Shown in pieces: positions 1 through 64,000 of a stretch of 64,000 nucleotides of DNA. The notes under the pieces were generated by a model. That model was given only the letters and a program-made list of their open reading frames with translations, was not told where the DNA came from and searched no databases. A program made the translations under genes and the position numbers. Positions within the stretch are counted from its first letter, which is position 1, and each line of letters starts with the position of its first letter. This stretch comes from a virus (lineage: Duplodnaviria > Caudoviricetes), in the IMG/VR virus record IMGVR_UViG_3300021093_000004. One strand, written 5' to 3'.

Positions 1-209
1 CTTGTTTACAGCTTGAGCACCAATAGTATTTTTTGCCACAGCTTGAGCTATTGGCGCATTTCCAGAAAGTGCTGCTGCCGCACCGGCCATACTTTTTAAG
101 AAATTTCGTCTGGTGAATTCAGCTTCAATTATCAGTGATAATTTCATGCCATGGGTCCCATGTATAATGTTTGTTTGGTTGATGTTATATTTGCGTATTT
201 ATATGTCTT

Positions 210-1829
210 ATGATAGCTTACGTTGACAATCAATGGATTTATCTTGATCATATTACTGATCCTGAGGATCAGATAATATGGGAAGAATTTAGCGTTTGTA
301 AGCCGAATGTCTATATCGATCCAGCAATGCGTGGTAATTGGGATGGAATCTATCGCAAATACAATCGGGCTAAAAAGCGAATGGCTCGACCTCTATTGAG
401 CATGCTTCGAGGAGTGTGTACGAAGCACGGATTGCCGTTGATCATACAAGATCGTCGCCAGCAGTGGGCATACGAGGCTGCAAAGCCAGAAGATATAACC
501 CCAGACTTCTTGCCAGGTATTAAGCTCGAAGATTATCAAATTCGGGCGATTCAGAAATGTTGCAAGGCTGAGTGCGGAATCATTGATATGCCCACTGGAA
601 GTGGGAAGGGTGAAGTCATTTGTGGCATTTGCAAAGCGATTCCCTGCCCCACATTGATTCTGGCAGATCAACGAGTGGTTGTGGATCAGTTGAAAAAACG
701 GCTTGAATTGCGTGATATCGCTGAAGAAGTTGGTTTGTTCTATGCTGGCAAGCGACCGAACGGCGAGATGGTCATAGTTGGGTTGATTCAATCATTGAAT
801 CCACCAAAAAAGCCGCCAGATGTTCCGATACGAAAGCTTAATGAAACAGATAATGCATTAAACAAACGGCTGCAAAAATGGGATCAATCATACAAAGCAC
901 ATCAGACTAGGGTGAAGAATGTCAAATTCTTATATTCATATGTCAGAAAGGCTGAGATGATAATTGTCGATGAATGCGACAAAGCCACTTCGGAATCTTA
1001 TAAATCACTGTTCAGACACTATTATAAGGGGCGAAGACGGTACGGATTTTCTGCAACGCCTATCGACCCGGATAAGCCAGTGGAAGCGATGGTGATGCAG
1101 GAGCATCTCGGATCGATTATCGTGAAGGAAACCCGCGATAATGTTCAGAAGCATGGCCGAATCATTCCATGCCATTACAAAATGATGGCATTCGGTCTAG
1201 AGGGAAACATTGATGAAGCTTCGGCTTATGATATGGCGTATGTTGAATGGTTAATCGAAAACCAACGCTTTCATCAGCTTATTACTAGTATCTGCAAGAA
1301 ATATCGGGAAGACGGAACGTTGATTCTTGTGGATCGTAAAGATCTTGGATTCGCATTGGAGAAATCAATTAACGGTCAGGGAATGGAAGCTCACTTCATT
1401 TATGGCGAGACACCAAAGCGTCGCAGAGATGAGATACTGCGGAAGTTTGAAAAGCGAGAGTTCAACGTACTTATTGGTGGTAAAATTATCAATCGTGGAC
1501 TCGATTTGGCAGGAGGCTGTGAGAATCTGATAATTGCTGGAGGAGGTAAACTACAATCCGACTTGATACAAAAAGTCGGACGTGCCCTTCGAAGAAATCA
1601 ACAAGGATATAGCAGGATTTTTGATTTTTTCTTCCGATGCAACAGATATCTCTACAGTCACTCGAAATCCAGATTGAAAGCCATGGTAAATGCCGGATTC
1701 GACGTTCAGGTAATATTCCCCGGTGGTGTCATTGATGGCCGAGAACTCGTTGAAAAGCGACGATTTAGAATCGAACGAAAGTTCTTCTCTAGAGCAACAA
1801 CAGCCCAGCGAACCCTCTTCAACACCTGA
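210..1829 (+). CDS. uvsW: Superfamily 2 DNA helicase, T4 UvsW-like
   Basis: Walker A MPTGSGKG, motif II IVDECD, motif III FSAT, motif VI QKVGRALR. N-terminal ..WDGIYRKY.. segment and a position next to the head module are typical of T4-like phages. Confidence 0.88.
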   Translation: MIAYVDNQWIYLDHITDPEDQIIWEEFSVCKPNVYIDPAMRGNWDGIYRKYNRAKKRMARPLLSMLRGVCTKHGLPLIIQDRRQQWAYEAAKPEDITPDFLPGIKLEDYQIRAIQKCCKAECGIIDMPTGSGKGEVICGICKAIPCPTLILADQRVVVDQLKKRLELRDIAEEVGLFYAGKRPNGEMVIVGLIQSLNPPKKPPDVPIRKLNETDNALNKRLQKWDQSYKAHQTRVKNVKFLYSYVRKAEMIIVDECDKATSESYKSLFRHYYKGRRRYGFSATPIDPDKPVEAMVMQEHLGSIIVKETRDNVQKHGRIIPCHYKMMAFGLEGNIDEASAYDMAYVEWLIENQRFHQLITSICKKYREDGTLILVDRKDLGFALEKSINGQGMEAHFIYGETPKRRRDEILRKFEKREFNVLIGGKIINRGLDLAGGCENLIIAGGGKLQSDLIQKVGRALRRNQQGYSRIFDFFFRCNRYLYSHSKSRLKAMVNAGFDVQVIFPGGVIDGRELVEKRRFRIERKFFSRATTAQRTLFNT

Positions 1830-2718
1830 GGTTCCGCTGCGGAAACTGTATTTCATTAATGAAATAGTCGAATGGCAGCTTACTCAATATTTATGGACCG
1901 GTTGCACCCAAGTTCGATTACGCGACATGATTATGTCGCATGCTACCGAATTGATTCGCCAGATCATTCGTAAGCAAGGCTTGCATACCATCTATCCCGG
2001 CCAGGATGAATCGTCTTTCGGTGATCTTCTTCAGACAGCATGGGTTCAAATTGAACGAACTTTGTACAAGTATCGTTCACGCCCACATTGTCGTAAGTGC
2101 TTCAATTGGGAACGTCCAGCCGAATCGTTATTGTATCAACCGGGCGATCTCGAATATGGAATCAAGACATTAGATGAAGTAGTGGCGATGCACCGGCATT
2201 GCCCAAAGTGCGGAATCAAATTGACCACAACCCCGATTATTGAACCGGTCCAAGGGCGATATGGTGGTTCTGAGACCATTTTGTATCGCGGGATGTCAAA
2301 AGTTTTTAATATGTGGTCTCAGATTGCCAGAACAGTGATTCTTGCCCACATCAAAAAAGAAGGTCGTGACCGAAAGAATTCTGGGTCATATGTTAGTCAT
2401 CTCGGAAATAAGCAGAAGCCCGTCAGCGGAGTGATGGCTAGATTCTTATCAGAAATAAGAGAATTGAATCAGTATGACGATAATCATTTGAAAATCATTG
2501 ATGCATTAGAATACTTGGTTCTGAATGATGACCGTCCATATGATGGTCTTATTGGTAAATTGGTTGACCAGTCTGGTCTATCGCGGGTGATTGTGACGAA
2601 TTTTTTGCATCTTGTGAAGCTACGTAGCTTCGAACTCTCTGATTCGATGCTGAATCGATCTATTGGCGAACCTAAGATCGACAATCGGAAATCGAATGTG
2701 GACTTTGATGAAGAGTAG
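1735..2718 (+). CDS. Putative late-transcription sigma-like factor (gp55 analogue) with a CxxC...CxxC Zn-ribbon insertion
   Basis: LYFINEIVEWQLTQY, FGDLLQTAWVQI..LYKY and KVFNMWSQIARTVILAHIKKE resemble sigma region-2-like phage proteins. CRKC and CPKC pairs are present. The ORF track starts at GTG 1723; ATG 1735 is chosen here. Overlaps the uvsW 3' end. Confidence 0.45.
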   Translation: MAENSLKSDDLESNESSSLEQQQPSEPSSTPEVPLRKLYFINEIVEWQLTQYLWTGCTQVRLRDMIMSHATELIRQIIRKQGLHTIYPGQDESSFGDLLQTAWVQIERTLYKYRSRPHCRKCFNWERPAESLLYQPGDLEYGIKTLDEVVAMHRHCPKCGIKLTTTPIIEPVQGRYGGSETILYRGMSKVFNMWSQIARTVILAHIKKEGRDRKNSGSYVSHLGNKQKPVSGVMARFLSEIRELNQYDDNHLKIIDALEYLVLNDDRPYDGLIGKLVDQSGLSRVIVTNFLHLVKLRSFELSDSMLNRSIGEPKIDNRKSNVDFDEE

Positions 2719-2759
2719 ACCTCACCAAAAATATTGTAGCTTTTTTGGAGGTGAGGATT

Positions 2760-3353
2760 ATGGCTACAAAGAATTGCCCAGGTTGTAATAAACGATTCGA
2801 GAAAGACGAACCTTATCCTGACGTGTCCATGTGTGAAGTGTGTGAACGCCATGGGCCACCAAAAAATGAGTCGGATGAGTTGCTCAAGGGTATCTTGAAG
2901 AAAATCGATGAAGGTACTGTCACATGTGACGACTTTAATCGACTTATTCAGGAAACCACTCCTGAATCTATTCGCGATCGAATTCGCAGGCGAACTGTTA
3001 AGAATGCGACGAGTTCGCATATCGACAAAGACGGGCATCAACAACTGAAATTGCCAGAATTTAAGAAGAGAATAGCCCCAAAGCGAAAACCGGAGCATCA
3101 ACAGAATCACGGACGCAGTAAGATCGCACATGCACATAGTGCCCGAACGCAACGTCGAACAATGCCGGGCAAGTTCGATGAAGAAATCCAATTCATCGCG
3201 TATAATATTGGTAAGAATCTATCTGAATGTGATTTGTCCAATATAAACCGTCGCCAATTATTATTGGTGTCACGGAAAATGATGGCACTTCCGAACATAA
3301 ATAGAGATTGGTTGTTGGATTTATGTTCACATATCGGAGTGAAACATGGATGA
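2760..3353 (+). CDS. Hypothetical protein with N-terminal Zn finger (CPGC...CEVC)
   Basis: SD-like GGAGGTGAGG precedes ATG 2760; two CxxC pairs. Confidence 0.6.
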   Translation: MATKNCPGCNKRFEKDEPYPDVSMCEVCERHGPPKNESDELLKGILKKIDEGTVTCDDFNRLIQETTPESIRDRIRRRTVKNATSSHIDKDGHQQLKLPEFKKRIAPKRKPEHQQNHGRSKIAHAHSARTQRRTMPGKFDEEIQFIAYNIGKNLSECDLSNINRRQLLLVSRKMMALPNINRDWLLDLCSHIGVKHG

Positions 3354-4050
3354 TGATTTACAACATTTGTTAAATCAGTTAGATCCAGAAACTCCTGTCA
3401 TTTCAAAAGCCGCTCCCAAGACTTCACCCAAAGCTTCAAAGGCTTCTTCACAACCTCCGATTGAAGAAGATGAAGAAGTGAGTGATAGTGGAGCAGCATG
3501 GATTGAAGGGGTCATTGACCCGTCTGAATTGATATCTGTCGATCCATCTCAATCCGATTTATCCAAACCCGATGATGCCATTTTATTTCCTACGGACGTT
3601 AGAAATATAGATGATATTGGATCTGATTCGACGACTGCATTTGCAACATTGATGGATACTCCACTGGCACCGGCAGTGCCATCTATCGATCTTCAGAAGT
3701 ATCTCAATCGTCTTGATGGTGTTACTGATGAAATTCTTGGTGCTTGTCGGTCAGATCGACAGGAAGCACAAGATGTGATTCAGATGTTCAGGCAGGAGAT
3801 CGAGCAGGCACTAAATCAAAGTAAAGCTCCGTCTCGCATGTTTATCGATGGATTGGTTAAGGCAGTCGAGGTCAAAGCCAATATCAATATGACGGCAGTC
3901 AAAATGATGGAAGCTAACGCGAAAATGTTGGCTTCAATGAAAGCTACTACCAGCGTCCAAGTCAATAATCAAAATGTAAGTGTGACCGGCAATGACCACG
4001 ACTTGGAGCGAATTCTTGACGAACCTATGAACGCAGATGATGAGTTTTAA
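3346..4050 (+). CDS. Hypothetical protein, possibly terminase small subunit
   Basis: Acidic N-terminus and helical C-terminus; its stop overlaps the terL start (TAATG). The function call is positional only. Confidence 0.35.
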   Translation: MDDDLQHLLNQLDPETPVISKAAPKTSPKASKASSQPPIEEDEEVSDSGAAWIEGVIDPSELISVDPSQSDLSKPDDAILFPTDVRNIDDIGSDSTTAFATLMDTPLAPAVPSIDLQKYLNRLDGVTDEILGACRSDRQEAQDVIQMFRQEIEQALNQSKAPSRMFIDGLVKAVEVKANINMTAVKMMEANAKMLASMKATTSVQVNNQNVSVTGNDHDLERILDEPMNADDEF

Positions 4051-6026
4051 TGGCAGTAACTGCACAACATAGAGCGATCATCAAAAGATGCCAAAGTTCC
4101 GTGGTATGGTTTCTCCGTACCTACGGTAAATTAAAGCATCCGTCTGCCGGTATTATCCCATTCACCCCATTTTCATATCAACGAAACGCGATTCGAGCGT
4201 TTAGAAAATATCGCCTCAATATTTTCCGCAAATGCCGCCAAGCTGGTGCATCTAAAATTGCTGGAGCATTCGCATTATGGTTTGCGATGTTCCACAATCA
4301 TAAAACTATTCTGATAGTTTCGCGTCGTGATGAGGACGCGATGTCGTTTTTACGAGAACATATTGTATTCCTATTCGGGCATTTGCCAGACTGGATGAAG
4401 GAATTATGGAAACCGGTGAAGCAAAATGAGCATGAAATCATGTTCCCCAATGGGTCAAGAATCCAGAGCTTGACCTCACATCCGGACGTTCTTCGTTCTA
4501 ATGCATCGTCATTGAATATTATTGACGAAGCGGCGTTTATTCAGGGAATGGATTCCATGTGGGCTGGTGGTTGGCCTACTCTGCAACACGGTGGTAATGT
4601 TATAGTCATCAGCACTACGAATGGTGTTGGTAACTGGTATTGGGCAACATGCACCGAAGCGGAAAGCGGATCGAATCAGTTCAATCCCATTGTTATCAAT
4701 TGGTGGGATATGGACTGGGTTATCGAATATTTCGATCCAATCTCGAAAGAACACAAACGAATCGCTCCGCGTGATGGCTTGCGGAAATGCACGACTAAAG
4801 AAGAGATTGTCAAATACGGACAATACTGGTCTCCATGGTTGGAGGAACAGTACCGAGCATTGCAAGCTCGTGGCGAGTCGTGGAAGTTTGAACAGGAAAT
4901 TCTCGCATCGTTTATCGGATCTGGTAATACGGTACTTCCAAAAGAAGTATTGGCACATCTTGCTACAACAGTTCGTGAGCCGGTTCAGCGTGTCAGAGGG
5001 ATGCAGACATACGTGCATCCGGTGACGGGTAATGTTGAAGAACTCAGCTTCGACTTTAATGAACCTGATGAAGGATTATGGATTTGGGCCAAACCGGTGG
5101 TGGCTCGCCCTGAAAAACGTCGCGGCAATGAGATTATTGAGCATAGTTCACCTGCACATCCATATGTGATGGGTGTCGATACCGCAACTGGCAAAGGGAA
5201 GGACTATCATGCTATAGAAATCTTCGATGTTTATACTCGTGAACAAGTGGCTGAGTTTATGGCCCGATGTTTGCCACGAGAATTGATTAAGTATATCGAT
5301 CGAATTGGAAGATGGTATAATTGTGCATTGGCGGTCGTCGAGCGTAATAATGGTGGTGATATTATCATCGACGAACTGCGATATACTGTAATGTATCCAC
5401 GGTTGTGGCGACGCAAAGAAATTAATGATAAGCCGCAACCTCAAGGTCGTGGTAGGAGGCGTGCACGCCCGTTGAAAGTCAGCCCATATGGGTTTTCAAC
5501 ATCGCAGGCAAGTAAACCAACGTTGAATCAGTTTCTATTAAACTGCATTCGTGATAATAACGAAGATGGATATACAATTTATAGCAAGAGATTACTGAAG
5601 GAATTTAACACGTATGTTAGAAAGCGTGATAGATTAGGTCACGATACTTCTAAGACAGAAGCTGAAGAAGGTGCAGGAAACTTCGATGACTTGGTAATCG
5701 CTACTGCATTGGCTCTGTTAGGTACATCGGATGCATTTGTAGTTGATGCGGGCAATCTGACTCCGTTTGGTGGTAATTCTACATTTAAGAGTCAAACTGG
5801 CCCGACCATTCTGTCGGATGAACAATCTGCACATGTGCAAGAAGATTGGGCGGGGAAAGGCGGGGCTGCGTTATTAATGCCTATGGCTTTAGCTCCGACA
5901 GACTTCCCAGAAATTGTAGCACAGCGACACCTCGATTCTTATACGCTTCAACTTGGCGGCATTCCCATCAGCCAGGGTCGCCCGCTTGTCACGCCGCCTA
6001 AATATTTCTACGAGCGTAAAGGTTGA
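4050..6026 (+). CDS. terL: Terminase large subunit (T4 gp17-like)
   Basis: RKCRQAGASK (Walker A-like), IIDEAAF (Walker B), ISTTNG coupling motif, nuclease motifs MGVDTATGKGKDYHAI and DDLVIATALA. Confidence 0.95.
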   Translation: MAVTAQHRAIIKRCQSSVVWFLRTYGKLKHPSAGIIPFTPFSYQRNAIRAFRKYRLNIFRKCRQAGASKIAGAFALWFAMFHNHKTILIVSRRDEDAMSFLREHIVFLFGHLPDWMKELWKPVKQNEHEIMFPNGSRIQSLTSHPDVLRSNASSLNIIDEAAFIQGMDSMWAGGWPTLQHGGNVIVISTTNGVGNWYWATCTEAESGSNQFNPIVINWWDMDWVIEYFDPISKEHKRIAPRDGLRKCTTKEEIVKYGQYWSPWLEEQYRALQARGESWKFEQEILASFIGSGNTVLPKEVLAHLATTVREPVQRVRGMQTYVHPVTGNVEELSFDFNEPDEGLWIWAKPVVARPEKRRGNEIIEHSSPAHPYVMGVDTATGKGKDYHAIEIFDVYTREQVAEFMARCLPRELIKYIDRIGRWYNCALAVVERNNGGDIIIDELRYTVMYPRLWRRKEINDKPQPQGRGRRRARPLKVSPYGFSTSQASKPTLNQFLLNCIRDNNEDGYTIYSKRLLKEFNTYVRKRDRLGHDTSKTEAEEGAGNFDDLVIATALALLGTSDAFVVDAGNLTPFGGNSTFKSQTGPTILSDEQSAHVQEDWAGKGGAALLMPMALAPTDFPEIVAQRHLDSYTLQLGGIPISQGRPLVTPPKYFYERKG

Positions 6027-6046
6027 TGTATCAACGGTGGTGGTAG

Positions 6047-6571
6047 CTATTCTTCCGTACCATAGAGCGGTTCTGGTTCGTGGCTTACGGATTTAGTGAA
6101 AACCAACTGTCGGCTTAATGATGTTACAAAGACTGCACACCAATAACGCCCAACTTTCGCGAACCCACAATTTTTATATTTTCTGGCTAGAATGTGTCTA
6201 CGATGTCCGGAAGATGACATCCAACCTTGCATGACTGACGTGACTGTGCTATAACCACGTGCGATATTCTCTCCCATTGCTTGTGGACGATGTCCTTCAT
6301 CCCTGATTCTGCTAGCAACGTTCGAACCACGTGATCCTCTGTGCGACAACAATTCGTTATCGGCCATCCATTTTGCATGCTTCTCTGCGGCTGTAACTAA
6401 CTTACTATCGAGAGTTAATATACTTACACCCGCTTTTGTACGTTCATTGTTGTGAGCGACTAACAATTCTCCAGCAACGGACGTTGGTGTAGGTGGTGGC
6501 AATGGGGGTTGTGGCGGAGTAGGTCGGTTTCGTCTAAATATGTCTCGGAGCCAGTACCAAAAATCGCTCAT
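6047..6571 (-). CDS. CAP (SCP/Tpx-1/Ag5) domain protein with Pro-rich N-terminus
   Basis: HNNERTKAG, AAEKHAKWM, LSHRGSRG, GENIARG, WMSSSGHRRHIL and YWCAVF are canonical CAP motifs. Start placed at MSDFWYW (6571); the ORF track extends to 6631. Confidence 0.88.
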   Translation of the reverse strand: MSDFWYWLRDIFRRNRPTPPQPPLPPPTPTSVAGELLVAHNNERTKAGVSILTLDSKLVTAAEKHAKWMADNELLSHRGSRGSNVASRIRDEGHRPQAMGENIARGYSTVTSVMQGWMSSSGHRRHILARKYKNCGFAKVGRYWCAVFVTSLSRQLVFTKSVSHEPEPLYGTEE

Positions 6572-6601
6572 TGTTTTTACCCTCAATGGCACCAATTTCA
6601 G

Positions 6602-6610
6602 TAAATATAG
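6602..6610 (+). promoter_or_regulatory. Putative phage late promoter TAAATATAG upstream of portal
   Basis: The same or a near-identical AT-rich motif recurs just upstream of other genes (17150, 26835, 29070, 32761, 40368). Analogous to the T4 late promoter TATAAATA. Confidence 0.45.
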
Positions 6611-6631
6611 AATAGATTTTGAGGACCACAT

Positions 6632-8611
6632 ATGCCGAGTAACTGGCTAGTTTTCGACAGAATACGTGCACTTACCCGGCAGCACCGTATTTATCAAGCA
6701 GAACGAGTATATCAAGATCAAGCACATCTTGATCGTTTAACTGCTGGCGGCGAATTTCTTGACTTTAATCAACAAGCCGCTATCCTCGATCAGACCAATC
6801 TACAGATTAATAGATTGGAGAGGTATAAAGATTATGAACAAATGGATCAGACTGGCGAAATCAGCCTTGGTTTAGATTTATATGCCGATGAAGCTAGTTT
6901 AGTCGATCCTGAACGAAAACACACATTGATTATTCGAGCACGCAATCGGCGGCTGAAGCACGAGCTTGAAGATTTATTCTTCAATACGCTTCGTTGGGAC
7001 ACATTCTGCCGTCCCACAGTCCGATACCTATGCAAATATGGTGATTCTCCGTTCGAGGTAATTCTGGACGCTAATCGTTCCGGCGTCTCTGCTCTTAAAT
7101 TCATGAACGTCTACAATTTCACCAGAATTGAAACACGATATGGTGATCTTGTTGGATTCTTTTATATGGATGCAATTTGGCCGCGTCCAATGTTTCTTCA
7201 TCCGTGGCAAGTAATGCATTTGCGGTTGACCAGCTTTGAAAACATCTACCATCCATATGGTCGTTCAGTGTTAGATGGCGGACGCAAGGCATTCAAACAA
7301 TTGCGGCTGATGGAAGATGCTGCGTTGATTTACAGAATTACTCGTGCACCGGAGAAACGTAAATTCACTATTCCTGTCGGCATGATTCCGCCAAAAGAAG
7401 TGCCGGAATATATGCAGATGATCGCACGGAATTTCAAACGCCAGCGATTCTATAATCCAACTACCGGCACGTTCGACGAGCGATATTCTCCACTTATTCA
7501 AGAAGATGACTTCTTCTTGCCGCGTCGTCCAGACGGAACTGGTCCGGATGTTGACGTTTTGCCGGGTGCTGAGAACCTCGACCAAATTAAGGATATCGAA
7601 TATTTCAAGAAGAAAATGGTGTCTCCAATGAAAATCCCGTTCGCACGGGTTGGAATTGGGGAGGGGGCTGGCGAAGCCAGTGAAAAATCGCTCTCACAAT
7701 CACACTCGGAATTTTCGAAAGCTGTTCAATGGATACAACGTGAAGTTGCCACCGGATTAACCAAAATTGCTATCATTCACCTCGCGTTACGTGGATATCG
7801 TGTCGAAGATCTGCGTGGATTTGAAGTTGCTCTTACTGCAACTTCTGCGATGGAAGAATTGTATAGAATCGAAACATGGCAAACTCGCGTAGCTGTGATG
7901 GCCGATCTCAAGGATTTGGGATGGTTTCCGAAAGAATGGATTGTGACTCACTTTACCGACTTGTCTCCCGATGAAATTCAAGAATTGAAGGATATGGAGC
8001 AGACTGCTACGCAAAGTGGCAGCAGTGGTGGTGGCTTGGATCTTGGAGTTGGTGATGAAGCACCAACCCCACCAACTGATGCGGCTGATATTCCCACGGA
8101 TGCGGCTGGTGGTGCTCTAGAAGACGCAGCGGGTGCTCTGGGGGCTGAAGCTGGTGGAGACACTCCTCCGCCAATTGAAGGATTCGATTATGCTGCTGAG
8201 AAACGCTTGATACTTGAACTCCGTAAACAAGGTCGCATGAATGAAGCCAAAGTTATCGTGGAGCGATGGGCGGCTCGGATAGGTCGATCAGCAGAAAAAC
8301 CTCTGATTGAACATAGTAGCGGCTACGATTACATTTTGGCTTCCAAAGAACTCGATGGGTTATCGGGATCTCCTCCTACCCTTCGTCATGAAGGTAATGG
8401 GAAATCACCCTCTACGATTTTGGAAGAAATTTACAACCCAAACAAAGATAAAGAGTTACTCGTCGAATGGTCTGTTGACGAAGACACTCGCAATGACGCA
8501 ATCAAAGAGATTTACGACGTTCTGATGGATGGATCGCTAGTAGAATCCGAAGAGGAAGTAACTGAAGTTACCGAAAGCGATCTTCCGTCAGTTGCCGTTA
8601 GTGGCCTTTAG
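6632..8611 (+). CDS. gp20: Portal protein (T4 gp20-like) with acidic C-terminal extension
   Basis: LRLMEDAALIYRITRAPEKRKFTIPVG, QEDDFFLPRR, LPGAENL, DIEYFKKK; lies between terL and the prohead genes. Confidence 0.95.
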   Translation: MPSNWLVFDRIRALTRQHRIYQAERVYQDQAHLDRLTAGGEFLDFNQQAAILDQTNLQINRLERYKDYEQMDQTGEISLGLDLYADEASLVDPERKHTLIIRARNRRLKHELEDLFFNTLRWDTFCRPTVRYLCKYGDSPFEVILDANRSGVSALKFMNVYNFTRIETRYGDLVGFFYMDAIWPRPMFLHPWQVMHLRLTSFENIYHPYGRSVLDGGRKAFKQLRLMEDAALIYRITRAPEKRKFTIPVGMIPPKEVPEYMQMIARNFKRQRFYNPTTGTFDERYSPLIQEDDFFLPRRPDGTGPDVDVLPGAENLDQIKDIEYFKKKMVSPMKIPFARVGIGEGAGEASEKSLSQSHSEFSKAVQWIQREVATGLTKIAIIHLALRGYRVEDLRGFEVALTATSAMEELYRIETWQTRVAVMADLKDLGWFPKEWIVTHFTDLSPDEIQELKDMEQTATQSGSSGGGLDLGVGDEAPTPPTDAADIPTDAAGGALEDAAGALGAEAGGDTPPPIEGFDYAAEKRLILELRKQGRMNEAKVIVERWAARIGRSAEKPLIEHSSGYDYILASKELDGLSGSPPTLRHEGNGKSPSTILEEIYNPNKDKELLVEWSVDEDTRNDAIKEIYDVLMDGSLVESEEEVTEVTESDLPSVAVSGL

Positions 8612-8733
8612 GATTAAGACTAGCCCACACGCATTTGGTCAAAATTAGTAATAGTTAAGCAAGAAACGCTGCTGAACCAGTAGAATCAAAATCTACTATA
8701 TTAAGGCAACGTGCTGATCTAGGAGCGAATTAG

Positions 8734-11700
8734 ATGACATCGAATACAACCGGCCCGGTACGAATTGACAGTCGCAAATTCCTTGGTGCATTGAACGATT
8801 CTGCTCAGGCAAAAGTTGCCGTTTTCGAAGAGCGGATCGAACAAATGGGCCGCTCTGCTGGTAAACAGTGGAGACTAGCTGCTCTTCACGCCAAGCAACT
8901 TTATATTGAAGATGTGAATGCGCAACAATTCTTCATTGCAGAACACGTCCGCGAGGCCCATGGCAAGGTCACAATCACTAATATTAGACCTCTCGAAATT
9001 GTTGAAGAAGAAAAGCAAGGTCTGTTTGCTGAAACCTGCGAGAAATTGGTTTCGGCAATTGAAGAAAACGACCAAAAGGGCATGCAGGTTTCATTTGACC
9101 GCATGAAAGCCCAGCGATTCTCAGGTCGGGCTGTTCCTTACTCTGGTGCTGTTCGATGCCGAGATGGTGTTCTGCGACGCATCAGTATTCAACCGAACAA
9201 TGTCAGTCTCGAAAACAATGTGCGGTCAAAACTGGTCGCTGTGATTGTCGAGAATCTGCGAGATCGCGTTCTTGTCGAGAACGGAACAGTCGTCTCCGGT
9301 TCATTCGGCGATGGAGAACCGATCTCGTTGCCTGTCACGAAATGGGCGGCACGAAAGCTGGTCGCTCGACGGATGATGGAAGCCGCCAAGAATGCATACT
9401 GGTCCGAAGGATTCCAAAACCGCGTCTATCACGCTGCCAGATTGGTGTCTGAAGCGAAAATCGACGACGCTGTTCAGGCTGTGACACCATTCTTAGAATC
9501 GATGGAGGAATTCACACTCCTCAATCGTGCTCAATTCCAGACATTGGTTGAGAACGCATTGGCTTCGAAAGCGATTTTCAACCAGCAACTGTGTGATGAC
9601 ACCGCTACGCTCTTCTTCAGAACCAATATGAAGCTGAGCCGCCGTAAGATTATCGATGAATGGAGAAATATTGCCAAGAAGTCGGAACATCCGGCGTTGA
9701 TGGAAAATGTGCGGATTCTCGAAGAATCGAAGAATTTCGAGAGTGCATACCAGAAATTCTTGGCATTGATTTTCGAAACAATTTCAAACCGAGAAGTCGC
9801 CGCCGAAGCTTTGGCCACGACTTTGGATGTCTTGCGAAACAAGACTCCGAAAATTCGGGAGTCGCACGAATTGTCGAGCAAGTTGAGCAGCTTGATCACG
9901 CGGTTGAAGGACAAAAACTTCGACGATGCTGCGATCTATGAAGCCGAGGATTTGATCGCGACAATTCAAGAAGAGCTTGCTGCCGCCGACACACTTCAGG
10001 GATTCGATCAAATGCCACCTGGAGGTGGTCCGGCTGGAAGTGATGCTCTCGATCTTAGTGGCGATCTTGGGGGCGGCGGTGGTGCTCCTGTCATCAATAT
10101 CAACTCTCCGCTGATTCAAATTGGTGGTCAGAGTTCTGGCGGTGGTGCCGGTAAACCGGGTGCTGGAGCCGCTGGAGAAGTCCCTCCGCCTTCGCCAGCC
10201 GGTGGTGACGAAGATCTGGATGCCCTGTTGGGTGCTGGCGGTGGTGCTCCTCCGGCTCCGGCCCCTGCTGCTGCTCCTGCTGCTCCTGCTGCTCCTGCTC
10301 CGGGTGCTCCTCCGGCTCCGGGCGGTGCTCCGCCGATGGAAGGCAAGTACAAGAAGAAAAAACCACTATCAGAATCCCGTCCTGTTCATTATGAGATGAA
10401 GAAGGACGAAGATGACGATATGCCGTGCGATGACGATGAGATTGAGGAAGGCTTAGATCCATATGCTATTCGGCGTGATGAAGGAATCGATCTCTCAGAA
10501 GGTGTTCATATCACTGATTACGGCACGCCGGTAATCACTGATGAAGGAGACCTCGAAAAGATCATCAGAATCATGCAGCGTTTGGCGACCGAAAATCGTC
10601 TGTCTGGTAAGCTTCTCGAACAAAGCCTTCCCAGCATGGCGAAAGCCTCGTTGAAAGCCTTGGGAATGCGAATCCCAGAAGGCAAGATGTCGAGAGCACT
10701 GGAACAGGTTGTAACGTGCTTTTTGGAAAGTGACGACGATAAGGGTGGTCCATTCCCTGGTGCCGCTCCGCCGTTCAAGAAGAGTGGTTCGGACGATTTT
10801 GTTTGTGATGATTCTGGCGATTCCGGCGATTCCGAGAAGCCATGGGAATCAGATGATTCGGACGATGAGGGTGTGGCCGAAGATCAGTACCGAAGCCCAC
10901 GAATTACTCCACGCGGATATGGCCGTGCCAGCGTTGGGAAGACGACCAAGGAAAGCCGCATTAGATGGGGACAGGCACAGAAAGATGCTGTTCTTGGTGA
11001 ATATGCGGGAGTTCGATTCATCTTCGACCATGGTGGCTCTGATGAATCTCTCACTCCTGTCATCTTGAGTGAAGACGGATCGGTTGAAATTCCAATTCCG
11101 AAAGCACTTTATGAAAGCGCGTTTGCCGCTGCGAAGATGAGCTACGGCGATCCGCGTGCATTCACCAAATGGATCAGTGAATCGATTGAGCAATTGCGTC
11201 CAATTGATGACGGTGAAGACAATGCCTTAAACGAGGCCATGGCGAAAATCACGACCGGTCCGGATGGAACGATATCCGTCGAAGTCTCTGATGATATCGA
11301 TGTTGGAAAACTTGGAGCCGGTGGTGAAGGCGGCGATGATGGTATGATCGCCGACATGGGCGACTCCATGGATGATATGGGCGATGCCGGTGATGATACT
11401 TCCGGAATGTCGCCGGTCGATTCTATCAATGCTCCCGGAGATGATGCTGGAGACATGGGTGGCGATGATGATGCCATGCCAGACTTCGAAAATGGCGAAG
11501 ATTCGATGGATGGAGAAGTCGCTGGTCCACCAGAAATGGGAGACGAGGAGGACGAGGAGGAAGAGGAGGAAGTGGAGGAAGAGGACGAAACCGAAGGAAT
11601 GGTCGAAGATCAGGATGTGACCAGTCCATCGAATGCCAAATATACCAAGCACGTAAAGGATAATTTACGTGATATGCCAACTCCGAAGTTGCCGAAGGCC

Positions 11701-11790
11701 ACTGACGACGAGTTAGAGGACATTGGTCCGACCGTCAAGAAGGATGATGGCACCGGAACCAAGCCGCCAACGGCGAAAAAGGGAGATTAG
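8734..11790 (+). CDS. Large acidic low-complexity prohead core/scaffold-like protein
   Basis: 1018 aa: helical N-terminal half, an Ala/Pro/Gly linker and Asp/Glu-rich tracts. Sits between portal and prohead protease, with multiple [ILV]-x-E motifs. Confidence 0.6.
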   Translation: MTSNTTGPVRIDSRKFLGALNDSAQAKVAVFEERIEQMGRSAGKQWRLAALHAKQLYIEDVNAQQFFIAEHVREAHGKVTITNIRPLEIVEEEKQGLFAETCEKLVSAIEENDQKGMQVSFDRMKAQRFSGRAVPYSGAVRCRDGVLRRISIQPNNVSLENNVRSKLVAVIVENLRDRVLVENGTVVSGSFGDGEPISLPVTKWAARKLVARRMMEAAKNAYWSEGFQNRVYHAARLVSEAKIDDAVQAVTPFLESMEEFTLLNRAQFQTLVENALASKAIFNQQLCDDTATLFFRTNMKLSRRKIIDEWRNIAKKSEHPALMENVRILEESKNFESAYQKFLALIFETISNREVAAEALATTLDVLRNKTPKIRESHELSSKLSSLITRLKDKNFDDAAIYEAEDLIATIQEELAAADTLQGFDQMPPGGGPAGSDALDLSGDLGGGGGAPVININSPLIQIGGQSSGGGAGKPGAGAAGEVPPPSPAGGDEDLDALLGAGGGAPPAPAPAAAPAAPAAPAPGAPPAPGGAPPMEGKYKKKKPLSESRPVHYEMKKDEDDDMPCDDDEIEEGLDPYAIRRDEGIDLSEGVHITDYGTPVITDEGDLEKIIRIMQRLATENRLSGKLLEQSLPSMAKASLKALGMRIPEGKMSRALEQVVTCFLESDDDKGGPFPGAAPPFKKSGSDDFVCDDSGDSGDSEKPWESDDSDDEGVAEDQYRSPRITPRGYGRASVGKTTKESRIRWGQAQKDAVLGEYAGVRFIFDHGGSDESLTPVILSEDGSVEIPIPKALYESAFAAAKMSYGDPRAFTKWISESIEQLRPIDDGEDNALNEAMAKITTGPDGTISVEVSDDIDVGKLGAGGEGGDDGMIADMGDSMDDMGDAGDDTSGMSPVDSINAPGDDAGDMGGDDDAMPDFENGEDSMDGEVAGPPEMGDEEDEEEEEEVEEEDETEGMVEDQDVTSPSNAKYTKHVKDNLRDMPTPKLPKATDDELEDIGPTVKKDDGTGTKPPTAKKGD

Positions 11791-11793
11791 TGA

Positions 11794-12576
11794 ATGTTGC
11801 CTAGCCGTCGATCATATGCCACGCTTATGGAAGAGCGTGGTTTCCCTGCCATCAATCGGGGATTAATCGCTGAAACTGGTGTTATTCCTACCGGTATGCA
11901 GCTTATCCGTGATGTTTTCCCATTCGAAATTATTGATCGGAAAGAAACAGTAACGGAAGACGTTAACGGCAAAGAAGTTCCAGTGATGCGAGTCACTGGG
12001 CTTTTCCAAATGGGCGACAAAGAGAACGCCAATCAACGCTTCTATCCAAGCAATGATGTTCTTGCTCCTGCTGTTCGGGGAATTCAAGAAGACGTTTCTC
12101 ATCGAGCCGTGATGGGTGAATTTGACCACCCAGCCGATGCCAAAATCCATCTCGACCGCGTAAGCCATCTGATCACGAAAGTGTGGATGGATGGGAAGAA
12201 GGTATTCGGTGAAGCTGAAGTGCTTCACAAACTGCCTTGCGGTTCATACCTTCGCGGGTTGTTTGAACATAAAGTTCGAGTTGGTATTTCATCCCGTGGT
12301 GTGGGTGATATGGAAGTCGCGGAACACCATGGACATCAGATTTATCGCGTGATGCCTGGATATTCATTTGTGACGTGGGACGCTGTGGCGGAACCGTCAG
12401 TGAATGGGGCAATTCTGCAAATCCAAGAAAGCCTGAGTCGGCGGTTGAAACCAATTAAGGAATCCCGCAATCGATTCAGTCCGCAAGCATACCAAAATCT
12501 CTTGGTTCAAGAGATTGAAAGTTACTTCGGTTTGGACAAGCGTGGACCAAAGATTCCGAGCCGGTCTCGGAGATAA
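11794..12576 (+). CDS. gp21: Prohead core protease (T4 gp21-like)
   Basis: NANQRFYP, GEFDHP, VGISSRGVG and WDAVAEPS motifs. Confidence 0.93.
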   Translation: MLPSRRSYATLMEERGFPAINRGLIAETGVIPTGMQLIRDVFPFEIIDRKETVTEDVNGKEVPVMRVTGLFQMGDKENANQRFYPSNDVLAPAVRGIQEDVSHRAVMGEFDHPADAKIHLDRVSHLITKVWMDGKKVFGEAEVLHKLPCGSYLRGLFEHKVRVGISSRGVGDMEVAEHHGHQIYRVMPGYSFVTWDAVAEPSVNGAILQIQESLSRRLKPIKESRNRFSPQAYQNLLVQEIESYFGLDKRGPKIPSRSRR

Positions 12577-12638
12577 CACTAAGTTTTCTATATTCGAGCA
12601 AAAATAACTTTCAGCAAGCTCGTGAGGAGTAGATTGTT

Positions 12639-13358
12639 ATGAACAAGATCAAGACACTCTTGGAAAAGGCAGGTTGCAACCAGGACTTGGTTGGCAGCAT
12701 CTGCGAGGCCCTTGAGGACTACAAGACAACTCTTCGTGAGCAATACGATTCTGACTACCAGAATCGTATCGAGCAGGCTAAGAAAGTCTGCATCGAAGAG
12801 ACGGAAGCACACAAGAGAGAACTCGCTCGTCGAGTTCAGATCTTCTGTGAGACGAAAGCTGCTGCGATTGAGGCACAGCTTGCTAAGCAGTCGGCCCTTA
12901 GTGAGTCCGAGGCTGTTACCAGGCTTAAGAACGTTATGTCCCTCCTTGAGGGCATCGAGCCGAATGGTGAGCCAAATGGACAAGCTACAGCCGCGTTGGA
13001 CAAGGCAAAGCTCAAGATCCAGCAGGTCAACGAGGAACGCACTCGTGCAGTCGAAGTTGCCAATCGCCAAGTAGCGATCTCCGAGAAAGCTCTCAAGGAG
13101 AATCGACGGTTGGCCGCAGAGAACGCACAACTCAAGCAACGCTTGGGTACGGTCTCTGAGTCACGCCAAACACAAGGCGGACGAAAGAGAATTGACGTAA
13201 GCCGTACTGCCACTCACCCGGTAACGACTCGTCAGACGCTCCTCGAAAATCAGGACCGACGCCAGCCACAACGCAAGGCTTCGCCTGTTCAAACCCAACC
13301 ACAACGTGGGTTTAACATTGGTGACATTGCCGAGGGTATGGACGAAGACCTGATCTAA
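12639..13358 (+). CDS. Prohead scaffolding protein (gp22-like, coiled coil)
   Basis: Coiled-coil Glu/Lys/Ala-rich sequence between protease and major capsid protein. Confidence 0.7.
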   Translation: MNKIKTLLEKAGCNQDLVGSICEALEDYKTTLREQYDSDYQNRIEQAKKVCIEETEAHKRELARRVQIFCETKAAAIEAQLAKQSALSESEAVTRLKNVMSLLEGIEPNGEPNGQATAALDKAKLKIQQVNEERTRAVEVANRQVAISEKALKENRRLAAENAQLKQRLGTVSESRQTQGGRKRIDVSRTATHPVTTRQTLLENQDRRQPQRKASPVQTQPQRGFNIGDIAEGMDEDLI

Positions 13359-13401
13359 CCTGTACCTGAATCGAATACTAACCAATAAGGAGTTTTAGCA
13401 T

Positions 13402-15021
13402 ATGTTACCAACGCGAAGCAGCCGTACTGCGGTGTCTGGCAACGCTCGTCGCCGTCATCTGGTTGAAGGTGCGGGAGCCGGTCGCCGTCCAATTACGGAA
13501 GAAACCGATTTGCACAAGGCATCAGTTTTTCACGAGTCCAAGAAGAATGCACTCGTCAAGAAGTGGTCCCCGGTGCTCAGCAAGTGCCGTGAAGTCACGC
13601 CGCAGAAATTCGGCTTGATGGCGGCAATTCTCGAAAACCAGTACAAGCACAACAATCCGGAAAATCGCTCGGTCATCTTCGAAGACCAGACGACAACCGC
13701 GAACATCGCCGATTTTACTCGGTTCGCTCTTCCGCTCATCCGGAAGTCCTATCCGAAGTTGATTGCTGACAATCTCGTCGGCGTTCAACCGATGAGCCAG
13801 CCAGCCAGCTTGATCTTCTACATCCGATATCGTTACGCTCTCACGAAGGGACAGACGGTTGCCGGAACGCAGATCATGCGTCAGAACACCGCTCAAGGCT
13901 CTGCCCGTCAGAACGGTTGGGCACTTGACCCGTATTACTCTTCGCAAGAAGTTCGTGGCGAAGACGCGACGATTGTCGGTGGCACAGTGATTTCAGCGAC
14001 TCTGGCCCATCGCCCGGTTCTCGCTGGAACGGTCGTGGTCGAAGCATTCGCCAGCGAAGCCGATGCAGGCCCGAACTGCGATGACGCAGTGCCTTGCTTG
14101 CGAGTTACCTTCGATGCGGACGGCAGTCCCGATACCGTGTTGGTTGGTGACTGCACTGAGTTCACCGCTAACATCTCTGTTGATACGGTTACTGCTGGTG
14201 CGACAACCTTCAACCACACAACCGGTGCAGTTCAGATCACTCTGAGTGCCGGTGTTTTCCCGGGTGGAGCTGTCGCACGGGTGAACTACGAGTACGATCT
14301 CGAAGCCAACCCGTTCCAGCCGGAAGTTACGTTGAGCATCGACAGCGATTCGGTCGCTGCTATCACCCGCAAGCTGAAGACCTCTTGGTCGCTGGAAGCC
14401 GCTCAAGACCTGAAGTCGGTGCACAACATCGATGCCGAGAGCACCTTGACGGACTTGATGGCCGACGAAATGGTCGCCGAAATCGACCGCGAAATCATCA
14501 ACGACTTGATCATTTCCGCCTCGATTCGTGCTGATCACAACTTCGCGACGGCAGCCGGTGCATCGGTCAACTTCACAGACCGCAACATCGCGTTGATGTA
14601 CAAGACGCTCGAAGTCGCCAACATCATCCACCGCACCACTCTCCGTGGTCCGGCGAACTGGATGGTGATGAGTGCTGACATCTGCTCGAAGTTCGAGCAG
14701 TTGAATGACTTCCGTGCATCGGACGCCTTCACTACAGAAGGTGTGGATGTCGGCATCATGAACGTCGGCACGATCCAAGGCAAGATGCGGATTTACAAAG
14801 ATCCGCTCTTCCCGAATTGCAAGATCCTGCTCGGATTTAAGGGCAGCAGCGTTCTGGATGCGGGCTACTTCTACGCCCCATACATTCCGTTGCTCAGCAC
14901 GCCGACCGTTCTCGATCCAAACAGCTTCACGCCGAACAAGGGTATCATGACCCGATACGGCAAGAAGCTCATCGAAGACGGTGGTCTGTACTACGCAACC
15001 ATCACGGTCTCTAACCTCTAA
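13402..15021 (+). CDS. gp23: Major capsid protein (T4 gp23-like)
   Basis: LIADNLVGVQPMSQPASLIF, RKLKTSWSLEAAQDLKSVHNIDAE, EIDREII, FYAPYIPL, KGIMTRYG; strong C-ending codon bias. Confidence 0.96.
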   Translation: MLPTRSSRTAVSGNARRRHLVEGAGAGRRPITEETDLHKASVFHESKKNALVKKWSPVLSKCREVTPQKFGLMAAILENQYKHNNPENRSVIFEDQTTTANIADFTRFALPLIRKSYPKLIADNLVGVQPMSQPASLIFYIRYRYALTKGQTVAGTQIMRQNTAQGSARQNGWALDPYYSSQEVRGEDATIVGGTVISATLAHRPVLAGTVVVEAFASEADAGPNCDDAVPCLRVTFDADGSPDTVLVGDCTEFTANISVDTVTAGATTFNHTTGAVQITLSAGVFPGGAVARVNYEYDLEANPFQPEVTLSIDSDSVAAITRKLKTSWSLEAAQDLKSVHNIDAESTLTDLMADEMVAEIDREIINDLIISASIRADHNFATAAGASVNFTDRNIALMYKTLEVANIIHRTTLRGPANWMVMSADICSKFEQLNDFRASDAFTTEGVDVGIMNVGTIQGKMRIYKDPLFPNCKILLGFKGSSVLDAGYFYAPYIPLLSTPTVLDPNSFTPNKGIMTRYGKKLIEDGGLYYATITVSNL

Positions 15022-15049
15022 TCGAGACCATTCGATCCGCATCAATTCG

Positions 15050-15086
15050 AGTGGCCCGGTTGACAACAACCGGGCCACTTTCGTTT
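15050..15086 (+). terminator. Intrinsic terminator after the major capsid gene
   Basis: 13-bp stem AGTGGCCCGGTTG / CAACCGGGCCACT with loop ACAA, followed by TTCGTTT. Confidence 0.8.
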
Positions 15087-15198
15087 ATATGTATTGAAAA
15101 GCGAGGGGCAATTCCCTTGAGAATTATTCACGCAAATTTATCTTGGATGTTGCGTGACATCCTGAAAATACGACCTGTTACCCGTATGGAGATGATGC

Positions 15199-15561
15199 AT
15201 GAAGAATTGGCTTGTAGCACTGTTAGCCCTAGTGGGCTGTGCTAGCCTTGCGGGTATTGCAACCGCGAGCGACGTTCAGTTTGTGACCGGTGGGTGCACT
15301 TCACCAGTTGTTGTGCAGCAGCAATTTGTGGCAAGCCCGTTTGTGATGCGATCATTCGTGTCACAGGTATTCGTTGCTGCTCCGGTGGTTCAACAGCAAT
15401 ATCTCGCGGCTCCGATGGTCCAGCATAAAATCGTCGCGGCTCCGGTTTTCGTTCAACAGCGATTCGTCGCGGCTCCGGTTTTCGTTCAACAGCGATTCGT
15501 CGCGGCTCCGGTGGTTACACGGCGAGTCATTCGCCAACGATCGGTCATCAGAGGCTTTTAA
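15199..15561 (+). CDS. Secreted Val/Gln/Ala-rich repeat protein (planctomycete-like)
   Basis: Signal peptide MKNWLVALLALVGCASLAGIATA followed by FVAAPVxVQQx repeats. Confidence 0.7.
   Translation: MKNWLVALLALVGCASLAGIATASDVQFVTGGCTSPVVVQQQFVASPFVMRSFVSQVFVAAPVVQQQYLAAPMVQHKIVAAPVFVQQRFVAAPVFVQQRFVAAPVVTRRVIRQRSVIRGF
15431..15512 (+). repeat. 33-bp tandem repeat (about 2.5 copies) inside CDS
   Basis: Unit TCGTCGCGGCTCCGGTTTTCGTTCAACAGCGAT. Confidence 0.9.
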
Positions 15562-15595
15562 GCCTTCGTCCGACGTGAAGAGTGACAGCACTGAC

Positions 15596-15626
15596 GTGAG
15601 ACCCGGCCTAAAATGCCGGGTCTTAC
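15596..15626 (+). terminator. Hairpin, probable terminator
   Basis: GTGAGACCCGGC / GCCGGGTCTTAC with a 7-nt loop. Confidence 0.55.
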
Positions 15627-15697
15627 TGTATTTAGGCATCGTTTGGAAGTATTTAAAATCATGCGAGAGTCCAATCGAGTGCCACACGGATCAAGTT

Positions 15698-16195
15698 ATG
15701 ATAACAGTATCTGCCGGATATAAGCAAGAACGTGAAGCATATGTAGTAGGATTTGGTCTTTCTGAAGACAATCTTGTTGAATTGCGGAAATCCCGCCCCA
15801 TCGCTGTTGCTAATGACCGTGTTAAACTTCCCCCACCTGGGTGTGATTTCGTCATTCTCGCTGTGAAAGATCGAGAAGCAATTCAGAATGAATTAGACAC
15901 AATACTATCACGTGTCCCTGTTATGACGGATGCATCTGTTCCAGTCATGTACATTGATAATAGTTTCTATGTCGCTGTTTTGAGTAAATCTGATGGGCGG
16001 ATTCTGTATGTAATCATACTCGATGATATATCTTACCAAAAGCTTCGAGATAAGGTATTTCTCACTTTTCGATCACGTTCCGTTGAGGGTAGTACGACTT
16101 CTATTGAAGTCATTATCTTCTGGGGACTAACCGAAGCTGAGATGAAACAGAAATTCGAAGAACGTGGGCTGATCTTCGACCCGAATATGAATTGA
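15698..16195 (+). CDS. Hypothetical protein
   Basis: 3' part of the 15374..16195 ORF from ATG 15698 (MITVSAGYKQ...). The upstream part is a shadow of the repeat gene. Confidence 0.6.
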   Translation: MITVSAGYKQEREAYVVGFGLSEDNLVELRKSRPIAVANDRVKLPPPGCDFVILAVKDREAIQNELDTILSRVPVMTDASVPVMYIDNSFYVAVLSKSDGRILYVIILDDISYQKLRDKVFLTFRSRSVEGSTTSIEVIIFWGLTEAEMKQKFEERGLIFDPNMN

Positions 16196-16208
16196 TATAT
16201 AAGGTACT

Positions 16209-17108
16209 ATGGCTACCAATTTTGATGATATTACGTTCGACGCACAATCGCATACCTATAGGCTTGGTAATCAGGCTCTGATTCCTGTTACGTCCATTGT
16301 GAAATGGTTGACTCCAGAATTCCGTAGTGACGAAATGTTGGAAACAAAAGCCGCCACATCTGGAAGATCGAAAGCGGATATCCAAGCCGAATGGGATTCG
16401 AAGCGTGATATTGGATTAGACAAAGGTACGCGGGTCCACAATTATATCGAGAATGTTCTTGAAGGACGTGATCCGCGTTTATTGCTTTCTGTCAACGACC
16501 ATTTACATGAAATGAAACAATTTGACATCGCCTGGGGGCGTATGTGCTCCAGATTGTCAGCGAAATTTGATCGTAAGGAGTGGACTGTTGGTGATGCTGA
16601 ATTAGGTGTTGCTGGGCGAGTGGATGCTATTTTACGGATCGTTATTGAATCCGAAGAAAAGCGATGCTTGTTCGACTGGAAGACTGGGAAATTCATGGTT
16701 CGGAAGTATGCTCGTGAAACGATGCTTCCGCCATTTGATGATCTTCCATGTTGTGAAGAAATTAAATATAGTATTCAGTTGAGCCTATATCGCTTGATTA
16801 TCGAACGAAATACCGATGAGCGATTATTCAATGGATTTATTCTACATCTCCCTGCCGAATATCAACACAATCTTTACAATGTAATCGATTTGCGAGAACG
16901 TCTTGAAACGTGGCTGCTTAAAATGCGGGCAGAAGGGCGTCTAGGCGATCCAGAGGGCGACAAGAAAGCCTTGCGAGTGGCTAAATCTCTGGATCAATTC
17001 GATGATGATATTCTTCGAATTCTGTCGCCGCAATCTCGCAAAAAATTGTTATTGAAAGCGGCGAAGTTGTTAAAGCGTGGCCAGCAATATTTTAATGAGC
17101 CGACATAG
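16209..17108 (+). CDS. PD-(D/E)XK nuclease (Cas4/AddB-like exonuclease)
   Basis: PVTSIV, KGTRVHNYIE, E..VGDAELGVAGRVDA, LFDWKTG, QLSLY. Confidence 0.85.
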   Translation: MATNFDDITFDAQSHTYRLGNQALIPVTSIVKWLTPEFRSDEMLETKAATSGRSKADIQAEWDSKRDIGLDKGTRVHNYIENVLEGRDPRLLLSVNDHLHEMKQFDIAWGRMCSRLSAKFDRKEWTVGDAELGVAGRVDAILRIVIESEEKRCLFDWKTGKFMVRKYARETMLPPFDDLPCCEEIKYSIQLSLYRLIIERNTDERLFNGFILHLPAEYQHNLYNVIDLRERLETWLLKMRAEGRLGDPEGDKKALRVAKSLDQFDDDILRILSPQSRKKLLLKAAKLLKRGQQYFNEPT

Positions 17109-17156
17109 AAGAAGGCCGCTTTCACGACCTTCTTCTATGTCGGCTCATTAAAATAT
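17087..17156. repeat. Perfect 29-bp inverted repeat with 12-nt spacer
   Basis: ATATTTTAATGAGCCGACATAGAAGAAGG (17087-17115) is the exact reverse complement of 17128-17156. Confidence 0.95.
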
Positions 17157-17161
17157 AGTGC

Positions 17162-17647
17162 ATGAAACTTCGCACTATACTCGAATTCGTAGAACCTGAG
17201 ATTAATGCGGCAGATCCCGAAGATTGGGAGGCTGCTGATCAGGCAGACCGTATTGCTAGCAATTCGGGAATTAGAATATCTCGGAATAAAGAGTTAACAC
17301 TAGTCGCACAAGTAGGTGGCGAAGTTGTCGGGGCGGTTTGGTCAGCGTTCGAACGTGACGATGAAGCAAGTCAAGAATACGGAGAGGATGTATACCGCTT
17401 CGATTTTGACGTTGCAGTTGATCCAAAATCGCGAGCTATGGGCATGGCGTCTGCTCGGATTGGGCCAAAACTTATTGATGCTGCTTTAGACCACTACCGC
17501 TCACTGAAATCTGAATTTGGAAATGCCTACATCCGTGTGTATGTTGTGAATCCGAAATTAGCCGGTTATCTGGAACGACGTTACGGATTTGAACCGGAAG
17601 GACGTGGATGGTCTCAAGATAGTTTACATATGATTTATCACGGATAA
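17162..17647 (+). CDS. GNAT-family acetyltransferase with MKLRTILE N-terminal tag
   Basis: EVVGAVW, motif A-like VAVDPKSRAMG...IGPKLIDAA, motif B-like LAGYLERRYGF. Confidence 0.65.
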   Translation: MKLRTILEFVEPEINAADPEDWEAADQADRIASNSGIRISRNKELTLVAQVGGEVVGAVWSAFERDDEASQEYGEDVYRFDFDVAVDPKSRAMGMASARIGPKLIDAALDHYRSLKSEFGNAYIRVYVVNPKLAGYLERRYGFEPEGRGWSQDSLHMIYHG

Positions 17648-18673
17648 TCCGGGCGTTTGTGTATTTCGAGCGATCTTGTCTTTGTCGATTCTCAGATTTG
17701 TGATAATATTTGTCATTCGTTCAATCATAAATCCCAATAATACTGCCGCGTCTGGAAAAACGATCCTTTCGGCACTTGAATGGCTGATATCTAGCTCGTT
17801 CCACAGTTCAATATTCTGCATTACTGTGGTTTGATATCCTCTAATTACTCTGGCTAGACCACAAATATTCTCACATTGTATAGGATTTCGCTTGTGCGGC
17901 ATGCTGGATGATCCGACTTGGTTTTCTTCAAATCCTTCTGCCATTTCTTCTATTCCGCTTTGTGATAATAGCCGAATATCGGTTGCAATTTTCGCGATTG
18001 CACTTGCCAATAATGCCCATTCATTCATGCGTTCTGCATAGATGCCACGGTGGATGATCTGCCCATCATACAAGCCTTCGACGAGATTCAGTTTAGACAG
18101 CGTGTTTATAACGACAGCACGATTGACATACTTTAGTGATCCTACACTATCCGCCAATCGTCCGTAATAAGCACATTTGAATGTTCCGTACCTGAGAATT
18201 GTGTGCAAATATGTATCGAACTTTTGGCTGAGTGGCATTAGTTCTGCGGCCTGCCCATGAGTTCGTCCCACGATCATAATTCCATCACACTCAGAGATTT
18301 TCTGCTTGAGTATAGATACGAGTGCTCGCAAGAGATCAGTGATAACTTCATTGCTGGCACGGATCATCATAGAAAAAGCGGTGTCAACAATGTCCGATGA
18401 AGTCAAACCATAATGCACGAATCGGCTGAATAATGGATCAGTTTCGTGTACTTTCGATTCGAGCCACTCAACGAATGCGACTACATCGTGTTTCGTTTGC
18501 ATTTCTCTCGATTGGATGTCATCGATCCACGATGACTCGAAATGATCAGGGGCGAGAATGGAGACGGCTTTTAGTTCTGACAGAAATGATAATTCAATTT
18601 GCGTCCATACAAGGTATTTATTGCCAATGGACCAAATTTCTGAGATTTTTGGGTGATCGTATCGTGGTAACAT
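17624..18673 (-). CDS. purB: Adenylosuccinate lyase, C-terminally shortened (349 aa)
   Basis: MLPRY..., TKHDVVAFVE, VHYGLTSSDIVDTA, GRTHGQAAE, signature GSSSMPHKRNPIQCENICGLAR, DISHSSAERIVFPD. Confidence 0.92.
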   Translation of the reverse strand: MLPRYDHPKISEIWSIGNKYLVWTQIELSFLSELKAVSILAPDHFESSWIDDIQSREMQTKHDVVAFVEWLESKVHETDPLFSRFVHYGLTSSDIVDTAFSMMIRASNEVITDLLRALVSILKQKISECDGIMIVGRTHGQAAELMPLSQKFDTYLHTILRYGTFKCAYYGRLADSVGSLKYVNRAVVINTLSKLNLVEGLYDGQIIHRGIYAERMNEWALLASAIAKIATDIRLLSQSGIEEMAEGFEENQVGSSSMPHKRNPIQCENICGLARVIRGYQTTVMQNIELWNELDISHSSAERIVFPDAAVLLGFMIERMTNIITNLRIDKDKIARNTQTPGLSVINHM

Positions 18674-18725
18674 TTTCTTCTCCGATAACTTTTTCTAGCT
18701 TTAAAACTTTGGAGAGGTCAGTTGA

Positions 18726-18917
18726 ATGTATGTAATTTTTGATAATCTAACCGGGAAATATTATACCGGTAATGGTTGGAATGCTGCATTGAAGCTAGCT
18801 CTTCAGCAAACTAAACTTCGTGCTGAAGAATTAGCTGAATCGATGAATATGCATGTTGCTCGTGGATGGATCAAAGGCGAATTCGTGTTGATTGACTACG
18901 ATTCAATAGATAATTGA
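18726..18917 (+). CDS. Small hypothetical protein
   Basis: SD GGAGAGG upstream; coupled to the next gene by an overlapping stop/start. Confidence 0.55.
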   Translation: MYVIFDNLTGKYYTGNGWNAALKLALQQTKLRAEELAESMNMHVARGWIKGEFVLIDYDSIDN

Positions 18918-19630
18918 TGCTCCAACACAAACGAAACGAACGATGGGAACCGTCTGCCGACCAACTCAGGCAATCGATCAAGGAGCGGACATTACAGATA
19001 CTTGGCGGTAGCTTAGAATTTCCTACTGATCATCGTCTTCGATATCTCCTTGATAATATTGAATGCAATCAATTAACTGCTGTTGAATTCGGATCATGGC
19101 ATGGTTGGCATACCGCCACGCTATCCAGAAAGTTTCGGCATGTGATTGCCGTCGATGCCCGCCCCACCAATGTCGCATTTGCCCTATTGAGGCTAAAATT
19201 GTTGGGCATTAATAATGTTGATGTAGTTTTATCCGATGTTCAATCATTTGAATTTAACTGTGACGTTCTAGTTCATATCGGGGTTTTATATCATTTGTCA
19301 TTCCCGATCAAGCATTTATACCATGTGTTGCCAAAATGTCATACTATCTGCCTCGATACCCATATTGGCGACGAGGACCGTCCTCATTTGACGCCATCAT
19401 ATGAAGTGTACAATGATGAGATATATTATGGCAAAAATTTCCCTGATGGTGACTGGGATGATGCGTTGAGTGGAGTTTGTGGTACTAGTTTTTGGCCTAA
19501 TTTGGCTGAGATTCATCGTGTTCTTAATAATTTGCGATTCAAGATTTTACACGAACATCGGCATATGGTTGATCCTGGCCCGCGTGTGACTATTGTCGCT
19601 TCGAAACGATGCGGCAGGATTCTCATGTGA
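18914..19630 (+). CDS. Class I SAM-dependent methyltransferase
   Basis: AVEFGSWHGWHT (motif I), VIAVDARPTNV, VHIGVLYHLSFP. Confidence 0.8.
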   Translation: MMLQHKRNERWEPSADQLRQSIKERTLQILGGSLEFPTDHRLRYLLDNIECNQLTAVEFGSWHGWHTATLSRKFRHVIAVDARPTNVAFALLRLKLLGINNVDVVLSDVQSFEFNCDVLVHIGVLYHLSFPIKHLYHVLPKCHTICLDTHIGDEDRPHLTPSYEVYNDEIYYGKNFPDGDWDDALSGVCGTSFWPNLAEIHRVLNNLRFKILHEHRHMVDPGPRVTIVASKRCGRILM

Positions 19631-19657
19631 GTATGTGCCCTAAAAATGGTGACAAGG

Positions 19658-19996
19658 TCAAGTGAAATGTGTCACATAAAATCTCCAAATTTGCGCATAG
19701 CAAACGCCCCAGCTTGCGCGATGCGCTTCAACCGCTACGCCGTTAAGCTCTTGATCGAGTGCGTGCGCGTACTCGTGGAGTAACGTGTCAATCGCAGACA
19801 ATGCCGACAAGTGTGTATCTACTTCAATAACAAAACGAATTATAGATCCATCGTTGTCGAGATATGTGATACAACTCCCACAGATTTTTTGCTTATTCAG
19901 TTTTTTACACACAATTCGCAAAGGACGTGACAACGGAAACTCACGCCGCAACTTTCGAGCAAGTGTTTTAAAATTGTTTTGCATATTGCGTGCCAT
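19658..19996 (-). CDS. Small zincin-like metallopeptidase domain protein
   Basis: TLLHEYAHAL (HExxH) and downstream H..SWG. Confidence 0.6.
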   Translation of the reverse strand: MARNMQNNFKTLARKLRREFPLSRPLRIVCKKLNKQKICGSCITYLDNDGSIIRFVIEVDTHLSALSAIDTLLHEYAHALDQELNGVAVEAHRASWGVCYAQIWRFYVTHFT

Positions 19997-20020
19997 AGTA
20001 CCCTCCTTGGTATGGCTTGT

Positions 20021-21346
20021 TTAATTTCCGAGAGGTCTCCCGGTGTAACTGTTGATGTTCACCTGCATTCTTGCAATAGGTCCCTCACTGTGATCCCAAA
20101 CAAAAGCCATTGCGCCTCGCTGTTGCCAGTTAAACGCTTTGATTCTGTGCCAGGCATTAGGTGGCGTCAGTGAGGGTAGGTATTCTACGCTGACACCTTG
20201 CTCCTCCATAATTACCGGACTACCTGAACCTTTACGGTGCTGGTCACCCAAGTGCCATTCACGAAAACAAGTCTTAGCCCATTGGTTTTTAGCTTCGTGA
20301 GCCATTAGTCCGGCTAAGCGAATTGGTTTAATGTGATGTCCATGGTCGAAACCTACCAAGTTTACCCCGTAATGCCAAAACTTGTACGGCGACGAATCCA
20401 CAATCACGCTGACATTGCTGTTCTGTCGGTAGTATGCCCGCAAAACATGTCCTAAACTAAAAGAAGAAACCTGATCATGGTTTCCGCTAATTTGAATTAC
20501 GCGAACAGGAGCTACCTCAGAAAGACGTTCCACGATCGCGATTCCAAGCTCAATAGCTTTCTCGTACACCGTAAAGTACGACACGCCTTCTGGCTGTAGT
20601 GTTCCTTTCGTTGTCGTGTGCATTAGATTGTCGTGGTGCATAAAGTCATTGCCAAATGGAAAGACAATTTCTTCAAAATCACCATAACTAGCTGCACGTT
20701 CAAGCAACCGATCGACAGTCCACATACAAAGCTTAGAACACTGCGATAAATCCCAAGAGTGATCGCTTTCACCCTTAAAACAAAGCATGCCAAGGTGCGG
20801 GTCCATCAAAGAAACTTCTAAAGCACGCCGCGTTTTGGATGAACGTCCTTTAGGATACTTAATGCGTGCGCGGAACGGTCCGTGCTTAGACAACTTGTCG
20901 AGCAAACGCTCTACCGCGATCTTTTCGTCTCGCTTGCGACGCAAAAGAACTTTAATCTGCCGCAAGCCAGTTTTGTAGATACCGCCGTCTGATTTTCCTC
21001 CGGCTTGTTCCCAGACGTTAGTAATGACTTGATCAATCTCAAAAAGTGCGAGATCAATTCCGGATTTTAAAATCAATTCTTCGTAGGTGTGAATCTGTTC
21101 ACCAAAATATTCAATCTCAGTGACAGCACCTTTTTCTTTGATGTTTACTTTCTCTTTTGCCGAAACAGTGTTGCCCGACTGCAAGTCTTTTCGCAATCGA
21201 TCAAGAAGTCCCGACTCTTTTAGTTTATAAAACACACAACCACGCGAGACGTTCATCTGTCTTGCGGTTTCTGCTAGATTGCCTTTATTAGCTAAAGCTA
21301 GCGAATACAACTCCTGATCTGTCAACTTATTGGCACGTTCGGCCAT
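20021..21346 (-). CDS. Calcineurin-like metallophosphoesterase with N-terminal HTH
   Basis: DPHLG, GNDFMHHD, GNHD, HGHH and GDQH motifs; N-terminal GNLAETARQMNVSRGCV helix-turn-helix. Confidence 0.82.
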   Translation of the reverse strand: MAERANKLTDQELYSLALANKGNLAETARQMNVSRGCVFYKLKESGLLDRLRKDLQSGNTVSAKEKVNIKEKGAVTEIEYFGEQIHTYEELILKSGIDLALFEIDQVITNVWEQAGGKSDGGIYKTGLRQIKVLLRRKRDEKIAVERLLDKLSKHGPFRARIKYPKGRSSKTRRALEVSLMDPHLGMLCFKGESDHSWDLSQCSKLCMWTVDRLLERAASYGDFEEIVFPFGNDFMHHDNLMHTTTKGTLQPEGVSYFTVYEKAIELGIAIVERLSEVAPVRVIQISGNHDQVSSFSLGHVLRAYYRQNSNVSVIVDSSPYKFWHYGVNLVGFDHGHHIKPIRLAGLMAHEAKNQWAKTCFREWHLGDQHRKGSGSPVIMEEQGVSVEYLPSLTPPNAWHRIKAFNWQQRGAMAFVWDHSEGPIARMQVNINSYTGRPLGN

Positions 21347-21423
21347 TGTTTATCCTCCATGACGCGACATTGTCGCAACTTTCTTTAGTTTTGGGTTGGA
21401 TTAACAATCTGGCACAAAATTAA

Positions 21424-21496
<73 letters not shown>

Positions 21497-21567
21497 CTTG
21501 AGGAATCATTCGTTCAATTTAATCGAAAACTAGCAACGATTGGTAAGCAAGATTCAAGCATGATCCA

Positions 21568-21813
21568 ATGTGTTGGACCAGCGACGGTTATAAGGACACT
21601 ATTCGATATTGGCAGACCGGCAACAAAGACCTGGATATTCTGCTGAAGGGCGTTGGAGAAGTCAGTGAACAAGTATGTCTAGACTTCGGCTGCGGAATAG
21701 GAAGGCTGACTATTCATGCCAAAGAAGCATTCAGGAAAGTACATGGAATTGATATATCAAAAACGGTTATTGATATAACCAAGAATAACGAAAGTGATTC
21801 ATTAGACACCTGA
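21568..21813 (+). pseudogene. Truncated class I SAM methyltransferase fragment
   Basis: Contains motif I CLDFGCGIGRLT and motif II VHGIDIS, but stops after 81 aa. Confidence 0.6.
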
Positions 21814-21855
21814 GTATATAGAAATTGTTCGACTCTTGTTAGATTTACAGAAATC

Positions 21856-22083
21856 ATGATCCACGAGTTCAACAAGCCAATACCTGTAGTCGTTGAAGGT
21901 AACAAAACAGGTTATGCAATTTATGTCCAATCTTCAGGCATGTTTGAGAATGATGTGTGGTGCGTCGTCCATTGTGATGGCGGAATAGTTAGACACTACA
22001 CTACTGACCAGATCAGGGTTTACCAAAATCTGACATTTAATATCAAGAAATCAGGTGGTCAGACGCAGGAATGTCAAACATAG
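21856..22083 (+). CDS. Small phage hypothetical protein
   Basis: MIHEFNKPIPV...GYAIYV...NDVWCVV...HYTTDQI; a beta-rich small protein typical of phage accessory regions. Confidence 0.6.
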   Translation: MIHEFNKPIPVVVEGNKTGYAIYVQSSGMFENDVWCVVHCDGGIVRHYTTDQIRVYQNLTFNIKKSGGQTQECQT

Positions 22084-22196
22084 CATTGGAGGTTACTATG
22101 ACATTCAAAGAGCGATTCGTTGTTGGTCTCGAACAACCCTGAATCGCTTTGGCTACCAGAGATGCACAAATGGGCCGATGTTCATGAAGGATAATT

Positions 22197-22919
22197 ATGT
22201 CAGATCCCATATGGGTCGGTTCTCTCGACGATATTCGACATGGCGAAGCTGCATTAGCGGCTATCAAAGAACAAAGTGACGTCGATCGCTGGGTCGATGG
22301 TCAAGGTATCATTCAAGTTGATAGAAATAGATGGGAAGCCGCCCAAAAGTTCGAACGACAAGGCTGGATGAACGCATGGGCCTCTGATTCTGATGATCGC
22401 AGCCGCGAGCACCACCAATTGTTTGATGGCTATAATGCAGTTCCACCAAATCTTGGTAACATATTAGAAGTTGGCTGTGGTCCGTTCACTCAAACGCGGA
22501 CGATCTTATCTGCCCGCTCTGCAACTTCGATTACTCTACAAGATCCGTTGATTAACGACTATCTTCATCATCGGCATTGTAGTTATACCAATCGCCGATT
22601 GCATGATATTCCGGTGACGTTAGTCCCAATGATGCTTGAGTATTTCACACCACCGGAAGAATTCGATACTGTGGTGTGTATCAATGTTTTGGAGCACACC
22701 ATGGACGTGAAAGTGTGTCTTCAACATATGCTCGCGGCACTGAAGCCGGGCGGAATATTGATTTTTGGGGAGCGAATTTACGACGACTTCGATCCTACGA
22801 GATTATATTGTATCGGGCACCCCATTCGGATTTGCAAAGCGATTGTTGACGAATTCAAAAAGAATTTCAGGATGCTTTTTGAGCGTAGTGATAATGGCTA
22901 TTTCATAGGTCAGAGATGA
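22197..22919 (+). CDS. Class I SAM-dependent methyltransferase
   Basis: ILEVGCGP, FDTVVCINVLEH, LAALKPGGILIFGE. Confidence 0.85.
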   Translation: MSDPIWVGSLDDIRHGEAALAAIKEQSDVDRWVDGQGIIQVDRNRWEAAQKFERQGWMNAWASDSDDRSREHHQLFDGYNAVPPNLGNILEVGCGPFTQTRTILSARSATSITLQDPLINDYLHHRHCSYTNRRLHDIPVTLVPMMLEYFTPPEEFDTVVCINVLEHTMDVKVCLQHMLAALKPGGILIFGERIYDDFDPTRLYCIGHPIRICKAIVDEFKKNFRMLFERSDNGYFIGQR

Positions 22920-22986
22920 GTCTCTTTGACATATGAACCAGTGGGCACTTGTTTTAACATACTCGCTCCACGTGTTAGGAGCGTAT

Positions 22987-23595
22987 ATGAACCTTTTCAT
23001 ACTGAATGTTGATCCACGTCAAGCGGCTATCGAGAACTGCGATAAGCATGTTTGTAAGATTATCCTCGAAGCCGCCGATATGTTGTGTTTAGCTCATTGG
23101 CACTTCGATTTTCCACGCATCGCACAAGCCCCGCAGATTCTTAGAGAATCTCGAATGGTTGTCAATGACAAGGGCACCCATCGGTGCGTTTGGCGGTATC
23201 GCCCCCAGAGTCAGAATAACAATCATGTTAGTGTCTGGGTCCGCACGAGTCTTGAAAATTATCGTTGGACAGGGCAGCATGGTCTGGCACTTTGTGACGA
23301 ATATGAACGTCGCTATGCACACACATTGCGTAAGAAGGGTTTACTGCATCATCAGACCCGACCAATTATGGAGTGGTTCGCGAAGAATGAACCACCGATC
23401 CAGTCTGTTGACAGAACGCCTTTTCGCCAAGCGGTAGCAGAAGATTGCTACAATTCCGACATTGTTACTGCATATCGTGAATATTATGTGAGATACAAGG
23501 TACGATTTGCTAAATGGCGATTGGGTAATGTACCAGAATGGTTTACGGATGGTGTAAGGGCAAATCTTACTTCTTTTCCATCTTCCGCAACTTAG
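22987..23595 (+). CDS. Pyrimidine-dimer DNA glycosylase / endonuclease V-like family protein
   Basis: MNLFILNVDPRQAA..NCDKHVCKIILEAADMLCLAH, YRPQSQNNNHVSVWVRTSLENYRW, D.VTAYREYY. Start placed at ATG 22987. Confidence 0.8.
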   Translation: MNLFILNVDPRQAAIENCDKHVCKIILEAADMLCLAHWHFDFPRIAQAPQILRESRMVVNDKGTHRCVWRYRPQSQNNNHVSVWVRTSLENYRWTGQHGLALCDEYERRYAHTLRKKGLLHHQTRPIMEWFAKNEPPIQSVDRTPFRQAVAEDCYNSDIVTAYREYYVRYKVRFAKWRLGNVPEWFTDGVRANLTSFPSSAT

Positions 23596-23726
23596 TATAA
23601 ATCTTTCGGATTTTCTTTGAGATGATCTTTCGCGATTTCTTTGGCGACTCTGCTGTCTGATGTCTGTTCTAATTTGGTTTCGATTCTCATTCGAAGTTGT
23701 TCGGGATCGAATTTACGTAGTCGCAT
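23592..23726 (-). CDS. 44-aa microprotein resembling the DUF5661-type phage motif
   Basis: Manual translation MRLRKFDPEQLRMRIETKLEQTSDSRVAKEIAKDHLKENPKDLY; the A.EIA.DHL.E.P..Y pattern. Below the ORF-track length cut-off. Confidence 0.55.
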   Translation of the reverse strand: MRLRKFDPEQLRMRIETKLEQTSDSRVAKEIAKDHLKENPKDLY

Positions 23727-23730
23727 AAGC

Positions 23731-24186
23731 TTATAACGAAACGTCTTCATCAGTCAAATAATAGGTAGCTCCGAAACCCTCACGAAATCCGTGCTTTTTA
23801 TAGATTTGGGCAGACCCTTCCGTCGAAGATAGGTACAATCCAGCCCCATGGTCTGCGGCTACGGACTTTAAACCTCTTATGACTTCTGATCCAATTCCAG
23901 GATGGGCGGTTGCTAAACTTCCTATTCTTAAATAATCGCCCTTGGGCATCCCTTCAGAGTCTCCATGATCTGGTGCTTTCCAGAGACTAGCCACTCCTAC
24001 AAGCTTGCCGCTGTGATCTCTAAATGCATGAACATCGAACCATTTCGGAGAATCACCTGTGGCAGCCGATAGGGCTCGTTGCAATCTTTCTCCGTCTGGA
24101 AACGAATTTAGAATTTCATATACGATTGTTCTTCCATCTAACACTTGACTTCGAAGCCTATTTTCATCTATTATTCGTAGTCGCAT
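23731..24186 (-). CDS. GNAT-family acetyltransferase with MRLRIIDE N-terminal tag
   Basis: KLVGVASLW, LRIGSLATAHPGIGSEVI, LYLSSTEGSAQIYKKHGF. Confidence 0.72.
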   Translation of the reverse strand: MRLRIIDENRLRSQVLDGRTIVYEILNSFPDGERLQRALSAATGDSPKWFDVHAFRDHSGKLVGVASLWKAPDHGDSEGMPKGDYLRIGSLATAHPGIGSEVIRGLKSVAADHGAGLYLSSTEGSAQIYKKHGFREGFGATYYLTDEDVSL

Positions 24187-24222
24187 ACTGGCCCGTTTCC
24201 TATCCTGGGCGGTCACACTTAT

Positions 24223-24296
24223 GCCGCTATCAGCTAGAAACCAAGGCTACCCGGTTCTAAGCCGGGTAACGGTGGGTTCGAATCACCATAGCGGTA
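24223..24296 (+). tRNA. Atypical tRNA with CUA anticodon (amber suppressor-like)
   Basis: Acceptor GCCGCTA/TAGCGGT + A73, D stem AGCT/GGCT, anticodon stem (A)CCCGG/CCGGG(T) around a 7-nt loop TT-CTA-AG, and TTCGAAT in an irregular T arm. Confidence 0.6.
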
Positions 24297-24299
24297 TAC

Positions 24300-24370
24300 G
24301 TGACTGCAACTCAGCGGTATTAGAGCACCGCCTTGATAAGACGGGGGTCGTTCGATCCGGACCAGTCGCA
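24300..24370 (+). pseudogene. Degenerate tRNA-Ile(GAU)
   Basis: Acceptor GTGACTG/CAGTCGC and loop TT-GAT-AA. Has a C-A mismatch in the anticodon stem and an A-C mismatch in the D stem, and the 5' strand of the T stem is shortened. Confidence 0.65.
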
Positions 24371-24874
24371 CTAGATGGTTTTACGCCGTGGAAGATGCTT
24401 AGTTTTAGGTCGTGGCTTCTTCTTCCCGAACTTCAAGCCATGAGGACCGGGGGTTTGGGATTCCACGACTTCAGACTGCATTACGGGTGATTCAACAACC
24501 GGCTCAACTGCGGCTGGAGCTTCAGTAGGGGGAATTCTACTAACCGGTTCTTCGGCGGGAGGCAATTCAGGCTCTGGTTCGCCCTTTGGCTCTGGTGGGG
24601 GAGTTCGTGTTTCTGCCACTTCTTGTGGCTTCTCTTGCGTCAGAACGGGATCGACGGGCTTCTGGGCCTCTTCGGTCTTAAGTGGCTTTTCGGACTTCGG
24701 AGAAGCCTCGACGAGCTTTTCGGTAGCCGGTTGTTCGGCCACGACAGGCTTTTCGGACTTCGGAGAAGCCTCGACGAGCTTTTCGGTAGCCGGTTGTTCG
24801 GCCACGACGGGCTTTTCGGCCTTAGTAGCTGGCTTATCGGAAGATTTTTCAGTAGGTTTCTTGGTTTCGTCCAT
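24371..24874 (-). CDS. Low-complexity Glu/Pro/Lys-rich protein
   Basis: SD AGGAGAAGG precedes MDETKKP; contains an internal 21-aa duplication. Confidence 0.7.
   Translation of the reverse strand: MDETKKPTEKSSDKPATKAEKPVVAEQPATEKLVEASPKSEKPVVAEQPATEKLVEASPKSEKPLKTEEAQKPVDPVLTQEKPQEVAETRTPPPEPKGEPEPELPPAEEPVSRIPPTEAPAAVEPVVESPVMQSEVVESQTPGPHGLKFGKKKPRPKTKHLPRRKTI
24684..24819. repeat. 63-bp tandem duplication within CDS
   Basis: GGCTTTTCGGACTTCGGAGAAGCC... starts at 24684 and 24747, with a partial third copy at 24810. Confidence 0.92.
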
Positions 24875-24907
24875 TAATTCCTTCTCCTGTATAATAGATT
24901 TGCCCAT

Positions 24908-24988
24908 GTACATGTGGTGGAATGGTAGACACGCTGGTCTTAGGAGCCAGTGCCGTAAGGTGTGAGGGTCCGAGTCCCTCCGTCCACA
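24908..24988 (+). tRNA. tRNA-Leu(UAG), degenerate
   Basis: Anticodon arm CTGGT-CTTAGGA-GCCAG and long variable arm. Two acceptor-stem mismatches; the T loop reads TCCGAGT. Confidence 0.75.
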
Positions 24989-25079
24989 CTATTTAAGTAC
25001 CGTCAGCCGCAAGGCTACCATCGTGGAAATATCACGAAGGCGATGATCGTAGCCACAGTCCTTACTAAAGGCTCATAAT

Positions 25080-25162
25080 GGTCGTGTGGTGGAATGATAG
25101 ACACGGGGGTCTCAAAAGCCGCTGATCGTAAGATCGTGAGGGTTTAACTCCCTCCTTGACTA
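25080..25162 (+). tRNA. tRNA-Leu(CAA), degenerate
   Basis: GGGGT-CTCAAAA-GCCGC with a G-G mismatch, long variable arm, T loop TTTAACT. Confidence 0.7.
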
Positions 25163-25167
25163 TTATA

Positions 25168-25241
25168 GGGCGTTTAGCTCAGTTGGTAGAGCATCTGCTC
25201 GACACGCAGAAGGTGCACTGGTTCTACTCCAGTAATGCCCA
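25168..25241 (+). tRNA. tRNA-Val(GAC)
   Basis: Acceptor GGGCGTT/AATGCCC, anticodon arm TCTGC-TCGACAC-GCAGA (C rather than U at position 33), T arm ACTGG-TTCTACT-CCAGT. Confidence 0.85.
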
Positions 25242-25252
25242 CTGTATTTTAC

Positions 25253-25334
25253 GGAGGGTATCCGAATGATCAGGAAGCCGTTTCGAAAACAGCCGGGTCG
25301 AAAGGCTTTTAGGGTTCGAATCCCTTGTCCTCCG
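25253..25334 (+). tRNA. tRNA-Ser(CGA)
   Basis: Acceptor GGAGGGT/GTCCTCC + G73, anticodon arm GCCGT-TTCGAAA-ACAGC with one mismatch, long variable arm, TTCGAAT. Confidence 0.75.
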
Positions 25335-25342
25335 CTTGATAG

Positions 25343-25765
25343 GTGAATATGTACGCAATATTATACAATGATGCTCAATTAAAAATCGCTGATATTCACG
25401 CTGAATGTGGGCATGAACGATGGGTGCCCTTAATGGTATATCGTCCAATTGATGATCCAGGAGGTCTACCCAGACTAGTCCTATTTGATAATAAGGACTC
25501 AGCCTATCGGTTCGCGAGGCGCAACGTGACTTCTCAAATGGAGAAAAAAGGATGGCTGCGTGGATCGGTATTTCTGACACGAGAAGACATTGAAGCAATC
25601 AAAGCACGTGGATGGATATTAGACATATTCCAATGGCCTCGGAAAATCATTGGAAATAAAGATTTATTGGTGAGCTTTGAAGTTCACGAATTCGCTGGCC
25701 GAGTAGATGTGAGACATATCCATGGTAAAACACGACCAGAGCTTCCCAAATCTGACGATCTTTGA
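25343..25765 (+). CDS. Hypothetical protein
   Basis: 140-aa ORF with SD AGGTG, inside the tRNA array. Confidence 0.65.
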   Translation: MNMYAILYNDAQLKIADIHAECGHERWVPLMVYRPIDDPGGLPRLVLFDNKDSAYRFARRNVTSQMEKKGWLRGSVFLTREDIEAIKARGWILDIFQWPRKIIGNKDLLVSFEVHEFAGRVDVRHIHGKTRPELPKSDDL

Positions 25766-25973
25766 TGATTTCTTGCCGCCAGAAGAACTCGCGTATTGGA
25801 AGGAACGAGTCGAAACCGGCGAAGAATCGGTCTGTTTATACGGGGACGACATCAAAAAACACGGAATTATATAAGAGATGTCGAGAATTAGTCGGTCAAT
25901 CCGACAGATGGTTCATTGCGATCTTCGATAGTATTGAAATGGCGATTGCCTCTTGAATATATTTCGTGATTAT

Positions 25974-26058
25974 GACCGGATGGTGGAATGGTAGACACTA
26001 GGGACTTAAAATCCCTTGCTCTGTAACGGGCGTGAGGGTTCGACTCCCTCTCCGGTCA
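25974..26058 (+). tRNA. tRNA-Leu(UAA)
   Basis: Perfect acceptor GACCGGA/TCCGGTC, anticodon arm AGGGA-CTTAAAA-TCCCT, long variable arm, T arm GAGGG-TTCGACT-CCCTC. Confidence 0.95.
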
Positions 26059-26066
26059 CTGAATCT

Positions 26067-26092
26067 GGAGGGTATCTGAATGGTTAGGAAGC
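26067..26092 (+). pseudogene. 5' fragment of a tRNA-Ser-like gene
   Basis: GGAGGGTATCTGAATGGTTAGGAAGC closely matches the 5' end of the tRNA at 25253, but no anticodon or T arm follows. Confidence 0.5.
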
Positions 26093-26316
26093 TGAAAGCG
26101 TACTACAAGCAGTACACGGCAGTACACGTTCCACATCGATTTATCGCGAGTTCTGTCATTTCGTCACCTCGTGATCTATAATATATATCTGTTATGTCTA
26201 TATATTCTACACAGAGGCGAATAAACAGCAAGTCATTAGAAGAAATGGGGTCGGGCTACCAAAAATTAATTATCGTCTAGGCGATCCAGAGGGCGACGGT
26301 CCTCATTATAATCTGG

Positions 26317-26799
26317 TTAATAATCATAATCTGGTTCATAATCATAATCGCCGCCAGACAGCTTATCATATTCTTTCTCGATAACTGTCGCTTCCAATTT
26401 TTCATGGAAGTAGGCTACGGCTGACTTTTTCCAGATTTCCAATTGTTCTAGAGTCGGTTGGATTTCATTGCCGTCTTCATCGTATCCGACGACATCCATA
26501 TTGGTGATTTTGCCGATTTGCACATCGGGACTTTCGGCGGGTGTTTCATATGTGGCTGGATACCAGCCGCCGCTGATGTGTACCTCATAGGTATAAATAA
26601 CGTGGCCGGTAGTCCCCGATGCGTCTAACGGGACTTCTTCATCTTCGTAAGTCCCTTCGCCGCCGCCAGTGTGAGTTCGTTTGTTACCGTATCTTCCCAT
26701 CTCGTTGACGACAGGAGCACTTTCGATCAAGATGTCTGGATCATAGGTGAGCATACTTGCCACTAGATCCACCACATTTTTTTCAACTGGCTTTGGCAT
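26317..26799 (-). CDS. Acidic hypothetical protein
   Basis: SD TAGGAG; 160 aa ending in DYDYEPDYDY. Confidence 0.7.
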   Translation of the reverse strand: MPKPVEKNVVDLVASMLTYDPDILIESAPVVNEMGRYGNKRTHTGGGEGTYEDEEVPLDASGTTGHVIYTYEVHISGGWYPATYETPAESPDVQIGKITNMDVVGYDEDGNEIQPTLEQLEIWKKSAVAYFHEKLEATVIEKEYDKLSGGDYDYEPDYDY

Positions 26800-26846
26800 A
26801 GCGATCTCCTAGTTTTAATATTTTTGCGTCTAGGTAAACATAGTGT

Positions 26847-28277
26847 ATGAAGCTGAAACTCATTACCGAAGGTATATCGTACTTACCAAATTCTGGAGTC
26901 GATCTTGCTCAAATTGAGCAACGACTCCAGGGTGAGGCAAAGGTCAATCAAATTGATTTGATGCAATTTCTTGAGGCTAATGGTACGTTTGTATTCCAAC
27001 CGCAAGATTCTCCAAATGATATTATCAAGATTGAACCATTTCAAAAATCTGTTAATCTCAATATAGCTCCTACCGACCCTGAAGCCCTAGAATCATTTCA
27101 AGGGGCACGGATATACTATGCATATCGTGTGGCTGATCCCGCAGACATCGACCTCGATTTCTACAAAGCAAAACAAGAACCGCCGATTTTACGAGCCCTT
27201 AGTGCTATTTCTCCACCACGAGGAAAATTCAGAAGATTGAATAATCTTGATTCTCTGTCAGCAAAACACCAAGAATTATTGAGAGACCTAAATAGTAAAT
27301 CGGTTCAATATCACAACGATGCCCACCGTGCACAAGTACACGGTGAATTGCAGGGTGACATTGATGTCATAAAACAAGTCGAAGGACTGCTGAAGACAAA
27401 TGGAGTGGAATCAGTCGATGGCCTGAGAAAAATACTTGCTAAATCAACTCGCCGATATAATACAGGCAAGAAAAAACTGTTACCGGCTCTTAAAAATGCT
27501 CTTGGGCATATTATTAAACATCCACGCAATGCACATGAAGCTCAACTGCGTACTACTATATTGGATCAGATTATTAACAAAGTCAATGTAATCGGACAGT
27601 GGGGCGATGGGCACGATGTTTTCCCGGACATTATTGCATACCCAACTTCGACTGTTCGTGCTGGTGAGACTCAAAGTTTCAATCAGGAATTCGCGAATCG
27701 CATCTCTGAAGCATATGGTGGTGTTCCGGTAATTGAAATTGCCAAACGGCCCAGAGAAGACACCACCGATTACTTCGAATCGACTATTGATCGTGCTGCG
27801 CTTCAGCGATTTGCAAATACTATACATAACAAATACTTAACGACGCCGCCAGGTCCGGCGTTAGCGAAAAAAAGGCAAATTACCAGGAAGACACAATTAA
27901 AATATTTGGGGGCAGTTCGATACAACGAAACGATACTCCCAACTGATCCTAGATGGCCTAAGTTGTGGGCTGACAAAGAATTTGCGAAGCTTCAGAAGGG
28001 GCTAGAACGTACGCCGGTTGGTCTACAGCCAACTTATAAATCACTTGCCGGACCATCCGGCAGCATGGGATCTAAACGGCGATACGTACAATTATTTGGG
28101 AAAAGTGCCGGAGTATCCCAATATAATTCGGATGATCAGCTACGAGGGAAAAATGTCTTAATTGTAGATGATAATATTCAGTATGGCGGAACCATGGAAA
28201 CGCTCCACAAATTAGTGAATGAAGCGTCTCCACAGAGTATAACCGTCTTTGTTCCGTTTTATTTCGGAAAGTTCTAG
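26847..28277 (+). CDS. Protein with C-terminal type I phosphoribosyltransferase (PRTase) motif and MKLKLITE tag
   Basis: LRGKNVLIVDDNIQYGGTM (PRPP-binding loop); D.IAYPTST earlier in the domain; TAAACATAG motif 4 nt upstream of the ATG. Confidence 0.72.
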   Translation: MKLKLITEGISYLPNSGVDLAQIEQRLQGEAKVNQIDLMQFLEANGTFVFQPQDSPNDIIKIEPFQKSVNLNIAPTDPEALESFQGARIYYAYRVADPADIDLDFYKAKQEPPILRALSAISPPRGKFRRLNNLDSLSAKHQELLRDLNSKSVQYHNDAHRAQVHGELQGDIDVIKQVEGLLKTNGVESVDGLRKILAKSTRRYNTGKKKLLPALKNALGHIIKHPRNAHEAQLRTTILDQIINKVNVIGQWGDGHDVFPDIIAYPTSTVRAGETQSFNQEFANRISEAYGGVPVIEIAKRPREDTTDYFESTIDRAALQRFANTIHNKYLTTPPGPALAKKRQITRKTQLKYLGAVRYNETILPTDPRWPKLWADKEFAKLQKGLERTPVGLQPTYKSLAGPSGSMGSKRRYVQLFGKSAGVSQYNSDDQLRGKNVLIVDDNIQYGGTMETLHKLVNEASPQSITVFVPFYFGKF

Positions 28278-28360
28278 GCAGGTTATTCATCGGCAAACCA
28301 TAATACCATATTGGTAAGCCATGATTGTAATTCATCGAGGCTGTTCGGATTTAGATCGAC

Positions 28361-28441
28361 CGTATGTGCGCACATACGAGATTCCTACCGTGAATTCTGA
28401 ACCGCCGAGATTCCTACCGTGAATTCTGAACCGCCGAGATT
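28361..28441. repeat. 18-bp perfect palindrome abutting a 29-bp tandem repeat
   Basis: CGTATGTGCGCACATACG (28361-28378), then GAGATTCCTACCGTGAATTCTGAACCGCC twice (28378, 28407) plus a partial copy. Confidence 0.92.
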
Positions 28442-28465
28442 ACTGATGACTGTGAATAGCGATCA

Positions 28466-29026
28466 TCATAGAGTCCGATTTTTGCCAGCAGCCCTGTGAT
28501 TATAGCCTTCTCTGTGTTGGTTCGTGGCATGTCGGGGAATCGGTGGCTGTACATGTTGGTTCAATAGGGTAAAGACTTGAAGTAGGAATGCCTGTACGAA
28601 ATCTCCAATACCAGGGCTAGTCTTGTCAGAATTTCCTGCTATGTTCAGGATTTTGATATCGTTCTCGATGATCCAGTTCGACACATCTTCAGGCGTCGTG
28701 GTTTCACGTCTAACGTCAATCGACAGGCTCGGTTTGCCATATTGCCGAATCATTTTCGCGGTGAGTTGTTCTCCCGGTGACACGAAATTCGACGCGAACC
28801 GTATAGTCCCATCTGATTCTTTCACATTTAGAGCGGTGCGTGGTGGGTATTCAGGGCTTTCGTGTTCTTTGATGCCGTATTGGTAAGCGAACTCTGGATG
28901 AGACCCGTCGTGTGCCTTGAAGCCTTTCGGCATCCATCCACCGGTCTTTAACCCGGCTGTAATAGCCGCGTCCAATCCCGCTCGGTCGGCTCCGGTCTGC
29001 CCTCCAGAAATCACTTTGGTTAACAT
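28466..29026 (-). CDS. Putative molybdenum-carrier / SLOG (DprA-like) family protein
   Basis: KVISGGQTGADRAGLDAA, GGWMPKGF, Y..RT.LNV.ESDGT, LNIAGN. Confidence 0.85.
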   Translation of the reverse strand: MLTKVISGGQTGADRAGLDAAITAGLKTGGWMPKGFKAHDGSHPEFAYQYGIKEHESPEYPPRTALNVKESDGTIRFASNFVSPGEQLTAKMIRQYGKPSLSIDVRRETTTPEDVSNWIIENDIKILNIAGNSDKTSPGIGDFVQAFLLQVFTLLNQHVQPPIPRHATNQHREGYNHRAAGKNRTL

Positions 29027-29137
29027 GTGGGACCTCCGTTAGTGTTGTTGCATTGTTTACCTTTATTGTTAAATACAGTCTATTTCTGAATGAAGATGTG
29101 GTAGTCAGAATCTGCCGTCTCCCACTAAGGAACAAGC

Positions 29138-29608
29138 ATGTACGATGATAATGGAATGGACGACGACGCTCCGACCAATGATTCAGAATCGACAGAGGAG
29201 TCAGAATCGACAGAGAAGTCAGAATCGACAGAGAAGTCAGAACCGGCAGAGCCGAAAGAAAAGCACTGCGATTACATGGTGGGTTCCGGGTTCGATGCGT
29301 ACCCAAAGATTTATCGCATCGCGTTTCGAGTATATGGTGTCGATTCCGCAGGCGTCAAGCATGTTGTAGTTGAGGTTGATCGGGCTTACATGGTTGGCGT
29401 TGATGTTGAGGATATTGTCGCTCAACTCAAATCAGATCACCTCAACACCGAATTCAATGATCATGATGGTGAAGGGATGTACCATATTATTGGGCAACAA
29501 GTCGTCGTACATTCTGTGCGATACATGGGGATCTTAAACCATATGACGAGCAAGGCCAAGAAGATGTTCGAGATCCCAGACGACGAATTGGACGATCTAG
29601 AATCCTAA
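29138..29608 (+). CDS. Acidic hypothetical protein with ESTEKS repeats
   Basis: 156-aa ORF; 18-bp repeat TCAGAATCGACAGAGRAG at 29183-29251. Confidence 0.65.
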   Translation: MYDDNGMDDDAPTNDSESTEESESTEKSESTEKSEPAEPKEKHCDYMVGSGFDAYPKIYRIAFRVYGVDSAGVKHVVVEVDRAYMVGVDVEDIVAQLKSDHLNTEFNDHDGEGMYHIIGQQVVVHSVRYMGILNHMTSKAKKMFEIPDDELDDLES

Positions 29609-29810
29609 GCCGATTTCGTAGGTTGGTTTAGATATATAGGTTTTGAGGCGGCGAATACCGCAGCAATGCGTTTGTAATAGATCGACAATGTGTGCTACAT
29701 TGTCAACAACTCGGACATGTCTGGGTGAAAGGTCTCAAATTATCGACCGAATGATGTGATAGTCAAGGGTTTGGGGCACGTAAAGCGTGCTGCAAACCAT
29801 ATATAGACCC

Positions 29811-30524
29811 ATGAAAATCGCGGTCTGTACATTATTTCGAAATTGTGTAAATGATGTGCTCCATGCCTTTCGCCAACGCGGGGCTTGGAAGCAACAATTG
29901 GGCAATAAATATGACATAGTTCATGTGTGTCTCGAAGGCGACAGTACCGACGCGACCTACGAAACTTTAGAGCAATATCAAAAAAATTTCAATATTGTTT
30001 TAATCAAAAAAGACACTGGCAAACCCCATTATCCTAGCCATGCTATCACAGATCGCTTAATAACACTTGGGCAATTATCGAATATCGCCTTAGAACGAGC
30101 GATGGAAGAAAATCCATCATATATTTTATGGCTTGATTCTGATGTTACTCTACCAAAAGATTATATTCCACGATTACTTGCTCATAATAAAGATGTCGTC
30201 GCTCCGATGTTCTTCTTTGAAAAGAGCTGTTATTTTCGCGACACATGGGGATACCGAGTAGGCGAAACATTATTCACAAATCGATATCCATATTGCAAGA
30301 CGTATCGCAATAATGAATTATTTGAAGTCGATAGTGTCGGACTGCCGTTGATCAACGCGAATGTGATTAAGGCCGGAGCACGATTTGGTAATGAAGAAAT
30401 CGTAGACCTGTGCCGCTCAATAAGAGGACTTGGATTCAAGATTTTCGTTGATCCGTTGGTGGAAGCAACCCACCCACGACATGGTACAATTGTTCCGACA
30501 AACCACGAGAGACATGAGAGATAA
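29811..30524 (+). CDS. Glycosyltransferase, GT-A fold (GT2/Anp1-like)
   Basis: IAVCTLFRN, EGDSTDAT, YILWLDSDV (DxD), LLAHNKDVVAP, EVDSVG. Confidence 0.8.
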   Translation: MKIAVCTLFRNCVNDVLHAFRQRGAWKQQLGNKYDIVHVCLEGDSTDATYETLEQYQKNFNIVLIKKDTGKPHYPSHAITDRLITLGQLSNIALERAMEENPSYILWLDSDVTLPKDYIPRLLAHNKDVVAPMFFFEKSCYFRDTWGYRVGETLFTNRYPYCKTYRNNELFEVDSVGLPLINANVIKAGARFGNEEIVDLCRSIRGLGFKIFVDPLVEATHPRHGTIVPTNHERHER

Positions 30525-30526
30525 TC

Positions 30527-30916
30527 ATGGTCGAGAATCTAATGCACGACGGAGTCTTTTTTGGATACATCTATACTGGAAACGTGCCGGACCAGACCAC
30601 ATTTATCACACCAAATGAATGTCAGCAACAATCTGGATATATCGTCTATCCGAAGGGTTCGGAGATACAAAAACACTATCACAACCCAGTAGAACGCCAC
30701 TTACACACGACTACCGAGGTACTGTTAGTTCTCAAAGGTTCGTGCTTCGTTGATTTTTATCAAGATCAAGAATTTGTATTCAGCCGTCAGTTGCATGCTG
30801 GAAATGTACTTATCATAGTAAATGGCGGCCATGGATTCCGCGTAACTGATGATTTGGTCCTGTTCGAGGTCAAACAAGGACCATATACCGGGCTTCAAGA
30901 GAAGGTTCGATTTTAA
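30527..30916 (+). CDS. Cupin-fold protein (WbuC-like sugar-pathway cupin)
   Basis: HYHNP...TTEVLLVLKG, GGHGF, LFEVKQGPY. Confidence 0.8.
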   Translation: MVENLMHDGVFFGYIYTGNVPDQTTFITPNECQQQSGYIVYPKGSEIQKHYHNPVERHLHTTTEVLLVLKGSCFVDFYQDQEFVFSRQLHAGNVLIIVNGGHGFRVTDDLVLFEVKQGPYTGLQEKVRF

Positions 30917-32019
30917 TGATTCCAGTTAATACACCAGTGATTGGGCATCCTGAGAAAGAATATGTCGCTCAATGCATGGAAAGCGGCTGGATATCATCGG
31001 TGGGCCGCTTCGTTCCAGAATTTGAAAAATCATGGGCCAATTATTGTGGGTGTGAACATGGTATTGCCGTAACCAATGGTACCCATGCTTTAGAACTTGC
31101 TATAGCCGCCCTTCAATTGCCCAAAGGCAGTGAAATAATCATTCCGAGCCTCACCATCATTTCGTGTGCACTTGCCGCAATTAGAAATGGACTGAAACCG
31201 GTTCTCGTAGATGCTCATCCATATACGTGGTGCATAGACACCGACGCCATCGAAGCCGCGATTACGCCCAACACATCAGCTATTATGGTTGTGCATATTT
31301 ATGGCTACCCTGTCGATATGGACAGTATTCTCACGTTGGCCGCAAAGCACAATCTAAAAATCATCGAAGATGCCGCCGAAGCCCATGGTGCGGAATGCTT
31401 GGTGCGGCAAGAAAAAACGTGGAAACGTTGCGGGAGCATAGGGCATGTCGGATGTTTTAGTTTTTATGGCAATAAAATAATAACCACTGGCGAAGGTGGT
31501 ATGGTGATCACCAATGACAAGACATTGGCTGATCGCATGCGGTCAATTCGAAATCTGTGTTTTGGCGAAGGTGAGAATCGATTTACGCATGTAGGAATTG
31601 GTAATAATTTCAGAATGACGAATATTCAAGCCGCGATAGGGCTTGGGCAAGTATCTCGTATTTCTGACATATTGCGACAGAAACAATTCGTCGGCACATT
31701 TTACCGCCAACAACTTAAGGATCTTGGGGTATACCAATTGCCCCCAGAGTCGCCAGACGCGATCAATGTCTATTGGATGTTTGGGCTGATTAGCTGTGAT
31801 CCACAGCGTCCGGCGTCGTACTTCATCAAGCAATTACGAGATCGCGGGGTTGAATCTCGCCCATTTTTCACCGGATTACATCGTCAACCGATAGGCGTTG
31901 GTGGTGAGTTTCCAGTCTGCGATAAATTGTCGAAGCAAGGCTTTTATATCCCATCCGGTGTTGGATTAACGATTTCTGAACTTGTTTCCGTGTGCTCAGC
32001 GTTGAGGGAACTCGCATGA
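30916..32019 (+). CDS. DegT/DnrJ/EryC1/StrS PLP-dependent sugar aminotransferase (perosamine synthase-like)
   Basis: AVTNGTHALELA, IIEDAAEAHG, FSFYGNKIITTGEGGM, GNNFRMTNIQAAIG. Confidence 0.93.
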   Translation: MIPVNTPVIGHPEKEYVAQCMESGWISSVGRFVPEFEKSWANYCGCEHGIAVTNGTHALELAIAALQLPKGSEIIIPSLTIISCALAAIRNGLKPVLVDAHPYTWCIDTDAIEAAITPNTSAIMVVHIYGYPVDMDSILTLAAKHNLKIIEDAAEAHGAECLVRQEKTWKRCGSIGHVGCFSFYGNKIITTGEGGMVITNDKTLADRMRSIRNLCFGEGENRFTHVGIGNNFRMTNIQAAIGLGQVSRISDILRQKQFVGTFYRQQLKDLGVYQLPPESPDAINVYWMFGLISCDPQRPASYFIKQLRDRGVESRPFFTGLHRQPIGVGGEFPVCDKLSKQGFYIPSGVGLTISELVSVCSALRELA

Positions 32020-32759
32020 TTTTCGGTCGCAACTATGCTGATTTGTATGACTTGCTTTACACGGATAAACCGTATGAACAGGAAGTAGAAACTATAGATG
32101 CACTTATTTCTAAATATTTGGCAGACCCAGCCGCTGTTGAAATTTTAGATGCTGGTTGTGGTACTGGTAATCATAGTGTATTTCTGTCGAACAACAGCAG
32201 ATATTCGGTGGTCGGATTGGATAGATCCGCAGGAATGCTTGATAACGCTAAGAAGAAAATTCCGGGCATGCGGTTCGTAGAAGGAGATATCGCAGACTTT
32301 GATTTACACGAGACCTTCGATGTAATGTTGACGATGGCGGCGGTCTTGGGGTATCAAAACAGCAACGAAGGAATAATGAATGCGTTCCGATGTGCTCGGA
32401 AGCATGTAAGACCCGGTGGATTGTATCTGTTCGACGTTTGGTATGGCCCGACTGTCTTGCAGACCGGAGTCGGAGAACGCATTAAACGAATTGAGGGTGA
32501 TGGCGTAAAATTTTTGCGGCTATCAAAAGGCACATTACATCAGAATGAGAATGTGTGCCATGTTCGATACCAGATTTGGGACAATCATGGCAATGAATTT
32601 GTGGAAGACCATTATATGCGATTCTTCTTCCCAATGGAGATTACTCACATGTTGAAGTTAAGTGGTTTCCATGTTCTGAAGATTGGGCAATGTCCGAATA
32701 TATTTGAAGAACCCGATTTTGATTCTTGGCATATGATGATCGCTGCACGAGCGGCTTGA
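32016..32759 (+). CDS. Class I SAM-dependent methyltransferase (sugar-pathway type)
   Basis: YDLLYTDKPYEQEV, ILDAGCGTGNH, GLDRSAGML, RKHVRPGGLYLFDVWYGP. Confidence 0.88.
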   Translation: MIFGRNYADLYDLLYTDKPYEQEVETIDALISKYLADPAAVEILDAGCGTGNHSVFLSNNSRYSVVGLDRSAGMLDNAKKKIPGMRFVEGDIADFDLHETFDVMLTMAAVLGYQNSNEGIMNAFRCARKHVRPGGLYLFDVWYGPTVLQTGVGERIKRIEGDGVKFLRLSKGTLHQNENVCHVRYQIWDNHGNEFVEDHYMRFFFPMEITHMLKLSGFHVLKIGQCPNIFEEPDFDSWHMMIAARAA

Positions 32760-32771
32760 CAAATATATCGT

Positions 32772-33314
32772 ATGCGAACTTTATACGACGACACATTTGC
32801 TAATCTCAACATTGTGACCGAACAGGAACTAGCTCAGTTCACTGTGACGGGGCAAAATGTTGCATTGATTGTCATGGTCAATGTTGACAACATATCCACG
32901 TCTGGCGGGGAATATGCGGCGAAGCTGCGAATTGACAATCGTTTGGTCGTTCCGGATCGAAAAGTATTAGTCGAGGCCGGACAGTCTGCGGTATCGTTCC
33001 AAAGCCGCGATATTGTACTTTATGAAAATGGGGTTCTTAAGATCAGTCTTCAGGGAATGCCCAGCGATACCAATGTCAATGGTCGATTGCTAGTAATTGA
33101 TACTAGCCCGGTTACAGTTCAAGAGGATGTCGAAGAAGCGATTAGCAAGCTCAATGTGACGGTGAAGCCAGAAACGAAAGTTTTGGGTGTATGCAAGCGT
33201 TCTGTGGTTGCGATGCCTAAGATCAAACGCAGCGCGGCAGCACAGGCAAAGTTAAGTGCCGGGGGCGGGTCAATTGGCAGCACAATGTCTAAAGAGCCAC
33301 GTGGTGCATTTTGA
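32772..33314 (+). CDS. Hypothetical, probably virion beta-sandwich protein
   Basis: Beta-rich sequence, preceded by an AAATATAT motif. Confidence 0.55.
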   Translation: MRTLYDDTFANLNIVTEQELAQFTVTGQNVALIVMVNVDNISTSGGEYAAKLRIDNRLVVPDRKVLVEAGQSAVSFQSRDIVLYENGVLKISLQGMPSDTNVNGRLLVIDTSPVTVQEDVEEAISKLNVTVKPETKVLGVCKRSVVAMPKIKRSAAAQAKLSAGGGSIGSTMSKEPRGAF

Positions 33315-33469
33315 GATGCCTGGGATTCACTGGCCAATCGTGGATGGCATGTTTGCTCTCTCCATTGCGATCATAATTAACGCGATGACAGAATTCTACG
33401 CAGTGATTGCTTGGGCATGTGGACTGATCATCAACAGCGTGCACAAATCGTGCAGTCGGGATATTAAAT

Positions 33470-35002
33470 ATGGCAATCACAGCATTTCCCTTTAGCGCGG
33501 TCCTCGACGTGTCGGCAAACACGCTGCTTGGGAACAATACGGGCAGTGCTGCAGCAGCTATCGCACTGACGGCAACGCAGGTGCGGACGCTGCTGAGTGT
33601 CTACACGTCGGCACAGGTGGATACATTGCTAGCGGCATATCAACCGCTTGACAGCGATCTGACGGCAATCGCAGCCCTGACGACTACCGCATTTGGCCGA
33701 TCACTACTGACGCTAGCAGACGGGCCGGCGACTCGAACAGCAATTGGTGCAGGCACATCGTCGTTTAGCGGAGCTTACGGGGATTTGAGCGGGGTTCCTG
33801 CGACGTTCACGCCGTCGAGCCACACGCACGGCAACATCACAAATGCAGGAGCAATTGGCGCAACAGCAAGCCTGCCAATCATTACCGGGGCGTCTGGTGT
33901 TTTAACGGCGGGGGCATTCGGCACAACGTCCGGCACATTCTGTCAGGGCAACGACAGCAGGCTATCGGATTCACGCACGCCGACAGCACACAAAACAAAT
34001 CACGAAACAGGCGGCAGCGATGCACTGACCGCAGCCGACATCGGAGCAGCAGCCACAAGTCACACGCACGCAGCATCAGACATTACCAGCGGCACGATTG
34101 CTACGCCGAGACTCGCTAGTGGCACGGCTGACGCGACGACGTTTTTGCGTGGTGATCAGACGTGGGCAGTGCCAAGTGGTGGCGGCGGCGGTATTACAAG
34201 CTTGAATTCGCTGACGACCGCGACGCAAACATTTGCGGTCGGCACGACGGGTACCAATGTTGCGTTTTCGTCGGCGTCTGGAGTTCACACCCTGAACATT
34301 CCCGACGCATCGGCATCCGCAAGAGGAGTCATTACTACAGGCACGCAGACTCTTGCAGGCCGAAAAACACTGAGCGAGGTGCATGTTGTTGGTTCGAGCA
34401 ATCTCACGCAAATCGACATCACACCGGCAAGCGGGCAATCGGTCAATCAGCAAATTTGGCGCACAAGTGCCGGTGTGTCTGTCGGTGTCATTGATTCGGC
34501 GGGTCGTCCTGTATTTGGGAGCGGCAGTTGGACACTGAACAGTGCGTTCCATGCTGTCGCGTGGTCTGGTGCTACAATTGGTTGGGCATCAGCTGCGGTG
34601 ACCGGAACATCAACACATGACACTGGGCTGGTGCGTGATGGCGGTGCAGGGCTGGTCGGTCTGCGAGCGTCTACAACAGCACATACCTTGCGTGTCTATA
34701 ATACCTACACCAGTGCTACCAGCCATGAGCGGCTGAACATTGCGTGGGCATCCAACATCTGCACCATTGAGACTGACAAAGGCTCTGCAGGCGGCACGCT
34801 GCGAGGTCTACGCATCGGCGGGTCTGCGTCAGCATTGGTCGGTATGTATGGTGCGACACCGATTGAGCAACCGACGACAGCGGTGGACTCGGCCAGCCAT
34901 GAGCTATTTGCTGGCAACGCGCTCAGCGATGCTGACACTTTCGACGGCTACACAATCGCGCAAGTGGTCAAAGCCCTGCGCAACATTGGAGTTCTTGCAT
35001 AA
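33470..35002 (+). CDS. Tail fibre-like protein
   Basis: Ala/Gly/Thr/Ser-rich, with fibre motifs YQPLDSDLTAIAAL, SGAYGDLSGVPATFTPSSHTH, HKTNHETGGSDAL and GTADATTFLRGDQTW. Confidence 0.75.
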   Translation: MAITAFPFSAVLDVSANTLLGNNTGSAAAAIALTATQVRTLLSVYTSAQVDTLLAAYQPLDSDLTAIAALTTTAFGRSLLTLADGPATRTAIGAGTSSFSGAYGDLSGVPATFTPSSHTHGNITNAGAIGATASLPIITGASGVLTAGAFGTTSGTFCQGNDSRLSDSRTPTAHKTNHETGGSDALTAADIGAAATSHTHAASDITSGTIATPRLASGTADATTFLRGDQTWAVPSGGGGGITSLNSLTTATQTFAVGTTGTNVAFSSASGVHTLNIPDASASARGVITTGTQTLAGRKTLSEVHVVGSSNLTQIDITPASGQSVNQQIWRTSAGVSVGVIDSAGRPVFGSGSWTLNSAFHAVAWSGATIGWASAAVTGTSTHDTGLVRDGGAGLVGLRASTTAHTLRVYNTYTSATSHERLNIAWASNICTIETDKGSAGGTLRGLRIGGSASALVGMYGATPIEQPTTAVDSASHELFAGNALSDADTFDGYTIAQVVKALRNIGVLA

Positions 35003-35379
35003 TGCCATTACCAGTACCAGCAATACCAAAAAACAGAGCGGCAGAGTATGCCGAAAACATCATTATCCGAGCCAATCAGGCTGAGGAAAATGTTATTAAC
35101 GAATTCATTGCCGCGTATCAGCACACTTGGGGCGTGAATCAACTCGGTGGCGGCAGCATTCATACTTGCCAGCAAATGCAAGACATCATCGATGCAATGC
35201 CACCGACTACAGTGTTACTGTTGCTCGGTATGGGTCGGCAATTTGTATCAACATACGGCACAGTTTTGCCCGTCGAATATCAAAAAGCAGCTTGGTCGTA
35301 TGAAATGGGTCAAGACGACAGAATCGTGATCGGTGAACTACTGCCATTATGGCAATCGGCATCAACAGAGGCGACGTAA
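35002..35379 (+). CDS. Hypothetical protein coupled to the fibre gene
   Basis: TAATG overlap with the preceding gene. Confidence 0.6.
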   Translation: MPLPVPAIPKNRAAEYAENIIIRANQAEENVINEFIAAYQHTWGVNQLGGGSIHTCQQMQDIIDAMPPTTVLLLLGMGRQFVSTYGTVLPVEYQKAAWSYEMGQDDRIVIGELLPLWQSASTEAT

Positions 35380-35382
35380 TCA

Positions 35383-36759
35383 ATGGCAACGCAGACAATC
35401 GAATTTGCAGCCCCATCCGGCCAGACAATCACAGCAAAACTATTCGCTGCGGGGTCTGATACGATTGAGGCAACAGCAGGCAGCGTCACAGCCAGAACAA
35501 ATGCCACGGGCGTGTACGTCGCAACGGTGACGAGCACACTCGCAGGCGTGTATCGATTAGTCGCTACAAACCCAGCCGGAACGCTGCTCGCTCAGTGGTG
35601 GGTCAGATTAGCGAATGCCGATGGCACTTACATCGCATATGAAACCCCAAACGCTGACTATCTTGATGCAACAGTGAGCAGCAGGCTCGCAACCTCGGGC
35701 TATACAACACCACCGACAGCGGCAACGAATGCAACGGCAGTCAGAACGGAATTGGCAACCGAATTAGGTCGCATCGACGTAGCAGTCTCAACGCGATCAA
35801 CATTTGCCGGTGGTGCTGTAGCGTCGGTGACTGCAGGCGTCACAGTAAGCACAAACAACGACAAAACCGGCTACGCACTGATTGCAGTAACCGGACTCGG
35901 TAATCAGACGGCAAACATCACAGGCAACGTGAGCGGCTCCGTGGGCAGCGTGACGGGGGCCGTAGGAAGCGTGACGGGGGCTGTAGGCAGCGTGACAAAC
36001 AGAGTCACGGCAAATACGGATCAATGGAACGGCGTGACTGTAACAGGAATGCCGATGCCCACCTATGTGCAGCCGACTGGTTTTCTTGCGGCGACATTTC
36101 CCGCAACGGTCAGCAGTTTTGCTGGCGGTGCTGTAGCAAGCGTGACAGGCAATGTCGGCGGCAACGTCGTCGGGTCGGTTGGCAGCATTTCCGGAGTGAC
36201 GTTCCCGAGCAACTTTGCAGCCCTTGGCATCAATGCTAGTGGTCACGTTTCGCGTGTTGTGCTGGTCGATACAACGACGGCAAACAGTGATATGAGAGGT
36301 ACTGACGATGCACTGCTGGCAGCGAGCTACACGGCACCACTGAACACGGCAGGGACAGCGGCAGCGGTCTGGAACTCACTGCTAACGACTTACACGACTG
36401 CGGGCAGTTTCGGGGCAAGGGTGGTCAGGTCAACGGACAGCAACAGCAGCCTGCAGATCACTGGCAGCAATCATGCGGCGGCGGTGCTGCATGATGCCGA
36501 GCCGGACAGTATACCGGCGGACGCACTGGCGGCGGCAACTATCACGGCGATTCAAGCTGGGCTGGCGACGACGGCGAATCAGACGATCATCATTGACCGT
36601 GTGACGTTTGCTCTGACGGCACTGGTGGGGGCCTGCAGTGATGCACAGACGGCGGAGGAAACTTACACCCTGACGATCGGGGGAAGTACGTTCACGGTTG
36701 ATTACAGCGGGCTGGATTCGAGCGGCAATCGCAGCACAACGACATTGAGCAAGGCGTGA
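35383..36759 (+). CDS. Virion/fibre-associated Ala/Thr/Gly-rich protein
   Basis: GSVTGAV repeats, FAGGAVASVT duplicated, AVRTELATELGRIDVAVSTR. Confidence 0.65.
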   Translation: MATQTIEFAAPSGQTITAKLFAAGSDTIEATAGSVTARTNATGVYVATVTSTLAGVYRLVATNPAGTLLAQWWVRLANADGTYIAYETPNADYLDATVSSRLATSGYTTPPTAATNATAVRTELATELGRIDVAVSTRSTFAGGAVASVTAGVTVSTNNDKTGYALIAVTGLGNQTANITGNVSGSVGSVTGAVGSVTGAVGSVTNRVTANTDQWNGVTVTGMPMPTYVQPTGFLAATFPATVSSFAGGAVASVTGNVGGNVVGSVGSISGVTFPSNFAALGINASGHVSRVVLVDTTTANSDMRGTDDALLAASYTAPLNTAGTAAAVWNSLLTTYTTAGSFGARVVRSTDSNSSLQITGSNHAAAVLHDAEPDSIPADALAAATITAIQAGLATTANQTIIIDRVTFALTALVGACSDAQTAEETYTLTIGGSTFTVDYSGLDSSGNRSTTTLSKA

Positions 36760-37236
36760 GCATGAGCAGCGGTAGATTCAGTATGCGTGGTTATGCTAGC
36801 CAAGGTAGGCGAGCTGTGGGAAGGGCGTTGGCAAACGGCGAAACCGCGTCAGTGGTTGGGGGTGACATGTTTGACGCGGCGATTTGGGAATCGTCTTTCT
36901 GATGAATCTTGGCTAATTTCGCTGAGTCGGGCTGCATTATGATGATCGAGTCAGATCCTCTTCAAGCCCAGTTAATTCACCAAATTGGTCGCAAGGCCGT
37001 CCTACAACGATAAATAAGTTAATGGCCAAGTTTGAAATGTTGCGTGAAGATTGGGTTGTTTTTATCGTCAACCAAAAGCATGGTTTATAGATTACGCCTG
37101 TCGATGGCTTCAGAATTGTGTCCATCACGTTGACGTAACTGAATACCATCTTTGGATATGGCTACCCAAAATAACTTGTCTGTGTAAGTTTTATTACTTG
37201 CTACATAGTCCATAACCATATTCCAAGAGGATCACA

Positions 37237-37638
37237 ATGTCGAATTATCTACACACACTGATCGGCGGATTTTCAAATGATAAGCGGCGTGAAGTGCGAA
37301 AGCTTTTTGCGAGTGCCACGACGCAACCGACACCAACCGCAATCGTGTCAGTACGTGAAACCAATATCGCAATAGCCGTAGGAATTTTGTTTGAATTCAG
37401 ACAAATTGGGATAAGGAAATTTACTACTCAACAAGCCGCTAGGGTTATTGAGATTTTCGGATTGAACTCACATTTCGATGGGCACGAAATATTGACAGAA
37501 CTTGATGGTCTGTTTAGTGGCCCGAAAATCAGATTATACTCGATTGTTGAATCTTCAAATCGGGTATACGATGTCCCAGAAGACACCCGGTTACAACATT
37601 TATCACAGCAATTCCATCCACAAGAGAAATCGGCATGA
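37237..37638 (+). CDS. Hypothetical protein
   Basis: 133-aa ORF with SD GAGG. Confidence 0.55.
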   Translation: MSNYLHTLIGGFSNDKRREVRKLFASATTQPTPTAIVSVRETNIAIAVGILFEFRQIGIRKFTTQQAARVIEIFGLNSHFDGHEILTELDGLFSGPKIRLYSIVESSNRVYDVPEDTRLQHLSQQFHPQEKSA

Positions 37639-38249
37639 CTCCATTTGCTGAAAGCGAAACAGCGGTCGTATTTTGATGTCGTCCTCATTAGGAGATCCAA
37701 CCGGTGGCATCGAAAATATCGGAACGCGAACGCGGTGAGTTGAATGTGGGGCGTAAAAGCACATTAGTCCCACTTACTTTCAATCGATCTCTTGGTTATG
37801 TCCTGTCATCGGAATGTTGACACGTGTGTGGGGAGAACAACTATAGGTCGTGCTGGTCAGAAATTCAGACCACATTTGGCAAAGCGTCCAGATAAAACTA
37901 ACTAAAAGGACTATTATCGAAGCATTCAAATCTGCCCCCGGTCGTCAAAAATATTGACGTTTGTATGAACACCACGGAGTTTGATAATGGAGAAGGCCGA
38001 CTGTCCTCAGCGGTTCACAGTGTTAAGGTGATATTAACTGCTGACTTGAGACGGTGGAGCTTGATAGAAATGGAGTGATAAATTAGTTGGGGTCCGTTTT
38101 TTACAGTAGAGACAGAAGGTAATTGGTTTCGATCTTGATATTCCCTACTAGGACCTAGGTGTTAGATGTTTTGTTTAACCTTAGAAGGTCGTCTTGGTTT
38201 TTTTAGCTTATAGACCATCAAAAGTTTTACGTGTGACAAAGGAGCACAA

Positions 38250-38666
38250 ATGAATCGTAATCAAATCGTAATTTTAATTTCTGCTGTAGGTATGGCTGGT
38301 TTTACCGCGTTGACGGTAGCCGCATATCAGTCGCCGCTGGCCTATGGTACCAGTGAATCAGCGGCTCAAGTAGGCAACGGTGTTGGCATTGTCGGCCTGC
38401 TGACTTCGATCGGTGGCATGATTTGGTCCGTCGTCAATGGCGGGTCGCTGTCGTCGCTCGTCAAAGACGGTGGCACGATTACCAATTCTATCGACCTGCT
38501 GAGGCCAATCCTCGACGGAAAAGCGAACGTGACCGACTCATTGATTCGTGTAGCGTTGTTGACGCTGGAGATTGACCGCAGTGTCAAGGGTGACGCCGAG
38601 GGACTGAAACAGGTTCACAGTTTGTCTTCTCGAATTTTGCTAAAATCAGCGGAGCCGAAGACATAA
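38250..38666 (+). CDS. Membrane protein with two hydrophobic segments (holin-like position)
   Basis: SD AAAGGAG; hydrophobic IVILISAVGMAGFTALTVAAY and VGIVGLLTSIGGMIWSVV. Confidence 0.6.
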   Translation: MNRNQIVILISAVGMAGFTALTVAAYQSPLAYGTSESAAQVGNGVGIVGLLTSIGGMIWSVVNGGSLSSLVKDGGTITNSIDLLRPILDGKANVTDSLIRVALLTLEIDRSVKGDAEGLKQVHSLSSRILLKSAEPKT

Positions 38667-38756
38667 TTGGTGATGTTGTCGTTGGTGTGCTTGCGTGGTA
38701 GCTGATTGGTTTGGTCTCGCTCTTTTGCGGACTGAGGCAGCACTGATAATCGTTAG

Positions 38757-39173
38757 TTGGTCGTCGAGATTACTGGGAGTTTTAAGGTGAACCAACCACA
38801 AATCAAACGCGGCATTGATTGCCGCCTTCTATTGTTAGTGTGTGCGCTGCTGATCACCGGCTGCGTGGCTGATGTTGCCGAACCAAAGAAACCGTCTCCG
38901 AGAGCAAACACGCTGGAGCAAATTGCGTTCGAGTCGTTCCAGAAACGTGACGTGCTTCGAGCGGCGAAATTGCGAGCACTCAAAGGCACGAAGTACGACG
39001 GCAAACGAATACAAGCCATCGAGCAGGCCGGTGCGGAAGCGAGCACTGAAAGCTGGAAACGTGTTGCTGACGCTCTAGCAAAACGACTTGACGAGTTGCC
39101 GCAGGACGACCAAGCGGCGTTTGACGCGGTGATTGAGGAGTTGGCAAAGGCGGCGGAAAGGGCAGGAAAATGA
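38757..39173 (+). CDS. Putative lipoprotein
   Basis: Basic residues, then LLLLVCALLITGC lipobox, then a helical body. The true start may be downstream of 38757. Confidence 0.6.
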   Translation: MVVEITGSFKVNQPQIKRGIDCRLLLLVCALLITGCVADVAEPKKPSPRANTLEQIAFESFQKRDVLRAAKLRALKGTKYDGKRIQAIEQAGAEASTESWKRVADALAKRLDELPQDDQAAFDAVIEELAKAAERAGK

Positions 39174-39985
39174 GTGACGGACTCGGCCTCATCATTGACG
39201 AACAGCACGAACAAACGATTCACGATTTAGCTAAGGTGCCAGTGTCGTTTGGTGCAGGCGAAGACGTCACACCATGCTGGGTGCCACCTTTGATCGTCGA
39301 GTCTCAAGGAAGAACAAATTCATGCGCGGGTCATTCGATTGCGACCGCAGCGTCACACGCCAATTATGTGGCAACTGGCGAGGTGATTCGATTTAGTCGC
39401 CGATTTGGTTATATTACCAGTCAGTCATGCGGTAACTTCCTCGGTCGCGACGGCGGCACGTCTATTACGAGTACATTGATTGCCGCCACAAAATTTGGAT
39501 CGTGTCTGGAATCAACGTGTCCATTTTTAGAGCGATACAGCACACGGTTGCCTCAAGCAGCGTACACCGAGGCAGCAAATCATAAGCATCATGGAGAAGT
39601 TCGCTACGACTGCCGTGATTGGGATACGGCAATCAACTGGTTGACAGACCATCGGTGTATAGTTATCGGCACGAAATGGACAAGCGGCCAAGATGGTTGT
39701 ACCGGTTGTGAATCGAAGCGGGTCGGTACAAGTGGATCGTTTCGTGGTTATCATGCACGGCTGATCGTGGGCTGGGACACGTTCGATGATCTACTTTGTC
39801 CAGTGGTGCAAAACAGTCATGGCACACAATGGGGCAAACACGGACGAGCGATAATAACTCGCGACCTGTGGGATGAGGTATGGAAAAAGGACGCGAATTT
39901 TTTTGCGCTCGGATTCAGTCGCATTGACGAGGTAGAGCCACAACGTAAATCATGGTCGGAGTCGAAAGCAGGTGACACATGCTAG
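39170..39985 (+). CDS. Papain-like (C1) cysteine peptidase
   Basis: SQGRTNSCAGHS (oxyanion Q, catalytic C), GYHARLIVGWD (H), QNSHGTQWG (N). Confidence 0.85.
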   Translation: MSDGLGLIIDEQHEQTIHDLAKVPVSFGAGEDVTPCWVPPLIVESQGRTNSCAGHSIATAASHANYVATGEVIRFSRRFGYITSQSCGNFLGRDGGTSITSTLIAATKFGSCLESTCPFLERYSTRLPQAAYTEAANHKHHGEVRYDCRDWDTAINWLTDHRCIVIGTKWTSGQDGCTGCESKRVGTSGSFRGYHARLIVGWDTFDDLLCPVVQNSHGTQWGKHGRAIITRDLWDEVWKKDANFFALGFSRIDEVEPQRKSWSESKAGDTC

Positions 39986-40311
39986 ACCACGAAGCAGCGG
40001 TGAAATGTACTGCTAAACTAAACGAACATGGTTATCTTTTAAGTTATGACGATGACCAAAAAACAAAGGCGTCTTCGTACGTGTTCGCGGAGTTGCACGC
40101 ATACGCGGCTCAGCGTTTGCCTTTCGGTTGCGACGCAAAAAAGGCGGAGCAGGTGTTAAAAAAGGGGTTAAAGCATGTCCGAAACAACGCAAACCGCAAC
40201 CAACAGCAGGTTGAGCAAGCGGCGGGTGTGCCGATCCTGCTGATTCTCGGCCTGATCCCGACGTTGTATGCGTGGATCAAAATGCTGATCGATTGGTGGA
40301 GGGGCGAATAA
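39979..40311 (+). CDS. Hypothetical protein with C-terminal transmembrane helix
   Basis: VPILLILGLIPTLYAWIKMLIDWW. Confidence 0.6.
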   Translation: MLDHEAAVKCTAKLNEHGYLLSYDDDQKTKASSYVFAELHAYAAQRLPFGCDAKKAEQVLKKGLKHVRNNANRNQQQVEQAAGVPILLILGLIPTLYAWIKMLIDWWRGE

Positions 40312-40465
40312 TGCTGGGCGTTTGGCGGTATAGGCCGGTGACAAACGTCGCAGATTTGCGACAAATTTAAATATAGAATGACACTCGGTGTGAATTTAAC
40401 ATTGTAATACTTTTGGAATCGACTTGCGAGGCTGAGCCACACGGCAATGCGTGGAGGGTTTCGAA

Positions 40466-41431
40466 ATGAAAAACACCGTAATTTCGCTCACAGTCGCGAC
40501 GATGTTGTCGCTTGGTTGCGCTGCACGACCGCCGGGCGACTCACAAGAAATTGAACCGGAAGACGTTGTCATCGTTGAGCCGGTGGAAGAAACGGCGGGC
40601 GGTACATCGGTCGCCGTCGCGGTTTCGCCGGAGCAATTCGGCGAGGTGGCTAGTTGGTTTGGCACGGCTAATAGCGTTACCTTTTCAAATCCGATTCATG
40701 TCGAGCGTGACGGCACTACCCTCGACGCGAAAGCAGGCACGAAGATCGAGTATGAGATTGGCGACGGCAGCGGTCGGTTTGTGTTTGAAAAGCCGTGGCC
40801 CACGGTGCGAACGAACTTGCTCAGTCGCATGATTGGGGGAGTGTCGCTTTACGAAGTATTGCTCAAAGCCGATGGTAATGGCGTGGCAAAGACCGGTGTA
40901 GGTGCGTTTAAGCTTAAATGGCTTGACGATGGAGATATGGAGGCGGCTGCAGCGGAAGTCGACCTGCCGGAAGTGTGGTGTTATTCTTCGCCAGGCTGTC
41001 AGCCCTGTGAAAACGCGAAACGCGAACTTGCGAGTGCAGATGGATTGCCGTTTCAGATTGTGTGGAAAGACGACGCTCCGGTATGGTTGAAGTCGCGGCC
41101 TGCGTTCTGGTGGCACATTAGTGGAATAACACCATCGCAAGCGGACGTGAAAAACACGCGACAACAAACAGGCTGGAACGGACTTAAAAAATTCGTTGAT
41201 TCGTGGCGATCATCACGGGTTGCGGAAAATCAGGCGCAATCGCGGACGGTTGGCAGTTTTTCGTCAGGTCGCTGGTTGATAAATGGTAGCAGCACTCCGA
41301 GTCGCTCTGTGTTGCTGACGCATCTTACGAATGATGGCATACATCGCGGCAAACATGATAGGCAATGGTTAGCGACTCTGACTACTGAGCAGCTTCGGTG
41401 GTTGCATGACAGAGATCATGAAATTAAGTAA
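40466..41431 (+). CDS. Lipoprotein with thioredoxin-like CQPC domain
   Basis: MKNTVISLTVATMLSLGC lipobox; VWCYSSPGCQPCENAK; C-terminal HL...IH..H...L..L..EQLRWLHDRDH module. Confidence 0.72.
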   Translation: MKNTVISLTVATMLSLGCAARPPGDSQEIEPEDVVIVEPVEETAGGTSVAVAVSPEQFGEVASWFGTANSVTFSNPIHVERDGTTLDAKAGTKIEYEIGDGSGRFVFEKPWPTVRTNLLSRMIGGVSLYEVLLKADGNGVAKTGVGAFKLKWLDDGDMEAAAAEVDLPEVWCYSSPGCQPCENAKRELASADGLPFQIVWKDDAPVWLKSRPAFWWHISGITPSQADVKNTRQQTGWNGLKKFVDSWRSSRVAENQAQSRTVGSFSSGRWLINGSSTPSRSVLLTHLTNDGIHRGKHDRQWLATLTTEQLRWLHDRDHEIK

Positions 41432-41970
41432 GCCTGTATGAGACAAGGGAAGGTGAGGCACAGGCCAGATTCAGGTTTAATTCCTTCGCCGATGCTCCTA
41501 GAATGGTTAACTGTTGCGGGCCGGGGTGTCTGAAGCGTGGCTGAAATTATACAGAAAGTCCTGCAAAATTCCAACTAAGTTGGTAAGATACTATCGCAAG
41601 TGCTTCGAACGCACCACACCACGACCGGGAATGGTCTTAGATAAAAACACAAATAGATATATTAATATCACCAAAGCTAGTCCAGAACAACTAGCGGAAC
41701 TGGACGAATGGTGATGATCGCAATTTTGCCTGATGATCATGTGACATTAGAACACGAAAGGCTAACATGAATATCCATGAGATAATCGCTGAAGAAGCTT
41801 ATCAGGAATTCAATTGTTCTACAAGGTTTGGCGGCCATCTAAATATAACAGTAACAAAGGCAACGACTATAGTACAGTTTAACCTGGATGGCATCAAGAA
41901 GTACAAGACGGGGGGGGTGTCCACCCCGATTTGATTTAGTTGGCTTTTATGTCAAAAGAGAGAGGTACAC

Positions 41971-42393
41971 ATGAAGGCGTTTGTTCTTGCGGCCCTGATG
42001 GGTCTGGGACTGATGGTCGGTCAGTTGAGCGGTCAGGAAGCGGCTCCCAAGCCGGTTGCTGAAGGCGAAGCGATTCACCTGTTTGAACACGTGAAGTACG
42101 TGGACCTGCACGAAATGGCTCCCTGTGCAGTGCCTAAGATCATTGAAGTCAATGACCCTTGCGCCTGCGAATGCAAGTGCGAGTGCTCTGATCCGTGCAA
42201 GAAGGCCGGTGATGCCTGCGGCGCAGTCTGCGAGCAGAAAAAAGTACACATCCAGATCTGCATTCCAAAGTGCTACTGCGAGGAAGAAGTGATCTGCCGT
42301 CGCGATGGCGACCGCCTGCGTTACGAATACGGCGAATACGCCGTTGACGTGCGCGTCCGCAAGGGTTACATCGCTGTCGATTATCAGGACTAA
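41971..42393 (+). CDS. Secreted Cys-rich planctomycete-type protein
   Basis: SD AGAGGT; signal peptide; VKYVDLHEMAPCAVPKIIEVNDPC...VHIQICIPKC...YEYGEYAVDVRVRKGYIAVDYQD. Confidence 0.75.
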   Translation: MKAFVLAALMGLGLMVGQLSGQEAAPKPVAEGEAIHLFEHVKYVDLHEMAPCAVPKIIEVNDPCACECKCECSDPCKKAGDACGAVCEQKKVHIQICIPKCYCEEEVICRRDGDRLRYEYGEYAVDVRVRKGYIAVDYQD

Positions 42394-42612
42394 GCCAATC
42401 ACGAGGAAGGACCTGAAGATCACAGACCTTGATTTTTTAGAAATAGCTTCGTGCCAAGGTCATTCTACTATGGAGTCTACGGAAGATCAAGCACCGCAGA
42501 GACTCAACAACAAGCCAGTTTGATCATCCGCGAAAATGAGTTCTTGCTCATTTGATTGGACGCAAACGTATTGTAGTTCTCGGATACTCCGCCAGGACGC
42601 GGATACACACCT

Positions 42613-42649
42613 TCGGACCCGTCACTTTGTCGGGAAGTGACGGGTCCGA
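42613..42649. terminator. 15-bp hairpin, probable terminator
   Basis: TCGGACCCGTCACTT / AAGTGACGGGTCCGA with a 7-nt loop; the U-tract is weak. Confidence 0.55.
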
Positions 42650-42779
42650 TCTGTTTCCAGACTGAAAGGTCATCATGGAAGTTACGCGACCATGGGGACA
42701 TTACATTGACCATGTGCGAACTGAAGAATTAGCATGTTAAACCATTATTGTAAAACTGACACACCGCATATCATTACAA

Positions 42780-43007
42780 TTGTTTGCGGGTCGAATTTTG
42801 GTGAGGGGTTTACGGATTTGGCCAAGTCCAAATAATGATTTATTTGAAGTCAATCCTGGCAATAGATTTACCATTGACAAAGAGATTATACGTCAGATTA
42901 TAAATACTGGTCAAATTGATTTAATAATACACGAAATGCAATGCGGAGTGTGTTCAGAAAATGACATCGAACGCATTCAAGATCCTGATGGCAGAGAAAA
43001 ATCATGA
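42780..43007 (+). CDS. Hypothetical protein
   Basis: 75-aa ORF coupled to the next gene by an ATGA overlap. Confidence 0.45.
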   Translation: MFAGRILVRGLRIWPSPNNDLFEVNPGNRFTIDKEIIRQIINTGQIDLIIHEMQCGVCSENDIERIQDPDGREKS

Positions 43008-43660
43008 AACTCTTCATTACCCTTGATGACCACTTCAAATATCTCTCAGAATTAGTGGCCAGAAAACCGAAGGGTGTATTCATAGCCAGTTTTGGCATTT
43101 ATGCTGGCATCACATTTGACGGACGTGACACCACCGCGTGGGGTGAGCGGTATAAGCTTCAGACGCGAGACTTTTTGGAGAGTCTGCGTCCAATCCCAAA
43201 CGTTCGCTTAATGATCGGTATTCCGGATTACAAGAGTTGTCGCGGAAAAGTTGCGTGTTCGCATTGTGAATGCGGATACATTTACCAAATGACTCGGCTC
43301 TTGAATCACGCAGAACTATTTTCCGAATTCAAATGGAAAGCCGCGACTCAAGCACACGTCAAGTGCATTCTATTCTTTTTCGAGAAAGAAATTCTTGGAG
43401 TCGCTGGTGGTCGAAATCTGAACGATTCGAATTCTATTGATGCTACGTTCCAGATTGACTCTTCTGTTGGAACACAATTGTACCAACAGCTCGTTCCAAT
43501 TTGGAAAGCATCACACGATCTGACTGGCGAGGCGATTAATGCGGTTCTCGTTAAACAGGGAATCTCTCAATCGACCATTAATGGTATTATGGCTGAATTT
43601 GAAGCCGAAGACGCACTTCAACGGAAAGCCAGAGAAGTCTCTGAAAGTGCACCTGAATAG
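43004..43660 (+). CDS. Phospholipase D superfamily (HxK-type, nuclease-like) protein
   Basis: VFIASFGI; AHVKCILF...GVAGGRNLNDS is an HxK...G[SG]xN variant lacking the canonical Asp. Confidence 0.6.
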   Translation: MKLFITLDDHFKYLSELVARKPKGVFIASFGIYAGITFDGRDTTAWGERYKLQTRDFLESLRPIPNVRLMIGIPDYKSCRGKVACSHCECGYIYQMTRLLNHAELFSEFKWKAATQAHVKCILFFFEKEILGVAGGRNLNDSNSIDATFQIDSSVGTQLYQQLVPIWKASHDLTGEAINAVLVKQGISQSTINGIMAEFEAEDALQRKAREVSESAPE

Positions 43661-43671
43661 TGGGAATTCCA

Positions 43672-44835
43672 ATGCCAACAACCCAGAAGCCACGTATCAC
43701 GCCTTTGGCGATTCAATTACGTCCAGAGACATTGAACGATATCATAGGTCAAGAACATTTATTGGCCGCTGGTAAACCCATACGCAGAATGGCTGATACA
43801 AAAAAATTCCAAAGCACCATCTTTTGGGGGCCTCCGGGTGCTGGAAAAACTTCGCTAGTATCCGCTTTGGCTTCGGAAACAAACTCCAATTTCCATAAGC
43901 TAAATGCCACAGAAGCTACTGTAAAAGACCTTCGCAAGGTTATTGAGAATGCTCAGAAATTATTGCCGGATATTCGGACATTTGCTTTTGTTGATGAAAT
44001 CCATCGGTGGTCCAAATCCCAACAAGACGTAATGCTGCCGGTCGTTGAAGATGGGACTATTGTTTTATTTGGGGCGACGACAGAAAAGCCCAAATTCGCT
44101 GTCAATAGCACCATATTATCTCGATGCTTGGTCTTGGAGGTCAAGCCGCTTACCGCCGCAGATATATTGAAATTGATTATAAAAATTAAAGAATATTACA
44201 AGTCGAAAGATCGTCTTGTAAAAATTCCGCCAGAGGTAGCCAAACGGCTTATCAATCGATGTAGTGGTGATGCCAGAAAAGCGATAATGGCATTAGAGAC
44301 CGCTATTGAAATTTTGTCAGAGAATGATATAGTTACTCTCGATCACATTGATTTGGCAATCCCGGACAAGCATATAGTCTTTGATGCCCACGGTAATGAC
44401 CACTATGATCTTGCCCATTGTTATCAAGAAGCCATACAACATTCTGATACTGATGGAGCTATTTATTGGCTGGCTAAATGGATTCAGTCTGGAGAAGATC
44501 CGGCTTATATCTGTCGTCGAATGCTGATTACAGCATTTGAGGACTGTGCCGGTAATCCGTCCGCATGGTTAGCGGCTATGGCTGCGTGTTATACGGCTGA
44601 ACGCACCGGGCTTCCGGAATGCATGATTCCGATGTCTCTCGCTACTTGTGAGATGGGCCAAAGCAAACGAAACAAAAGTGCGTTTTATGCTATTCACGCA
44701 GCGATGGCCGATGTGGAGAACCGAGAAACGGTTCATGTTCCTCCGGGGTTGCGAGCAGGTACCAATGGTTATGTTCATGCTGTGAATAAACAGTACCTGA
44801 AAGGCTGGGGTCGTGATGTAAACCGGTTTGACTAA
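43672..44835 (+). CDS. rarA: Replication-associated recombination protein A (RarA/MgsA AAA+ ATPase)
   Basis: PLAIQLRPETLNDIIGQEHLL, GPPGAGKT, FVDEIHRWSKSQQD, LFGATTEKP, ILSRC, GDARKA, YICRRMLITAFED. Confidence 0.93.
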   Translation: MPTTQKPRITPLAIQLRPETLNDIIGQEHLLAAGKPIRRMADTKKFQSTIFWGPPGAGKTSLVSALASETNSNFHKLNATEATVKDLRKVIENAQKLLPDIRTFAFVDEIHRWSKSQQDVMLPVVEDGTIVLFGATTEKPKFAVNSTILSRCLVLEVKPLTAADILKLIIKIKEYYKSKDRLVKIPPEVAKRLINRCSGDARKAIMALETAIEILSENDIVTLDHIDLAIPDKHIVFDAHGNDHYDLAHCYQEAIQHSDTDGAIYWLAKWIQSGEDPAYICRRMLITAFEDCAGNPSAWLAAMAACYTAERTGLPECMIPMSLATCEMGQSKRNKSAFYAIHAAMADVENRETVHVPPGLRAGTNGYVHAVNKQYLKGWGRDVNRFD

Positions 44836-44974
44836 CTTTCAGATGAAATCGGCGGTACTGTGCATGGTATCGACCTTGCTACATTTCGTAACCAATTAAA
44901 TGCAGCCACCTTCGAAATCTTTTCAGTGGTTTTATTTTAGCTGCGACCAGATCTCTTGCATCATGATATATCCT

Positions 44975-45550
44975 TTATAGATGATGACCAATAATAACTT
45001 TTGAATAGTTGACAATCGGATTATGTTTTAGAAGCTTCGACAACCAGCGATAATCGCTATATCGTCCGCCGTTGGTAGCCCACCTTTCTCGTGCTGCTAG
45101 CTCTCTCTTGACGCACAAACACATTGTGTCAATATCACCAGCCTTTATGTTATTGGCAGTTGGGATAATAAGATTTTGATGTTTGGTTCGGACAATGCCA
45201 ATGTCAAAACCTTGAGCCGCACTATATTGAGATACCAGTGCATGTTGATAATAGATATTATCATCATCCCAGAATACTAGGTATTCTCCCTTCGCTTCCG
45301 TGATTCCTACGTCGCGGGCAGCCGCTCCATAATCTCCGTGAAGTTGCTGCATTTTAACCACCAAATCATTCACCGGCAACTTTGTATCAAGATTAAATTT
45401 GCGATGATCGCGTTCATCCATCGCTTCTTGAATTATAATGATCTCAACCGCTAGTCCGGCGACAGACTGCTGTTCAATATAATCCAACACCCTGACCAGA
45501 TTGGCGGATCGTGCGGTAGCAACGATTATGGACAAGTCGTATGTTAACAT
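44975..45550 (-). CDS. Glycosyltransferase family 2
   Basis: LSIIVATAR, ARDVGITEAKGEYLVFWDDDN. Confidence 0.85.
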   Translation of the reverse strand: MLTYDLSIIVATARSANLVRVLDYIEQQSVAGLAVEIIIIQEAMDERDHRKFNLDTKLPVNDLVVKMQQLHGDYGAAARDVGITEAKGEYLVFWDDDNIYYQHALVSQYSAAQGFDIGIVRTKHQNLIIPTANNIKAGDIDTMCLCVKRELAARERWATNGGRYSDYRWLSKLLKHNPIVNYSKVIIGHHL

Positions 45551-46392
45551 ACTTGCACCAAGAAATCGATTGCCGTTGTCGCCATGATCTTTATCGCATC
45601 CTCTGGTTTAATCGTTCCCCATGTTCTGTTTATGAGGATTTCTAGATATTCAGGATTGCTTATAATATAATCATCTGGAGTGATACTTGTGATTTTCCTC
45701 GATAAAACTCGCATCTTTGCTTTGTTAAGAATTGATTCGTATGTTGCAAGTGGGCGAACAACTCTGTTTCTCACTAATTGGTTCGATTCTAGATCCATCA
45801 GTAAGTGAGCAAACGCTTTGTTAAAATATCCGCTCTGGAATCCACCATCACGAGATGACCATGGCCTAAATCGGATATAAATTTTCCCTTGTGGTTTTAT
45901 TCTCTGTTTGATCTTCAGAAGTGTCACTACTGGGTCTTGATCGAACTCCAATGACTCATAAATGATCCCAATATCATATGGACCTTCGGCTTCTTCCAGT
46001 GAATTGATGATTTTAACTGACGGTGGTTGGTCGTCGGGGCCGAACTTATAGGTATTGCATACTAATTCGACTTCGGTATTTTGAAATGCATGACCAATTG
46101 GGATCGATGGTCCATTCGAATATTCAAGTATCTTAGCGTTAGAGAGATCGAATTTAACATCTTGAGCCTGTTGTTTCGACACTACTTTCCAATATGCGTT
46201 GGGATGATTTGCAGCCGATGGCCAGAATTCGAATTGACGAATGTCGAGACTTTTAGATGAATCAGGGAGTTGGATCAATTCGGTTTCTGGTGGTAATTCT
46301 GATAAGATGTCTGTACTGAGTAAGCGGGCAACGTGTTCGCATTGCTTGCTCAATAGCAGTAAAGCATTGATAAGTTCTAATCGACTATCCAC
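45544..46392 (-). CDS. Degenerate class I methyltransferase-like protein
   Basis: YDIGIIYESLEF, LKIKQRIKPQGKIYI; motif I is poorly conserved. Confidence 0.55.
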   Translation of the reverse strand: MDSRLELINALLLLSKQCEHVARLLSTDILSELPPETELIQLPDSSKSLDIRQFEFWPSAANHPNAYWKVVSKQQAQDVKFDLSNAKILEYSNGPSIPIGHAFQNTEVELVCNTYKFGPDDQPPSVKIINSLEEAEGPYDIGIIYESLEFDQDPVVTLLKIKQRIKPQGKIYIRFRPWSSRDGGFQSGYFNKAFAHLLMDLESNQLVRNRVVRPLATYESILNKAKMRVLSRKITSITPDDYIISNPEYLEILINRTWGTIKPEDAIKIMATTAIDFLVQVC

Positions 46393-47590
46393 CGAAATCC
46401 TCTTCTACGGTGAATTGAATCTCGACACCCGGAAAAACCGCTCGTATCTGCTTGCGTTGATCATTAGGTAATGAATACTTTGTGAATATCCGCATAAACT
46501 TCCGAATTACATCGACTCTTTTTACACCGTCCAATAATGCATTGTTAGTGAATCTTGATTGAATTGATGACAACTCGGAAACCTGGGTGATTTTCGATCT
46601 GGTCCTGCCTATCTCAAAACGTCGAAAAGCCCGTCCGCATTTGCAACGCTCGTAATCTTCAGAGATATCGGCATAGTCTCCGTTCCAATAGTTTACGAAT
46701 GGCGACGGTAATGAAAAGTAATCATAACTAATCAATCGATAGTTGTCCGAATATGCCCATGACAGCCCATCTAGTAAATGGTAGACGTTGTGTTTGCAAG
46801 TGAAGAAAGTTACTCCTCCGTCCCAGCATCGCATGTGGTCGCACCATGCCTCAATATTTCCGTTCTGTTGTAGTTCAATTACATCCTGAGTGCGTAATTT
46901 ACTGCCAGTATTACTAATTAGTCTGCATAACTTCTTTTTGCACTGTAAACGCTTCGCGTTCCATGCAAGAGACGCGATACTATTAGCTTGAGAATGTATA
47001 ATATCGATTTTGTTTTCAGTAATATATTCAATCAGGTCCTCGTAATACTTGTAATAATTGACGTAGAATGTGCGGTTTGCGATGGCAGAGTGAATTTCGG
47101 CTTGACCTTTTAGCCCATGGGATACCAATGGATTCTGAGTAACGTATGTCTCAATCAGTTGATCGGTATTCGGTTTTACCGTATCAAAATGCAGATATAG
47201 TATCTTAACTGGTCCGGATATGTTGAATTCATCGGCGATAGTCTTGTAATGACTTTCGCATTCTATTGAAGCGTATATGTCACGCCAGATTTTATATCTG
47301 AATGGTGCCCCGGTTGAACCGCTTGTTTCGTTCTCAAATGTGTCGTAATTTGGGAGATACCATTGATCTTTATTGACGAGATCTTGCTTTGTGATAATGC
47401 CGGTGTGTCGGCGGTAGACTGGTGATAATTGTGCCTGCTTAACAATTTTGGTTATGAGGTAAGCAGTGACTTCTCTGATGAATTCTTCACTCTGATACAT
47501 CAAGGTATTGGCAATACCCGCATACTGCTTCAGAAATAGTTGATGATCGGTGTTGCTTCTGAATAATTGGTGAATATCATTTAGGAGCAT
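46385..47590 (-). CDS. Adenylate-forming enzyme, phenylacetate-CoA ligase/CapK-like
   Basis: ETSGSTGAPF P-loop, MRCWDGG, PFVNYWNGD, CKCGR..R.F.IGR. Confidence 0.75.
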   Translation of the reverse strand: MLLNDIHQLFRSNTDHQLFLKQYAGIANTLMYQSEEFIREVTAYLITKIVKQAQLSPVYRRHTGIITKQDLVNKDQWYLPNYDTFENETSGSTGAPFRYKIWRDIYASIECESHYKTIADEFNISGPVKILYLHFDTVKPNTDQLIETYVTQNPLVSHGLKGQAEIHSAIANRTFYVNYYKYYEDLIEYITENKIDIIHSQANSIASLAWNAKRLQCKKKLCRLISNTGSKLRTQDVIELQQNGNIEAWCDHMRCWDGGVTFFTCKHNVYHLLDGLSWAYSDNYRLISYDYFSLPSPFVNYWNGDYADISEDYERCKCGRAFRRFEIGRTRSKITQVSELSSIQSRFTNNALLDGVKRVDVIRKFMRIFTKYSLPNDQRKQIRAVFPGVEIQFTVEEDFGG

Positions 47591-49133
47591 AGCGAGACCA
47601 AAATACTTCGCCTTTGATTATGCGACAATCATGATCCGGTGATGGTAAGGACAAGCATGTTTGTAAACCATCTGATTTTTCGCACAGAGTTCGGCAAGGC
47701 CCGTTTTCACTGTATACATACTGTCCGTTCAGACGGCCAAAGCCAAATTTGAGCCATCGTTGGCTATAAATGAAGTATTTTATGATTTCGTTACGGATAT
47801 CTGCTAATAATTCTGTGTCCGGTGGCAATTCTGTGGTGATAATCCATTCGGATTTGCAATGCTGCTTTAAGTATGCATATGGGTCGATATCATCCGTTAT
47901 AATGAGCCAGTTCGATGGTCCGAATTTGTTGAGATTATTCCTTAAAGCTGTGAGATCGGCTTTGAAGGTTCGGTTGTCTGTGATATACCAATGCTCTACA
48001 TCATTATATTGATGGTTGCAGAGAACCCGATCAGAATATACCCATTTCGTTGTTTGCTGACAATGCGTAGATTGATGTCCAATATGGTCTCCTAAGCTTG
48101 GCTTTGGATAGAAAACTGGCCAATTGTTCTGGGACATCAATATGAAGACTCCAAGATCATCAAAACTAGTCTTTTTCTGGCTTTGTACCCCATAATATCG
48201 TAGTGGAATAAGACTAGACAATATTTCTTGGACGGTTTCATGTGACATGATGATTGAATTCGGTCCGCCGTGGTAATTCGAGACGCTCCTCCAACCATTC
48301 GATGGATCTTTATCGATGGCGTTTGGCCCGAATAAGCTTACCAAATGTGGCTGTTCTGTGAACCACAGAGAATTCTCTAAATAATTGCGAGTGCCGGGAG
48401 CTACCACAATATCATCTTGGATCATGAAAAATGCGTCGGCGTCGATATTTCGAATGAACAACTCGTACAGCCCAAGAATCCAATTGCCAAATATTCCCGT
48501 CTGCTTAAACCTATGAACATATGGCCAATTTGGTCCACAATCGATATATGATCCTGGTTCTGCGAAGATTATCCCAGTGCCCCATCCAGCAGATTCTAAT
48601 GCTTTGATGGATTTTGTGATAGTCGGATATCTTCGTGGGGCTATTGTAACGCCGACAGCCCATTTTCTAATCGTGTCGAATTTTTGTCTTGGTTCATAAA
48701 TTCCAAAGTCTGGATTCTCGTTAAATTCATAAGAAATTCTGAGACGATCTGGGCATAGTTGGCAGCTTTTCTGATCATTTGAAATAATTGTACATTGTCT
48801 ATAATAATGACATTGGTGCTTGCAATTGAGATATTCTGAAATTGGGAGCGGGTCTGAAGGAATATTGAGAGGATCGCCTAATAGTATACAATTGGCGTCT
48901 TTGAACGTTGTTGGTGGTGGAATTACTCCGCTGTTCGTTAGTCGGCGGAATTGAGATCTGAATGGATCAGAGGCGAGATCGAGAGGAGGACTTGTGGCTA
49001 AGCAGTATTCGCAAACCGATGGATCAAATTCTGTTTGGACTTGTACTAATTCGGTGAATTTTTGGCATTCAGCAGATATAGTATAATCTTGGTGCTTTCG
49101 ATGTTTACAATTCAACTTCGATGATTTGTCCAT
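47577..49133 (-). CDS. Cys-rich N-terminal region fused to a GT-A-like glycosyltransferase domain
   Basis: Multiple Cys clusters, then WAVGVTIAPRR, GIFGNW, FFMIQDDI, YPKPSLGDHIG. Confidence 0.6.
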   Translation of the reverse strand: MDKSSKLNCKHRKHQDYTISAECQKFTELVQVQTEFDPSVCEYCLATSPPLDLASDPFRSQFRRLTNSGVIPPPTTFKDANCILLGDPLNIPSDPLPISEYLNCKHQCHYYRQCTIISNDQKSCQLCPDRLRISYEFNENPDFGIYEPRQKFDTIRKWAVGVTIAPRRYPTITKSIKALESAGWGTGIIFAEPGSYIDCGPNWPYVHRFKQTGIFGNWILGLYELFIRNIDADAFFMIQDDIVVAPGTRNYLENSLWFTEQPHLVSLFGPNAIDKDPSNGWRSVSNYHGGPNSIIMSHETVQEILSSLIPLRYYGVQSQKKTSFDDLGVFILMSQNNWPVFYPKPSLGDHIGHQSTHCQQTTKWVYSDRVLCNHQYNDVEHWYITDNRTFKADLTALRNNLNKFGPSNWLIITDDIDPYAYLKQHCKSEWIITTELPPDTELLADIRNEIIKYFIYSQRWLKFGFGRLNGQYVYSENGPCRTLCEKSDGLQTCLSLPSPDHDCRIIKGEVFWSRYAPK

Positions 49134-49353
49134 CGAATTTTCCGTTAGGTAATGCTGCTTGATCTGGCTCCGGATCTTCGTCTCGGAGTTTAAGCCACTT
49201 GTTTTCTAATTTACTCCACTCGTAATACATGAAGCGAAGTGACTCTGGCGTTCCCTCTCCGTGCGCGTGGGGTGAGTGTTCGTGATGCGCATGGTGGTGC
49301 TTCTCACCAGTGAATGCAATAATCGAATCATCGAAGAAGTCTGATTTTTTCAT
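49105..49353 (-). CDS. Small His-rich hypothetical protein
   Basis: KHHHAHHEHSPHAHG; overlaps the start of the next gene. Confidence 0.55.
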   Translation of the reverse strand: MKKSDFFDDSIIAFTGEKHHHAHHEHSPHAHGEGTPESLRFMYYEWSKLENKWLKLRDEDPEPDQAALPNGKFDGQIIEVEL

Positions 49354-49747
49354 TGTAATTCTCTCAGGTCTTGCTGTGTCTATTTAAATATTTGAACGTG
49401 CTTTAACGAATATCGGGTTGCCATATGATATGACGAATCGCTGCCACTTTGCGTGATGAAATTAAATCGCGACCAGATTTATCTGCGATTACTGTTGAGC
49501 ATAAAGAGAATCGGGTTGCCTTCAAGCTCAAAGAAGTAATTTTGTGGGGATCGATATCTAGAAATTGCAACACCATCGGATGCATTTTCTCAGCGGTCTC
49601 GGGGTCTTTACGAAGATCCTAAATCTATTAATAATTTCCCAACCCGGTCGATATGTTCTTTAGTTCGCTTCTCGAAGAAAGCGACCATTTCTGGGGTCGG
49701 ATCAGAGATTTTATCTTCTGAAATCATTCGTAATCTCATGGCCCCAC

Positions 49748-49981
49748 TCAATCATAACCCGGTAGGTCGTCATCGGTTATCTCATCGTTATCGACACCAT
49801 TTACTTCATCTGAAATTTGCCAAAATTCATCATCGTGTTCACTACGCCAATAAGTATCCAACATTTCACTAAGAGCATCTAATATAATTTCTGGTGAATT
49901 GATTGATATAGCCGTACCGACAAGCCACGTATTCTCCATATCTTCTGTAGGCAACAGAAACACTGTGCTAATATCCGACAC
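49748..49981 (-). CDS. Small acidic hypothetical protein
   Basis: 77-aa Asp/Glu-rich ORF. Confidence 0.5.
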   Translation of the reverse strand: MSDISTVFLLPTEDMENTWLVGTAISINSPEIILDALSEMLDTYWRSEHDDEFWQISDEVNGVDNDEITDDDLPGYD

Positions 49982-50124
49982 TTCTTTCTCATAAGCTGGA
50001 CCGACTTTTTGATTGATTTACTTGCAAAAATGCTAGATGTAGTGCTAGACAGCTATAATTCGCATTTAACACTTTGTGGAGGTAAATCCCTATCGATCTT
50101 CATACCGGTGCGAAGTTATAATGA

Positions 50125-50568
50125 GTGATAACCATGTCGCAAAAGCAGAACCGGAATTCCACGACATCAAACGCTTGGGGCGAACCTACATTCTTCGTTG
50201 TTCAAGAATTTGCAATGATAAATGTGGTCAGGTTTGGCTTACCAAGCACGTATGGATCATCGGTGTATCTGATCCAATTTCAAGCCAAGCATCTGGAATA
50301 TCCAGCTTCTGAACCTATTGGTATTTATCATTATGCTGGTATCCGAAGATTTATTTGGAGGGACCGTTTTTGGAACGAAGTCGAAATTGATTATCGAGAT
50401 ATGATGCAGAAGGCTGCAAAGCTGTTGACTCAACCATCCGATCAATCAGAAGCCCAAAATCTCAGAGTATTGTTGAGCTTGTTGCAGCTTTATCGCACAG
50501 CGTCGGCTCCATTATCTCGGCCAGACGAAGAGCAGATGTATTGCCGAGCCATGTACGAAATTAACTGA
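50125..50568 (+). CDS. Hypothetical protein
   Basis: 147-aa ORF. Confidence 0.55.
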   Translation: MITMSQKQNRNSTTSNAWGEPTFFVVQEFAMINVVRFGLPSTYGSSVYLIQFQAKHLEYPASEPIGIYHYAGIRRFIWRDRFWNEVEIDYRDMMQKAAKLLTQPSDQSEAQNLRVLLSLLQLYRTASAPLSRPDEEQMYCRAMYEIN

Positions 50569-50594
50569 CTCGATATCGCCTGATATAAAAATCT

Positions 50595-51014
50595 ATGAAA
50601 CGGATCAAGGCTTACAAACTCGAACTCGCTGAACCTGCACTATGGGTACGACGTGCCGACAGTCGAGCCGTGTTCCACGCCATAGAGTTCATTGAGGATG
50701 CTCTGACGGACGATGGCGAAATGAAATTAGTCCATATCCGCCACAAAGTCGAGCTTGCTGATCCTTCCAACGATGTTATCGCTCTGGTTGGATCAGTGAG
50801 AACGTGCCTAAAAAGCGGTAGAATAGAACCGCAGCCGCCGTCATTGTGGTATTGGAATGGTCAATTTTGGCTTCAGGCTGTGGATAAATTGCGAATTCCT
50901 TATTACAAGCTTCAAATTCGCCAATACGACAAAAAGCAGCACGCACTCTACCCAATAGCTATTGAAAATGCCGACGAATTGTTGGCTACTCTCAAATCGG
51001 GGATGGAAGACTAA
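50595..51014 (+). CDS. Hypothetical protein
   Basis: 139-aa ORF. Confidence 0.6.
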   Translation: MKRIKAYKLELAEPALWVRRADSRAVFHAIEFIEDALTDDGEMKLVHIRHKVELADPSNDVIALVGSVRTCLKSGRIEPQPPSLWYWNGQFWLQAVDKLRIPYYKLQIRQYDKKQHALYPIAIENADELLATLKSGMED

Positions 51015-51316
51015 TGGGTCCAATTACTCCCTCGAATTTCCTGTATTCGAAAGAGGGCGGCGATCTGGTGTTTAGAGCCGGGTCGGTGGAGTTATTCAGA
51101 TCATCAATCGTCGCAATCGCGTACATTAAGATGCTGGATAGACTGTAGCCGCACAAGCACGGGCCGATGGATCTAGTTCGTGAGTGGGAACAGCGAGCAC
51201 GACACTATTGGACCTCTCTTCGTATGGCCGCTGATGATTCGAATAATATCATACACACTCCTGGATTTCTAGGAATGTTTTATAAATCTTCATTAACCAA
51301 TCAATACGTGGTGTAA
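51014..51316 (+). pseudogene. 100-codon ORF interrupted by one in-frame TAG (51146-51148)
   Basis: TAATG-coupled start; MGPITPSNF...IKMLDRL*PHKHGPMDLVREWEQRARHYW...QYVV-TAA. Confidence 0.5.
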
Positions 51317-51359
51317 CACTTCAATATCGAGGTGTCATCCATCACAGGGAGAAACTGAA

Positions 51360-52667
51360 ATGGCGAAGATTAGTACGATCAAAGAAGCGATCATGATTTG
51401 TCGCGATGCCTATGTCACCCCATTCATCTGGGGCCATCGCGGGTTGGGTAAATCAAGTTTGGTGCAACAAGTTGCCGCCGAACAGTCTTGGGGGTTCATC
51501 GACCTTCGATGCTCTCAATTGGAAGCTTCCGATGTTCGTGGGCTTCCTGATCGTGTCAATGGTCGGACGCATTATCTTCCACCAGCCGATATGCCGGTCG
51601 GCGATCTTACTCTGGAACAGATCGAAGCGGAATTGGGCAAAATGCCAGATCCGGGCGATCTCGAAGCCGAACGTCAATACTATCTCAAGCTTCAAAGCTT
51701 GCAACCGCGATTCCAACGCGGAATCCTTTTCATCGACGAAGTGAACCGTGCCCAAGACGATGTGCTTCAAGCCATCTTCCAGTTGGTGCTCGACCGTCGC
51801 GTCGGGATGTATGTCCTTCCTCCCGGATGGTGCGTTGTTGCGGCGGGCAACTATATGGAAGGATACATGGTTACGGGGTTCAATGACCCTGCATTCTTGA
51901 ACCGATTCAGCCACCTGATTTTGAGTGGTGGCGAGACGACTCTCGAAGAGTGGGTCAATTACATGTCCGTCGCCCATGGTCCAACAGCGACCGATGTAAT
52001 CGAATTCGCTTCACAGAACACGAAGCATTTGGACGGTGATGTTGCGGGAGAACTTGGGTTTTCGATTCAGCCGTCTCGCCGATCGTGGGAAATGGTGGTT
52101 CGTGTTGATAAGGCTTGCGAAGCCGGTGGTTATAACGAAACCGCCAGAATAGAAGTGTTGGCCGGGTTGGTCGGTCGAGAATTGGCCCAAGCATTCACCC
52201 GCTATTCATGCCCTGTCAAGCCGCGTGAACTGATTCAACGTGGTGTGAAGGTCTTCGAAGACAAGCTTCGCAAATTGAGCCGGAACGAACTGACCGGTCT
52301 CATGTGGGGTATGGTTTCATTCTGCAAGACGCAGACCGAGAAAGACGAAATTGCTACTGTCTGCCTCGATTTCGCGGAATTCATGGTGGGTGTTACCAGC
52401 GACAAGGATGTTGTAGTTGCATTCTGCCGTGCGTTGGTCAGCGGTGGACACCCTAACGATAAACAGGAAAAGCCACGTGCTGCGGTAATCTCGAATCCGC
52501 GATTGGCAGAAATGATGAGCAAATTCGGCAAGAAAGCCGGAAACGACCGCAAATCGTTTGTGGATCGGTTGGTGGAACGCCCGGCATTGCAACAAGCTTT
52601 GGCCCGCGTTTCGTGGGGCTTTGATGATTCCGAAGAACCAGAACCCCCAAAGAAAGGCAAGAAGTGA
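51360..52667 (+). CDS. MoxR-like AAA+ ATPase
   Basis: WGHRGLGKS, IDLRCSQLEASDVRGLP, LFIDEVNRA, VVAAGN, DPAFLNRF, PSRRSWE. Confidence 0.9.
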   Translation: MAKISTIKEAIMICRDAYVTPFIWGHRGLGKSSLVQQVAAEQSWGFIDLRCSQLEASDVRGLPDRVNGRTHYLPPADMPVGDLTLEQIEAELGKMPDPGDLEAERQYYLKLQSLQPRFQRGILFIDEVNRAQDDVLQAIFQLVLDRRVGMYVLPPGWCVVAAGNYMEGYMVTGFNDPAFLNRFSHLILSGGETTLEEWVNYMSVAHGPTATDVIEFASQNTKHLDGDVAGELGFSIQPSRRSWEMVVRVDKACEAGGYNETARIEVLAGLVGRELAQAFTRYSCPVKPRELIQRGVKVFEDKLRKLSRNELTGLMWGMVSFCKTQTEKDEIATVCLDFAEFMVGVTSDKDVVVAFCRALVSGGHPNDKQEKPRAAVISNPRLAEMMSKFGKKAGNDRKSFVDRLVERPALQQALARVSWGFDDSEEPEPPKKGKK

Positions 52668-52676
52668 TCCCTGTGA

Positions 52677-52848
52677 ATTGATGCCAGTTAGATGTAGCGG
52701 AAACCTTACCGCTGTTGAGTTACGGGGAATGCACCCTAAGTCGGAGCGAGTGAAGCTGGTCGTGCTTGAACTAGCTGCGATGCCGAAAGGCAAAACCTCG
52801 GCAAGCTATCACATCGATGGGAGTTGAGACCCATTAACTGGTGTCAAT
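52677..52848 (+). ncRNA. Candidate multi-stem structured RNA (unassigned)
   Basis: 14-bp closing helix ATTGATGCCAGTTA/TAACTGGTGTCAAT (2 G-U pairs) enclosing GATGT/ACATC, AGCGG/CCGCT, TAGCT/AGCTA with a TGCC-GAAA-GGCA tetraloop hairpin, and ATGGG/CCCAT. Confidence 0.6.
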
Positions 52849-52886
52849 CTTTTGCCACAATGTAATATACCAACAGGGAGTTAAAT

Positions 52887-54344
52887 ATGAGACAGATAGC
52901 TGCGACAGTTCCGGGCGGGCGTGCTCCGGTTGATGAAAAACAAGCGGATCGATTGATGAAGGCTCGCTGCCGCCTGATGATGCGAGAGCCGTGGTACGGT
53001 CACGTTGCTATGAGCATGGTATGGATTCCCAGCCAAATGTCATGGATGGCAGAGAATCGCCGCACGATGGGTGTGCGGATTGTTAACGGTGGTGAGATTC
53101 AATGCTTGTATTATCCGCCGTTTATTGAGACTCTGAACATCAAAGAGTTATATGCGGTCATTCAGCATGAAATCGAGCATATTGTCCGAGTTCACTGTGT
53201 TCGCATTGGTGATCGTGAGCCTGAAGCGTGGAATATCGCCGCCGATATGACGGTGAATGGGCCTCGATCTTCACCACGAATTGGTTATTCAGACCCGACC
53301 ACGAACGAACTGGTGATTCCGTTTAAGAATCAGATCGTCTGGATTCCGGAAGATTGGCCGAAGGATGGAACTTCGGAGCAGTTCTACGATCAACTCAAGG
53401 AACGCCAGCAGACCAAGGTCTGTAACTCGTGTGGTCGCCCGACTCAAGGCCATGGGCAAGGGAAAGGCCCGAAGGGTCAGGGTCAAGGCCAAAAGCCGTC
53501 TCAAGGTGGCGGAACGCCAGGACAGGGCAACGGAACGCCAGAACAGGGCAACGAAACGCCTTCCCAAGGCAACGGAACGCCTCAGAATGGCGGTCAGCCG
53601 GATGAAAACACTTACCCCGGCTGCGGACAAGATCATGATGGCGTCTATCATTATGGTGGAGTTTCGGGGCGTGGATTGGATGACCACAGCGTCTGGAATC
53701 AGTCTGATGTGTCTCAAGATGAAGCCCGTCAGATTGTTAAGGATTTGGTAGATCAAGCGACTCAGAAATGTCAAGGTCATTTTCCGGGCCATCTGCAAGG
53801 TGCTATCCAAGAACTTGGAAAGCCAGTTGTTCGTTGGCGTGAATTGTTGCGACATTATCTTGGCAAGCATGTCGGCAATCAACGGTCCACATATTCTCGT
53901 CGGAACCGCCGCCGAGATTGGTTTGGTGTGCCTGGTATCAGCCACCACGCGGCTGCAAATGTCAACGTGATCGTCGATACGTCCGGTTCCATTGGTGTTC
54001 GTGAATTGGAGCAATTTTTCGCTGAAATTGATTCGATCAGCTCACGTGCAAAGACCATGGTGCTTCAATGGGATGCGGCATTTCAGGGATACGAGAAGTA
54101 TCGCCGTGGCGATTGGAGAAGATTCAAGATCACTGGGCGTGGCGGCACTGACATGGCTAAGCCTGTGCAGTGGGTAATTGATAATCATCTGGTGGCCGAC
54201 GTTCAGGTCATGTTGACGGACGGCTATTGCAACTACACCGATGCTTCGAACGTAAAATTCCCGATTATTACGGTGATTACCACCCCAGAAGGTACTACTA
54301 ATAGCCCTCCATACGGGCATGTCGTTAGGATGAAGGTGGCATGA
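52887..54344 (+). CDS. DUF2201-type putative metallopeptidase plus VWA domain protein (AAA partner)
   Basis: QHEIEH (HExxH), WNIAADMTVN, VIVDTSGSIG (MIDAS), GRGGTD, LTDGY; QGNGTP repeat linker (4 x 21 bp, 53502-53585). Confidence 0.88.
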   Translation: MRQIAATVPGGRAPVDEKQADRLMKARCRLMMREPWYGHVAMSMVWIPSQMSWMAENRRTMGVRIVNGGEIQCLYYPPFIETLNIKELYAVIQHEIEHIVRVHCVRIGDREPEAWNIAADMTVNGPRSSPRIGYSDPTTNELVIPFKNQIVWIPEDWPKDGTSEQFYDQLKERQQTKVCNSCGRPTQGHGQGKGPKGQGQGQKPSQGGGTPGQGNGTPEQGNETPSQGNGTPQNGGQPDENTYPGCGQDHDGVYHYGGVSGRGLDDHSVWNQSDVSQDEARQIVKDLVDQATQKCQGHFPGHLQGAIQELGKPVVRWRELLRHYLGKHVGNQRSTYSRRNRRRDWFGVPGISHHAAANVNVIVDTSGSIGVRELEQFFAEIDSISSRAKTMVLQWDAAFQGYEKYRRGDWRRFKITGRGGTDMAKPVQWVIDNHLVADVQVMLTDGYCNYTDASNVKFPIITVITTPEGTTNSPPYGHVVRMKVA

Positions 54345-54345
54345 T

Positions 54346-54540
54346 GTGGACTCCATCGAATGTGTAATTACGTATAATGACGCTGAATTTGGTGAGCGTA
54401 CATCCATTCGTGATGCTCTCTTCGATTGGTTAGCATCAGATCATATGCGGATGTCAAATCTTCTCTAGGATCATCGCGAAATGACTCAAGTCTATCTTTC
54501 GACAATTCGAAAGGACAAGACTGATTTCAAATATTAGTGA
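54346..54540 (+). pseudogene. Small ORF interrupted by an in-frame TAG (54466-54468), ending TAG-TGA
   Basis: GTG start after GAAGGTGG; MDSIECVITYNDAEFGERTSIRDALFDWLASDHMRMSNLL*DHREMTQVYLSTIRKDKTDFKY**. Confidence 0.4.
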
Positions 54541-54715
54541 TGTTGAAGACTCGGTAAATTCATTCTTGTTTTTGCCGAGTCAATCATCATATTTGAAATG
54601 ACACGCTACACTAATATCCGCACGCTTGCCGATTCAGCTACGAATTTTTTAAATAGAATTCGTGACTCACTACGTAGAATTGGAGTGACGTTGCGGCTTC
54701 TATAATGGAGTTGCA

Positions 54716-54922
54716 ATGTCTGAACCGACAGTACCAAAGGACGCACGACCGAACAGTCAAGCATTCGAAGTTGACGGTCGTATTTGGGTCAAAATTGATA
54801 GAGATTTGGCAGTCAGTCTTGGCGTATTGATACTTGCGACCGACACCAAAAATCCCGCACTACTGGCTCTTGGACATCAATTAAGGAGTTTCAAACATGA
54901 GCAACCGATACCATCCCCATAA
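54716..54922 (+). CDS. Small hypothetical protein
   Basis: SD GGAG; 68 aa. Confidence 0.55.
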   Translation: MSEPTVPKDARPNSQAFEVDGRIWVKIDRDLAVSLGVLILATDTKNPALLALGHQLRSFKHEQPIPSP

Positions 54923-55118
54923 ACATGTTGCGGTCGCTGGTCCGGACAGGGACGACGATTATGACGATGACGATGACGACGACATCGATTATGGCGACGA
55001 TGGCCTCGATGACGACGAGGACGATCTAGACGAAGATCAGGATGAGGACTCAGAATACGAAGATGAAGATGAAGATGAGGATGAAGACGACGACGAAGAT
55101 GAAGACGACTTTGAGTAG
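54897..55118 (+). CDS. Extremely acidic microprotein
   Basis: SD AAGGAG; 73 aa with a C-terminal region dominated by Asp/Glu. Confidence 0.65.
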   Translation: MSNRYHPHKHVAVAGPDRDDDYDDDDDDDIDYGDDGLDDDEDDLDEDQDEDSEYEDEDEDEDEDDDEDEDDFE

Positions 55119-55121
55119 TCG

Positions 55122-56600
55122 TTACTTCACATCCAAGTCTCTGAAAGTGCACTCTCCGGCTTCGCCGATTGATCCATGGTCTCCCGCATAACCTATCTCG
55201 TTTGTCTTGCCGACTACGAGATAGAGCGGGGCCGTTGGAAATATGCTTAATGGAATCTCAATAACTGTATACCATTTGTTATTATCATATACTTCGCCAA
55301 CATATGACACATTGGTCTTCTTGATTCGCAATGTGTACTCTTTGTTAGGTGTAACTTGGCCAATTCCCAGATTCGCATTTCCGTTCAGCACACCAGCGAA
55401 ACTGCCAGAATATCGCAGATTGACCTTTAGGATGCCGTTTGGCCAAACAACCGAAATTCCAGGCCCCCATGTGGCTCCTTTATCGGTTCCGGTATTCACA
55501 GTAACCCGAACTTCCTTAAACGCTGGTAACACACGTTGAAAGAAGCAGTAGCAATTTGCCGGGCTAACGATTTTGATAGAATCCGGTCCGGGTGTTATTA
55601 CTCCCAACGATTTGGCTAGAGTCCATTTTCCGTCATCAAGTTCCATTGATGGTATCGCTGCTGTGTTCCACAGGGATAATCCATATTGGTTAACGACGGA
55701 TTGGAATGGCGATGCGATTGTTACCTTAGGGGAACCTGCAAATAACAATGCAACAGCCTTCATGTCCATGCTACAGATGATACTACCTGAGTCCCCGCCT
55801 TTGCTCATCGCACTGCAAACAACGCAGTCGTTGAATCGGCCCGCTCCGAAATCGTATCCAATCGTGAAGCTGGCATTCACACCTATGATGCGTCCGGTGG
55901 TATATCCTGTTGTTCTTCCGAGCTTCTGAACTTGCATTTTGACTGCTGGTGTTCCGAAGCCCGACAGTGATTGATTCACAACCGGGTAGAACGGATCAAC
56001 CATACCCGCTTGGATGAATGCATCATGGATTACGGCGATAGCCGAATCTTGAGTGTTATTGGTCTTTTGAAGTGGAACGAAACTCTTCAATGTTGCGATA
56101 TATGGTAATTGAGTGGCTGGGGTATTCCAACCGTTAAATTGAAGGTTTCCGGAACTATCTGACGGTCCCGGTTGATAGATAATATCGCCAGCTTTGGCGT
56201 TGTTTTCATTGGCCAAAACGTGGTTATTGCTGAGAATAACGGGCTGCCCGTCACGATCAGCAAAGACCCCGCCAATTGTTCCTGCGGTGATTTTACCGTG
56301 ACCGCAACTATATCCGGGCTTAACAGGTCGAACCCGTGCTCTCAAATTTTGCTTTTGGATATACCCGACTTCAATAACGTCAGTTGGAATTCCATCGACT
56401 TCTGAAGGGACCAATTCGTCTTCAGAGTATTTGCTGATGAGGCCACGTTTTGCGAGCTTCTTTTCTACAAATACCAGTATAGCTGGTTGGTCCGTTGGTT
56501 GACCATTGACCCACTTAATGCCGATTCCAACGCCGTTGACATTCTTCTTTTGTGAGAGGTCGTTTTCGTGAGCTTGTTTGACCGCCAGTTCGTTGGACAT
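55122..56600 (-). CDS. Trypsin-like (S1, Nal1-like) serine protease with pro-region and C-terminal beta domain
   Basis: NVNGVGIG, VPSEVDGIPTDVIE, TAGTIG, ILSNNHVLA (H), DSAIA (D), VQKLGRTTGYT, GGDSGS (S). Confidence 0.85.
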   Translation of the reverse strand: MSNELAVKQAHENDLSQKKNVNGVGIGIKWVNGQPTDQPAILVFVEKKLAKRGLISKYSEDELVPSEVDGIPTDVIEVGYIQKQNLRARVRPVKPGYSCGHGKITAGTIGGVFADRDGQPVILSNNHVLANENNAKAGDIIYQPGPSDSSGNLQFNGWNTPATQLPYIATLKSFVPLQKTNNTQDSAIAVIHDAFIQAGMVDPFYPVVNQSLSGFGTPAVKMQVQKLGRTTGYTTGRIIGVNASFTIGYDFGAGRFNDCVVCSAMSKGGDSGSIICSMDMKAVALLFAGSPKVTIASPFQSVVNQYGLSLWNTAAIPSMELDDGKWTLAKSLGVITPGPDSIKIVSPANCYCFFQRVLPAFKEVRVTVNTGTDKGATWGPGISVVWPNGILKVNLRYSGSFAGVLNGNANLGIGQVTPNKEYTLRIKKTNVSYVGEVYDNNKWYTVIEIPLSIFPTAPLYLVVGKTNEIGYAGDHGSIGEAGECTFRDLDVK

Positions 56601-56718
56601 TGTATGTTCCTAGCTAAGTGGTCCGAGTTTCTCTAATTTTGCGTTTCAGCGGGGTTCAAACCTATAATATACCACTTGTCTATATGAAGATACATAAGGC
56701 GAGGTAGCGACATACACT

Positions 56719-58053
56719 ATGGATTGCGGCAGTAGTTCGATATTACCGAATGGTCGGTGTTCTGTTTTACCGATTCTCGCCACAGACGGCCAAGTCTTTG
56801 TGGATAGCGAGTTGGTGAAATGGATCTATAATGCATCTACGGATCTTTGGGAAAAATCCGGTACCGCAACTACCATTCCTCTTGCATCAACAGCCGGTGT
56901 TGGCTACCTTTCTTTTCGCGATAAAGCATTACTAGATCGAATTCCACCGGTACCGGGCGGTTTCGGGATTATCACCGACACCAAATTATTGCTACAAAGC
57001 CCGACCAATCCGGAAGGAATTATTCGAGGCGACATTCAATTAAAAAGCGAAAGCCTAGACATTATATGTGTTGGCCCGGAAGGTCTTAAATTAAATTGTT
57101 CCACCCCACCGGAATTAGAATGCACATCTCCAACTGGTAGAACTCCTGGGCTGCTGTTTAAATTAAGCAAGAAATTCTTGGATACTCTTGTGGTCAATAT
57201 GCCAGGACCACAAGGAAAAAAGGGCTATACGGGCGAAAAAGGAAAGGCTGGTAAGCCGGGATTTGCCGGTGGTCCCCCAGGGATACCTGGAACTCCGGGC
57301 GATGACATCGACGAATTATGTCAGTTAACAGGAATTCGCTATCGCGATATCAATGGCATAACCGAAAAGGCAATCGTTGATCTCAACTTAGTTGATGATG
57401 AGGGTCGCGGTTGCAAACTGGTTGTGACTAAGGCCAGATTAAATGTCCCTGGCGATGTCCCAGCCGATAAGATTATTGCGACTCCATTGATCCGGAATAT
57501 CGTATATCAGCCTGACCCAGATCCGGATAACTGTGACATCACGCGAATAAACCAGTGGACACTGACTAAGAATCCGGGCGATGTCACGCCATTAAATCTC
57601 AGCTTGCTGCGATTGTCTCGCGGAGCCGATGCTGTCTCTAACGAGCCGGTCGGATTTAATACCACATTATCGCTACGAAAGTTCGTGACAGATATTGTAG
57701 CGGAACATCAGCGACGCTTGAAAAAGATCGATGAGGCATTTGGCAAACAAGCTCGATCCTACATTGAAAGAATTGATGATAAGGCTAGAACTATATTATC
57801 ACAACTAGCCAATGAATTGGCAATGTGTGAATTCAATCTGCCAGCGGTGGAATACTGTATTACATTTACGGGATGTGACCAACCACCTCCACCTCCACCA
57901 CCTCCACCTCCACCTCCACCTCCACCACCGCCAAGCCCAATACGGGCAGCAGCGATGCGGGCTGGAGATGGGGACCATGAAGGGATACCAATATCTGGTC
58001 GAAAGCTGACGAGCGTTGCGATGGGTGCTAAAAAGTGGGGTATTAAACAATGA
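56719..58053 (+). CDS. Virion structural/fibre-like protein with a collagen-like Gly-X-Y tract and a poly-Pro tract
   Basis: GPQGKKGYTGEKGKAGKPG; about 17 consecutive Pro codons (57883-57933); Cys-rich. Confidence 0.65.
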   Translation: MDCGSSSILPNGRCSVLPILATDGQVFVDSELVKWIYNASTDLWEKSGTATTIPLASTAGVGYLSFRDKALLDRIPPVPGGFGIITDTKLLLQSPTNPEGIIRGDIQLKSESLDIICVGPEGLKLNCSTPPELECTSPTGRTPGLLFKLSKKFLDTLVVNMPGPQGKKGYTGEKGKAGKPGFAGGPPGIPGTPGDDIDELCQLTGIRYRDINGITEKAIVDLNLVDDEGRGCKLVVTKARLNVPGDVPADKIIATPLIRNIVYQPDPDPDNCDITRINQWTLTKNPGDVTPLNLSLLRLSRGADAVSNEPVGFNTTLSLRKFVTDIVAEHQRRLKKIDEAFGKQARSYIERIDDKARTILSQLANELAMCEFNLPAVEYCITFTGCDQPPPPPPPPPPPPPPPPPSPIRAAAMRAGDGDHEGIPISGRKLTSVAMGAKKWGIKQ

Positions 58054-60248
58054 GCACCGAATTGACAACGGTTGATCCATGCACGCTGTTCCCGGCTAAT
58101 CCGACCCACGGAATGCTTTTCGAACAGAAAAATGGTGTCATATACCAATATGACGCTGCTATTCATGCATGGCTTAAGCTTGCGTCAGATAATATCGTTT
58201 TACCGCTCGCAACCACAACTCGCGATGGTGCGATGTCACTAGACGATTTCAAGAAATTGAATCGTCTAGTGATTCCACCTCCTATATCCAGTATAATTGG
58301 TACTGATTGTCTCGCTTCTTACCAGCGTGGATCGATTAGCTTATACTCCGGAGACCAATTTGTATCAGTAGATGGACATTTAGATGTTCAAAATATCGAT
58401 CAATTTGGAGACCAGATCTCTGAAGAGGTTCCATTCCAGATCCATCAGCATACGTATGGCTTTGATTTTACAGTTGATGCTCAACAATTAATATCAGAAC
58501 TAGAAAGACGTGGCCAAATTCGTCTTTCTGGTCGTGATGGACAAAAGGGTGACACTGGAGAAACTGGTGATCCTGGAATCAACGGTGTTATGGCAGGACC
58601 ACCGGGAGATTCTGGCAACGATGGGTCCGCGCCTACTTGCACACTTTCGATTGAACCGGAAACCTTTCAAGCTCAAACAAGGCCCGGCTTAAAGCGAGCA
58701 TTGGTTGATGTTCGAGTGATTCCGGATGTTGTTGATGATAGGAATTTCGCACTTGAATTTGATCGCCAAGTGGTTGGTAATGAGAATGGCTCTGCTTCAC
58801 AATTCAGAGTGAAGCAGATTGAAAGCACTTGGTTATTGGCGGTCTCTGTCTTCACGGATGAAAGCGACACTACAGAGGCTTTAAATTGCGGTGTTCCGGG
58901 TGAACGAAGAAATCAATTCTATACCCTATTTTATATTGATATTGAACCAATATTGAATACTATTCAAACGAAATTCTTCGATGAAGTTGAACGATTGAAA
59001 AAAGGGTATCAAGACATCGTTGCGTTCTGGGTACAAACGATGTCCGATTTGTTCGATGAACAAAAAGATGCTTTATGTTGCGCTCTTGAGAACTGTATTT
59101 CTGGCAAAAAGAGCACACATGCCCGTGAACACATGGAGACTATCGCAGCGTTGGCATTAGGAAAGGCCAAAATCAATCTTCATGGAAGACATAGCAAACA
59201 AGCCGTTGAATTATCGAGCACTCGGTTATTGCATGAACTCGGTGGACCGGATCTCTGCAAAGGTGGTCCGGATTTTCCACAAAACCCTGTAGCAAAACGT
59301 GGGGATGACGATGGCGATAGTGCAGTCGTTGCGTCGTCCGCGAGCGTAACTCCATTATTAATTGATATAGACCCATTGGTTAATTCGGCTATCTCAAGCT
59401 CGAAGCAGATTGAATTGCCTCAAGGAATTTACGTCGCAACGATAAAACAAGCTACGGCTCAAGTCAATAATATGCACCGTAGTAATGTGAAAATTCGCTA
59501 TGTGTCAAATGGAGAACATAAAACCACTCAATTCCTTGATAAAGGTGCGTTTTCTTCATTAATCGAAGCCCAATCAGCATATGAGGGATTGTCGATCTCG
59601 TTTAAGCATGATGGTGGTTTCATAGAAGCATTTCTGCCATCGATTCAGCCACGACAATCATCTGGACAGATAAAAATTCTGATTGATAAGACTTCCGAAA
59701 CGGTGGTAATACCGGTTCCGGAGCCAATTCAGTCTGAAATATTAACGCCTAAAGTATCTAAGACTGACAAACCACGGCGTAAAAAGCAGAAAGAATCCAA
59801 AGCGAAACGGGCTGAAGTCGTAACTACTAAGTCTGCAGAACAATGCCAAATGTCCGTATCTCATCTTGCATGGTATGAGAGCGGTTGGTCATCAGGTCGG
59901 TGCTGTGGCTTGGTCGTAAATGTGGCCGGACAAGATTATATCGTCGTCAAGCGATCAATCGGTTCGGAAGACAATTGTGGTGGTGGTGAAAGCCTAGACA
60001 CACCTTGTATAGCTAAATTCACTCATGCTCAGGGACATCCGGCATTTGCATGGCCGACATTCGACGGTCGCACATTTGCTCCCATTCCGGCATCGGGTTT
60101 TGTCACGTTCGAATATGATAAAGCCTTAAACGAATTAGTTGCAGCCAAGATCGCCAAGTCAGAGTATAATAATGGTGTTGGCAATCCAAACGGCATCCGT
60201 CATCTCAGCTATCAATTGATGACGATTTTATTTCCATCGGCACAATAA
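58050..60248 (+). CDS. Virion structural/fibre-like protein with a collagen-like tract, paralogous to the preceding gene
   Basis: Shared N-terminal motif (Y.A....W.K...PLA....G.[LM]S..D...L.R[IL]); GRDGQKGDTGETGDPG; ATGA overlap. Confidence 0.65.
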   Translation: MSTELTTVDPCTLFPANPTHGMLFEQKNGVIYQYDAAIHAWLKLASDNIVLPLATTTRDGAMSLDDFKKLNRLVIPPPISSIIGTDCLASYQRGSISLYSGDQFVSVDGHLDVQNIDQFGDQISEEVPFQIHQHTYGFDFTVDAQQLISELERRGQIRLSGRDGQKGDTGETGDPGINGVMAGPPGDSGNDGSAPTCTLSIEPETFQAQTRPGLKRALVDVRVIPDVVDDRNFALEFDRQVVGNENGSASQFRVKQIESTWLLAVSVFTDESDTTEALNCGVPGERRNQFYTLFYIDIEPILNTIQTKFFDEVERLKKGYQDIVAFWVQTMSDLFDEQKDALCCALENCISGKKSTHAREHMETIAALALGKAKINLHGRHSKQAVELSSTRLLHELGGPDLCKGGPDFPQNPVAKRGDDDGDSAVVASSASVTPLLIDIDPLVNSAISSSKQIELPQGIYVATIKQATAQVNNMHRSNVKIRYVSNGEHKTTQFLDKGAFSSLIEAQSAYEGLSISFKHDGGFIEAFLPSIQPRQSSGQIKILIDKTSETVVIPVPEPIQSEILTPKVSKTDKPRRKKQKESKAKRAEVVTTKSAEQCQMSVSHLAWYESGWSSGRCCGLVVNVAGQDYIVVKRSIGSEDNCGGGESLDTPCIAKFTHAQGHPAFAWPTFDGRTFAPIPASGFVTFEYDKALNELVAAKIAKSEYNNGVGNPNGIRHLSYQLMTILFPSAQ

Positions 60249-60763
60249 TGCGTGTTAAAGTTGAACAATTCTGTTCATTGGCTACATCACCATCTTGGCA
60301 AGCATGGTTGTACCATTTCAATGCCGAATTATATCGCCGATTTATCAAACGGTTACAGGAATCACGCGGTTGCAATCAAAATCGCGATTTGATGACTGAG
60401 ATACTGCGAGAAATCGATACTTCTGGTGGTAGTGATGCATTAGGAACATTTCTATCAAAACATTACCCACATATGATTGAAGGACTGGAACGCATCCAAC
60501 CAATCCAGTCAAGTGGTAGTGTTTTTGAATATTATAATCCAAATATCCTAACTTACCCGCGTCGTATAATCTTTACTGGTGATTTGCGTAGCCTTCGGCA
60601 TACCATCAATGAATTCGTTTTGGACAAAATTAAACATGATAGTATCATCGTTGGAAATACGGCATACATAGAGTATCTGACTTCCGACGATAGTGCTATT
60701 GTGGATAAAATTCCAGACCAAAATTGGCAAATACCTGCTTATCGCTTGCGGACATTTAAGTGA
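60248..60763 (+). CDS. Hypothetical protein
   Basis: TAATG-coupled 171-aa ORF. Confidence 0.6.
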   Translation: MRVKVEQFCSLATSPSWQAWLYHFNAELYRRFIKRLQESRGCNQNRDLMTEILREIDTSGGSDALGTFLSKHYPHMIEGLERIQPIQSSGSVFEYYNPNILTYPRRIIFTGDLRSLRHTINEFVLDKIKHDSIIVGNTAYIEYLTSDDSAIVDKIPDQNWQIPAYRLRTFK

Positions 60764-60812
60764 TATCGAGCGATTTTTAGGACCAGATTGTATCCACGCA
60801 AAATTGATACAG

Positions 60813-63800
60813 ATGAGTCTCTTTGGAACAATTGCTGGCGAGTCTACAATGGATATAACGCAACATTCTACAACGGAAATTCGTTTAAATAAACTTGGTC
60901 AACCAGAATTAGTACGCAAACGCAAAGGAAAACGACCAGAAGGTACTTTAAGTGAATTAGCAGATGATATCTCACATCTGTTGGAATATATGGAATTTGG
61001 CGGTCCAATGCCAGCCATGTCGCCTGAGCAACCCCCAAATGATCGTGCTTTAAATCAGTCACCAGAACTGGTTGCATCTCGTGGTGATCAGATACGTAAC
61101 CATGACGAAACGATCACCAACATGGGAGGATCGACTCCGATGGCTGCTGATTCTCCGGAATTAAGCAGGGTCAAAAGTAGATTACAAGCAACCGCCACAG
61201 GCAACAAAGTTCGAAACAAATATATTGCAGGCTCTACGGGTGTAGGCATTGATTATAGTGCCCCACGAACCGAAAGCTTTACTGGGACATCAGGGATTGC
61301 AATAGCCCCCACTCAATACAATGTCATCGGTGATGATGACGATGAGGAAGAATCAAACCAAGCGTCGGAGAGTAATATGAAGAGGACAATCGATGATCTT
61401 CTGCTTGAATGGGAGCCGGAATTCAAGGGTGGCGAATACAGCCCTGGCGACTATCAAATGGTAAGCCCATCTGGGGATGGTGTTGTTAAGCGGAAGCCAA
61501 AGCAAGATCGTACTGGTGCGTTTGACACCGATACGACTGAAGCTGGCAAGCCATTTCCGGGCAAGCACAAAGTCACTGCGGCTATGTGCGATGTCGATGA
61601 AGATGGCGTTGAAAACAAGCCTCAAGGTGGTCATGAAAGCAGCGTTGGCGAGCCAACAGACGGCCATCAGTCGAAAATGGGCCACGACTGGCCGAAGAAA
61701 GCAAAGCACTCCGGTGGCGGAGTTGCAGAGCCATTTAGCGGCACACGTTGGAGCGACGGTGGTACTCTCGAAAGCGGGAGTGGATCGGACGACAATAACT
61801 ATAGCAAAGGCAGCCCTGGATCGCCAAAAGGAGGCCCTCGGATGGGCGAACCGATGGAATGGTCTCCAGAGAAAATCGGTCAACTGCTCGGCGAAGAAGC
61901 AGACTTGCAGAATCTGTTCGACAGTTATGCTCGGACATCGCCACAAGTTCACGTTGAAGGCTTCCAAGAACTGTGTGACGCACACGGTTTAGGGGTGATG
62001 CTCGATGAATCATCACTGCTTGGTCTGATGGCAGCCAATCAAGAATTCATGTTCCATGAATATGGCGACTCTAACGGAACATATTGGTTGGCCGAAGAAG
62101 CCGAGGAGACCCACCGGAATATAGATTGGGACTGTGAATTTTTTCATGGGGACAATGAAGAAGCTCTCCTGGCAGCTACGCTGAATGACATCCAATTGGA
62201 GGAACTTCCTTCTTTTATCAGAACACTAAACGATTTCTTGGATAGTCCGGGCTACGTGACCGGTTCCTACCCAGAAGAATGGAAAATCGACAATATAAAA
62301 CTGGACGGAAGCGACGACGCCATTATTCACCTGCGAAATGGAGATACGTTCGATATCTCCTCTGAAACATCTTTCTTGGACATCATTAAGTTGCTGGCCC
62401 CCCCGATTACCGAGGGTGTAATATCCGAGTTGCAAATCCGGTCCCCGGAGGAGGAAGCTAGTCTGTTTAAAGGCCGGTATCCCACTGGTGATCCGCACTA
62501 CGACGACGATTACAATGCCCGCCTTAAAGCTGGCCGTGACCCCATGGATCGCTTTGGTTCTGGTCCAATGGGAGCCGCTGATGAGTACGGCGACGATGAG
62601 TTCGGCGACGATGAGTTCGGCGACGATGAGTACGGCGACGATGAGTTCGGCGAAATGATGCATGGTGAGGAAGACATTCCTCAAGAAGAAGCCCCGTACT
62701 TCGAAGGTCGTGAAATCGTCACCGGTCCGCAGATGAATGAGTCGCTTGGCAAATTCATGACATCGGCACGCTCACTGATCGAAAACAGCAAGGGTGTGAA
62801 TCGAAGAGATATTGCTAACGCTCTGAACCGTTCGTGGGAATTCCACGCTGGAAACATTAATGCTGCGACCACTCCGACGAAAGTTCAAGGGACTCTTCGC
62901 CAGATGATGGAAAGTTTTCCGGGCTTCAATCCATTGCTGAATGAAGCTGGAAAGGATGCGATGGAATCTGCTTCCGGGAAGGCCATTACCGCTGATGGAA
63001 TGAAGCAATCGCCGCATTTGAACAAGCAGCCCGGTCCGGATGAAATGGAGCAACACGGCAGCAAAGATAATCCTCTTAAACGTGATCAAAAGAACACGTA
63101 CACTTCGACCCCGATCATGAAGGGCACGGAGAAGGGATTGACTGGTACCGGAAAAGTCAAGGAAGAAAGTAAACTCTCCGGACCGAATGCCGCTATCCTT
63201 CGAGACAATGTGAACAAACTTGCGAAGAAAATCCGCGAGTCGATCCGCGAATCTGCCAAAGGGCTTCGCGGGAAACACACCGTGAATTTCTCGATCGTGG
63301 TAGCCGAAGGCAATGCCAAAACGCGAACTCCAACCCGGTCACAATTGGTTGAGGCCGTTGCCGATCTGGAAGAAGTTTTGCAATTCCACCCGCTTGACGA
63401 TGTTACATTCGAGACGCGGTTCAAAGACATCAAGGGGCACGTAGTGCTCAAGAACGATGTTCCGCTCGCGACCATCAATCAACGTGGGCCAATCGTTGCC
63501 GAAGGACGAGCGATCTTTCGATTCACACGAAACGCCGAGCTCTTCGCCAACGAATTGGTGGTTGAAGGGGTCACATGCCGCATTCAGCCACACAATTGGG
63601 GCACTGCGGTAGCAGCGAAAGTGACGCTGGAAAGTGCTACCGCTGCCTTCCGTGTCCTCACTGAAAAAAAAAAGAAGTCATTAAAGGACGCTTGTTGGGA
63701 AGGTTACGAAGCGATCGGATTCAAAAAGGGTAAAGGCGGAAAAGAGGTACCAAATTGTGTGCCTATGAATGAGAATATCCGCGATAGCAATGGCTTAAAT

Positions 63801-64000
63801 TATAATTCAGATAGGCACCAGAAGGCAAATATAAGAACTAACAGAGGCACCAAAGTAGTGCTTTATCCACAACAGCAACTAACACCCACTCGCCGCTTTG
63901 TCGAACTGATCACTTGGCAATTCGACAGAGGATATGTGACACCTCTCCGAAATTCGCGTAGTCAATTAAGTTGGTATATTAGTCGAGAACTGCCGAAGTT
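60813..64000 (+). CDS. Long acidic prohead/internal-head-like protein, truncated by the window end (>1060 aa)
   Basis: Manual reading shows an open frame from ATG 60813 to the window end; it is absent from the ORF track because it has no stop. Many [ILV]-x-E motifs, DE[YF]GD repeats, and the phage motif CWEGYEAIGFKKGKGGKEVPNCVP. Confidence 0.8.
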   Translation, partial: MSLFGTIAGESTMDITQHSTTEIRLNKLGQPELVRKRKGKRPEGTLSELADDISHLLEYMEFGGPMPAMSPEQPPNDRALNQSPELVASRGDQIRNHDETITNMGGSTPMAADSPELSRVKSRLQATATGNKVRNKYIAGSTGVGIDYSAPRTESFTGTSGIAIAPTQYNVIGDDDDEEESNQASESNMKRTIDDLLLEWEPEFKGGEYSPGDYQMVSPSGDGVVKRKPKQDRTGAFDTDTTEAGKPFPGKHKVTAAMCDVDEDGVENKPQGGHESSVGEPTDGHQSKMGHDWPKKAKHSGGGVAEPFSGTRWSDGGTLESGSGSDDNNYSKGSPGSPKGGPRMGEPMEWSPEKIGQLLGEEADLQNLFDSYARTSPQVHVEGFQELCDAHGLGVMLDESSLLGLMAANQEFMFHEYGDSNGTYWLAEEAEETHRNIDWDCEFFHGDNEEALLAATLNDIQLEELPSFIRTLNDFLDSPGYVTGSYPEEWKIDNIKLDGSDDAIIHLRNGDTFDISSETSFLDIIKLLAPPITEGVISELQIRSPEEEASLFKGRYPTGDPHYDDDYNARLKAGRDPMDRFGSGPMGAADEYGDDEFGDDEFGDDEYGDDEFGEMMHGEEDIPQEEAPYFEGREIVTGPQMNESLGKFMTSARSLIENSKGVNRRDIANALNRSWEFHAGNINAATTPTKVQGTLRQMMESFPGFNPLLNEAGKDAMESASGKAITADGMKQSPHLNKQPGPDEMEQHGSKDNPLKRDQKNTYTSTPIMKGTEKGLTGTGKVKEESKLSGPNAAILRDNVNKLAKKIRESIRESAKGLRGKHTVNFSIVVAEGNAKTRTPTRSQLVEAVADLEEVLQFHPLDDVTFETRFKDIKGHVVLKNDVPLATINQRGPIVAEGRAIFRFTRNAELFANELVVEGVTCRIQPHNWGTAVAAKVTLESATAAFRVLTEKKKKSLKDACWEGYEAIGFKKGKGGKEVPNCVPMNENIRDSNGLNYNSDRHQKANIRTNRGTKVVLYPQQQLTPTRRFVELITWQFDRGYVTPLRNSRSQLSWYISRELPK
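62580..62654 (+). repeat. 15-bp tandem repeat x5 (DE[YF]GD)
   Basis: Unit GATGAGTWCGGCGAC. Confidence 0.92.

Follow-up and report, generated by a model that had tools for sequence, protein, structure and literature searches.

Which bacterium does this phage infect? The 64,000-nucleotide stretch of DNA analysed here (the window) had been read in an earlier note as part of a T4-like jumbo phage that probably infects Planctomycetota, the host being called from several accessory genes of planctomycete style. Planctomycetaceae are abundant in lakes and are important in carbon and nitrogen turnover, for lake phages the host links in the literature are coarse predictions from metagenomes and, to our knowledge, no cultured phage of Planctomycetota has been described. 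We consider it probable that the window comes from a T4-type jumbo myovirus of about 350 kb, uncultured and apparently lytic, that was found in a tropical freshwater lake and whose host is a freshwater member of the Planctomycetaceae, the best candidate being a GTDB genus of 54 species or a close relative.

The head genes are all encoded on the forward strand. The large terminase TerL, of the T4 gp17 type (4050..6026), gives a weak Pfam match (Terminase_6N, 4.7e-6, 26.9 bits for a cut-off of 22) together with a match to phrog_2 (1e-32), and no deposited phage among the matches listed exceeds 29% identity to it. The portal, of the gp20 type (6632..8611; Pfam Portal_T4, 5.1e-67), reaches at most 36% identity to deposited phages among the matches listed. 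Between the portal and the protease lies an acidic protein of 1018 amino acids with a low-complexity Ala/Pro/Gly stretch (8734..11790), which matched no family in Pfam or PHROG; by position only, it is a candidate prohead core or internal protein, of the very large kind described previously. The prohead protease, of the gp21 type (11794..12576; Peptidase_S77, 4.1e-17; phrog_207, 1.5e-38), is followed by a 239-residue protein (12639..13358), helical, charged and rich in E, A, Q, R and K, for which the Pfam and PHROG searches returned no family match and which, judging by its composition and its place between the protease and capsid genes, is probably the scaffolding protein. The major capsid protein, of the gp23 type (13402..15021; Pfam Gp23, 6.4e-80, 269.8 bits for a cut-off of 24.4), shares, among the matches listed, 40% identity with its counterpart in LR756511, an uncultured phage of 595 kb, and about 28-31% with those of cultured T4-like phages. 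Pfam matches thus bear out all four of the gp17/gp20/gp21/gp23-type assignments made earlier, the gp22 place being taken by the helical charged protein on position and composition.

The contractile-tail genes lie upstream of the window on the phage's own contigs, where precomputed Pfam matches include Phage_sheath_1, Phage_T4_gp19 (twice), T4-gp15_tss, gp13, T4_baseplate, GPW_gp25 and Phage_base_V. With sheath, gp19 tube, gp15, gp13, gp25 and a gp5-like hub upstream and the head module in the window, the reading as a large T4-like myovirus holds. The phage shares these tail components with the T4-like phages (Straboviridae, Kyanoviridae and allied T4-core myoviruses), as well as the gp23 capsid, gp20 portal, gp21 S77 protease and gp17-type terminase in T4 order. 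It differs from them in that its capsid, portal and terminase reach only about 25-34% identity to their counterparts in the cultured phages listed, its genome is about twice the size of that of T4, and the helicase beside its terminase is XPB/Rad25-like, not demonstrably UvsW. This SF2 DNA helicase (210..1829, forward strand; Pfam ResIII 1e-16, Helicase_C 5e-12, ERCC3_RAD25_C 8e-7; phrog_16 DNA helicase, 1e-56) had been named UvsW; its best PDB matches are RAD25/XPB, no UvsW chain appears among the PDB matches at E<=1e-5 and all solved relatives at that threshold are XPB/Rad25; the presence of an SF2 helicase is confirmed and the name UvsW is not.

The same genes as in the window are found on a 201,355-bp contig without its ends, database look-ups list contigs of 0.2-1 Mb, and the genome exceeds the 200 kb that define a jumbo phage; both the T4-type module and the jumbo size are demonstrated. 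The nearest deposited records are the uncultured huge phages LR756511 (595 kb) and LR756508 (484 kb), which, like this phage, are known from metagenomes alone, with 40% identity in the capsid protein (LR756511), 28-29% in TerL and 36% in the portal; both are only distantly related to it and far larger in genome. Much closer relatives are present in IMG/VR, where 161 contigs have capsid proteins 71-92% identical to that of this phage. Clade sizes there are 341-408 kb (e.g., IMGVR_UViG_3300030385_002649, 3300032132_000001 and 3300013121_000020), five relatives estimated to be 98-100% complete measure 354-408 kb, and two of the 161 contigs carry terminal repeats and are complete (370,804 and 395,473 bp). 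The phage sits in a deep-branching, well-populated uncultured clade.

The evidence that carries the host assignment is a segment of about 0.49 kb (41910..42397, forward strand), composed of a leader of about 60 nt and a gene (41971-42393) that codes for a secreted, Cys-rich protein of 140 amino acids belonging to a family restricted to Planctomycetota. By blastn the segment is 91.2% identical over 499 bp to a chromosomal locus (L004) of a freshwater Planctomycetaceae MAG, and 86, 85, 82 and 82% identical to the loci of four congeners (L005-L008). The homology between phage and bacteria is limited to the gene and the 60 nt upstream of it, and stops at the stop codon. The gene has a GC content of 55.8% (65% at third codon positions), as against 43-47% in its flanks, 46.7% in the window as a whole and 57-59% at the host loci. 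In a tree (unrooted), the phage copy is sister to L004 within a Planctomycetaceae clade of 13 rows with an SH-aLRT of 98. This gene was captured recently and at the DNA level from a freshwater Planctomycetaceae genus; that the capture was direct and recent is indicated by the 91% nucleotide identity, the retention of the native leader and the host-like GC.

The phyletic range of the family is narrow. The 41971 protein has six named homologues, every one of them from a Planctomycetota MAG, and a scan of 185,579 species genomes left 80 loci, 77 of them titled Planctomycetota and three titled 'Chitinophaga'. The latter three are collinear with planctomycete contigs at 82-89% nucleotide identity, and all 80 kept loci are planctomycete, with no non-planctomycete genome carrying the family among them; the attribution of the 41971 protein to a planctomycete family, made originally from the sequence alone, is confirmed. 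The bacterial loci share synteny among themselves and not with the phage, some lie on contigs of 0.28-2.66 Mb, and their chromosomal neighbours comprise a DCC1-like gene (at 20 of the 80 loci), a CDF transporter and PSCyt1 proteins. When the 20-kb stretch of the window that holds the gene was compared with the candidate genus, 52 of its 54 genomes gave a nucleotide match, most of them at the gene itself. The predicted fold of the protein is all-beta (pLDDT 73), with no solved structural analogue, its AlphaFold DB matches being members of its own uncharacterised family.

The other accessory genes that had suggested a planctomycete host fared differently. The CAP/SCP-domain protein (6047..6631, reverse strand; Pfam CAP, 1e-19) belongs to a phage family: its nearest Atlas cluster is 100% viral, none of the five closest candidate host genomes contains a match to it, and it was rejected as a host clue. 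The C1 papain-type peptidase (39170..39985; Peptidase_C1, 1.4e-7) is likewise of a phage family, with viral Atlas clusters as its nearest and no copy found in the same five genomes. It is part of an envelope-directed cassette on the forward strand (38250..41431) that, as read from the translations, also encodes a membrane protein, a lipoprotein, a TM protein and a CxxC lipoprotein; the peptidase-TM-CxxC part (39278-41419) recurs at 50-60% amino acid identity on an otherwise unrelated, phage-like 64-kb contig, and the cassette is phage-borne, not planctomycete-derived. Its CxxC lipoprotein (40451/40466), singled out before as planctomycete-type, has 31 unnamed metagenomic homologues, of which one is encoded on this 64-kb contig, and a search of 301 Planctomycetota genomes did not find it in any. 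For the small secreted protein with FVAAPVVQQ-type repeats in its translation (15199..15561, forward strand), a single homologue, 40% identical, was found in 5.8 billion proteins, too few for any phyletic statement to replace the planctomycete style attributed to it. PurB, an adenylosuccinate lyase without about 85 C-terminal residues (17624..18673, reverse strand; Lyase_1, 3.5e-34; PDB adenylosuccinate lyases, 1e-64 over residues 1-343), has its best solved relatives among the Bacillus/Thermotoga type and is only 34-35% identical over 119 amino acids to the candidate genus; the taxonomy of its homologues points to other groups than Planctomycetota, and it was discarded as a clue. The RarA/MgsA-type AAA+ ATPase (43660..44835, forward strand; MgsA_C 1.4e-27, AAA 2.9e-15; phrog_5846, 1.8e-59) shows no planctomycete affinity either, its nearest Atlas clusters being scattered over CPR phyla, Pseudomonadota, Bacillota and Actinomycetota. 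In the 39 kb upstream of the window, a second secreted protein of 'planctomycete style' (P0114) is encoded by DNA that matched nothing in the genus, and 151 Planctomycetaceae genomes held no real match to it; the sulfatase of one IMG/VR relative is only 29-39% identical to Planctomycetaceae sulfatases, with no planctomycete affinity. Within this handful of cellular-type genes (CAP, C1 peptidase, PurB, RarA, the 40451 protein, P0114 and the relative's sulfatase), most are therefore not closest to Planctomycetota, and a host call built on several planctomycete-style genes is reduced to the 41971 gene, the homologues of the others being spread over unrelated groups. That only one of several 'host-like' genes survived testing advises caution with gene-style host calls.

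Other links to the candidate genus were sought in the tRNAs and in the remaining DNA. The window contains tRNAs, as had been noted: six by ARAGORN, of which five are also found by Rfam, namely a tRNA-Met (CAU) at 21424..21497 (Rfam, 73 bits) and a cluster of Leu(UAG), Leu(CAA), Val(GAC), Ser(CGA) and Leu(UAA) at 24908..26059 (four of the five also by Rfam), all on the forward strand. The halves of the tRNA-Met are 94% and 86-89% identical to an intron-split tRNA-Met gene of the candidate genus, and the tRNA-Leu(UAA) shows 75% identity; both similarities are within ordinary tRNA conservation, and no identical or near-identical host tRNA was found, so the tRNA matching that had been proposed as a check came out negative for this genus. 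The remaining DNA matches to the candidate genomes are low-complexity stretches, tRNA similarity and the conserved Gmd gene. Matches at 10230-10344, 54951-55114 and 57882-57933 were considered as spacers or transfers and rejected, being low-complexity coding repeats. No spacer-like match was seen for the whole window in five genomes or for 40 kb in the 54 genomes, in comparisons that scored only the few top candidates from each genome, and MAGs often have no arrays. Further transfers were found neither in the window DNA compared with the five closest genomes nor in 40 kb compared with all 54 genomes of the genus. The capsid gene of the clade is not present in any of the 54 MAGs, indicating that they contain no co-binned phage or prophage.

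Two further regions of the forward strand complete the picture of the window. The AAA ATPase and metallopeptidase/VWA (DUF2201) pair at 51360..54344 (AAA_16; phrog_1297, 3e-55; DUF2201_N, 2e-23; DUF2201, 8e-19) is common in large phages, with tblastn matches in 103 phage records. The region from 56719 to 63998, with collagen-like repeats and a last ORF that leaves the window, probably encodes tail fibres, as suggested by weak Collagen and tail-fibre PHROG matches.

For phage DNA to recombine with that of a cell, the phage must be replicating in that cell. The present phage has taken up a 0.49-kb piece of the chromosome of the candidate genus, a gene complete with leader and ribosome-binding site of its own; the product, an exported, Cys-rich, all-beta protein, may work in the envelope of the host alongside the products of the adjacent cassette of exported protease and thioredoxin-like proteins. 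As recombination between phage and cell requires replication inside that cell, the host-like 0.49-kb piece makes the donor genus the likely host, and we infer that donor and current host are the same. The host is thus most likely a freshwater member of the Planctomycetaceae, with the 54-species genus that includes the MAGs JBJTPZ01, SXXK01, CAITYU01, CAXBSH01 and CAIOKE01, or a close relative, as the best candidate. The Planctomycetota host previously proposed finds its support in the 499 bp of 91.2% nucleotide identity to the chromosome of a Planctomycetaceae MAG; the other genes then listed lend it none, nor do spacers or tRNAs. The host link is a single gene in about 103 kb of phage examined.

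It is also conceivable, if rather unlikely, that the phage infects another phylum (e.g., Bacteroidota, Verrucomicrobiota or Pseudomonadota) and obtained the gene indirectly, by way of an intermediate mobile element, of a host it once had, or of a cell from outside the planctomycetes that had acquired the gene before. The signal does come from one gene, all the other accessory genes tested are without planctomycete affinity, the relatives lack the gene, and the deposited phages closest in portal and TerL have Flavobacterium or Microcystis as hosts or belong to the uncultured huge phages; however, the 27-36% identity to phages of other hosts holds no host information, no alternative carrier is known, since the family occurs in no non-planctomycete genome among the 80 loci kept from 185,579 species, and the nucleotide identity, native leader and GC point to a direct and recent capture. 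Much less probable is a transfer in the opposite direction, in which the bacterial copies would be phage-derived. Such a transfer could be read into the sister relationship of the phage copy and L004, an unrooted topology giving no direction, but the family is spread through the Planctomycetaceae in conserved chromosomal synteny that extends over Mb-scale contigs, it is matched in 52 of 54 genomes of the genus and absent from 10 related phages, and its GC resembles that of the bacteria and not that of the phage; the gene passed from bacterium to phage, and either direction would still need the phage inside such a cell. Finally, an assembly chimera or binning artefact lying outside the true phage genome, which might be suspected from several short assemblies of the phage that start at 42.1-42.9 kb, at or just past the gene, and from the record of the exact protein on one contig only, is scarcely credible given phage genes on both sides of the segment, the same arrangement at 99.95-99.97% identity on a 201-kb contig (L208) and a 77-kb contig (L209) from two other samples (three independent assemblies in total), a nearest MAG 91% and not 100% identical, and bacterial copies on mutually syntenic contigs of five different MAGs.

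A Planctomycetaceae host for this phage can be set beside lake phages predicted to infect Planctomycetes that have been reported from metagenomes, in an enrichment from Lake Fargette (PMC9040852) and in Lac Pavin (PMC9875498); phages or phage-like fragments of more than 300 kb were recovered in the Lake Fargette study, no host being given for them in the cited excerpts (PMC9040852). In view of such metagenomic phages with predicted hosts, it is only partly true that phages of this phylum are poorly described. Those phages, as they appear in the same excerpts, are, like this one, freshwater and uncultured, with hosts deduced from gene content or CRISPR; the link presented here differs in being a gene capture at the genus and nucleotide level, with no CRISPR match found.

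For the biology of the group, a link at the level of genus and nucleotide provides a concrete host for isolation attempts, and also a host hypothesis for a large uncultured clade of jumbo phages. The captured planctomycete gene is absent from all ten IMG/VR relatives tested, five of them complete, and hence carries no information on which hosts the clade at large infects. It is possible, if doubtful, that this whole cosmopolitan clade of 340-410-kb T4-like phages is a major lytic phage lineage of the Planctomycetaceae; if so, the Lake Tanganyika phage would anchor the clade to a host genus for the first time and would offer a way to isolate the phylum's first jumbo phage.

The gene at 41971-42393 codes for a 140-aa protein in which a signal peptide is followed by a Cys-rich central part and a C-terminal beta domain that is conserved. 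In a set of 5.8 billion proteins it has 61 homologues, and all the named ones are proteins of Planctomycetota MAGs. When the family alignment was used as a query against the genomes of 185,579 prokaryote species (one genome per species), 85 relatives were recovered and 80 were kept, of which 77 are titled Planctomycetota (chiefly Planctomycetaceae, Fuerstiella or 'Planctomyces') and three 'uncultured Chitinophaga'. These last loci (L020, L026 and L044) are collinear over nearly their full length with planctomycete-titled contigs, at 82-89% nucleotide identity, so the 'uncultured Chitinophaga sp.' titles of the three species-representative MAGs are wrong. With this correction all 80 kept loci are planctomycete, in agreement with the earlier note, which had taken 41971 for a planctomycete-type gene. 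In the gene tree, seven loci from lake MAGs titled 'Candidatus Kuenenia' (L034, L043, L053, L059, L078, L079 and L083) group with Planctomycetaceae rows, which makes those labels doubtful.

At the DNA level, the segment 41910-42397 aligns over 499 bp with JBJTPZ010000312, a contig of a Planctomycetaceae MAG, at 91.2% identity; in four further MAGs the identity is 86, 85, 82 and 82%. GTDB places all five genomes (5.6-7.6 Mb) in a single genus with 54 species (the candidate host genus), and 52 of its 54 genomes match, mostly at the gene itself, a 20-kb stretch of the window containing it. Homology extends from a small GC hairpin and the ribosome-binding site, about 60 nt before the ATG, as far as the stop codon; the phage copy carries an in-frame deletion of 9 nt. 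Around the gene, the bacterial loci share synteny with one another but not with the phage: a gene for a DCC1-like thiol-disulfide oxidoreductase lies downstream in 20 of 80, other chromosomal neighbours are a CDF cation-efflux gene and PSCyt1-domain proteins, and some loci are on contigs of 0.28-2.66 Mb. Maximum-likelihood analysis pairs the phage protein with the JBJTPZ01 copy as sisters, within a Planctomycetaceae clade of 13 rows (SH-aLRT 98). GC content is 55.8% in the gene (GC3 65%), 43-47% in its flanks, 46.7% in the whole window and 57-59% in the bacterial loci. These sequence comparisons show a recent transfer of the gene from the candidate genus, or a near relative, to the phage, with 91% nucleotide identity, the native leader and a host-like GC content still retained. 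Eight short assemblies of the phage, from different samples, begin within 0.75 kb (42139-42891), at or just past the captured gene; this could reflect a variable site, or a repeat that a second genome in the samples shares.

A phage acquires cellular DNA only in a cell that contains phage DNA and, since all 80 loci kept from the scan of species genomes lie in this one phylum, no alternative donor is known. The host is therefore probably a member of the Planctomycetaceae, as judged from sequence. A host in another phylum, reached by the gene indirectly, is unlikely: the host signal comes from one gene and the independent lines (spacers, tRNAs and gene-content profile) are silent or negative, as this explanation would allow, but the restriction of the family to one phylum and the recent character of the capture speak against it. 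Reverse transfer and an assembly artefact are, even taken together, very improbable, and a chimera is ruled out by the finding of the gene with phage genes on either side, at 99.95-99.97% identity, on contigs from two other samples.

The other genes that had been proposed as signs of a planctomycete host did not hold up. A single homologue was found for the 15199 repeat protein, and the CxxC lipoprotein (40451/40466) has 31 unnamed metagenomic homologues and was found in none of 301 Planctomycetota genomes. Neither the CAP protein (6047-6631, minus strand) nor the C1 peptidase occurs in the five closest genomes, and the Atlas clusters nearest to them are viral. The product of purB (adenylosuccinate lyase; 17624-18673, minus strand) resembles Bacillus/Thermotoga-type enzymes (1e-64); its match to the candidate genus reaches only 34-35% identity in 119 aa. 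The clusters nearest to RarA/MgsA (43660-44835) are spread over several phyla. The phage PurB, of this Bacillus/Thermotoga type, lacks about 85 C-terminal residues and could act on the succino-intermediate in a pathway to 2-aminoadenine. Another secreted protein of 'planctomycete style', 33 kb upstream, received no planctomycete support on testing, and the sulfatase of a complete relative reaches only 29-39% identity with Planctomycetaceae sulfatases. The C1 peptidase, a small TM protein and the CxxC lipoprotein (39278-41419) recur with 50-60% amino acid identity at L106:8938-10972, in a 64-kb metagenomic contig otherwise unrelated to the phage that carries a resolvase; judged by its sequence, this module behaves as mobile among phage-like elements.

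Neither a spacer-like match nor other captured DNA was found on comparing the whole window with the five closest genomes and 40 kb with all 54 genomes of the genus, where just low-complexity repeats, tRNA similarity and a conserved Gmd gene appeared. In the candidate genus, a tRNA-Met(CAU) gene (L098, at G001:C258:14086-17129, and L096, L097 and L099) has its anticodon loop split by an insert of about 398 nt, with a sub-threshold match to Rfam Intron_gpI (32 bits, E 1e-5), and is not called by ARAGORN; the phage tRNA-Met (21424-21497) is similar but uninterrupted. A 73-aa, extremely acidic, Asp/Glu-rich low-complexity protein, encoded by a small ORF at 54898-55119, gives spurious nucleotide matches in many bacterial genomes.

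The window was annotated by ORF listing, PHROGs and Pfam, which place in it a co-oriented T4-type head module, as the earlier note had described: large terminase (4050-6026; Terminase_6N, phrog_2), portal (6632-8611; Portal_T4, 5e-67), a 1018-aa protein without family match (8734-11790), prohead protease (11794-12576; Peptidase_S77, 4e-17), a 239-aa charged protein, rich in E/A/Q/R/K, in the scaffold position (12639-13358) and major capsid protein (13402-15021; Gp23, 6e-80). The gene named UvsW, the first of this module, does encode an SF2 helicase (210-1829), but its solved relatives are XPB/Rad25 and identity with UvsW could not be demonstrated. Elsewhere lie a sugar-modification cluster with a DegT aminotransferase (29787-33314), an AAA and DUF2201/VWA pair (51360-54344), probable tail fibres (56719 to the window end) and six tRNAs called by ARAGORN, five of which also pass Rfam. 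GC3 is well above the rest (about 40%) in late structural genes, reaching 67% in the capsid gene and 55-59% in fibre-like genes (33470-36759), which could be codon adaptation to a host of 57-59% GC.

Identical capsid and helicase proteins are present on about 20 contigs from one set of JGI/SRA lake samples (by their JGI numbers, presumably the Lake Tanganyika series), one of 201,355 bp and others in the 0.2-1 Mb class; a planctomycete MAG with Ga0194132 in its contig name, from the same project, is among the matches of the species-genome scan. On the phage's own contigs, the 39 kb upstream of the window encode Gmd, an NAD-dependent ligase and a class II ribonucleotide reductase as well as sheath, two gp19 tube proteins, gp15, gp13, gp25, a gp5-like hub and a T4_baseplate protein; the virus is therefore of the T4 type, with a contractile tail. 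For capsid, portal and terminase, identity is only about 25-34% to cultured phages and 28-40% to two uncultured huge phages. Capsid proteins with 71-92% identity are found on 161 IMG/VR contigs (L108-L187 among them). Five of these relatives, 354-408 kb long, have an estimated completeness of 98-100%; terminal repeats are present in two of them, of 371 and 395 kb. The head and tail genes, the long contig and these sizes bear out the description as a T4-like jumbo phage, which belongs to an uncultured, deep-branching lineage with many members. The captured gene was not found in 10 IMG/VR relatives, so the capture is lineage-specific and is no guide to the host of the clade at large.

From the family alignment, AlphaFold models the captured protein as an all-beta domain (pLDDT 73) and its Cys-rich loop as disordered; no solved structural analogue was found. 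In bacteria the gene adjoins that of the DCC1-like oxidoreductase and sometimes the metal-efflux gene, and in the phage it comes after an exported cassette with the C1 peptidase (38250-41431), whose last gene encodes the CxxC lipoprotein. A tentative best guess is that the protein may be an exported envelope protein handling metals or disulfides, which the phage would express during infection.

No described planctomycete phages were found by literature phrase searches. According to the available text of two lake studies (PMC9040852, PMC9875498), metagenomic phages have been predicted to infect Planctomycetes, and one of the two has phage or phage-like fragments >300 kb, with no host given in that text. 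The IMG/VR relatives, with their complete genomes, are a large uncultured clade of jumbo phages; predicted planctomycete phages of lakes were already known, and the present phage has an unusually specific host anchor.

Follow-up and report, generated by a model that had tools for sequence, protein, structure and literature searches.

A portable eight-residue N-terminal tag on unrelated proteins of a giant T4-related phage, a candidate capsid-targeting leader

Results

Tagged genes and head genes in the window

The window analysed here is a stretch of 64,000 nucleotides. It comes from a giant T4-related lake phage that has not been cultured. The first-pass annotation had pointed to four open reading frames starting with M[KR]L[KR]xIxE, and their translations indeed begin with MKLRTILE, MRLRIIDE, MKLKLITE and MRLRMISE. 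They encode a 161-aa GNAT-family protein (17162-17647, plus strand; leader at 17162-17185), a 151-aa weak GNAT-family protein (23731-24186, minus strand; leader at 24163-24186), a 476-aa protein with a PRPP loop (26847-28277, plus strand; leader at 26847-26870) and a 43-aa product (49608-49739, minus strand). A six-frame scan of the window allowing every start codon returned these four and no other strict match. MRLRK at 23726 (minus strand), which had been counted with them, was discarded: it has no [IL]xE and lies inside a 52-aa DUF5661 reading frame able to start at 23750.

The consensus first proposed needed correction. Its M-[KR]-L start and hydrophobic-x-E end held, position 6 being I or L, but the requirement for K or R at position 4 did not. 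Relaxing that position brought in a fifth member, MKLSLIIE, read on the minus strand from 147. The true form of the tag is M-[KR]-L-x-x-[IL]-x-E, with position 4 free.

The same window encodes TerL, a portal protein, a Peptidase_S77 protease and Gp23, i.e. a head of the T4 type. The protease (11794-12576, plus strand) belongs to the T4 gp21 family of prohead proteases (PF03420, E 4e-17). In the alignment with T4 gp21 (PDB 5JBL, E 3.6e-9) the Ser and Asp motifs coincided, and GEFDHP occupied the position of the catalytic His. Comparison with relatives revealed a conserved [LIV]IAE-TG and an [LI]xE site at its own N-terminus. This protease is presumed to be the enzyme that removes the leader. 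The major capsid protein (13402-15021, plus strand; PF07068, E 6e-80) starts with a propeptide of about 94 residues containing five [IL]xE sites. All 56 relatives compared have two of these glutamates, E78 and E94, with [IL]-x ahead of each, suggesting that the capsid protein is processed at sites like those of the leader.

A candidate scaffold gene (12639-13358, plus strand) separates the protease gene from the capsid gene, occupying the place that gp22 has in T4; its identity is deduced from this position. Its N-terminus, MNKIKTLLE, recalls the leader. We considered that it might be a cleaved copy of the tag and dropped this idea: the consensus in about 70 relatives is M[DN]KIKxLL[E/x]K, and the resemblance is only partial because the glutamate is not conserved.

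The tag is over-represented and portable

The positional constraints of the tag were permuted in 840 ways, and each arrangement was counted in the window and in two relatives with complete genomes, G001 and G002 (354 and 408 kb). The genome-wide census is that of these two relatives rather than of the window's own genome. As their genes were called with a crude home-made caller, the counts were repeated on all ATG-initiated reading frames. The real order ranked first of 840 in all three: 4 tagged starts were observed in the window (permutation mean 0.03), 4-6 in G001 (0.05-0.31) and 8-11 in G002 (0.13-0.49), with Poisson p values for the excess of 1e-6 to 1e-12. A search at the DNA level in five relatives gave 14 matches, versus 1 with a reversed control.

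The leader always starts at the initiator methionine and is eight residues long, with variants of 9-12. Among 42 distinct tagged starts, position 6 is always I or L and position 8 always E, as the pattern imposes by construction. Their codons vary freely (all six for Leu3, six for K/R at position 2, seven for I/L at position 6), which indicates selection on the peptide and therefore not on RNA. The possibility that the tag is an RNA element was rejected on account of this synonymous diversity.

All-against-all BLASTP detected no similarity among the tagged proteins except between true orthologues. The tag is thus found on unrelated families and across different phages. In the relatives it precedes a GNAT protein, a weak ART-PolyVal match (in G002), an S-AdoMet lyase, DUF5662, a protein with a Tat signal and a very basic 43-aa peptide, the last encoded directly upstream of the scaffold gene in L035 and L046. 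Five of 17 tagged genes are found less than 10 kb from the capsid gene, an excess over expectation (binomial p 0.002); most are dispersed over the genome, on both strands. PHROGs assigned no function to 9 of 10 tagged proteins, and a megablast of the 17-29 kb region against phage records matched only a tRNA fragment.

The GNAT-like proteins

The first-pass annotation had called two of the tagged proteins acetyltransferases. Both exceed the PF00583 cut-off of 20.7 bits (24.9 bits for the protein at 17162, 21.5 bits for the one at 24186), yet both matches are marginal, so that the case for acetyltransferase chemistry is weak. In the protein at 17162 the acetyl-CoA motif [QR]xxGx[GA] reads RAMGMA (residues 91-96); no clear motif was seen in its G001 orthologue, nor at the expected position in the protein at 24186. 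A PDB sequence search returned no match for the former and weak GNAT matches only for the latter. The two proteins have no similarity detectable by BLASTP, and homologues of the second were found only within its own cluster. Orthologues of the first retain the leader, as MKLTTITE in G001 (54% identity) and MRLREIHICE in L081 (49%).

A PRT fold that starts where the tag ends

The protein at 26847 has a beta domain at the N-terminus, followed by a long helical region and, at the C-terminus, a PRT-type fold. Its PRPP loop, VLIVDDNIQYGGT at residues 436-448, aligns with that of HGPRT, with a Gly-Thr loop following two acidic residues (D441 and D442) that are invariant in 53 homologues. This loop is its only sequence match to PRTases. 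An AF2 model based on a 53-sequence alignment reached a pLDDT of 88 (36 from the single sequence). Used as a Foldseek query, it gave top matches that were all PRT, HGPRT, PyrR or ComF; the best AFDB cluster had an E-value of 1.7e-6 and a TM by hit of 0.69, PDB E-values being only about 1e-2. The earlier label 'PRTase' stands for the fold and the intact loop, and the protein has no characterised close relative. ComF-type proteins, too, have a PRT fold, yet are not classical PRTases. As modelled, the protein has a type I PRT core fold and may be enzymatically active.

This model shows disorder over residues 1-4 and places the start of the first strand at residue 9. In the family, which comprises 59 cluster representatives, conservation of E8 and G9 is 90% or more. 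About 30 representatives carry the MKL-type leader and about 17 a FKEW-type leader that resembles the T4 capsid-targeting sequence (CTS); both types end in hydrophobic-x-E immediately before the conserved glycine. The tag thus ends at a family-wide conserved E-G junction, where the folded domain begins.

A tblastn search of 50,697 phage records with the protein at 26847 gave no match, and no related loci were found in viral contigs. With a sister-clade homologue as query, the same records yielded only the unannotated entry LR756511. None of these records is a cultured phage with virion proteomics that carries a PRT-like member.

A DUF5662 remnant and a tag joined to a Tat signal

The 43-aa product at 49739 shares 59% identity with the first 37 residues of a 174-aa DUF5662 protein of G002, which starts with MRLIMILE. 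Beyond the leader it has no more than about the first 30 of the roughly 155 residues of DUF5662 (PF18907), and no continuation was present downstream in any frame. The reading frame is a truncated remnant of a DUF5662 gene, reduced to its N-terminal part. Phage-type DUF5662 proteins have the tag 4-8 residues ahead of the domain. Two of them, annotated as starting at 'MI.E', were found to have MRLQMIAE and MRLRMIAE upstream. In the chromosomal homologues of Planctomycetes (55-57% identity) the first residues are already those of the domain and no tag precedes them, confirming its expected absence from cellular homologues. From these comparisons, the tag on DUF5662 is an appended module.

Only the 5' part of the fifth tagged gene lies in the window (1-147, minus strand); the full gene encodes 285 aa (L122:9084-9938:-). 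Its MKLSLIIE runs directly into the twin-arginine signal TRRNFLK, and the Tat motif [ST]-R-R-x-F-L-K continues into a hydrophobic stretch (TRRNFLKSMAGAAAAL). The Tat profile PF10518 scored 22.5 bits for a cut-off of 22.7. The composite of tag and Tat signal also occurs in the relatives L002 and L005, as MKLSAIIEVDSRRDFLKK. In this protein the tag could belong to the n-region of the Tat signal, making it compatible with another destination.

An upstream motif on some tagged genes

The motif A[TC]ATAGTG, previously noted upstream of two tagged genes as a putative late promoter, is present at 17155 and 26840. The upstream sequences there, AAAATATAGTGC (17151-17161, plus strand) and AAACATAGTGT (26836-26846, plus strand), abut the ATG of the first GNAT-like gene and of the PRT-fold gene, respectively, without a Shine-Dalgarno sequence. 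In the window, G001 and G002, A[TC]ATA peaks at position -9 from the ATG. Five of the 20 genes with A[TC]ATA at -9 are tagged, as compared with 12 of 1047 others (Fisher p 7e-6), and 10 of 27 reading frames behind CAAA.ATA-N4-ATG are tagged. Many tagged genes do not have this motif, and a near-identical one is found 29 nt before the portal gene.

Discussion

The tag as a capsid-targeting leader

We consider that the eight-residue tag is probably a capsid-targeting sequence in the style of T4, the counterpart of the T4 CTS in this clade. The suggestion made at first reading is partly supported: all of its predictions that sequence can address came out positive, namely a gp21-family protease, Gp23, matching propeptide sites, portability, absence from cellular homologues and the E-G boundary. 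The leader would bring the protein attached to it into the scaffolding core of the prohead during head assembly; the gp21-family protease would then cut after the glutamate of [IL]-x-E. The mature protein would stay in the head and could exit together with the DNA at infection. We infer the whole sequence of events, from prohead targeting and cleavage at Glu8 to ejection and an enzymatic action of the GNAT-like and PRT-fold proteins in the host.

An address or control peptide unrelated to the capsid, serving localisation to a membrane or assembly site, masking of activity until removal, stability or translation of mRNAs that are devoid of a Shine-Dalgarno sequence and possibly leaderless, appears unlikely, though it has several observations on its side. 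The A/T-rich motif next to the ATG is strongly associated with tagged genes, the tag runs into a Tat signal in one member, and most tagged genes are dispersed. Yet the free choice of synonymous codons places the constraint on the peptide rather than on RNA, and the motif is absent from many tagged genes. Furthermore, the invariant hydrophobic-x-Glu at a fixed distance is a gp21-type site, conserved in the propeptides of the capsid protein and the protease, and in the sister clade the same family of proteins has a leader like the T4 CTS with the same end at the junction.

If the leader does load the prohead, its cargo might act in the head or in its assembly, by condensing DNA, building the core or modifying packaged DNA, instead of being injected. 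In T4, IPIII has an effect on the assembly of the head, and the internal proteins are basic and associated with DNA (PMC9026906); the very basic tagged peptide encoded next to the scaffold gene in L035 and L046 would fit such a role. We nevertheless regard it as improbable, since in T4 both Alt and the internal proteins leave the head together with the DNA and Ip1-3 act against restriction (PMC12373910, PMC9026906), and the weak ART match, the SAM lyase, the GNAT proteins and the NADAR of the sister clade represent typical host-directed or counter-defence classes. That the shared N-termini reflect chance or the common descent of whole genes is scarcely credible. Lys2 is admittedly common in bacterial and phage proteins and the two GNAT-like proteins belong to one superfamily, but the tag ranked first of 840 permutations in three genomes with p values down to 1e-12, at least 42 distinct tagged starts are known, and similarity between the proteins bearing them is confined to true orthologues.

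Comparison with known leaders

In T4, CTS leaders have 10-19 residues, with Alt cut at ITE-6 and gp21 at LIE-9, and residues 8 and 10 govern the processing of IPIII (PMC5694885, PMC9026906). The capsid-targeting reading of the tag recalls this system in several respects: a short leader at the extreme N-terminus with an [IL]-x-Glu end, its occurrence on unrelated proteins that do not look essential, the presence of a gp21-family protease and a Gp23 capsid protein, enzymes as cargo (the ADP-ribosyltransferase Alt in T4, the weak tagged ART match in G002) and cargo genes that differ greatly between related phages. There are also differences. The leader has 8 residues, as opposed to 10 in IPIII and 6 removed from Alt, and M[KR]Lxx[IL]xE shares little with the T4 sequence MKTYQEFIAE (PMC8442874) beyond an M-K start and a hydrophobic-x-E end. 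The cargo genes are scattered instead of being grouped in one or two ip loci, and the cargo, known here from sequence alone, is mostly enzyme-sized rather than made of small basic proteins. One member, in addition, has a Tat signal.

In giant phages of the phiKZ type (SPN3US, phiKZ, 201phi2-1), N-terminal propeptides of ejection and inner-body proteins are cut by an S80 protease at [SAG]-x-E (PMC5694885). Common to both cases are the giant size of the phages, cleavage (here presumed) of head proteins after the Glu of a three-residue motif, and propeptides thought to direct incorporation into the prohead. However, the phiKZ-type propeptides are mostly 80-130 residues long and specific to each protein, unlike the uniform octapeptide described here, and S80 with a small residue at P3 contrasts with S77 and Ile or Leu at P3.

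Possible significance

If the tag does serve to load the capsid, sequence could be used to predict which proteins uncultured huge phages bring into their hosts. In this clade these proteins would include acetyltransferase-like, PRT-fold, ADP-ribosyltransferase-like and SAM-lyase proteins, extending the T4 principle to a much larger, more varied and enzyme-rich cargo. Such proteins would act before phage gene expression, which would make roles in counter-defence and host take-over the first to consider. T4 offers precedents in Alt and in three small proteins that inhibit type IV restriction enzymes. The octapeptide might also be used as a handle for packaging foreign proteins, as has already been done with the T4 CTS.

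A bolder and rather doubtful proposal is that huge T4-like phages share an exchangeable address code of which this leader is one dialect, and that at least one cargo protein is routed in two stages, clipping in the capsid exposing a Tat signal by which the Tat system of the next host would re-export it to the periplasm. If such a code existed, sequence could suffice to list every protein loaded into the head.

A second dialect, nearer to the T4 CTS, is represented by the FKEW-type leaders of LR756511, a 595-kb phage, and its relatives (e.g. MDFKEWYFINE, MNFKEWMLTE, MLTWTEFLE), of which we found no description in the searchable literature. They share with the MKL-type leader the PRT-like family, the hydrophobic-x-E end before glycine and phages endowed with S77 and Gp23. 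Two leader dialects on one cargo family constitute a natural experiment on tag evolution. In LR756511 the tagged genes adjoin the head module, the FKEW-type PRT-like member lying 1.5 kb downstream of Gp23.

An N-terminal tag constrained as a peptide

Translation of the window in all six frames gave four start-anchored strict matches, MKLRTILE (17162, + strand), MRLRIIDE (24186, - strand), MKLKLITE (26847, +), and MRLRMISE (49739, -), and no others; the sequences and coordinates that the first-pass annotation had reported for these N-termini were thus exactly confirmed. MRLRK at 23726, which had been added to the set, lacks the Ile-x-Glu, sits within a 52-aa DUF5661 ORF, and is not a member. 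When position 4 was freed, a fifth member appeared at 147 (-), MKLSLIIE, whose gene extends past the window edge. In relatives, position 4 is N, Q, S, T, C, or another residue and position 6 is I or L. Therefore, of the form first proposed, M-[KR]-L-[KR]-x-I-x-E, the M-[KR]-L and the final Glu stand, while the restriction to K/R at position 4 and to Ile at position 6 does not, and the tag becomes M-[KR]-L-x-x-[IL]-x-E.

Chance occurrence was assessed by permuting the seven positional constraints of the tag in all 840 distinct orders and counting the matches at N-termini. The real order ranked first of 840 in the window (4 observed versus a mean of 0.03) and in two complete relatives, G001 (4-6 versus 0.05-0.31) and G002 (8-11 versus 0.13-0.49), with Poisson p values of 1e-6 to 1e-12. 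The N-terminal search that the first-pass annotation had proposed as a check, run on the window and these two relatives, found the tag to be non-random in each. As a degenerate DNA pattern, the tag gave 14 matches in five relatives versus 1 with the reversed control. Among 42 distinct tagged starts, Leu3 is encoded by all six of its codons, K/R2 by six, I/L6 by seven, and Glu8 by both; this synonymous variation indicates that the constraint bears on the peptide rather than on DNA or RNA. BLASTP among the tagged proteins revealed no mutual relationship except between true orthologues. Judged from sequence, the tag is real and portable, its occurrence is strongly non-random, and selection acts on the peptide.

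The tag as an add-on to cargo domains

Both GNAT calls, for the 161-aa cargo 1 (17162-17647, +) and the 151-aa cargo 2 (23731-24186, -), were borne out by profile matches, but marginal ones, and a plausible acetyl-CoA motif was found in cargo 1 and not in cargo 2. For the 476-aa cargo 3 (26847-28277, +), annotated as a phosphoribosyltransferase (PRT), we recovered a PRPP loop and, in a structural model, a PRT/ComF-type fold over about residues 215-476. Tagged proteins of relatives include a GNAT, an S-AdoMet lyase, a weak ART-PolyVal match (25.8 bits, for a cut-off of 31.2), and many proteins without known family. Tagged genes are mostly dispersed, although in the two complete relatives 5 of 17 are no more than 10 kb from the capsid gene (p = 0.002). 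A cpYpsA SLOG-family gene (28466-29026, -) adjoins cargo 3 in the window, and the PRT-like gene of the sister clade is directly preceded by a NADAR gene that has a leader of its own (L128:9504-10001, +). These neighbors suggest nucleotide or ADP-ribose chemistry around the PRT-like cargo.

Orthologues of cargo 1 keep the leader (MKLTTITE in G001, 54% identity; MRLREIHICE at locus L081, 49%), although the 20 to 30 residues after it are unalignable; in these comparisons, the tag is retained while the adjoining sequence drifts. Homologues of cargo 3 start with MRLKTITE (60% identity) or, in G001 (21%), with MKLDMIYNCVSE, again followed by Gly. The 43-aa ORF at 49739 (-) aligns with residues 1 to 37 of a tagged 174-aa DUF5662 protein of G002 and with nothing beyond, and is thus the stump of a DUF5662 gene. 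In a set of 120 DUF5662 homologues, the tag is found 4 to 8 residues ahead of the domain in 15 members of phage type. Six more (P0006, P0011, P0015, P0016, P0017, and P0025) are annotated with the start MI.E; in the two that were checked in DNA, the real starts, MRLQMIAE and MRLRMIAE, had been missed by the gene callers. Because a Shine-Dalgarno sequence is lacking, public calls for tagged proteins often begin at the second Met of the tag, so that database N-termini under-report the leader. Chromosomal DUF5662 homologues of Planctomycetes (Planctopirus, Rhodopirellula, Planctomicrobium; 55-57% identity) start at the domain, without the tag. By these comparisons the tag is an add-on to cargo domains. 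Among cellular homologues, the Planctomycetes proteins (P0048, P0053, P0068, and P0083) are also the ones nearest to the tagged DUF5662 cargo, which hints at a host group or a gene-exchange partner.

Two leader types in the PRT-like family

The strongest comparative result for the tag comes from alignment of the cargo 3 family. Of its 59 cluster representatives, about 30 carry an MKL-type leader and about 17 an F-[KR]-E-W type, such as MDFKEWYFINE or MNFKEWMLTE, which resembles the proven capsid-targeting sequence (CTS) of T4, MKTYQEFIAE (PMC8442874). Both types end in hydrophobic-x-Glu, directly followed by Gly and then by an aromatic or aliphatic residue, and in a 53-sequence alignment conservation is at least 90% for both Glu8 and Gly9. 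The two are thus clade-specific, interchangeable leaders of one cargo family, ending at the same junction. In an AF2 model of cargo 3 built on the family alignment (pLDDT 88, pTM 0.83), residues 1 to 4 are disordered, and residue 9 opens the first strand. LR756511, a 595-kb uncultured phage, encodes an FKEW-type member 1.5 kb downstream of Gp23, on the strand of its Portal_T4, S77, and scaffold genes; its neighbors there are a NADAR protein starting with MLTWTEFLE and a 1076-aa protein starting with MEFREWFRSAE.

The head module and its protease

By its gene content, the window comes from an uncultured phage whose head module is of the T4 type. Large terminase (4050-6026) and portal (6632-8611) are followed by a 1018-aa protein without known family (8734-11790, +), the prohead protease, a Peptidase_S77 (11794-12576, +), a gene in scaffold position (12639-13358, +), and the major capsid protein, of the Gp23 family (13402-15021, +). 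LR756511 is the nearest phage-collection record (40% capsid-protein identity), and at least 160 IMG/VR contigs, several of them of 340-410 kb and rated complete, encode a capsid protein 71-92% identical. Low-complexity stretches, Gly/Pro/Ala-rich and very acidic, occur in the 1018-aa protein, as do about 30 [LIVM]xE motifs; it may be a core or scaffold-like component that undergoes cleavage into fragments. A 120-aa ORF just 3' of the capsid gene (15199-15561, +) starts like a signal peptide and contains VQQ[QR]FVAAPV-type tandem repeats, and the precomputed Pfam list places a CAP-superfamily gene (PF00188; 6047-6631, -) on the opposite strand between terminase and portal.

Alignment of the S77 protein with T4 gp21 (PDB 5JBL, E = 3.6e-9) puts GEFDHP at the position of the catalytic His, GISSRG at that of the Ser, and WDAV at that of the Asp. 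The capsid propeptide of the clade contains five [IL]xE motifs (residues 20-22, 31-33, 43-45, 76-78, and 92-94), the last two with Glu in 56 of 56 distinct relatives, and resembles in this the multiply cut gp23 propeptide of T4 (PMC5694885). At the N-terminus of the protease there is a conserved [LIV]-I-A-E|T-G with an [LI]xE upstream, a parallel to LIE-9 of gp21 (PMC9026906). The N-terminus of the putative scaffold protein, M[DN]KIKxLL[E/x]K, is only partly like the tag, its Glu not being conserved in relatives. Protease (11794-11811, +) and capsid protein (13402-13419, +) share an M-L-P-[ST]-R start, kept in relatives as M[LI]P[ST]R, which could be another short signal at the N-terminus of head proteins.

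A probable capsid-targeting leader

In T4, CTS leaders have 10 to 19 residues, Alt is cut at ITE-6, and processing is set by CTS residues 8 and 10 (PMC5694885, PMC9026906). These published facts fit the tag, which by its sequence sits at the exact point where cleavage by a gp21-type protease would be expected. A T4-style capsid-targeting leader, as the first-pass annotation had proposed, is the best explanation and a probable one. The leader would load its protein into the head, the S77 protease would then cleave after the tag Glu, and injection would follow. T4 packages the ADP-ribosyltransferase Alt, as well as Ip1-3, which block type IV restriction enzymes (PMC12373910, PMC9026906); it is solely by this analogy that the cargo proteins are candidate injected effectors.

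In the fifth member (1-147, -; full gene L122:9084-9938, -), the tag directly joins a twin-arginine (Tat) signal, MKLSLIIE-AEF-TRRNFLK, followed by a hydrophobic stretch. Similarly, two loci of relatives encode MKLSAIIE-VD-SRRDFLKK downstream of their capsid gene (L005:13459, +; L002:13460, +). Such composites could be a two-stage address, with signals acting in sequence. Alternatively, the tag may merely be tolerated there as part of the n-region of the Tat signal. Compared with the T4 CTS, the proposed capsid-targeting leader is different and shorter, is found on a large, enzyme-rich cargo set, can be joined to a Tat signal, and is one of two dialects on one cargo family. In the papers that were searched, CTS leaders are described for T-even phages only and long propeptides for phiKZ-like phages only.

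A motif upstream of tagged genes

The motif reported ahead of two tagged genes is indeed present at cargo 1 and cargo 3, as an A[TC]ATAGTG whose end is one base away from the ATG; the upstream regions of both genes contain no Shine-Dalgarno sequence. More generally, CAAA.ATA or A[TC]ATA occurs exactly 4 nt before ATG, without a Shine-Dalgarno sequence, in the window (17151-17161, 26836-26846, and 32761-32771) and at many other loci. A[TC]ATA shows a positional peak at -9 in all three genomes (the window, G001, and G002), and 5 of 20 genes with it at -9 are tagged, versus 12 of 1047 without the motif (Fisher p = 7e-6), a strong association. Over all loci together, 27 ORFs follow CAAA.ATA-N4-ATG; 10 of them have the strict tag and several others a near-variant of it. 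A motif-like sequence, GTAAATATAGAAT / GTAAATATAG, also lies 29 nt 5' of the portal gene, which makes a late-promoter role plausible. If the motif is such a promoter, its spacing from the ATG suggests that it may yield leaderless mRNAs. The start codon of cargo 1 is bracketed by a perfect 8-bp inverted repeat, TATAGTGC ... GCACTATA (17154-17179, +), whose 10-nt loop holds the ATG and which, in RNA, could mask the start or make it accessible.

What the first reader, a model, noticed from the sequence alone, without database searches (positions are those of the whole stretch)
24223..24296. Atypical tRNA with CUA anticodon: candidate amber suppressor in a phage that still uses TAG stops
The only fully paired anticodon stem (CCCGG/CCGGG, extendable to 6 bp) puts CTA at 24257-24259 in the centre of a 7-nt loop. 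The D loop lacks GG, the variable region is short and the T arm is irregular, features reminiscent of tRNA-Pyl and of other non-canonical tRNAs. Core genes here end in TAG (2718, 8611, 11790, 17108, 28277), so the genome is not fully recoded. Yet two small ORFs have in-frame TAGs (51146, 54466) and two ORFs end in TAG-TGA (11790, 54537). The inference is conditional, infection-stage amber read-through that switches on or extends selected proteins. An alternative is a decayed tRNA-Arg(UCU), since deleting CC from CCGGCCTTCTAAGCCGG would give this loop.
Basis: partly seen in the sequence, partly recalled or inferred. Interest (0 to 1): 0.8.

Follow-up and report, generated by a model that had tools for sequence, protein, structure and literature searches.

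The report
Irregular amber-anticodon tRNA in jumbo phage
A large lake phage that uses the ordinary genetic code carries a misshapen tRNA gene whose anticodon reads the stop codon UAG; it may let the phage read through a stop inside one small conserved gene, but it could equally be a decaying tRNA copy.

Summary
Window 24223-24296 (+) is a tRNA-derived sequence with CTA at 24257-24259, centred in a canonical 7-nt anticodon loop. It falls just below detection thresholds: Rfam tRNA gives 24.8 bits against a cut-off of 29, and ARAGORN calls it only at a relaxed threshold, as the single extra call.

The host genome is a novel jumbo phage of at least 235 kb from lake-water metagenomes. It uses the standard code: 11 of 58 long ORFs end in TAG, including the portal gene.

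The canonical cloverleaf is poor, with 2 of 5 T-stem pairs and no G18G19. A shifted, fully paired cloverleaf is about 11-12 kcal/mol better. It has an 8-bp acceptor stem, a 1-nt linker, a 6-bp anticodon stem, a 3-nt variable loop and a 4-bp T stem. The tRNA-Ser in the same array also folds 8/4, a class known from phage tRNA clusters.

One proposed client is real. ORF 51014-51316 has homologues that span its in-frame TAG. The second proposed client (54466) and the TAG-TGA tandem stops have no support.

No relative carrying this tRNA and no RNA data were found, so a weak amber suppressor (about 0.4) and a pseudo-tRNA (about 0.38) stay nearly level. It is not tRNA-Pyl. Earlier notes from this scan report tRNA(CUA) beside amber-gated genes in other large phages.

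The parts
24223..24296 (+). tRNA-like gene with anticodon CUA (74 nt, no encoded CCA, discriminator A)
   Evidence: Rfam tRNA 24.8 bits. It is the only extra ARAGORN call at -ps90. MFE z-score is -3.27.
24257..24259 (+). anticodon CTA in the 7-nt loop TTCTAAG (U33 and A37 present)
24271..24287 (+). Irregular T arm. The canonical register gives 2 of 5 pairs. The shifted register GGTG/CACC gives 4 Watson-Crick pairs around a 9-nt loop holding GTTCGAAT.
   Evidence: Mismatch marks in the Rfam alignment; energy evaluation.
24300..24373 (+). Degenerate tRNA-Ile(GAU)-like element 3 nt downstream. It has no U8 and has mismatches in the anticodon and T stems.
   Evidence: Read from the sequence. Not reported by Rfam even at E<=10. 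MFE z-score is -1.38. Contigs of lake bacteria with a tRNA-Ile-like sequence overlap 24320-24350 (table 7).
24145..24174 (+). Promoter-like site TTGACT-18-TATTAT, 49 nt upstream of the tRNA
   Evidence: 10 of 12 matches. The number of such sites in the region is no higher than in shuffled sequence.
24246..24270 (-). The anticodon arm read on the minus strand: a 9-bp hairpin plus a weak T-rich tail, lying between two minus-strand genes (terminator-like)
23731..24186 (-). GNAT acetyltransferase gene flanking the tRNA on the left. It has no homologue outside this phage.
24371..24913 (-). Low-complexity P/E/K-rich repeat protein gene flanking the tRNA pair on the right. It ends in TAG.
25253..25335 (+). 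tRNA-Ser(CGA) that folds as an 8/4 tRNA (A8-U74 pair; U58.U74 cannot pair)
   Evidence: Its best Rfam match is the tRNA-Sec model.
24908..25242 (+). Rest of the irregular tRNA array: Leu(UAG), Leu(CAA), Val(GAC)
25974..26092 (+). tRNA-Leu(UAA), which is canonical, followed by an orphan 5' fragment of the tRNA-Ser (26067-26092)
   Evidence: repeat family D6
51014..51316 (+). Small conserved ORF (100 codons) with one in-frame TAG at 51146-51148: the candidate read-through client

Best explanation
**What it is.** This is a genuine tRNA-derived gene in the irregular tRNA array of a standard-code jumbo phage.

**Origin (inferred).** It most likely arose from a sense tRNA by a single change at anticodon position 36. 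Its anticodon arm equals the tRNA-Glu(CUC) arm except at that base.

**Fold (inferred).** It most likely folds not as a 7/5 cloverleaf but in a shifted register: an 8-bp acceptor stem, one linker nucleotide, a 6-bp anticodon stem, a 3-nt variable loop and a 4-bp T stem. The acceptor branch is then 12 bp, as in the 8/4 tRNA-Ser of the same array.

**Function (inferred).** It would be transcribed with the neighbouring Ile-like element, matured by host RNase P and the host CCA-adding enzyme, and charged by a host synthetase that tolerates CUA. It would then act as a weak amber suppressor.

**Consequence.** Ordinary TAG-terminated genes would be only mildly affected. The small conserved gene 51014-51316, interrupted by CTG-TAG-C, could still be made full length.

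**Shown:** the tRNA ancestry, the anticodon, the alternative pairing, the standard code and the TAG inside a conserved gene.

**Inferred:** transcription, folding register, charging, decoding, and the link between the tRNA and that gene.
For: - **tRNA ancestry is statistically secure**. This is the top sub-threshold ARAGORN candidate.
- **The parts needed for decoding and charging are intact.** The acceptor stem is 7-8 bp, the anticodon stem is 5-6 G-C-rich bp, the loop has 7 nt with U33 and A37, and the T-loop sequence matches the consensus.
- **All stem mismatches fall in one stem, and a shift of two positions on its 5' strand restores it.** GGUG/CACC pairs, and U8-A and A26-U44 pairs are added. 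The shifted fold scores -26.8 to -28.2 kcal/mol against -16.0 for the canonical fold. I estimate the chance of this at roughly 0.01-0.03, judged after the fact.
- **The tRNA-Ser(CGA) of the same array is an 8/4 tRNA**. 8/4 tRNA-Ser and class-I 8/4 tRNA-His with A73 are documented in phage tRNA clusters, and 8/4 tRNAs decode in E. coli (PMC5389517).
- **The array shows structural selection, not only decay.** Leu(CAA) has changed the tertiary pair G19-C56 to A19-U56, and the acceptor stems of the three Leu tRNAs differ by compensatory changes.
- **ORF 51014-51316 has homologues that span its TAG.** A 111-aa homologue (64% identity) and three distant ones cross it. The invariant KHG motif lies downstream. 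dN/dS is 0.11 upstream and 0.32 downstream. The syntenic relative has ATT at that codon.
- **A related standard-code jumbo phage carries a well-formed tRNA(UCA)** (55.7 bits). Suppressor tRNAs in standard-code phages are on record (bioRxiv 10.1101/2021.08.26.457843).
Against: - **It fails both detection thresholds.** It scores below Rfam's gathering score and below ARAGORN's default.
- **It lacks G18G19.**
- **The shifted fold needs an unusual T arm.** That means either a 9-nt T loop, for which I know no precedent, or a 13-bp branch.
- **It sits among decaying sequence.** It lies 3 nt from a clearly degenerate Ile-like element, in a block that also holds a tRNA-Ser 5' fragment and a truncated methyltransferase remnant.
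- **There is no genome-level adaptation to read-through.** TAG ends 19% of long ORFs, including the portal gene. Extensions after TAG (median 16 codons) are no shorter than after TGA (12) or TAA (21.5).
- **Only one TAG-interrupted gene was found, and it also carries an 11-codon deletion**. It may simply be a pseudogene.
- **No selection test is possible.** All recovered copies of the locus are 100% identical, and no relative carries the tRNA.
- **The tRNA sits between two minus-strand genes with no promoter directly in front of it**.
Confidence: 0.4

Rival explanations
1. Decaying pseudo-tRNA. A former sense tRNA of the array (Glu-, Gln- or Lys-type) has lost selection. The CUA anticodon, the lost G18G19 and the broken T stem are random lesions. 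The TAG in ORF 51014-51316 is an unrelated nonsense mutation in a dispensable gene.
For: - Scores are below threshold.
- Two universally conserved tertiary nucleotides are missing, and 3 of 5 T-stem pairs are broken.
- The immediate neighbour is a more degraded tRNA-Ile-like element. The array also holds an orphan tRNA-Ser 5' fragment and lesioned Leu tRNAs.
- A methyltransferase remnant lies in the same accessory block.
- The neighbouring GNAT gene has no homologue in the protein database, and two relatives have different gene orders around the DenV-like gene.
- TAG use shows no adaptation to read-through.
- The TAG-bearing ORF also has an 11-codon deletion and a higher downstream dN/dS.
Against: - The lesions are not scattered. 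Acceptor, D and anticodon stems are all intact, and the 'broken' T stem re-pairs perfectly in a shifted register.
- The anticodon loop keeps every canonical feature.
- The same array contains a deliberate 8/4 tRNA and a compensated tertiary pair.
Confidence: 0.38
2. tRNA-shaped element with a job other than decoding. Possibilities are an RNase P/Z processing site, a decoy for host tRNA-targeting nucleases, or, on the minus strand, a terminator or attenuator hairpin between the repeat-protein gene and the GNAT gene.
For: - Read on the minus strand, the anticodon arm is a 9-bp G-C-rich hairpin followed by CTTGGTTTCT. It lies about 100 nt after the TAG stop of the upstream minus-strand gene and 60 nt before the GNAT start.
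- The minus strand folds more stably than the plus strand (-32.4 kcal/mol, z = -4.65).
- Irregular tRNAs that are charged but not used in translation, or that act as non-coding RNAs, have been reported (PMC5389517).
Against: - The T tract is weak.
- A terminator needs neither a 7-8 bp acceptor helix, nor a consensus GTTCGAATC T loop on the opposite strand, nor a canonical 7-nt anticodon loop.
- No defence or nuclease context was identified nearby.
Confidence: 0.12
3. A tRNA-Pyl-like or otherwise orthogonal tRNA that inserts a non-standard amino acid at UAG using a phage- or host-encoded dedicated synthetase.
For: In the shifted fold it shares four features with tRNA-Pyl: a 6-bp anticodon stem, a 3-nt variable loop, one nucleotide between the acceptor and D stems, and no G18G19 (PMC7609411).
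Against: [quoted passage not shown]
- The D loop has 9 nt, not 4-5.
- The T loop keeps the T-psi-C consensus.
- No synthetase-like gene turned up among the window ORFs that were scanned.
- The 'tRNA-Pyl' label is ARAGORN's default name for any CUA tRNA.
Confidence: 0.02

Closest known systems
Phage-encoded Sup(CUA) tRNAs of TAG-recoded phages (crAss-like, Lak and other jumbo phages; bioRxiv 10.1101/2021.08.26.457843, PMC13037316)
   Same: A phage-borne tRNA with a CUA anticodon, carried in a tRNA cluster of a large phage whose host presumably uses the standard code. Host synthetases are presumed to charge it. That literature also notes occasional suppressor tRNAs in standard-code relatives.
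   Different: This genome is not recoded. TAG ends 19% of long ORFs, including the portal gene, and only one in-frame TAG inside a conserved gene was found in 64 kb. No release factor or synthetase was seen in the window. The tRNA itself is structurally irregular and scores below detection thresholds.
8/4 tRNAs of phage tRNA clusters: (8/4) tRNA-Ser, (8/4) tRNA-His and allo-tRNAs (Mukai et al. 2017, PMC5389517)
   Same: It has an 8-bp acceptor plus a 4-bp T stem, giving a 12-bp acceptor branch, with one linker nucleotide. It occurs in a phage tRNA cluster beside an 8/4 tRNA-Ser. Like the phage (8/4) tRNA-His, it is a class-I molecule with A73. Members of that class can act as nonsense suppressors.
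   Different: The 4-bp stem forms only in a shifted register that leaves a 9-nt T loop. The D arm is not the long-stem/tetraloop type of allo-tRNAs. There is no long variable arm. The anticodon is CUA rather than GUG or a serine anticodon. No published sequences were available to compare directly.
Classical amber suppressors that arise by one anticodon change (E. coli supE, supD and similar; from general knowledge)
   Same: CUA can be reached by a single substitution from a sense anticodon. Here CUC to CUA fits, because the whole arm matches tRNA-Glu(CUC) arms. Cells tolerate partial suppression alongside normal TAG stops.
   Different: Those suppressors are otherwise canonical tRNAs of known identity. 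This one has an altered elbow (no G18G19, shifted T stem), and its isotype of origin cannot be fixed outside the anticodon arm.
tRNA-Pyl
   Same: CUA anticodon, a possible 6-bp anticodon stem, a 3-nt variable loop, a single linker nucleotide and no G18G19.
   Different: It has A73 and G1.U72 instead of G73 and G1:C72, a 9-nt D loop, a consensus T loop and an 8-bp acceptor. No Pyl genes were seen. It is not a member.

Membership tests
Canonical elongator tRNA (Rfam RF00005) | Score at or above the family's gathering threshold (29 bits), or an ARAGORN call at default settings | tested here: not met
   24.8 bits. Not called at default settings. Called at -ps90.
Canonical elongator tRNA (Rfam RF00005) | 7-bp acceptor stem, 3-4 bp D stem, 5-bp anticodon stem, 7-nt loop with U33 and a purine at position 37 | tested here: met
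Canonical elongator tRNA (Rfam RF00005) | G18G19 in the D loop and a 5-bp T stem closing a T-psi-C loop | tested here: not met
   The D loop is AGAAACCAA. The T stem forms 2 of 5 pairs in the canonical register. The T-loop sequence itself matches the consensus.
tRNA-Pyl | CUA anticodon, 6-bp anticodon stem, 3-nt variable loop | tested here: inconclusive
   Met only in the shifted fold. In the canonical register the stem is 5 bp and the variable loop is 5 nt.
tRNA-Pyl | Identity elements G73 and G1:C72 (PMC7609411) | tested here: not met
   A73 and G1.U72
tRNA-Pyl | pylS/pylBCD present in the genome or the host | not testable with these tools
   No whole genome is held for this window. The host is unknown.
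8/4 tRNAs (Mukai et al. 2017) | 12-bp acceptor branch made of an 8-bp acceptor and a 4-bp T stem | tested here: inconclusive
   The pairs exist (U8-A, GGUG/CACC) and are energetically favoured. They require a 9-nt T loop. No covariation data or structure probing is available.
8/4 tRNAs (Mukai et al. 2017) | Occurs in phage tRNA clusters together with an (8/4) tRNA-Ser | tested here: met
   tRNA-Ser(CGA) at 25253-25335 folds 8/4. Literature.
Suppressor tRNA of a stop-codon-recoded phage (code 15) | Many in-frame TAG codons in phage genes, low coding density under code 11, TAG depleted as a stop | tested here: not met
   Coding density is 0.895 under code 11. TAG ends 16 of 83 ORFs. Only one credible in-frame TAG was found.
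Functional amber suppressor (any origin) | Transcribed, matured, aminoacylated, and decodes UAG | not testable with these tools
   No RNA run was listed. This needs wet-lab assays.

The most novel reading that the evidence does not exclude
A class-I tRNA with an 8/4-type shifted cloverleaf and a CUA anticodon is a working amber suppressor in a standard-code jumbo phage. In this reading the D-loop GG has been swapped for CC, matched by two unpaired G residues at the 5' side of the T loop. The tRNA's purpose is to gate one or a few conserved phage genes that carry a deliberate in-frame UAG, such as 51014-51316. That would be translational control by a private stop-codon reader rather than genome recoding. 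It would link the irregular phage tRNAs described by Mukai et al. to a concrete regulatory target.
Probability: 0.22. Interest if true: 0.72.

Novelty: new variant of a known kind. Interest (0 to 1): 0.45.

Why it matters
**If functional**, this tRNA would show three things:
- Suppressor tRNAs in phages are not only tools or precursors of whole-genome recoding. They can also serve as switches for single genes.
- The translation machinery of an environmental host accepts a class-I tRNA with a shifted acceptor/T-arm register and no G18G19.
- It would add a compact, naturally evolved amber suppressor scaffold.

**If it is a pseudogene**, the locus still documents how phage tRNA arrays turn over, by anticodon drift, fragments and 8/4 variants. 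It also warns that a CUA anticodon alone is weak evidence for read-through.

Tried and rejected
**Looking for relatives that carry the tRNA**
- Close phage relatives in 50,697 GenBank phage records: none. Blastn of the tRNA itself gave only an 18-nt chance match.
- Exact and degenerate DNA patterns of the tRNA in IMG/VR: no copy. An anticodon-arm pattern returned one tRNA-Pro.
- Flanking genes as queries:
  - The DenV-like gene has many homologues, but synteny is lost beyond strain level.
  - The GNAT gene has no homologue at all.
  - The PRTase-like gene returned none in IMG/VR.
- All recovered strain copies are 100% identical across the locus.
- Laying contigs of four lake runs showed no variant in the tRNA.
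- The sub-threshold tRNA-like element in relative G001 (L020:1994-2067) is similar only in its 3' half (48 of 74 identities). I do not treat it as an orthologue.

**Expression**
- No RNA holder was listed.

**Isotype of origin**
- Outside the anticodon arm no isotype stands out.
- E. coli genomes hold no similar tRNA.

**Other candidate clients**
- The second candidate ORF, 54346-54540, has no homologues.
- Other same-frame ORF pairs separated by TAG (15243, 55027, 63442) translate to non-protein-like sequence or overlap real genes.
- No PTH2-like gene or other family was detected in the small ORFs around the tRNA.

**Code of the relative**
- G001 is also standard-code in the stretch inspected.

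**Not done**
- The whole genome could not be searched for synthetases, PylS or release factors.

Full report
**1. What is there**

Window 24223-24296 (+) reads as a tRNA.
- The acceptor stem GCCGCTA/TAGCGGT has 7 bp, starting with G.U, and the discriminator is A.
- The D stem AGCT/GGCT closes a 9-nt loop, AGAAACCAA, with no GG.
- The anticodon stem CCCGG/CCGGG closes the loop TTCTAAG. CTA sits at 24257-24259, flanked by U33 and A37.
- The T loop is a consensus TTCGAAT.
- No CCA is encoded, as for the other tRNAs of the array.

Detection tools place it just below threshold.
- ARAGORN at default settings finds six tRNAs in the window but not this one.
- Rfam at gathering thresholds finds five.
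- With permissive settings the Rfam tRNA model matches exactly 24223-24296 at 24.8 bits. E is 0.096 for 7 kb against 4227 families, which is about 2e-5 for this family alone. The cut-off is 29 bits.
- With ARAGORN at 90% of its threshold it is the only additional gene. At 80%, eight more calls, presumably false, appear.

So the element is certainly tRNA-derived.

**2. Context**

The window encodes a terminase, a portal protein, a major head protein and many DNA-metabolism genes. It has no close relative among 50,697 deposited phage genomes. Identical contigs occur in many lake-water metagenomes of one 2018 campaign, the longest being 235 kb. This is therefore a novel jumbo phage.

It uses the standard code.
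- Coding density under code 11 is 0.895.
- TAG ends 16 of 83 greedy ORFs, and 11 of 58 ORFs of at least 100 aa. These include the portal gene (8611) and the 1018-aa gene (11790).

The tRNA lies in a 184-nt gap between two minus-strand genes. One is a GNAT gene (23731-24186). The other encodes a repeat-rich P/E/K protein (24371-24913).

Three nucleotides downstream of the tRNA (24300-24373) is a second, more degraded tRNA-like sequence with a GAU anticodon loop. No tool calls it.

Further right lie Leu(UAG), Leu(CAA), Val(GAC), Ser(CGA) and Leu(UAA), followed by an orphan 5' fragment of the Ser gene.

**3. Structure**

In the canonical register the T stem has only G51-C63 and G53-C61, and G18G19 are missing. 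A shifted cloverleaf is fully paired.
- The acceptor stem is 8 bp, with U8 pairing with the A that precedes the 3' acceptor strand.
- One linker nucleotide follows, then the 4-bp D stem.
- The anticodon stem is 6 bp, adding A26-U44.
- The variable loop is 3 nt.
- The T stem is GGUG/CACC around a 9-nt loop, or 5 bp if G.U closes it.

ARAGORN draws the 8-bp acceptor and the 6-bp anticodon stem. The shifted fold evaluates at -26.8 to -28.2 kcal/mol, against -16.0 for the canonical one.

Three stem lesions confined to one stem, which then re-pair in another register, are unlikely under random decay. My rough estimate is 0.01-0.03, made after the fact.

The tRNA-Ser(CGA) of the same array is also best read as 8/4. 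A8 pairs with U74, whereas the canonical 49-65 position would be U.U. Its best Rfam match is the tRNA-Sec model.

Mukai et al. (PMC5389517) described exactly such (8/4) tRNA-Ser in phage tRNA clusters. They also described class-I (8/4) tRNA-His with A73 in those clusters, and showed that 8/4 tRNAs work in E. coli translation, including as amber suppressors.

Elsewhere the array shows compensation rather than pure decay. Leu(CAA) has A19 and U56 where its paralogues have G19 and C56, and the three Leu acceptor stems differ by paired changes.

Against this, several other features fit turnover of this block:
- Leu(UAG) has two acceptor mismatches.
- The Ile-like element is badly lesioned.
- There is a tRNA-Ser fragment.
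- A methyltransferase remnant covers only the first 40 positions of its domain.

**4. Origin**

A pattern search for the anticodon arm with a free anticodon returned 24 bacterial tRNAs. Twelve are tRNA-Glu(CUC) by the matched triplet (11 are named so by ARAGORN), with the loop UUCUCAG. The rest are Glu(UUC), Asp, Pro and His, and two were not called as tRNAs.

The arm here therefore differs from a tRNA-Glu(CUC) arm only at position 36. Outside the arm no isotype stands out.

tRNA-Pyl is excluded as a family. Its universal identity elements, G73 and G1:C72 (PMC7609411), are A73 and G1.U72 here. The D loop is long and the T loop is canonical.

**5. Clients**

Reading ORF 51014-51316 with TAG as a sense codon gives 100 residues.

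An exhaustive HMMER search of 1.84 billion representative proteins found a 111-aa homologue. It is 64% identical and aligns over residues 1-100. Three distant homologues were also found.

In the alignment the TAG codon falls at a variable position (I/I/T/T), four residues before the invariant K-H-G. Conserved blocks lie on both sides.

The closest homologue comes from a syntenic contig with the same TAATG start overlap and the same downstream AAA-ATPase gene. It has ATT at that codon.

dN/dS is 0.11 upstream and 0.32 downstream of the TAG. The distal half has therefore been under purifying selection for most of the divergence. A recent nonsense mutation cannot be excluded, and this copy also lacks 11 codons.

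The base after the stop is C. From general knowledge this is the weakest RF1 context, whereas 6 of 11 genuine TAG stops are followed by T.

The other claims did not hold.
- ORF 54346-54540 has no homologues.
- Other TAG-separated same-frame ORF pairs look non-coding.
- Tandem stops after TAG are no more frequent than after TGA or TAA.

**6. What could not be obtained**

- No relative carrying the tRNA was found. All strain copies are identical. More distant relatives have different gene orders. Pattern searches found nothing.
- One related, complete, standard-code jumbo phage (exonuclease 57% identical) carries a good tRNA(UCA) plus tRNA debris. Stop-anticodon tRNAs therefore recur in this group.
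- No RNA run was listed, and the whole genome is not available for a synthetase or release-factor search.

**7. Verdict**

I rate a weakly active amber suppressor with a shifted 8/4-like fold at about 0.40. Its one identifiable client would be ORF 51014-51316. A decaying pseudo-tRNA is nearly as likely, at 0.38. A non-decoding role is at 0.12, for example the minus-strand hairpin acting as a terminator. A Pyl-like system is at 0.02.

Phage suppressor tRNAs, including some in standard-code phages, are known, and so are 8/4 tRNAs in phage clusters. The combination seen here would be a new variant.

Earlier notes of this scan report tRNA(CUA) beside amber-gated genes in other large phages. I found no such adjacent gene here. 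The candidate client lies 27 kb away.

Noticed in passing
window 25253-25335 (+): tRNA-Ser(CGA) is best folded as an 8/4 tRNA, with an 8-bp acceptor using A8-U74 and a 4-bp T stem. This is the non-canonical class that Mukai et al. 2017 reported in phage tRNA clusters. The general Rfam tRNA model does not report it; its best match is the tRNA-Sec model.
   Followed up: partly
window 25080-25162 (+) versus 25974-26058 and 24908-24988: tRNA-Leu(CAA) has A19 in the D loop and U56 in the T loop where its two paralogues have G19 and C56. This looks like a compensatory change of the tertiary 19-56 pair. Leu(UAG) has two acceptor mismatches and C at position 55. Val(GAC) has C33 instead of U33.
   Followed up: partly
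window 24300-24373 (+): A degenerate tRNA-Ile(GAU)-like element lies 3 nt after the CUA tRNA. Its core at 24320-24350 overlaps, at 85% identity or more, contigs from lake bacteria whose flanking letters look like a tRNA-Ile. It lacks U8 and has mismatches in the anticodon and T stems.
   Followed up: partly
window 26067-26092 (+): An orphan 26-nt copy (88% identical) of the 5' end of the tRNA-Ser gene lies directly after tRNA-Leu(UAA): a tRNA gene fragment.
   Followed up: no
window 21568-21813 (+): An 81-aa ORF matches only the first ~40 positions (SAM-binding motif I) of class-I methyltransferase domains. It is followed by an in-frame TGA and a same-frame 75-aa ORF with no detectable domain. 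This is probably a gene remnant, next to an intact 240-aa methyltransferase at 22197-22919.
   Followed up: partly
window 24671-24828 (-, inside gene 24371-24913): There are three tandem 63-nt repeats inside the P/E/K-rich protein gene. One lake-run contig lacks exactly one 63-nt unit (joint 24683 to 24747), which is a population length variant.
   Followed up: no
L020:1501-1575 and L020:1700-1790, 1994-2067 (IMG/VR contig of 204,794 bp with direct terminal repeats): A related, complete, standard-code jumbo phage carries a well-formed tRNA with anticodon UCA (opal-reading, 55.7 bits). After it come a duplicated tRNA 3' fragment and a sub-threshold tRNA-like element with a non-canonical anticodon loop, GGTTTAG.
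   Followed up: partly
window 22933-23595 (+): The gene just upstream of the tRNA block is a DenV-like pyrimidine-dimer glycosylase. Some homologues carry PF03013, and it matches PHROG 624. It is widespread in large uncultured phages but sits in variable neighbourhoods.
   Followed up: partly
window 15199 onward (+): The gene listed as starting at TTG 15374 probably starts at ATG 15199, with a lipoprotein-like signal peptide (MKNWLVALLALVGC...), directly after the major head gene.
   Followed up: no

What the first reader, a model, noticed from the sequence alone, without database searches (positions are those of the whole stretch)
52677..52848. Unassigned 172-nt multi-branched RNA between MoxR-like AAA and VWA genes
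Nearly the whole intergenic space folds: a 14-bp closing helix with G-U pairs, an inner GATGT/ACATC helix, at least four hairpins including a GAAA tetraloop, and a 3' ATGGG/CCCAT hairpin followed by TCTTTT. I could not match it by eye to c-di-GMP, glycine, TPP, cobalamin, SRP, tmRNA, hammerhead or group I/II intron consensus. G-U pairs in long stems point to selection at the RNA level. It may be a new riboswitch, attenuator, ribozyme or sRNA controlling the ATPase:VWA ratio (inference).
Basis: partly seen in the sequence, partly recalled or inferred. Interest (0 to 1): 0.74.

Follow-up and report, generated by a model that had tools for sequence, protein, structure and literature searches.

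The report
New folded RNA in lake jumbo phage
A 172-base stretch between two assembly-chaperone genes of an uncultured lake jumbo phage is a real, selectively maintained, intricately folded RNA that matches no Rfam family, but it occurs in only one small phage clade and its job is still unknown.

Summary
Window 52677-52848 (+ strand) folds into a 14-bp closing helix around a three-way and a four-way junction (z -4.5). The fold recurs in every close relative found: three full copies, two partial variants, and one shortened tandem copy.

- **Structure support:** on five sequences 98% of cells pair. Eleven of 56 pairs change on both sides, against 3.7 in shuffles.
- **Strand:** 22 G-U cells against 3 C-A cells point to a plus-strand RNA.
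- **Selection:** the element stays 76-90% identical, while fourfold-degenerate sites of the flanking genes are saturated at 31-40%.
- **Novelty:** no Rfam 15 family matches, even at E up to 10.

The link to the ATPase:VWA pair is weak. About 45 more distant loci keep the same gene order without the RNA. There the spacer runs from overlap to 2 kb, and two loci carry plain terminators at this spot. A promoter-like box precedes the VWA gene with or without the element.

My best reading is an ornate 3'-end or terminator domain of the ATPase transcript that yields a stable, partner-binding RNA. Ribozyme, riboswitch and RNP-scaffold readings remain open. No expression data exist. The scan had noted this same stretch before in an overlapping window, not on other DNA.

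The parts
51360..52667 (+). MoxR-like AAA+ ATPase gene (435 aa). Its stop codon lies 9 nt before the element.
   Evidence: Pfam AAA_16/AAA and phrog_1297 ATPase. Homologues called MoxR-like ATPase by JGI.
52677..52848 (+). The structured RNA element as a whole (172 nt).
   Evidence: Fold z -4.47. CM R1 scores 192.9 bits on + and 10.6 on -. Conserved in L002, L003, L004 and L106.
52677..52690 (+). P1 5' strand. It pairs with 52835-52848 in a 14-bp closing helix.
   Evidence: 100% paired in 4 sequences, with 4 pairs changed on both sides.
52691..52695 (+). P2 5' strand (GAUGU). It pairs with 52811-52815 (ACAUC) and stacks on P1.
   Evidence: U-A changes to C-G in L004 and to U-G in L003.
52696..52713 (+). 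P3 hairpin: 5-bp stem with an 8-9-nt loop. Retained in the mini copy.
   Evidence: G-C changes to A-U in L004. Present in L004 2136-2244.
52715..52719 (+). P4a 5' strand (UUGAG), the candidate partner of 52765-52769 (CUUGA).
   Evidence: Wobble pairs become Watson-Crick in L004, L106 and the X22 variant. The 3' strand is deleted in L002.
52724..52737 (+). P4 hairpin (GGGG/CCCU, 6-nt loop). Retained in the mini copy.
   Evidence: G-U alternates with G-C across homologues, 100% paired.
52740..52744 (+). Px 5' strand (GUCGG), the candidate pseudoknot partner of 52798-52802.
   Evidence: 5 of 5 pairs hold in all 5 sequences, with two both-sided changes in L004. It crosses P4a and P5.
52750..52763 (+). 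P5a hairpin (GUGA/UCGU).
   Evidence: UCAC in L002. G76-C85 becomes A-U in the X22 contig variant (52752 G>A with 52761 C>T).
52772..52808 (+). P5 arm (52772-52778 with 52801-52808) enclosing P6 and a conserved asymmetric internal loop (GA / AAACCYCG).
   Evidence: Only one-sided changes and 3 mismatched cells. This is the weakest helix.
52781..52792 (+). P6 hairpin with a GAAA tetraloop (52785-52788). L003 and L004 carry a 50-60-nt extended hairpin here.
   Evidence: Two pairs changed on both sides. Variable-length insertion.
52817..52834 (+). P7 hairpin (AUGGG / CCCAU), the third arm of the P1-P2-P7 junction. Retained in the mini copy.
   Evidence: G-C changes to A-U in L004.
52835..52848 (+). 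P1 3' strand.
   Evidence: See P1 5' strand.
52849..52853 (+). C plus a U4 run directly after P1 (U6 in L002, L003 and L004). Possible termination tract.
   Evidence: Read directly. L003 and L004 also have a matching A-run 5' of P1.
52850..52868 (+). Promoter-like box (TTTTGCCACA ... TAATAT) ahead of the VWA gene.
   Evidence: TGC[CA]ACA plus an AATAT-like box recur 30-50 nt before the DUF2201 start in many relatives, with or without the element.
52876..52880 (+). Shine-Dalgarno GGGAG of the downstream gene.
   Evidence: Read directly. AAGGAG and UGGAG sit at the same place in L003 and L004.
52887..54344 (+). DUF2201_N (putative metallopeptidase) plus VWA-like DUF2201 gene (485 aa).
   Evidence: Pfam 2e-23 and 8e-19. 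478 homologues, many on 100-440 kb contigs.

Best explanation
Shown: this is a genuine plus-strand structured RNA of a family not in Rfam. It has nine to ten helices. P1, P2 and P7 form a three-way junction. P2, P3, P4a and P5 form a four-way junction. A candidate 5-bp pseudoknot may clamp two arms together. It is kept by purifying selection in one narrow clade of uncultured freshwater jumbo phages.

Inferred mechanism:
1. The RNA is transcribed as the tail of the MoxR-like ATPase message, starting 0-9 nt after the stop codon.
2. The very stable P1 clamp followed by a U-run ends or stalls transcription and shields the 3' end. Sister lineages place a plain terminator hairpin at this same position.
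3. The sequence-conserved core is P3, the AGUUA linker, P4 and P7, which is the part also kept in the shortened tandem copy. It is a recognition surface for a partner, most likely a protein. The product would then be a stable, folded RNA with a role of its own rather than a bare terminator.
4. The VWA gene downstream is probably served by its own promoter-like box.

The RNA is a clade-specific acquisition in a hypervariable spacer. It is not an ancestral regulator of the gene pair.
For: - **Fold:** z -4.47, -5.50 and -4.60 in three diverged copies.
- **Covariation:** 98.4% of cells pair. Eleven pairs change on both sides against 3.7 +/- 1.5 in shuffles (0 of 500 reach it). Slid controls give 0-2.
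- **Natural variant:** 13 differences in the X22 contig include 7 in helices, and none breaks a pair.
- **Strand:** 22 G-U cells against 3 C-A cells. The CM scores 193 bits on + and 11 on -.
- **Selection:** element identity 76-90% against 31-40% at fourfold sites of both flanking genes.
- **Not coding:** the only ATG is lost in L002, L106 and X22. Indels of 1, 7, 43 and 52 nt break every frame.
- **Position:** the element starts at or just after the AAA stop in all copies and ends with U4-U6.
- **Terminator analogy:** L006 and L022 have canonical hairpin-plus-U terminators at the same place.
- **Separate promoter:** a promoter-like box lies between the element and the VWA start, also in relatives without the element.
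- **Peripheral variation:** P6 varies in length, and a mini copy keeps only the core.
Against: - There are no transcript data, so the 5' and 3' ends and the RNA's stability are unknown.
- A terminator stem that encloses 144-196 nt is unusual, and the terminator scan does not call it.
- The U-run could instead belong to the promoter-like box that follows it.
- The mini copy in L004 has no U-run of its own.
- One low-depth contig variant (X24) appears to lack the P1 3' strand and the U-run.
- No partner protein has been identified.
- Only five or six distinct sequences exist. The fold of the central domain (P4a, P5, Px) is ambiguous.
Confidence: 0.4

Rival explanations
1. Cis-acting sensor or attenuator for the VWA gene. 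The folded domain would bind a metabolite or a protein, possibly the ATPase or the VWA protein itself. Binding would set how often transcription passes the P1/U-run, or how well the nearby ribosome-binding site is used. This would tune VWA output relative to the ATPase.
For: The element lies 38 nt before the VWA start with a U-run after P1. It has a complex fold with many invariant unpaired bases and a candidate pseudoknot. A ribosome stopping at the AAA stop codon, 0-9 nt before P1, would cover the P1 5' strand, so termination could be coupled to translation of the ATPase gene (inference).
Against: P1 is 14-19 bp long and constant, and I found no alternative anti-terminator pairing. The pair works without the element in about 45 other lineages. 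A promoter-like box sits downstream of the element. The mini copy lacks half of the fold. The downstream gene is not of a type usually governed by a riboswitch.
Confidence: 0.15
2. Trans-acting RNP scaffold or cofactor. In this reading a free, stable RNA works with the MoxR-VWA chaperone pair or another phage or host protein. The analogies are Y RNA with the VWA-bearing Ro60 protein, and phi29 pRNA with its packaging ATPase.
For: It has a long 5'/3' closing stem plus a multibranched module, like Y RNAs and pRNA. It lies next to an ATPase gene and a VWA gene. The core is sequence-conserved and also present in the mini copy. Jumbo phages of this group are proposed to use the MoxR-VWA pair in virion assembly (PMC7824862).
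Against: The seven neighbouring ORFs tested contain no TROVE/Ro domain. ARAGORN and Rfam find no tRNA-like module. There is no match to Y_RNA or Phage_pRNA models at E up to 10. Most phages with the same protein pair have no such RNA.
Confidence: 0.15
3. Self-cleaving or otherwise catalytic RNA of a new class. It would cut the ATPase-VWA transcript between the two genes.
For: Its compact, junction-rich fold with a candidate pseudoknot and invariant junction bases is typical of small ribozymes. It is phage-borne and intercistronic. A tandem arrangement occurs in L004.
Against: No known ribozyme model matches. No cleavage site can be inferred. The mini copy lacks the central domain yet is conserved in its core.
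Confidence: 0.1
4. Selfish or passively carried structured insertion, like a MITE or REP element. It would have landed in a hypervariable spacer and have no function for the phage.
For: The spacer between the two genes is a hotspot with variable cargo. The element is clade-restricted. L004 holds a tandem partial duplicate. The P1 arms look like terminal inverted repeats.
Against: It is single-copy in the 64-kb window even with CM filters off. It is absent from five complete related jumbo-phage genomes and from IMG/VR and GTDB pattern scans. It is under strong purifying selection with compensatory changes throughout the interior, not only in the arms. G-U pairs in the arms are mismatches at the DNA level.
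Confidence: 0.07

Closest known systems
Intrinsic (Rho-independent) terminators and intercistronic 3'-end stabilising hairpins of phage operons, such as the plain hairpin-plus-U sites at the same position in relatives L006 and L022
   Same: Located directly after a stop codon. A stable stem is followed at once by a U-run, with an A-run on the 5' side in L003 and L004. It occupies the position where sister lineages carry ordinary terminators.
   Different: The stem encloses a 144-196-nt conserved multibranched domain instead of a 3-8-nt loop. Many unpaired bases are invariant, which a terminator does not need.
Bacterial and phage Y RNAs (YrlA) with Ro60
   Same: An RNA of roughly 100-200 nt whose 5' and 3' ends form a long stem below a multibranched module. 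It is encoded beside a gene for a VWA-domain protein.
   Different: No TROVE domain in the neighbours tested. No tRNA-like arm. No Rfam Y_RNA match.
phi29-type packaging RNA (pRNA, RF00044)
   Same: A phage RNA of about 170 nt with a 5'/3' helix and a three-way junction, functionally tied to an ATPase.
   Different: No model match at E up to 10. Different phage type, genome position and ATPase family.
Orphan structured RNA motifs from comparative genomics of phages and metagenomes (PMC10690425, PMC5737381)
   Same: Defined only by covariation and conservation, phage-borne, function unknown.
   Different: No Rfam model of such motifs matches. Pattern scans of IMG/VR, the collection used in PMC10690425, found no copy. 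That paper's text mentions no AAA, VWA, MoxR or jumbo-phage context.

Membership tests
Any Rfam 15 family (4227 models) | Covariance-model score at or above the family's gathering threshold | tested here: not met
   No hit on the element at gathering or at E up to 10 in the window. On the L003 and L004 versions only noise of 13-19 bits appears, against gathering scores of 50-74 bits.
Intrinsic terminator | Stable stem followed within 0-2 nt by a U-rich tract | tested here: met
   P1 (14-15 bp) is followed by C-UUUU in the window and by U6 in L002, L003 and L004.
Intrinsic terminator | Simple hairpin with a short loop | tested here: not met
   The loop is a 144-196-nt branched domain. The consensus scan does not report the site.
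Intrinsic terminator | Transcript 3' ends at the U-tract | not testable with these tools
   No listed run that holds the stretch is on record as RNA.
Riboswitch | Conserved aptamer plus a mutually exclusive alternative pairing (expression platform) | tested here: inconclusive
   A conserved complex fold is present. No alternative partner for the P1 strands appears among covarying column pairs. Only competing pairings inside the central domain were found.
Riboswitch | Ligand binding | not testable with these tools
   Needs in-line probing or ITC.
Y RNA / Ro60 RNP | Ro60 (TROVE) gene nearby | tested here: not met
   Seven ORFs between 47577 and 58053 show no TROVE hit. The rest of the genome was not searched.
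Y RNA / Ro60 RNP | tRNA-like module or Y_RNA model match | tested here: not met
   ARAGORN finds tRNAs only at 21-26 kb. No tRNA or Y_RNA hit on the element at E up to 10.
Small self-cleaving ribozymes (hammerhead, twister, twister-sister, pistol, hatchet, HDV-like, hairpin) | Match to the class consensus | tested here: not met
   No Rfam hit.
Small self-cleaving ribozymes (any, including new classes) | Site-specific self-cleavage | not testable with these tools
   Needs an in vitro transcription and cleavage assay.
MITE / REP-like repeated element | Several dispersed copies per genome | tested here: not met
   One copy in the 64-kb window with CM filters off. None in 5 related complete jumbo-phage genomes. 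Only a tandem mini copy in L004. The rest of the 235-kb genome could not be searched.
Small protein gene | Conserved open reading frame | tested here: not met
   The ATG at 52681 becomes ACG in L002, L106 and X22. Indels not divisible by three occur.

The most novel reading that the evidence does not exclude
The element founds a new class of globular functional RNA carried by giant freshwater phages. It could be a new self-cleaving ribozyme. It could instead be an RNA cofactor or regulator that physically engages the MoxR-VWA assembly chaperone, a phage counterpart of Y RNA with Ro60. In either case a pseudoknot-clamped four-way junction would be its active core.
Probability: 0.2. Interest if true: 0.8.

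Novelty: new variant of a known kind. Interest (0 to 1): 0.5.

Why it matters
Giant phages of lakes are almost unstudied, and their non-coding RNAs even less. This RNA has the fold complexity usually seen in ribozymes, riboswitches or RNP scaffolds. It sits where relatives have a plain terminator, beside the MoxR-VWA chaperone pair that PMC7824862 proposes acts in virion assembly. If it is more than an ornate terminator, it would give a new RNA class and a handle on how these phages control or assist assembly. If it is only a terminator, it shows how a simple regulatory hairpin can grow into a large conserved RNA domain. The narrow distribution (five or six sequences, no cultured host) limits immediate impact.

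Tried and rejected
- **Wider search for family members.** All of the following found only the window's clade or nothing:
  - blastn against INPHARED phages with the element and with the 3-kb locus.
  - Two IUPAC pattern scans of IMG/VR and one of GTDB genomes.
  - CM R1 over 105 loci totalling about 560 kb.
  - nhmmer --max over all loci held at that point, L001-L093 plus the window.
  - CM R1 over five complete related jumbo-phage genomes.
- **Records not reachable.** A whole-genome search of the window's own record, and of the Logan and JGI contigs behind L003, L099 and L100, was not possible.
- **Expression.** No RNA holder is listed among 24 runs; all are lake-water DNA metagenomes. Laying contigs gave two natural variants but no transcript ends.
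- **Literature.** Searches for DUF2201, for MoxR/VWA with non-coding RNA, and for jumbo-phage structured RNAs found nothing that describes this element.
- **Coding reading rejected.** The 49-codon frame from ATG 52681 loses its start in L002, L106 and X22, and indels break the frame.
- **MFE long helix rejected.** The window's MFE pairs CGAGUGAAGCU with AGCUAUCACAUCG. L003 breaks this helix, and it competes with the covarying P2.
- **UUGAG/CUCAA hairpin rejected.** The L003 MFE contains it, but it is not conserved.
- **GAAA tetraloop with an 11-nt-receptor look-alike.** The CCUAAG / UACGG look-alike at P4 occurs in the window only, so I treat it as coincidence.
- **TTTTG[AC][CT]ACA as a general promoter.** It is not enriched in the window.
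- **One failed script.** timed out because of an inefficient shuffle. It was redone with mononucleotide shuffles.

Full report
**1. What is there**

The 219-nt spacer 52668-52886 lies between two plus-strand genes.
- Upstream is an AAA+ ATPase at 51360-52667 (Pfam AAA_16/AAA, phrog_1297).
- Downstream is a protein with a DUF2201_N putative metallopeptidase domain and a VWA-like DUF2201 domain, at 52887-54344.

Iyer et al. (PMC7824862) describe a MoxR-vWA pair with this domain layout, the vWA part fused to an N-terminal metallopeptidase, in group 2.2 jumbo phages. They propose that it is a chaperone/co-chaperone pair for virion assembly.

The window belongs to an uncultured lake-water phage.
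- Its ATPase is found on contigs up to 235 kb.
- The runs that hold the stretch are all lake or freshwater DNA metagenomes.
- No cultured phage has a close homologue; all are below 33% identity.

**2.

- 52677-52848 folds at -65.4 kcal/mol, z -4.47, with 0 of 200 shuffles as good. The opposite strand gives z -2.96.
- The closing 14-bp helix, the GAUGU/ACAUC helix, the hairpins (one with a GAAA loop) and the AUGGG/CCCAU hairpin are all present.
- The T-run follows the closing helix, not the last hairpin.
- Rfam 15 gives nothing on the element at gathering thresholds or at E up to 10. The longer homologues also give nothing.
- ARAGORN finds no tRNA or tmRNA there.

**3. Homologues and structure**

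I collected 105 related loci through the two flanking proteins. The element is present only in the closest relatives:
- L002 11-175.
- L003 2286-2497.
- L004 2246-2469.
- L106 2642-2783, cut off by the contig end.
- A contig variant in run X22.
- A 109-nt mini copy in tandem just upstream in L004, at 2136-2244.

Six further loci are identical copies of the window.

On five sequences my ten-helix model has 56 pairs.
- 98.4% of cells pair.
- Eleven pairs change on both sides, against 3.7 +/- 1.5 in shuffles (0 of 500 reach it). Slid controls give 0-2 (four-sequence versions).
- P1, P2, P3, P6 and P7 each carry at least one fully compensated pair. P5a gains one from the X22 variant (52752 G>A with 52761 C>T).
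- All 13 differences of the X22 variant either fall in loops or keep pairing.
- G-U cells outnumber C-A cells 22 to 3, and the CM scores 193 bits on plus against 11 on minus. The functional molecule is therefore the plus-strand RNA.

Other structural points:
- P6 is a 4-bp GAAA-capped stub in the window, L002 and L106. In L003 and L004 it is a 50-60-nt extended hairpin, the usual behaviour of a peripheral RNA arm.
- The mini copy keeps P1, P2, P3, the AGUUA linker, P4 and P7 and lacks the central P5/P6 domain.

The central domain is not resolved. Three helices cross one another, so they form either a pseudoknot or alternative folds:
- P4a (52715-52719 with 52765-52769).
- P5 (52772-52778 with 52801-52808).
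- Px (52740-52744 with 52798-52802; two compensated pairs in L004).

Constrained folding gives the two nested alternatives similar energies.

**4. Selection and coding**

- Against the window, fourfold-degenerate sites of both flanking genes are 31-40% identical, which is saturated. The element is 76-90% identical.
- It is not coding. The only ATG (52681) is ACG in L002, L106 and X22, and indels of 1, 7, 43 and 52 nt separate the copies.

**5. Context argues against an ancestral ATPase:VWA regulator**

- In 55 loci that show both genes (about 45 non-redundant lineages), the order AAA then DUF2201 is kept. The estimated spacer runs from overlap to 2.1 kb.
- Several lineages hold three to six small ORFs there (L094, L095, L096).
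- L006 and L022 have ordinary hairpin-plus-U terminators at the same place.
- Neither the CM (all loci), nor nhmmer (L001-L093 and the window), finds the element in any of these loci. The CM also finds it in none of five complete related 250-410-kb phage genomes. Pattern scans of IMG/VR and GTDB genomes find no copy either.
- Within the 64-kb window it is single-copy even with filters off.
- A box TGC[CA]ACA followed by an AATAT-like box lies between the element and the VWA start. It recurs 30-50 nt before the DUF2201 start in many relatives that lack the element. The VWA gene therefore probably has its own promoter.

**6. How it most likely works**

Shown: a selected, strand-specific, complex RNA fold that begins 0-9 nt after the ATPase stop codon. 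It ends in a 14-19-bp clamp followed by U4-U6.

Inferred:
- It is the 3' domain of the ATPase transcript.
- P1 plus the U-run terminates or pauses transcription and protects the 3' end.
- The conserved core is a binding surface that gives the released or retained RNA a function beyond termination.

I put 0.4 on this reading. The rivals are:
- A ligand- or protein-responsive attenuator for the VWA gene (0.15).
- A free RNP scaffold in the manner of Y RNA or pRNA (0.15).
- A new self-cleaving ribozyme (0.10).
- A selfish insertion (0.07).

The remainder is left for readings I did not name. None of these can be excluded without transcript or biochemical data, and no RNA run holds the stretch.

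**7. Novelty and verdict**

The family is new with respect to Rfam and to the literature I could search. I rate it a new variant of a known kind: an ornate terminator or 3'-UTR RNA domain. I give about a one-in-five chance that it is a new functional RNA class. Interest is 0.5. The structure is real and unusually elaborate. Against that, the distribution is narrow, there is no cultured system, and there is no functional handle yet.

The same stretch had been noted once before by this scan in an overlapping window (e1-5362569), not on other DNA.

Noticed in passing
L004:2136-2244: A 109-nt mini copy of the element sits in tandem just upstream of the full copy and overlaps the ATPase stop codon. 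It keeps P1, P2, P3, P4 and P7 and lacks the central domain. It scores 63 bits with the CM and folds with z -3.0.
   Followed up: partly
window 52850-52868, and 30-50 nt upstream of the DUF2201 start in L007, L015, L016, L018, L019, L022, L025-L028, L038, L040, L094, L095: A conserved TGC[CA]ACA box, often followed by an AATAT-like box, precedes the DUF2201 start across distant relatives. It is a candidate gene-specific promoter or operator. The short motif is not enriched in the window as a whole (21 matches against 20.7 expected).
   Followed up: partly
window 52835-52864 (run X24 contig): A 2024 freshwater-metagenome contig of a near relative appears to lack 30 nt covering the P1 3' strand, the U-run and the promoter-like box. 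It is a single low-depth contig that starts at 52799, so the upstream part is unseen.
   Followed up: no
window 24908-24989: ARAGORN calls a tRNA-Leu with anticodon CUA, a possible amber suppressor. Amber read-through in this phage may deserve a look.
   Followed up: no
proteins P0034 (841 aa) and P0086 (816 aa): Two DUF2201 homologues carry a LAGLIDADG_3 (PF14528) domain and are about 350 aa longer than the rest, which suggests inteins inside this gene in some jumbo phages.
   Followed up: no
window 52721-52740 and 52785-52788: In the window only, P4 and its flanks read UACGG ... CCUAAG, one base away from the classical 11-nt GAAA-tetraloop receptor, and P6 carries a GAAA loop. The receptor-like sequence is not kept in the other copies, and L003 and L004 have no GAAA loop.
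   Followed up: partly
window 17094-17149 and 15050-15079: Palindromic hairpins that match only the closing-helix part of the CM, equally on both strands (14.5 and 12.9 bits). They are unrelated to the element.
   Followed up: no
L094, L095, L096 between the AAA and DUF2201 genes: Three to six small ORFs (72-199 aa, no Pfam hits) occupy the spacer in sister lineages, so this inter-gene site is a cargo hotspot.
   Followed up: partly
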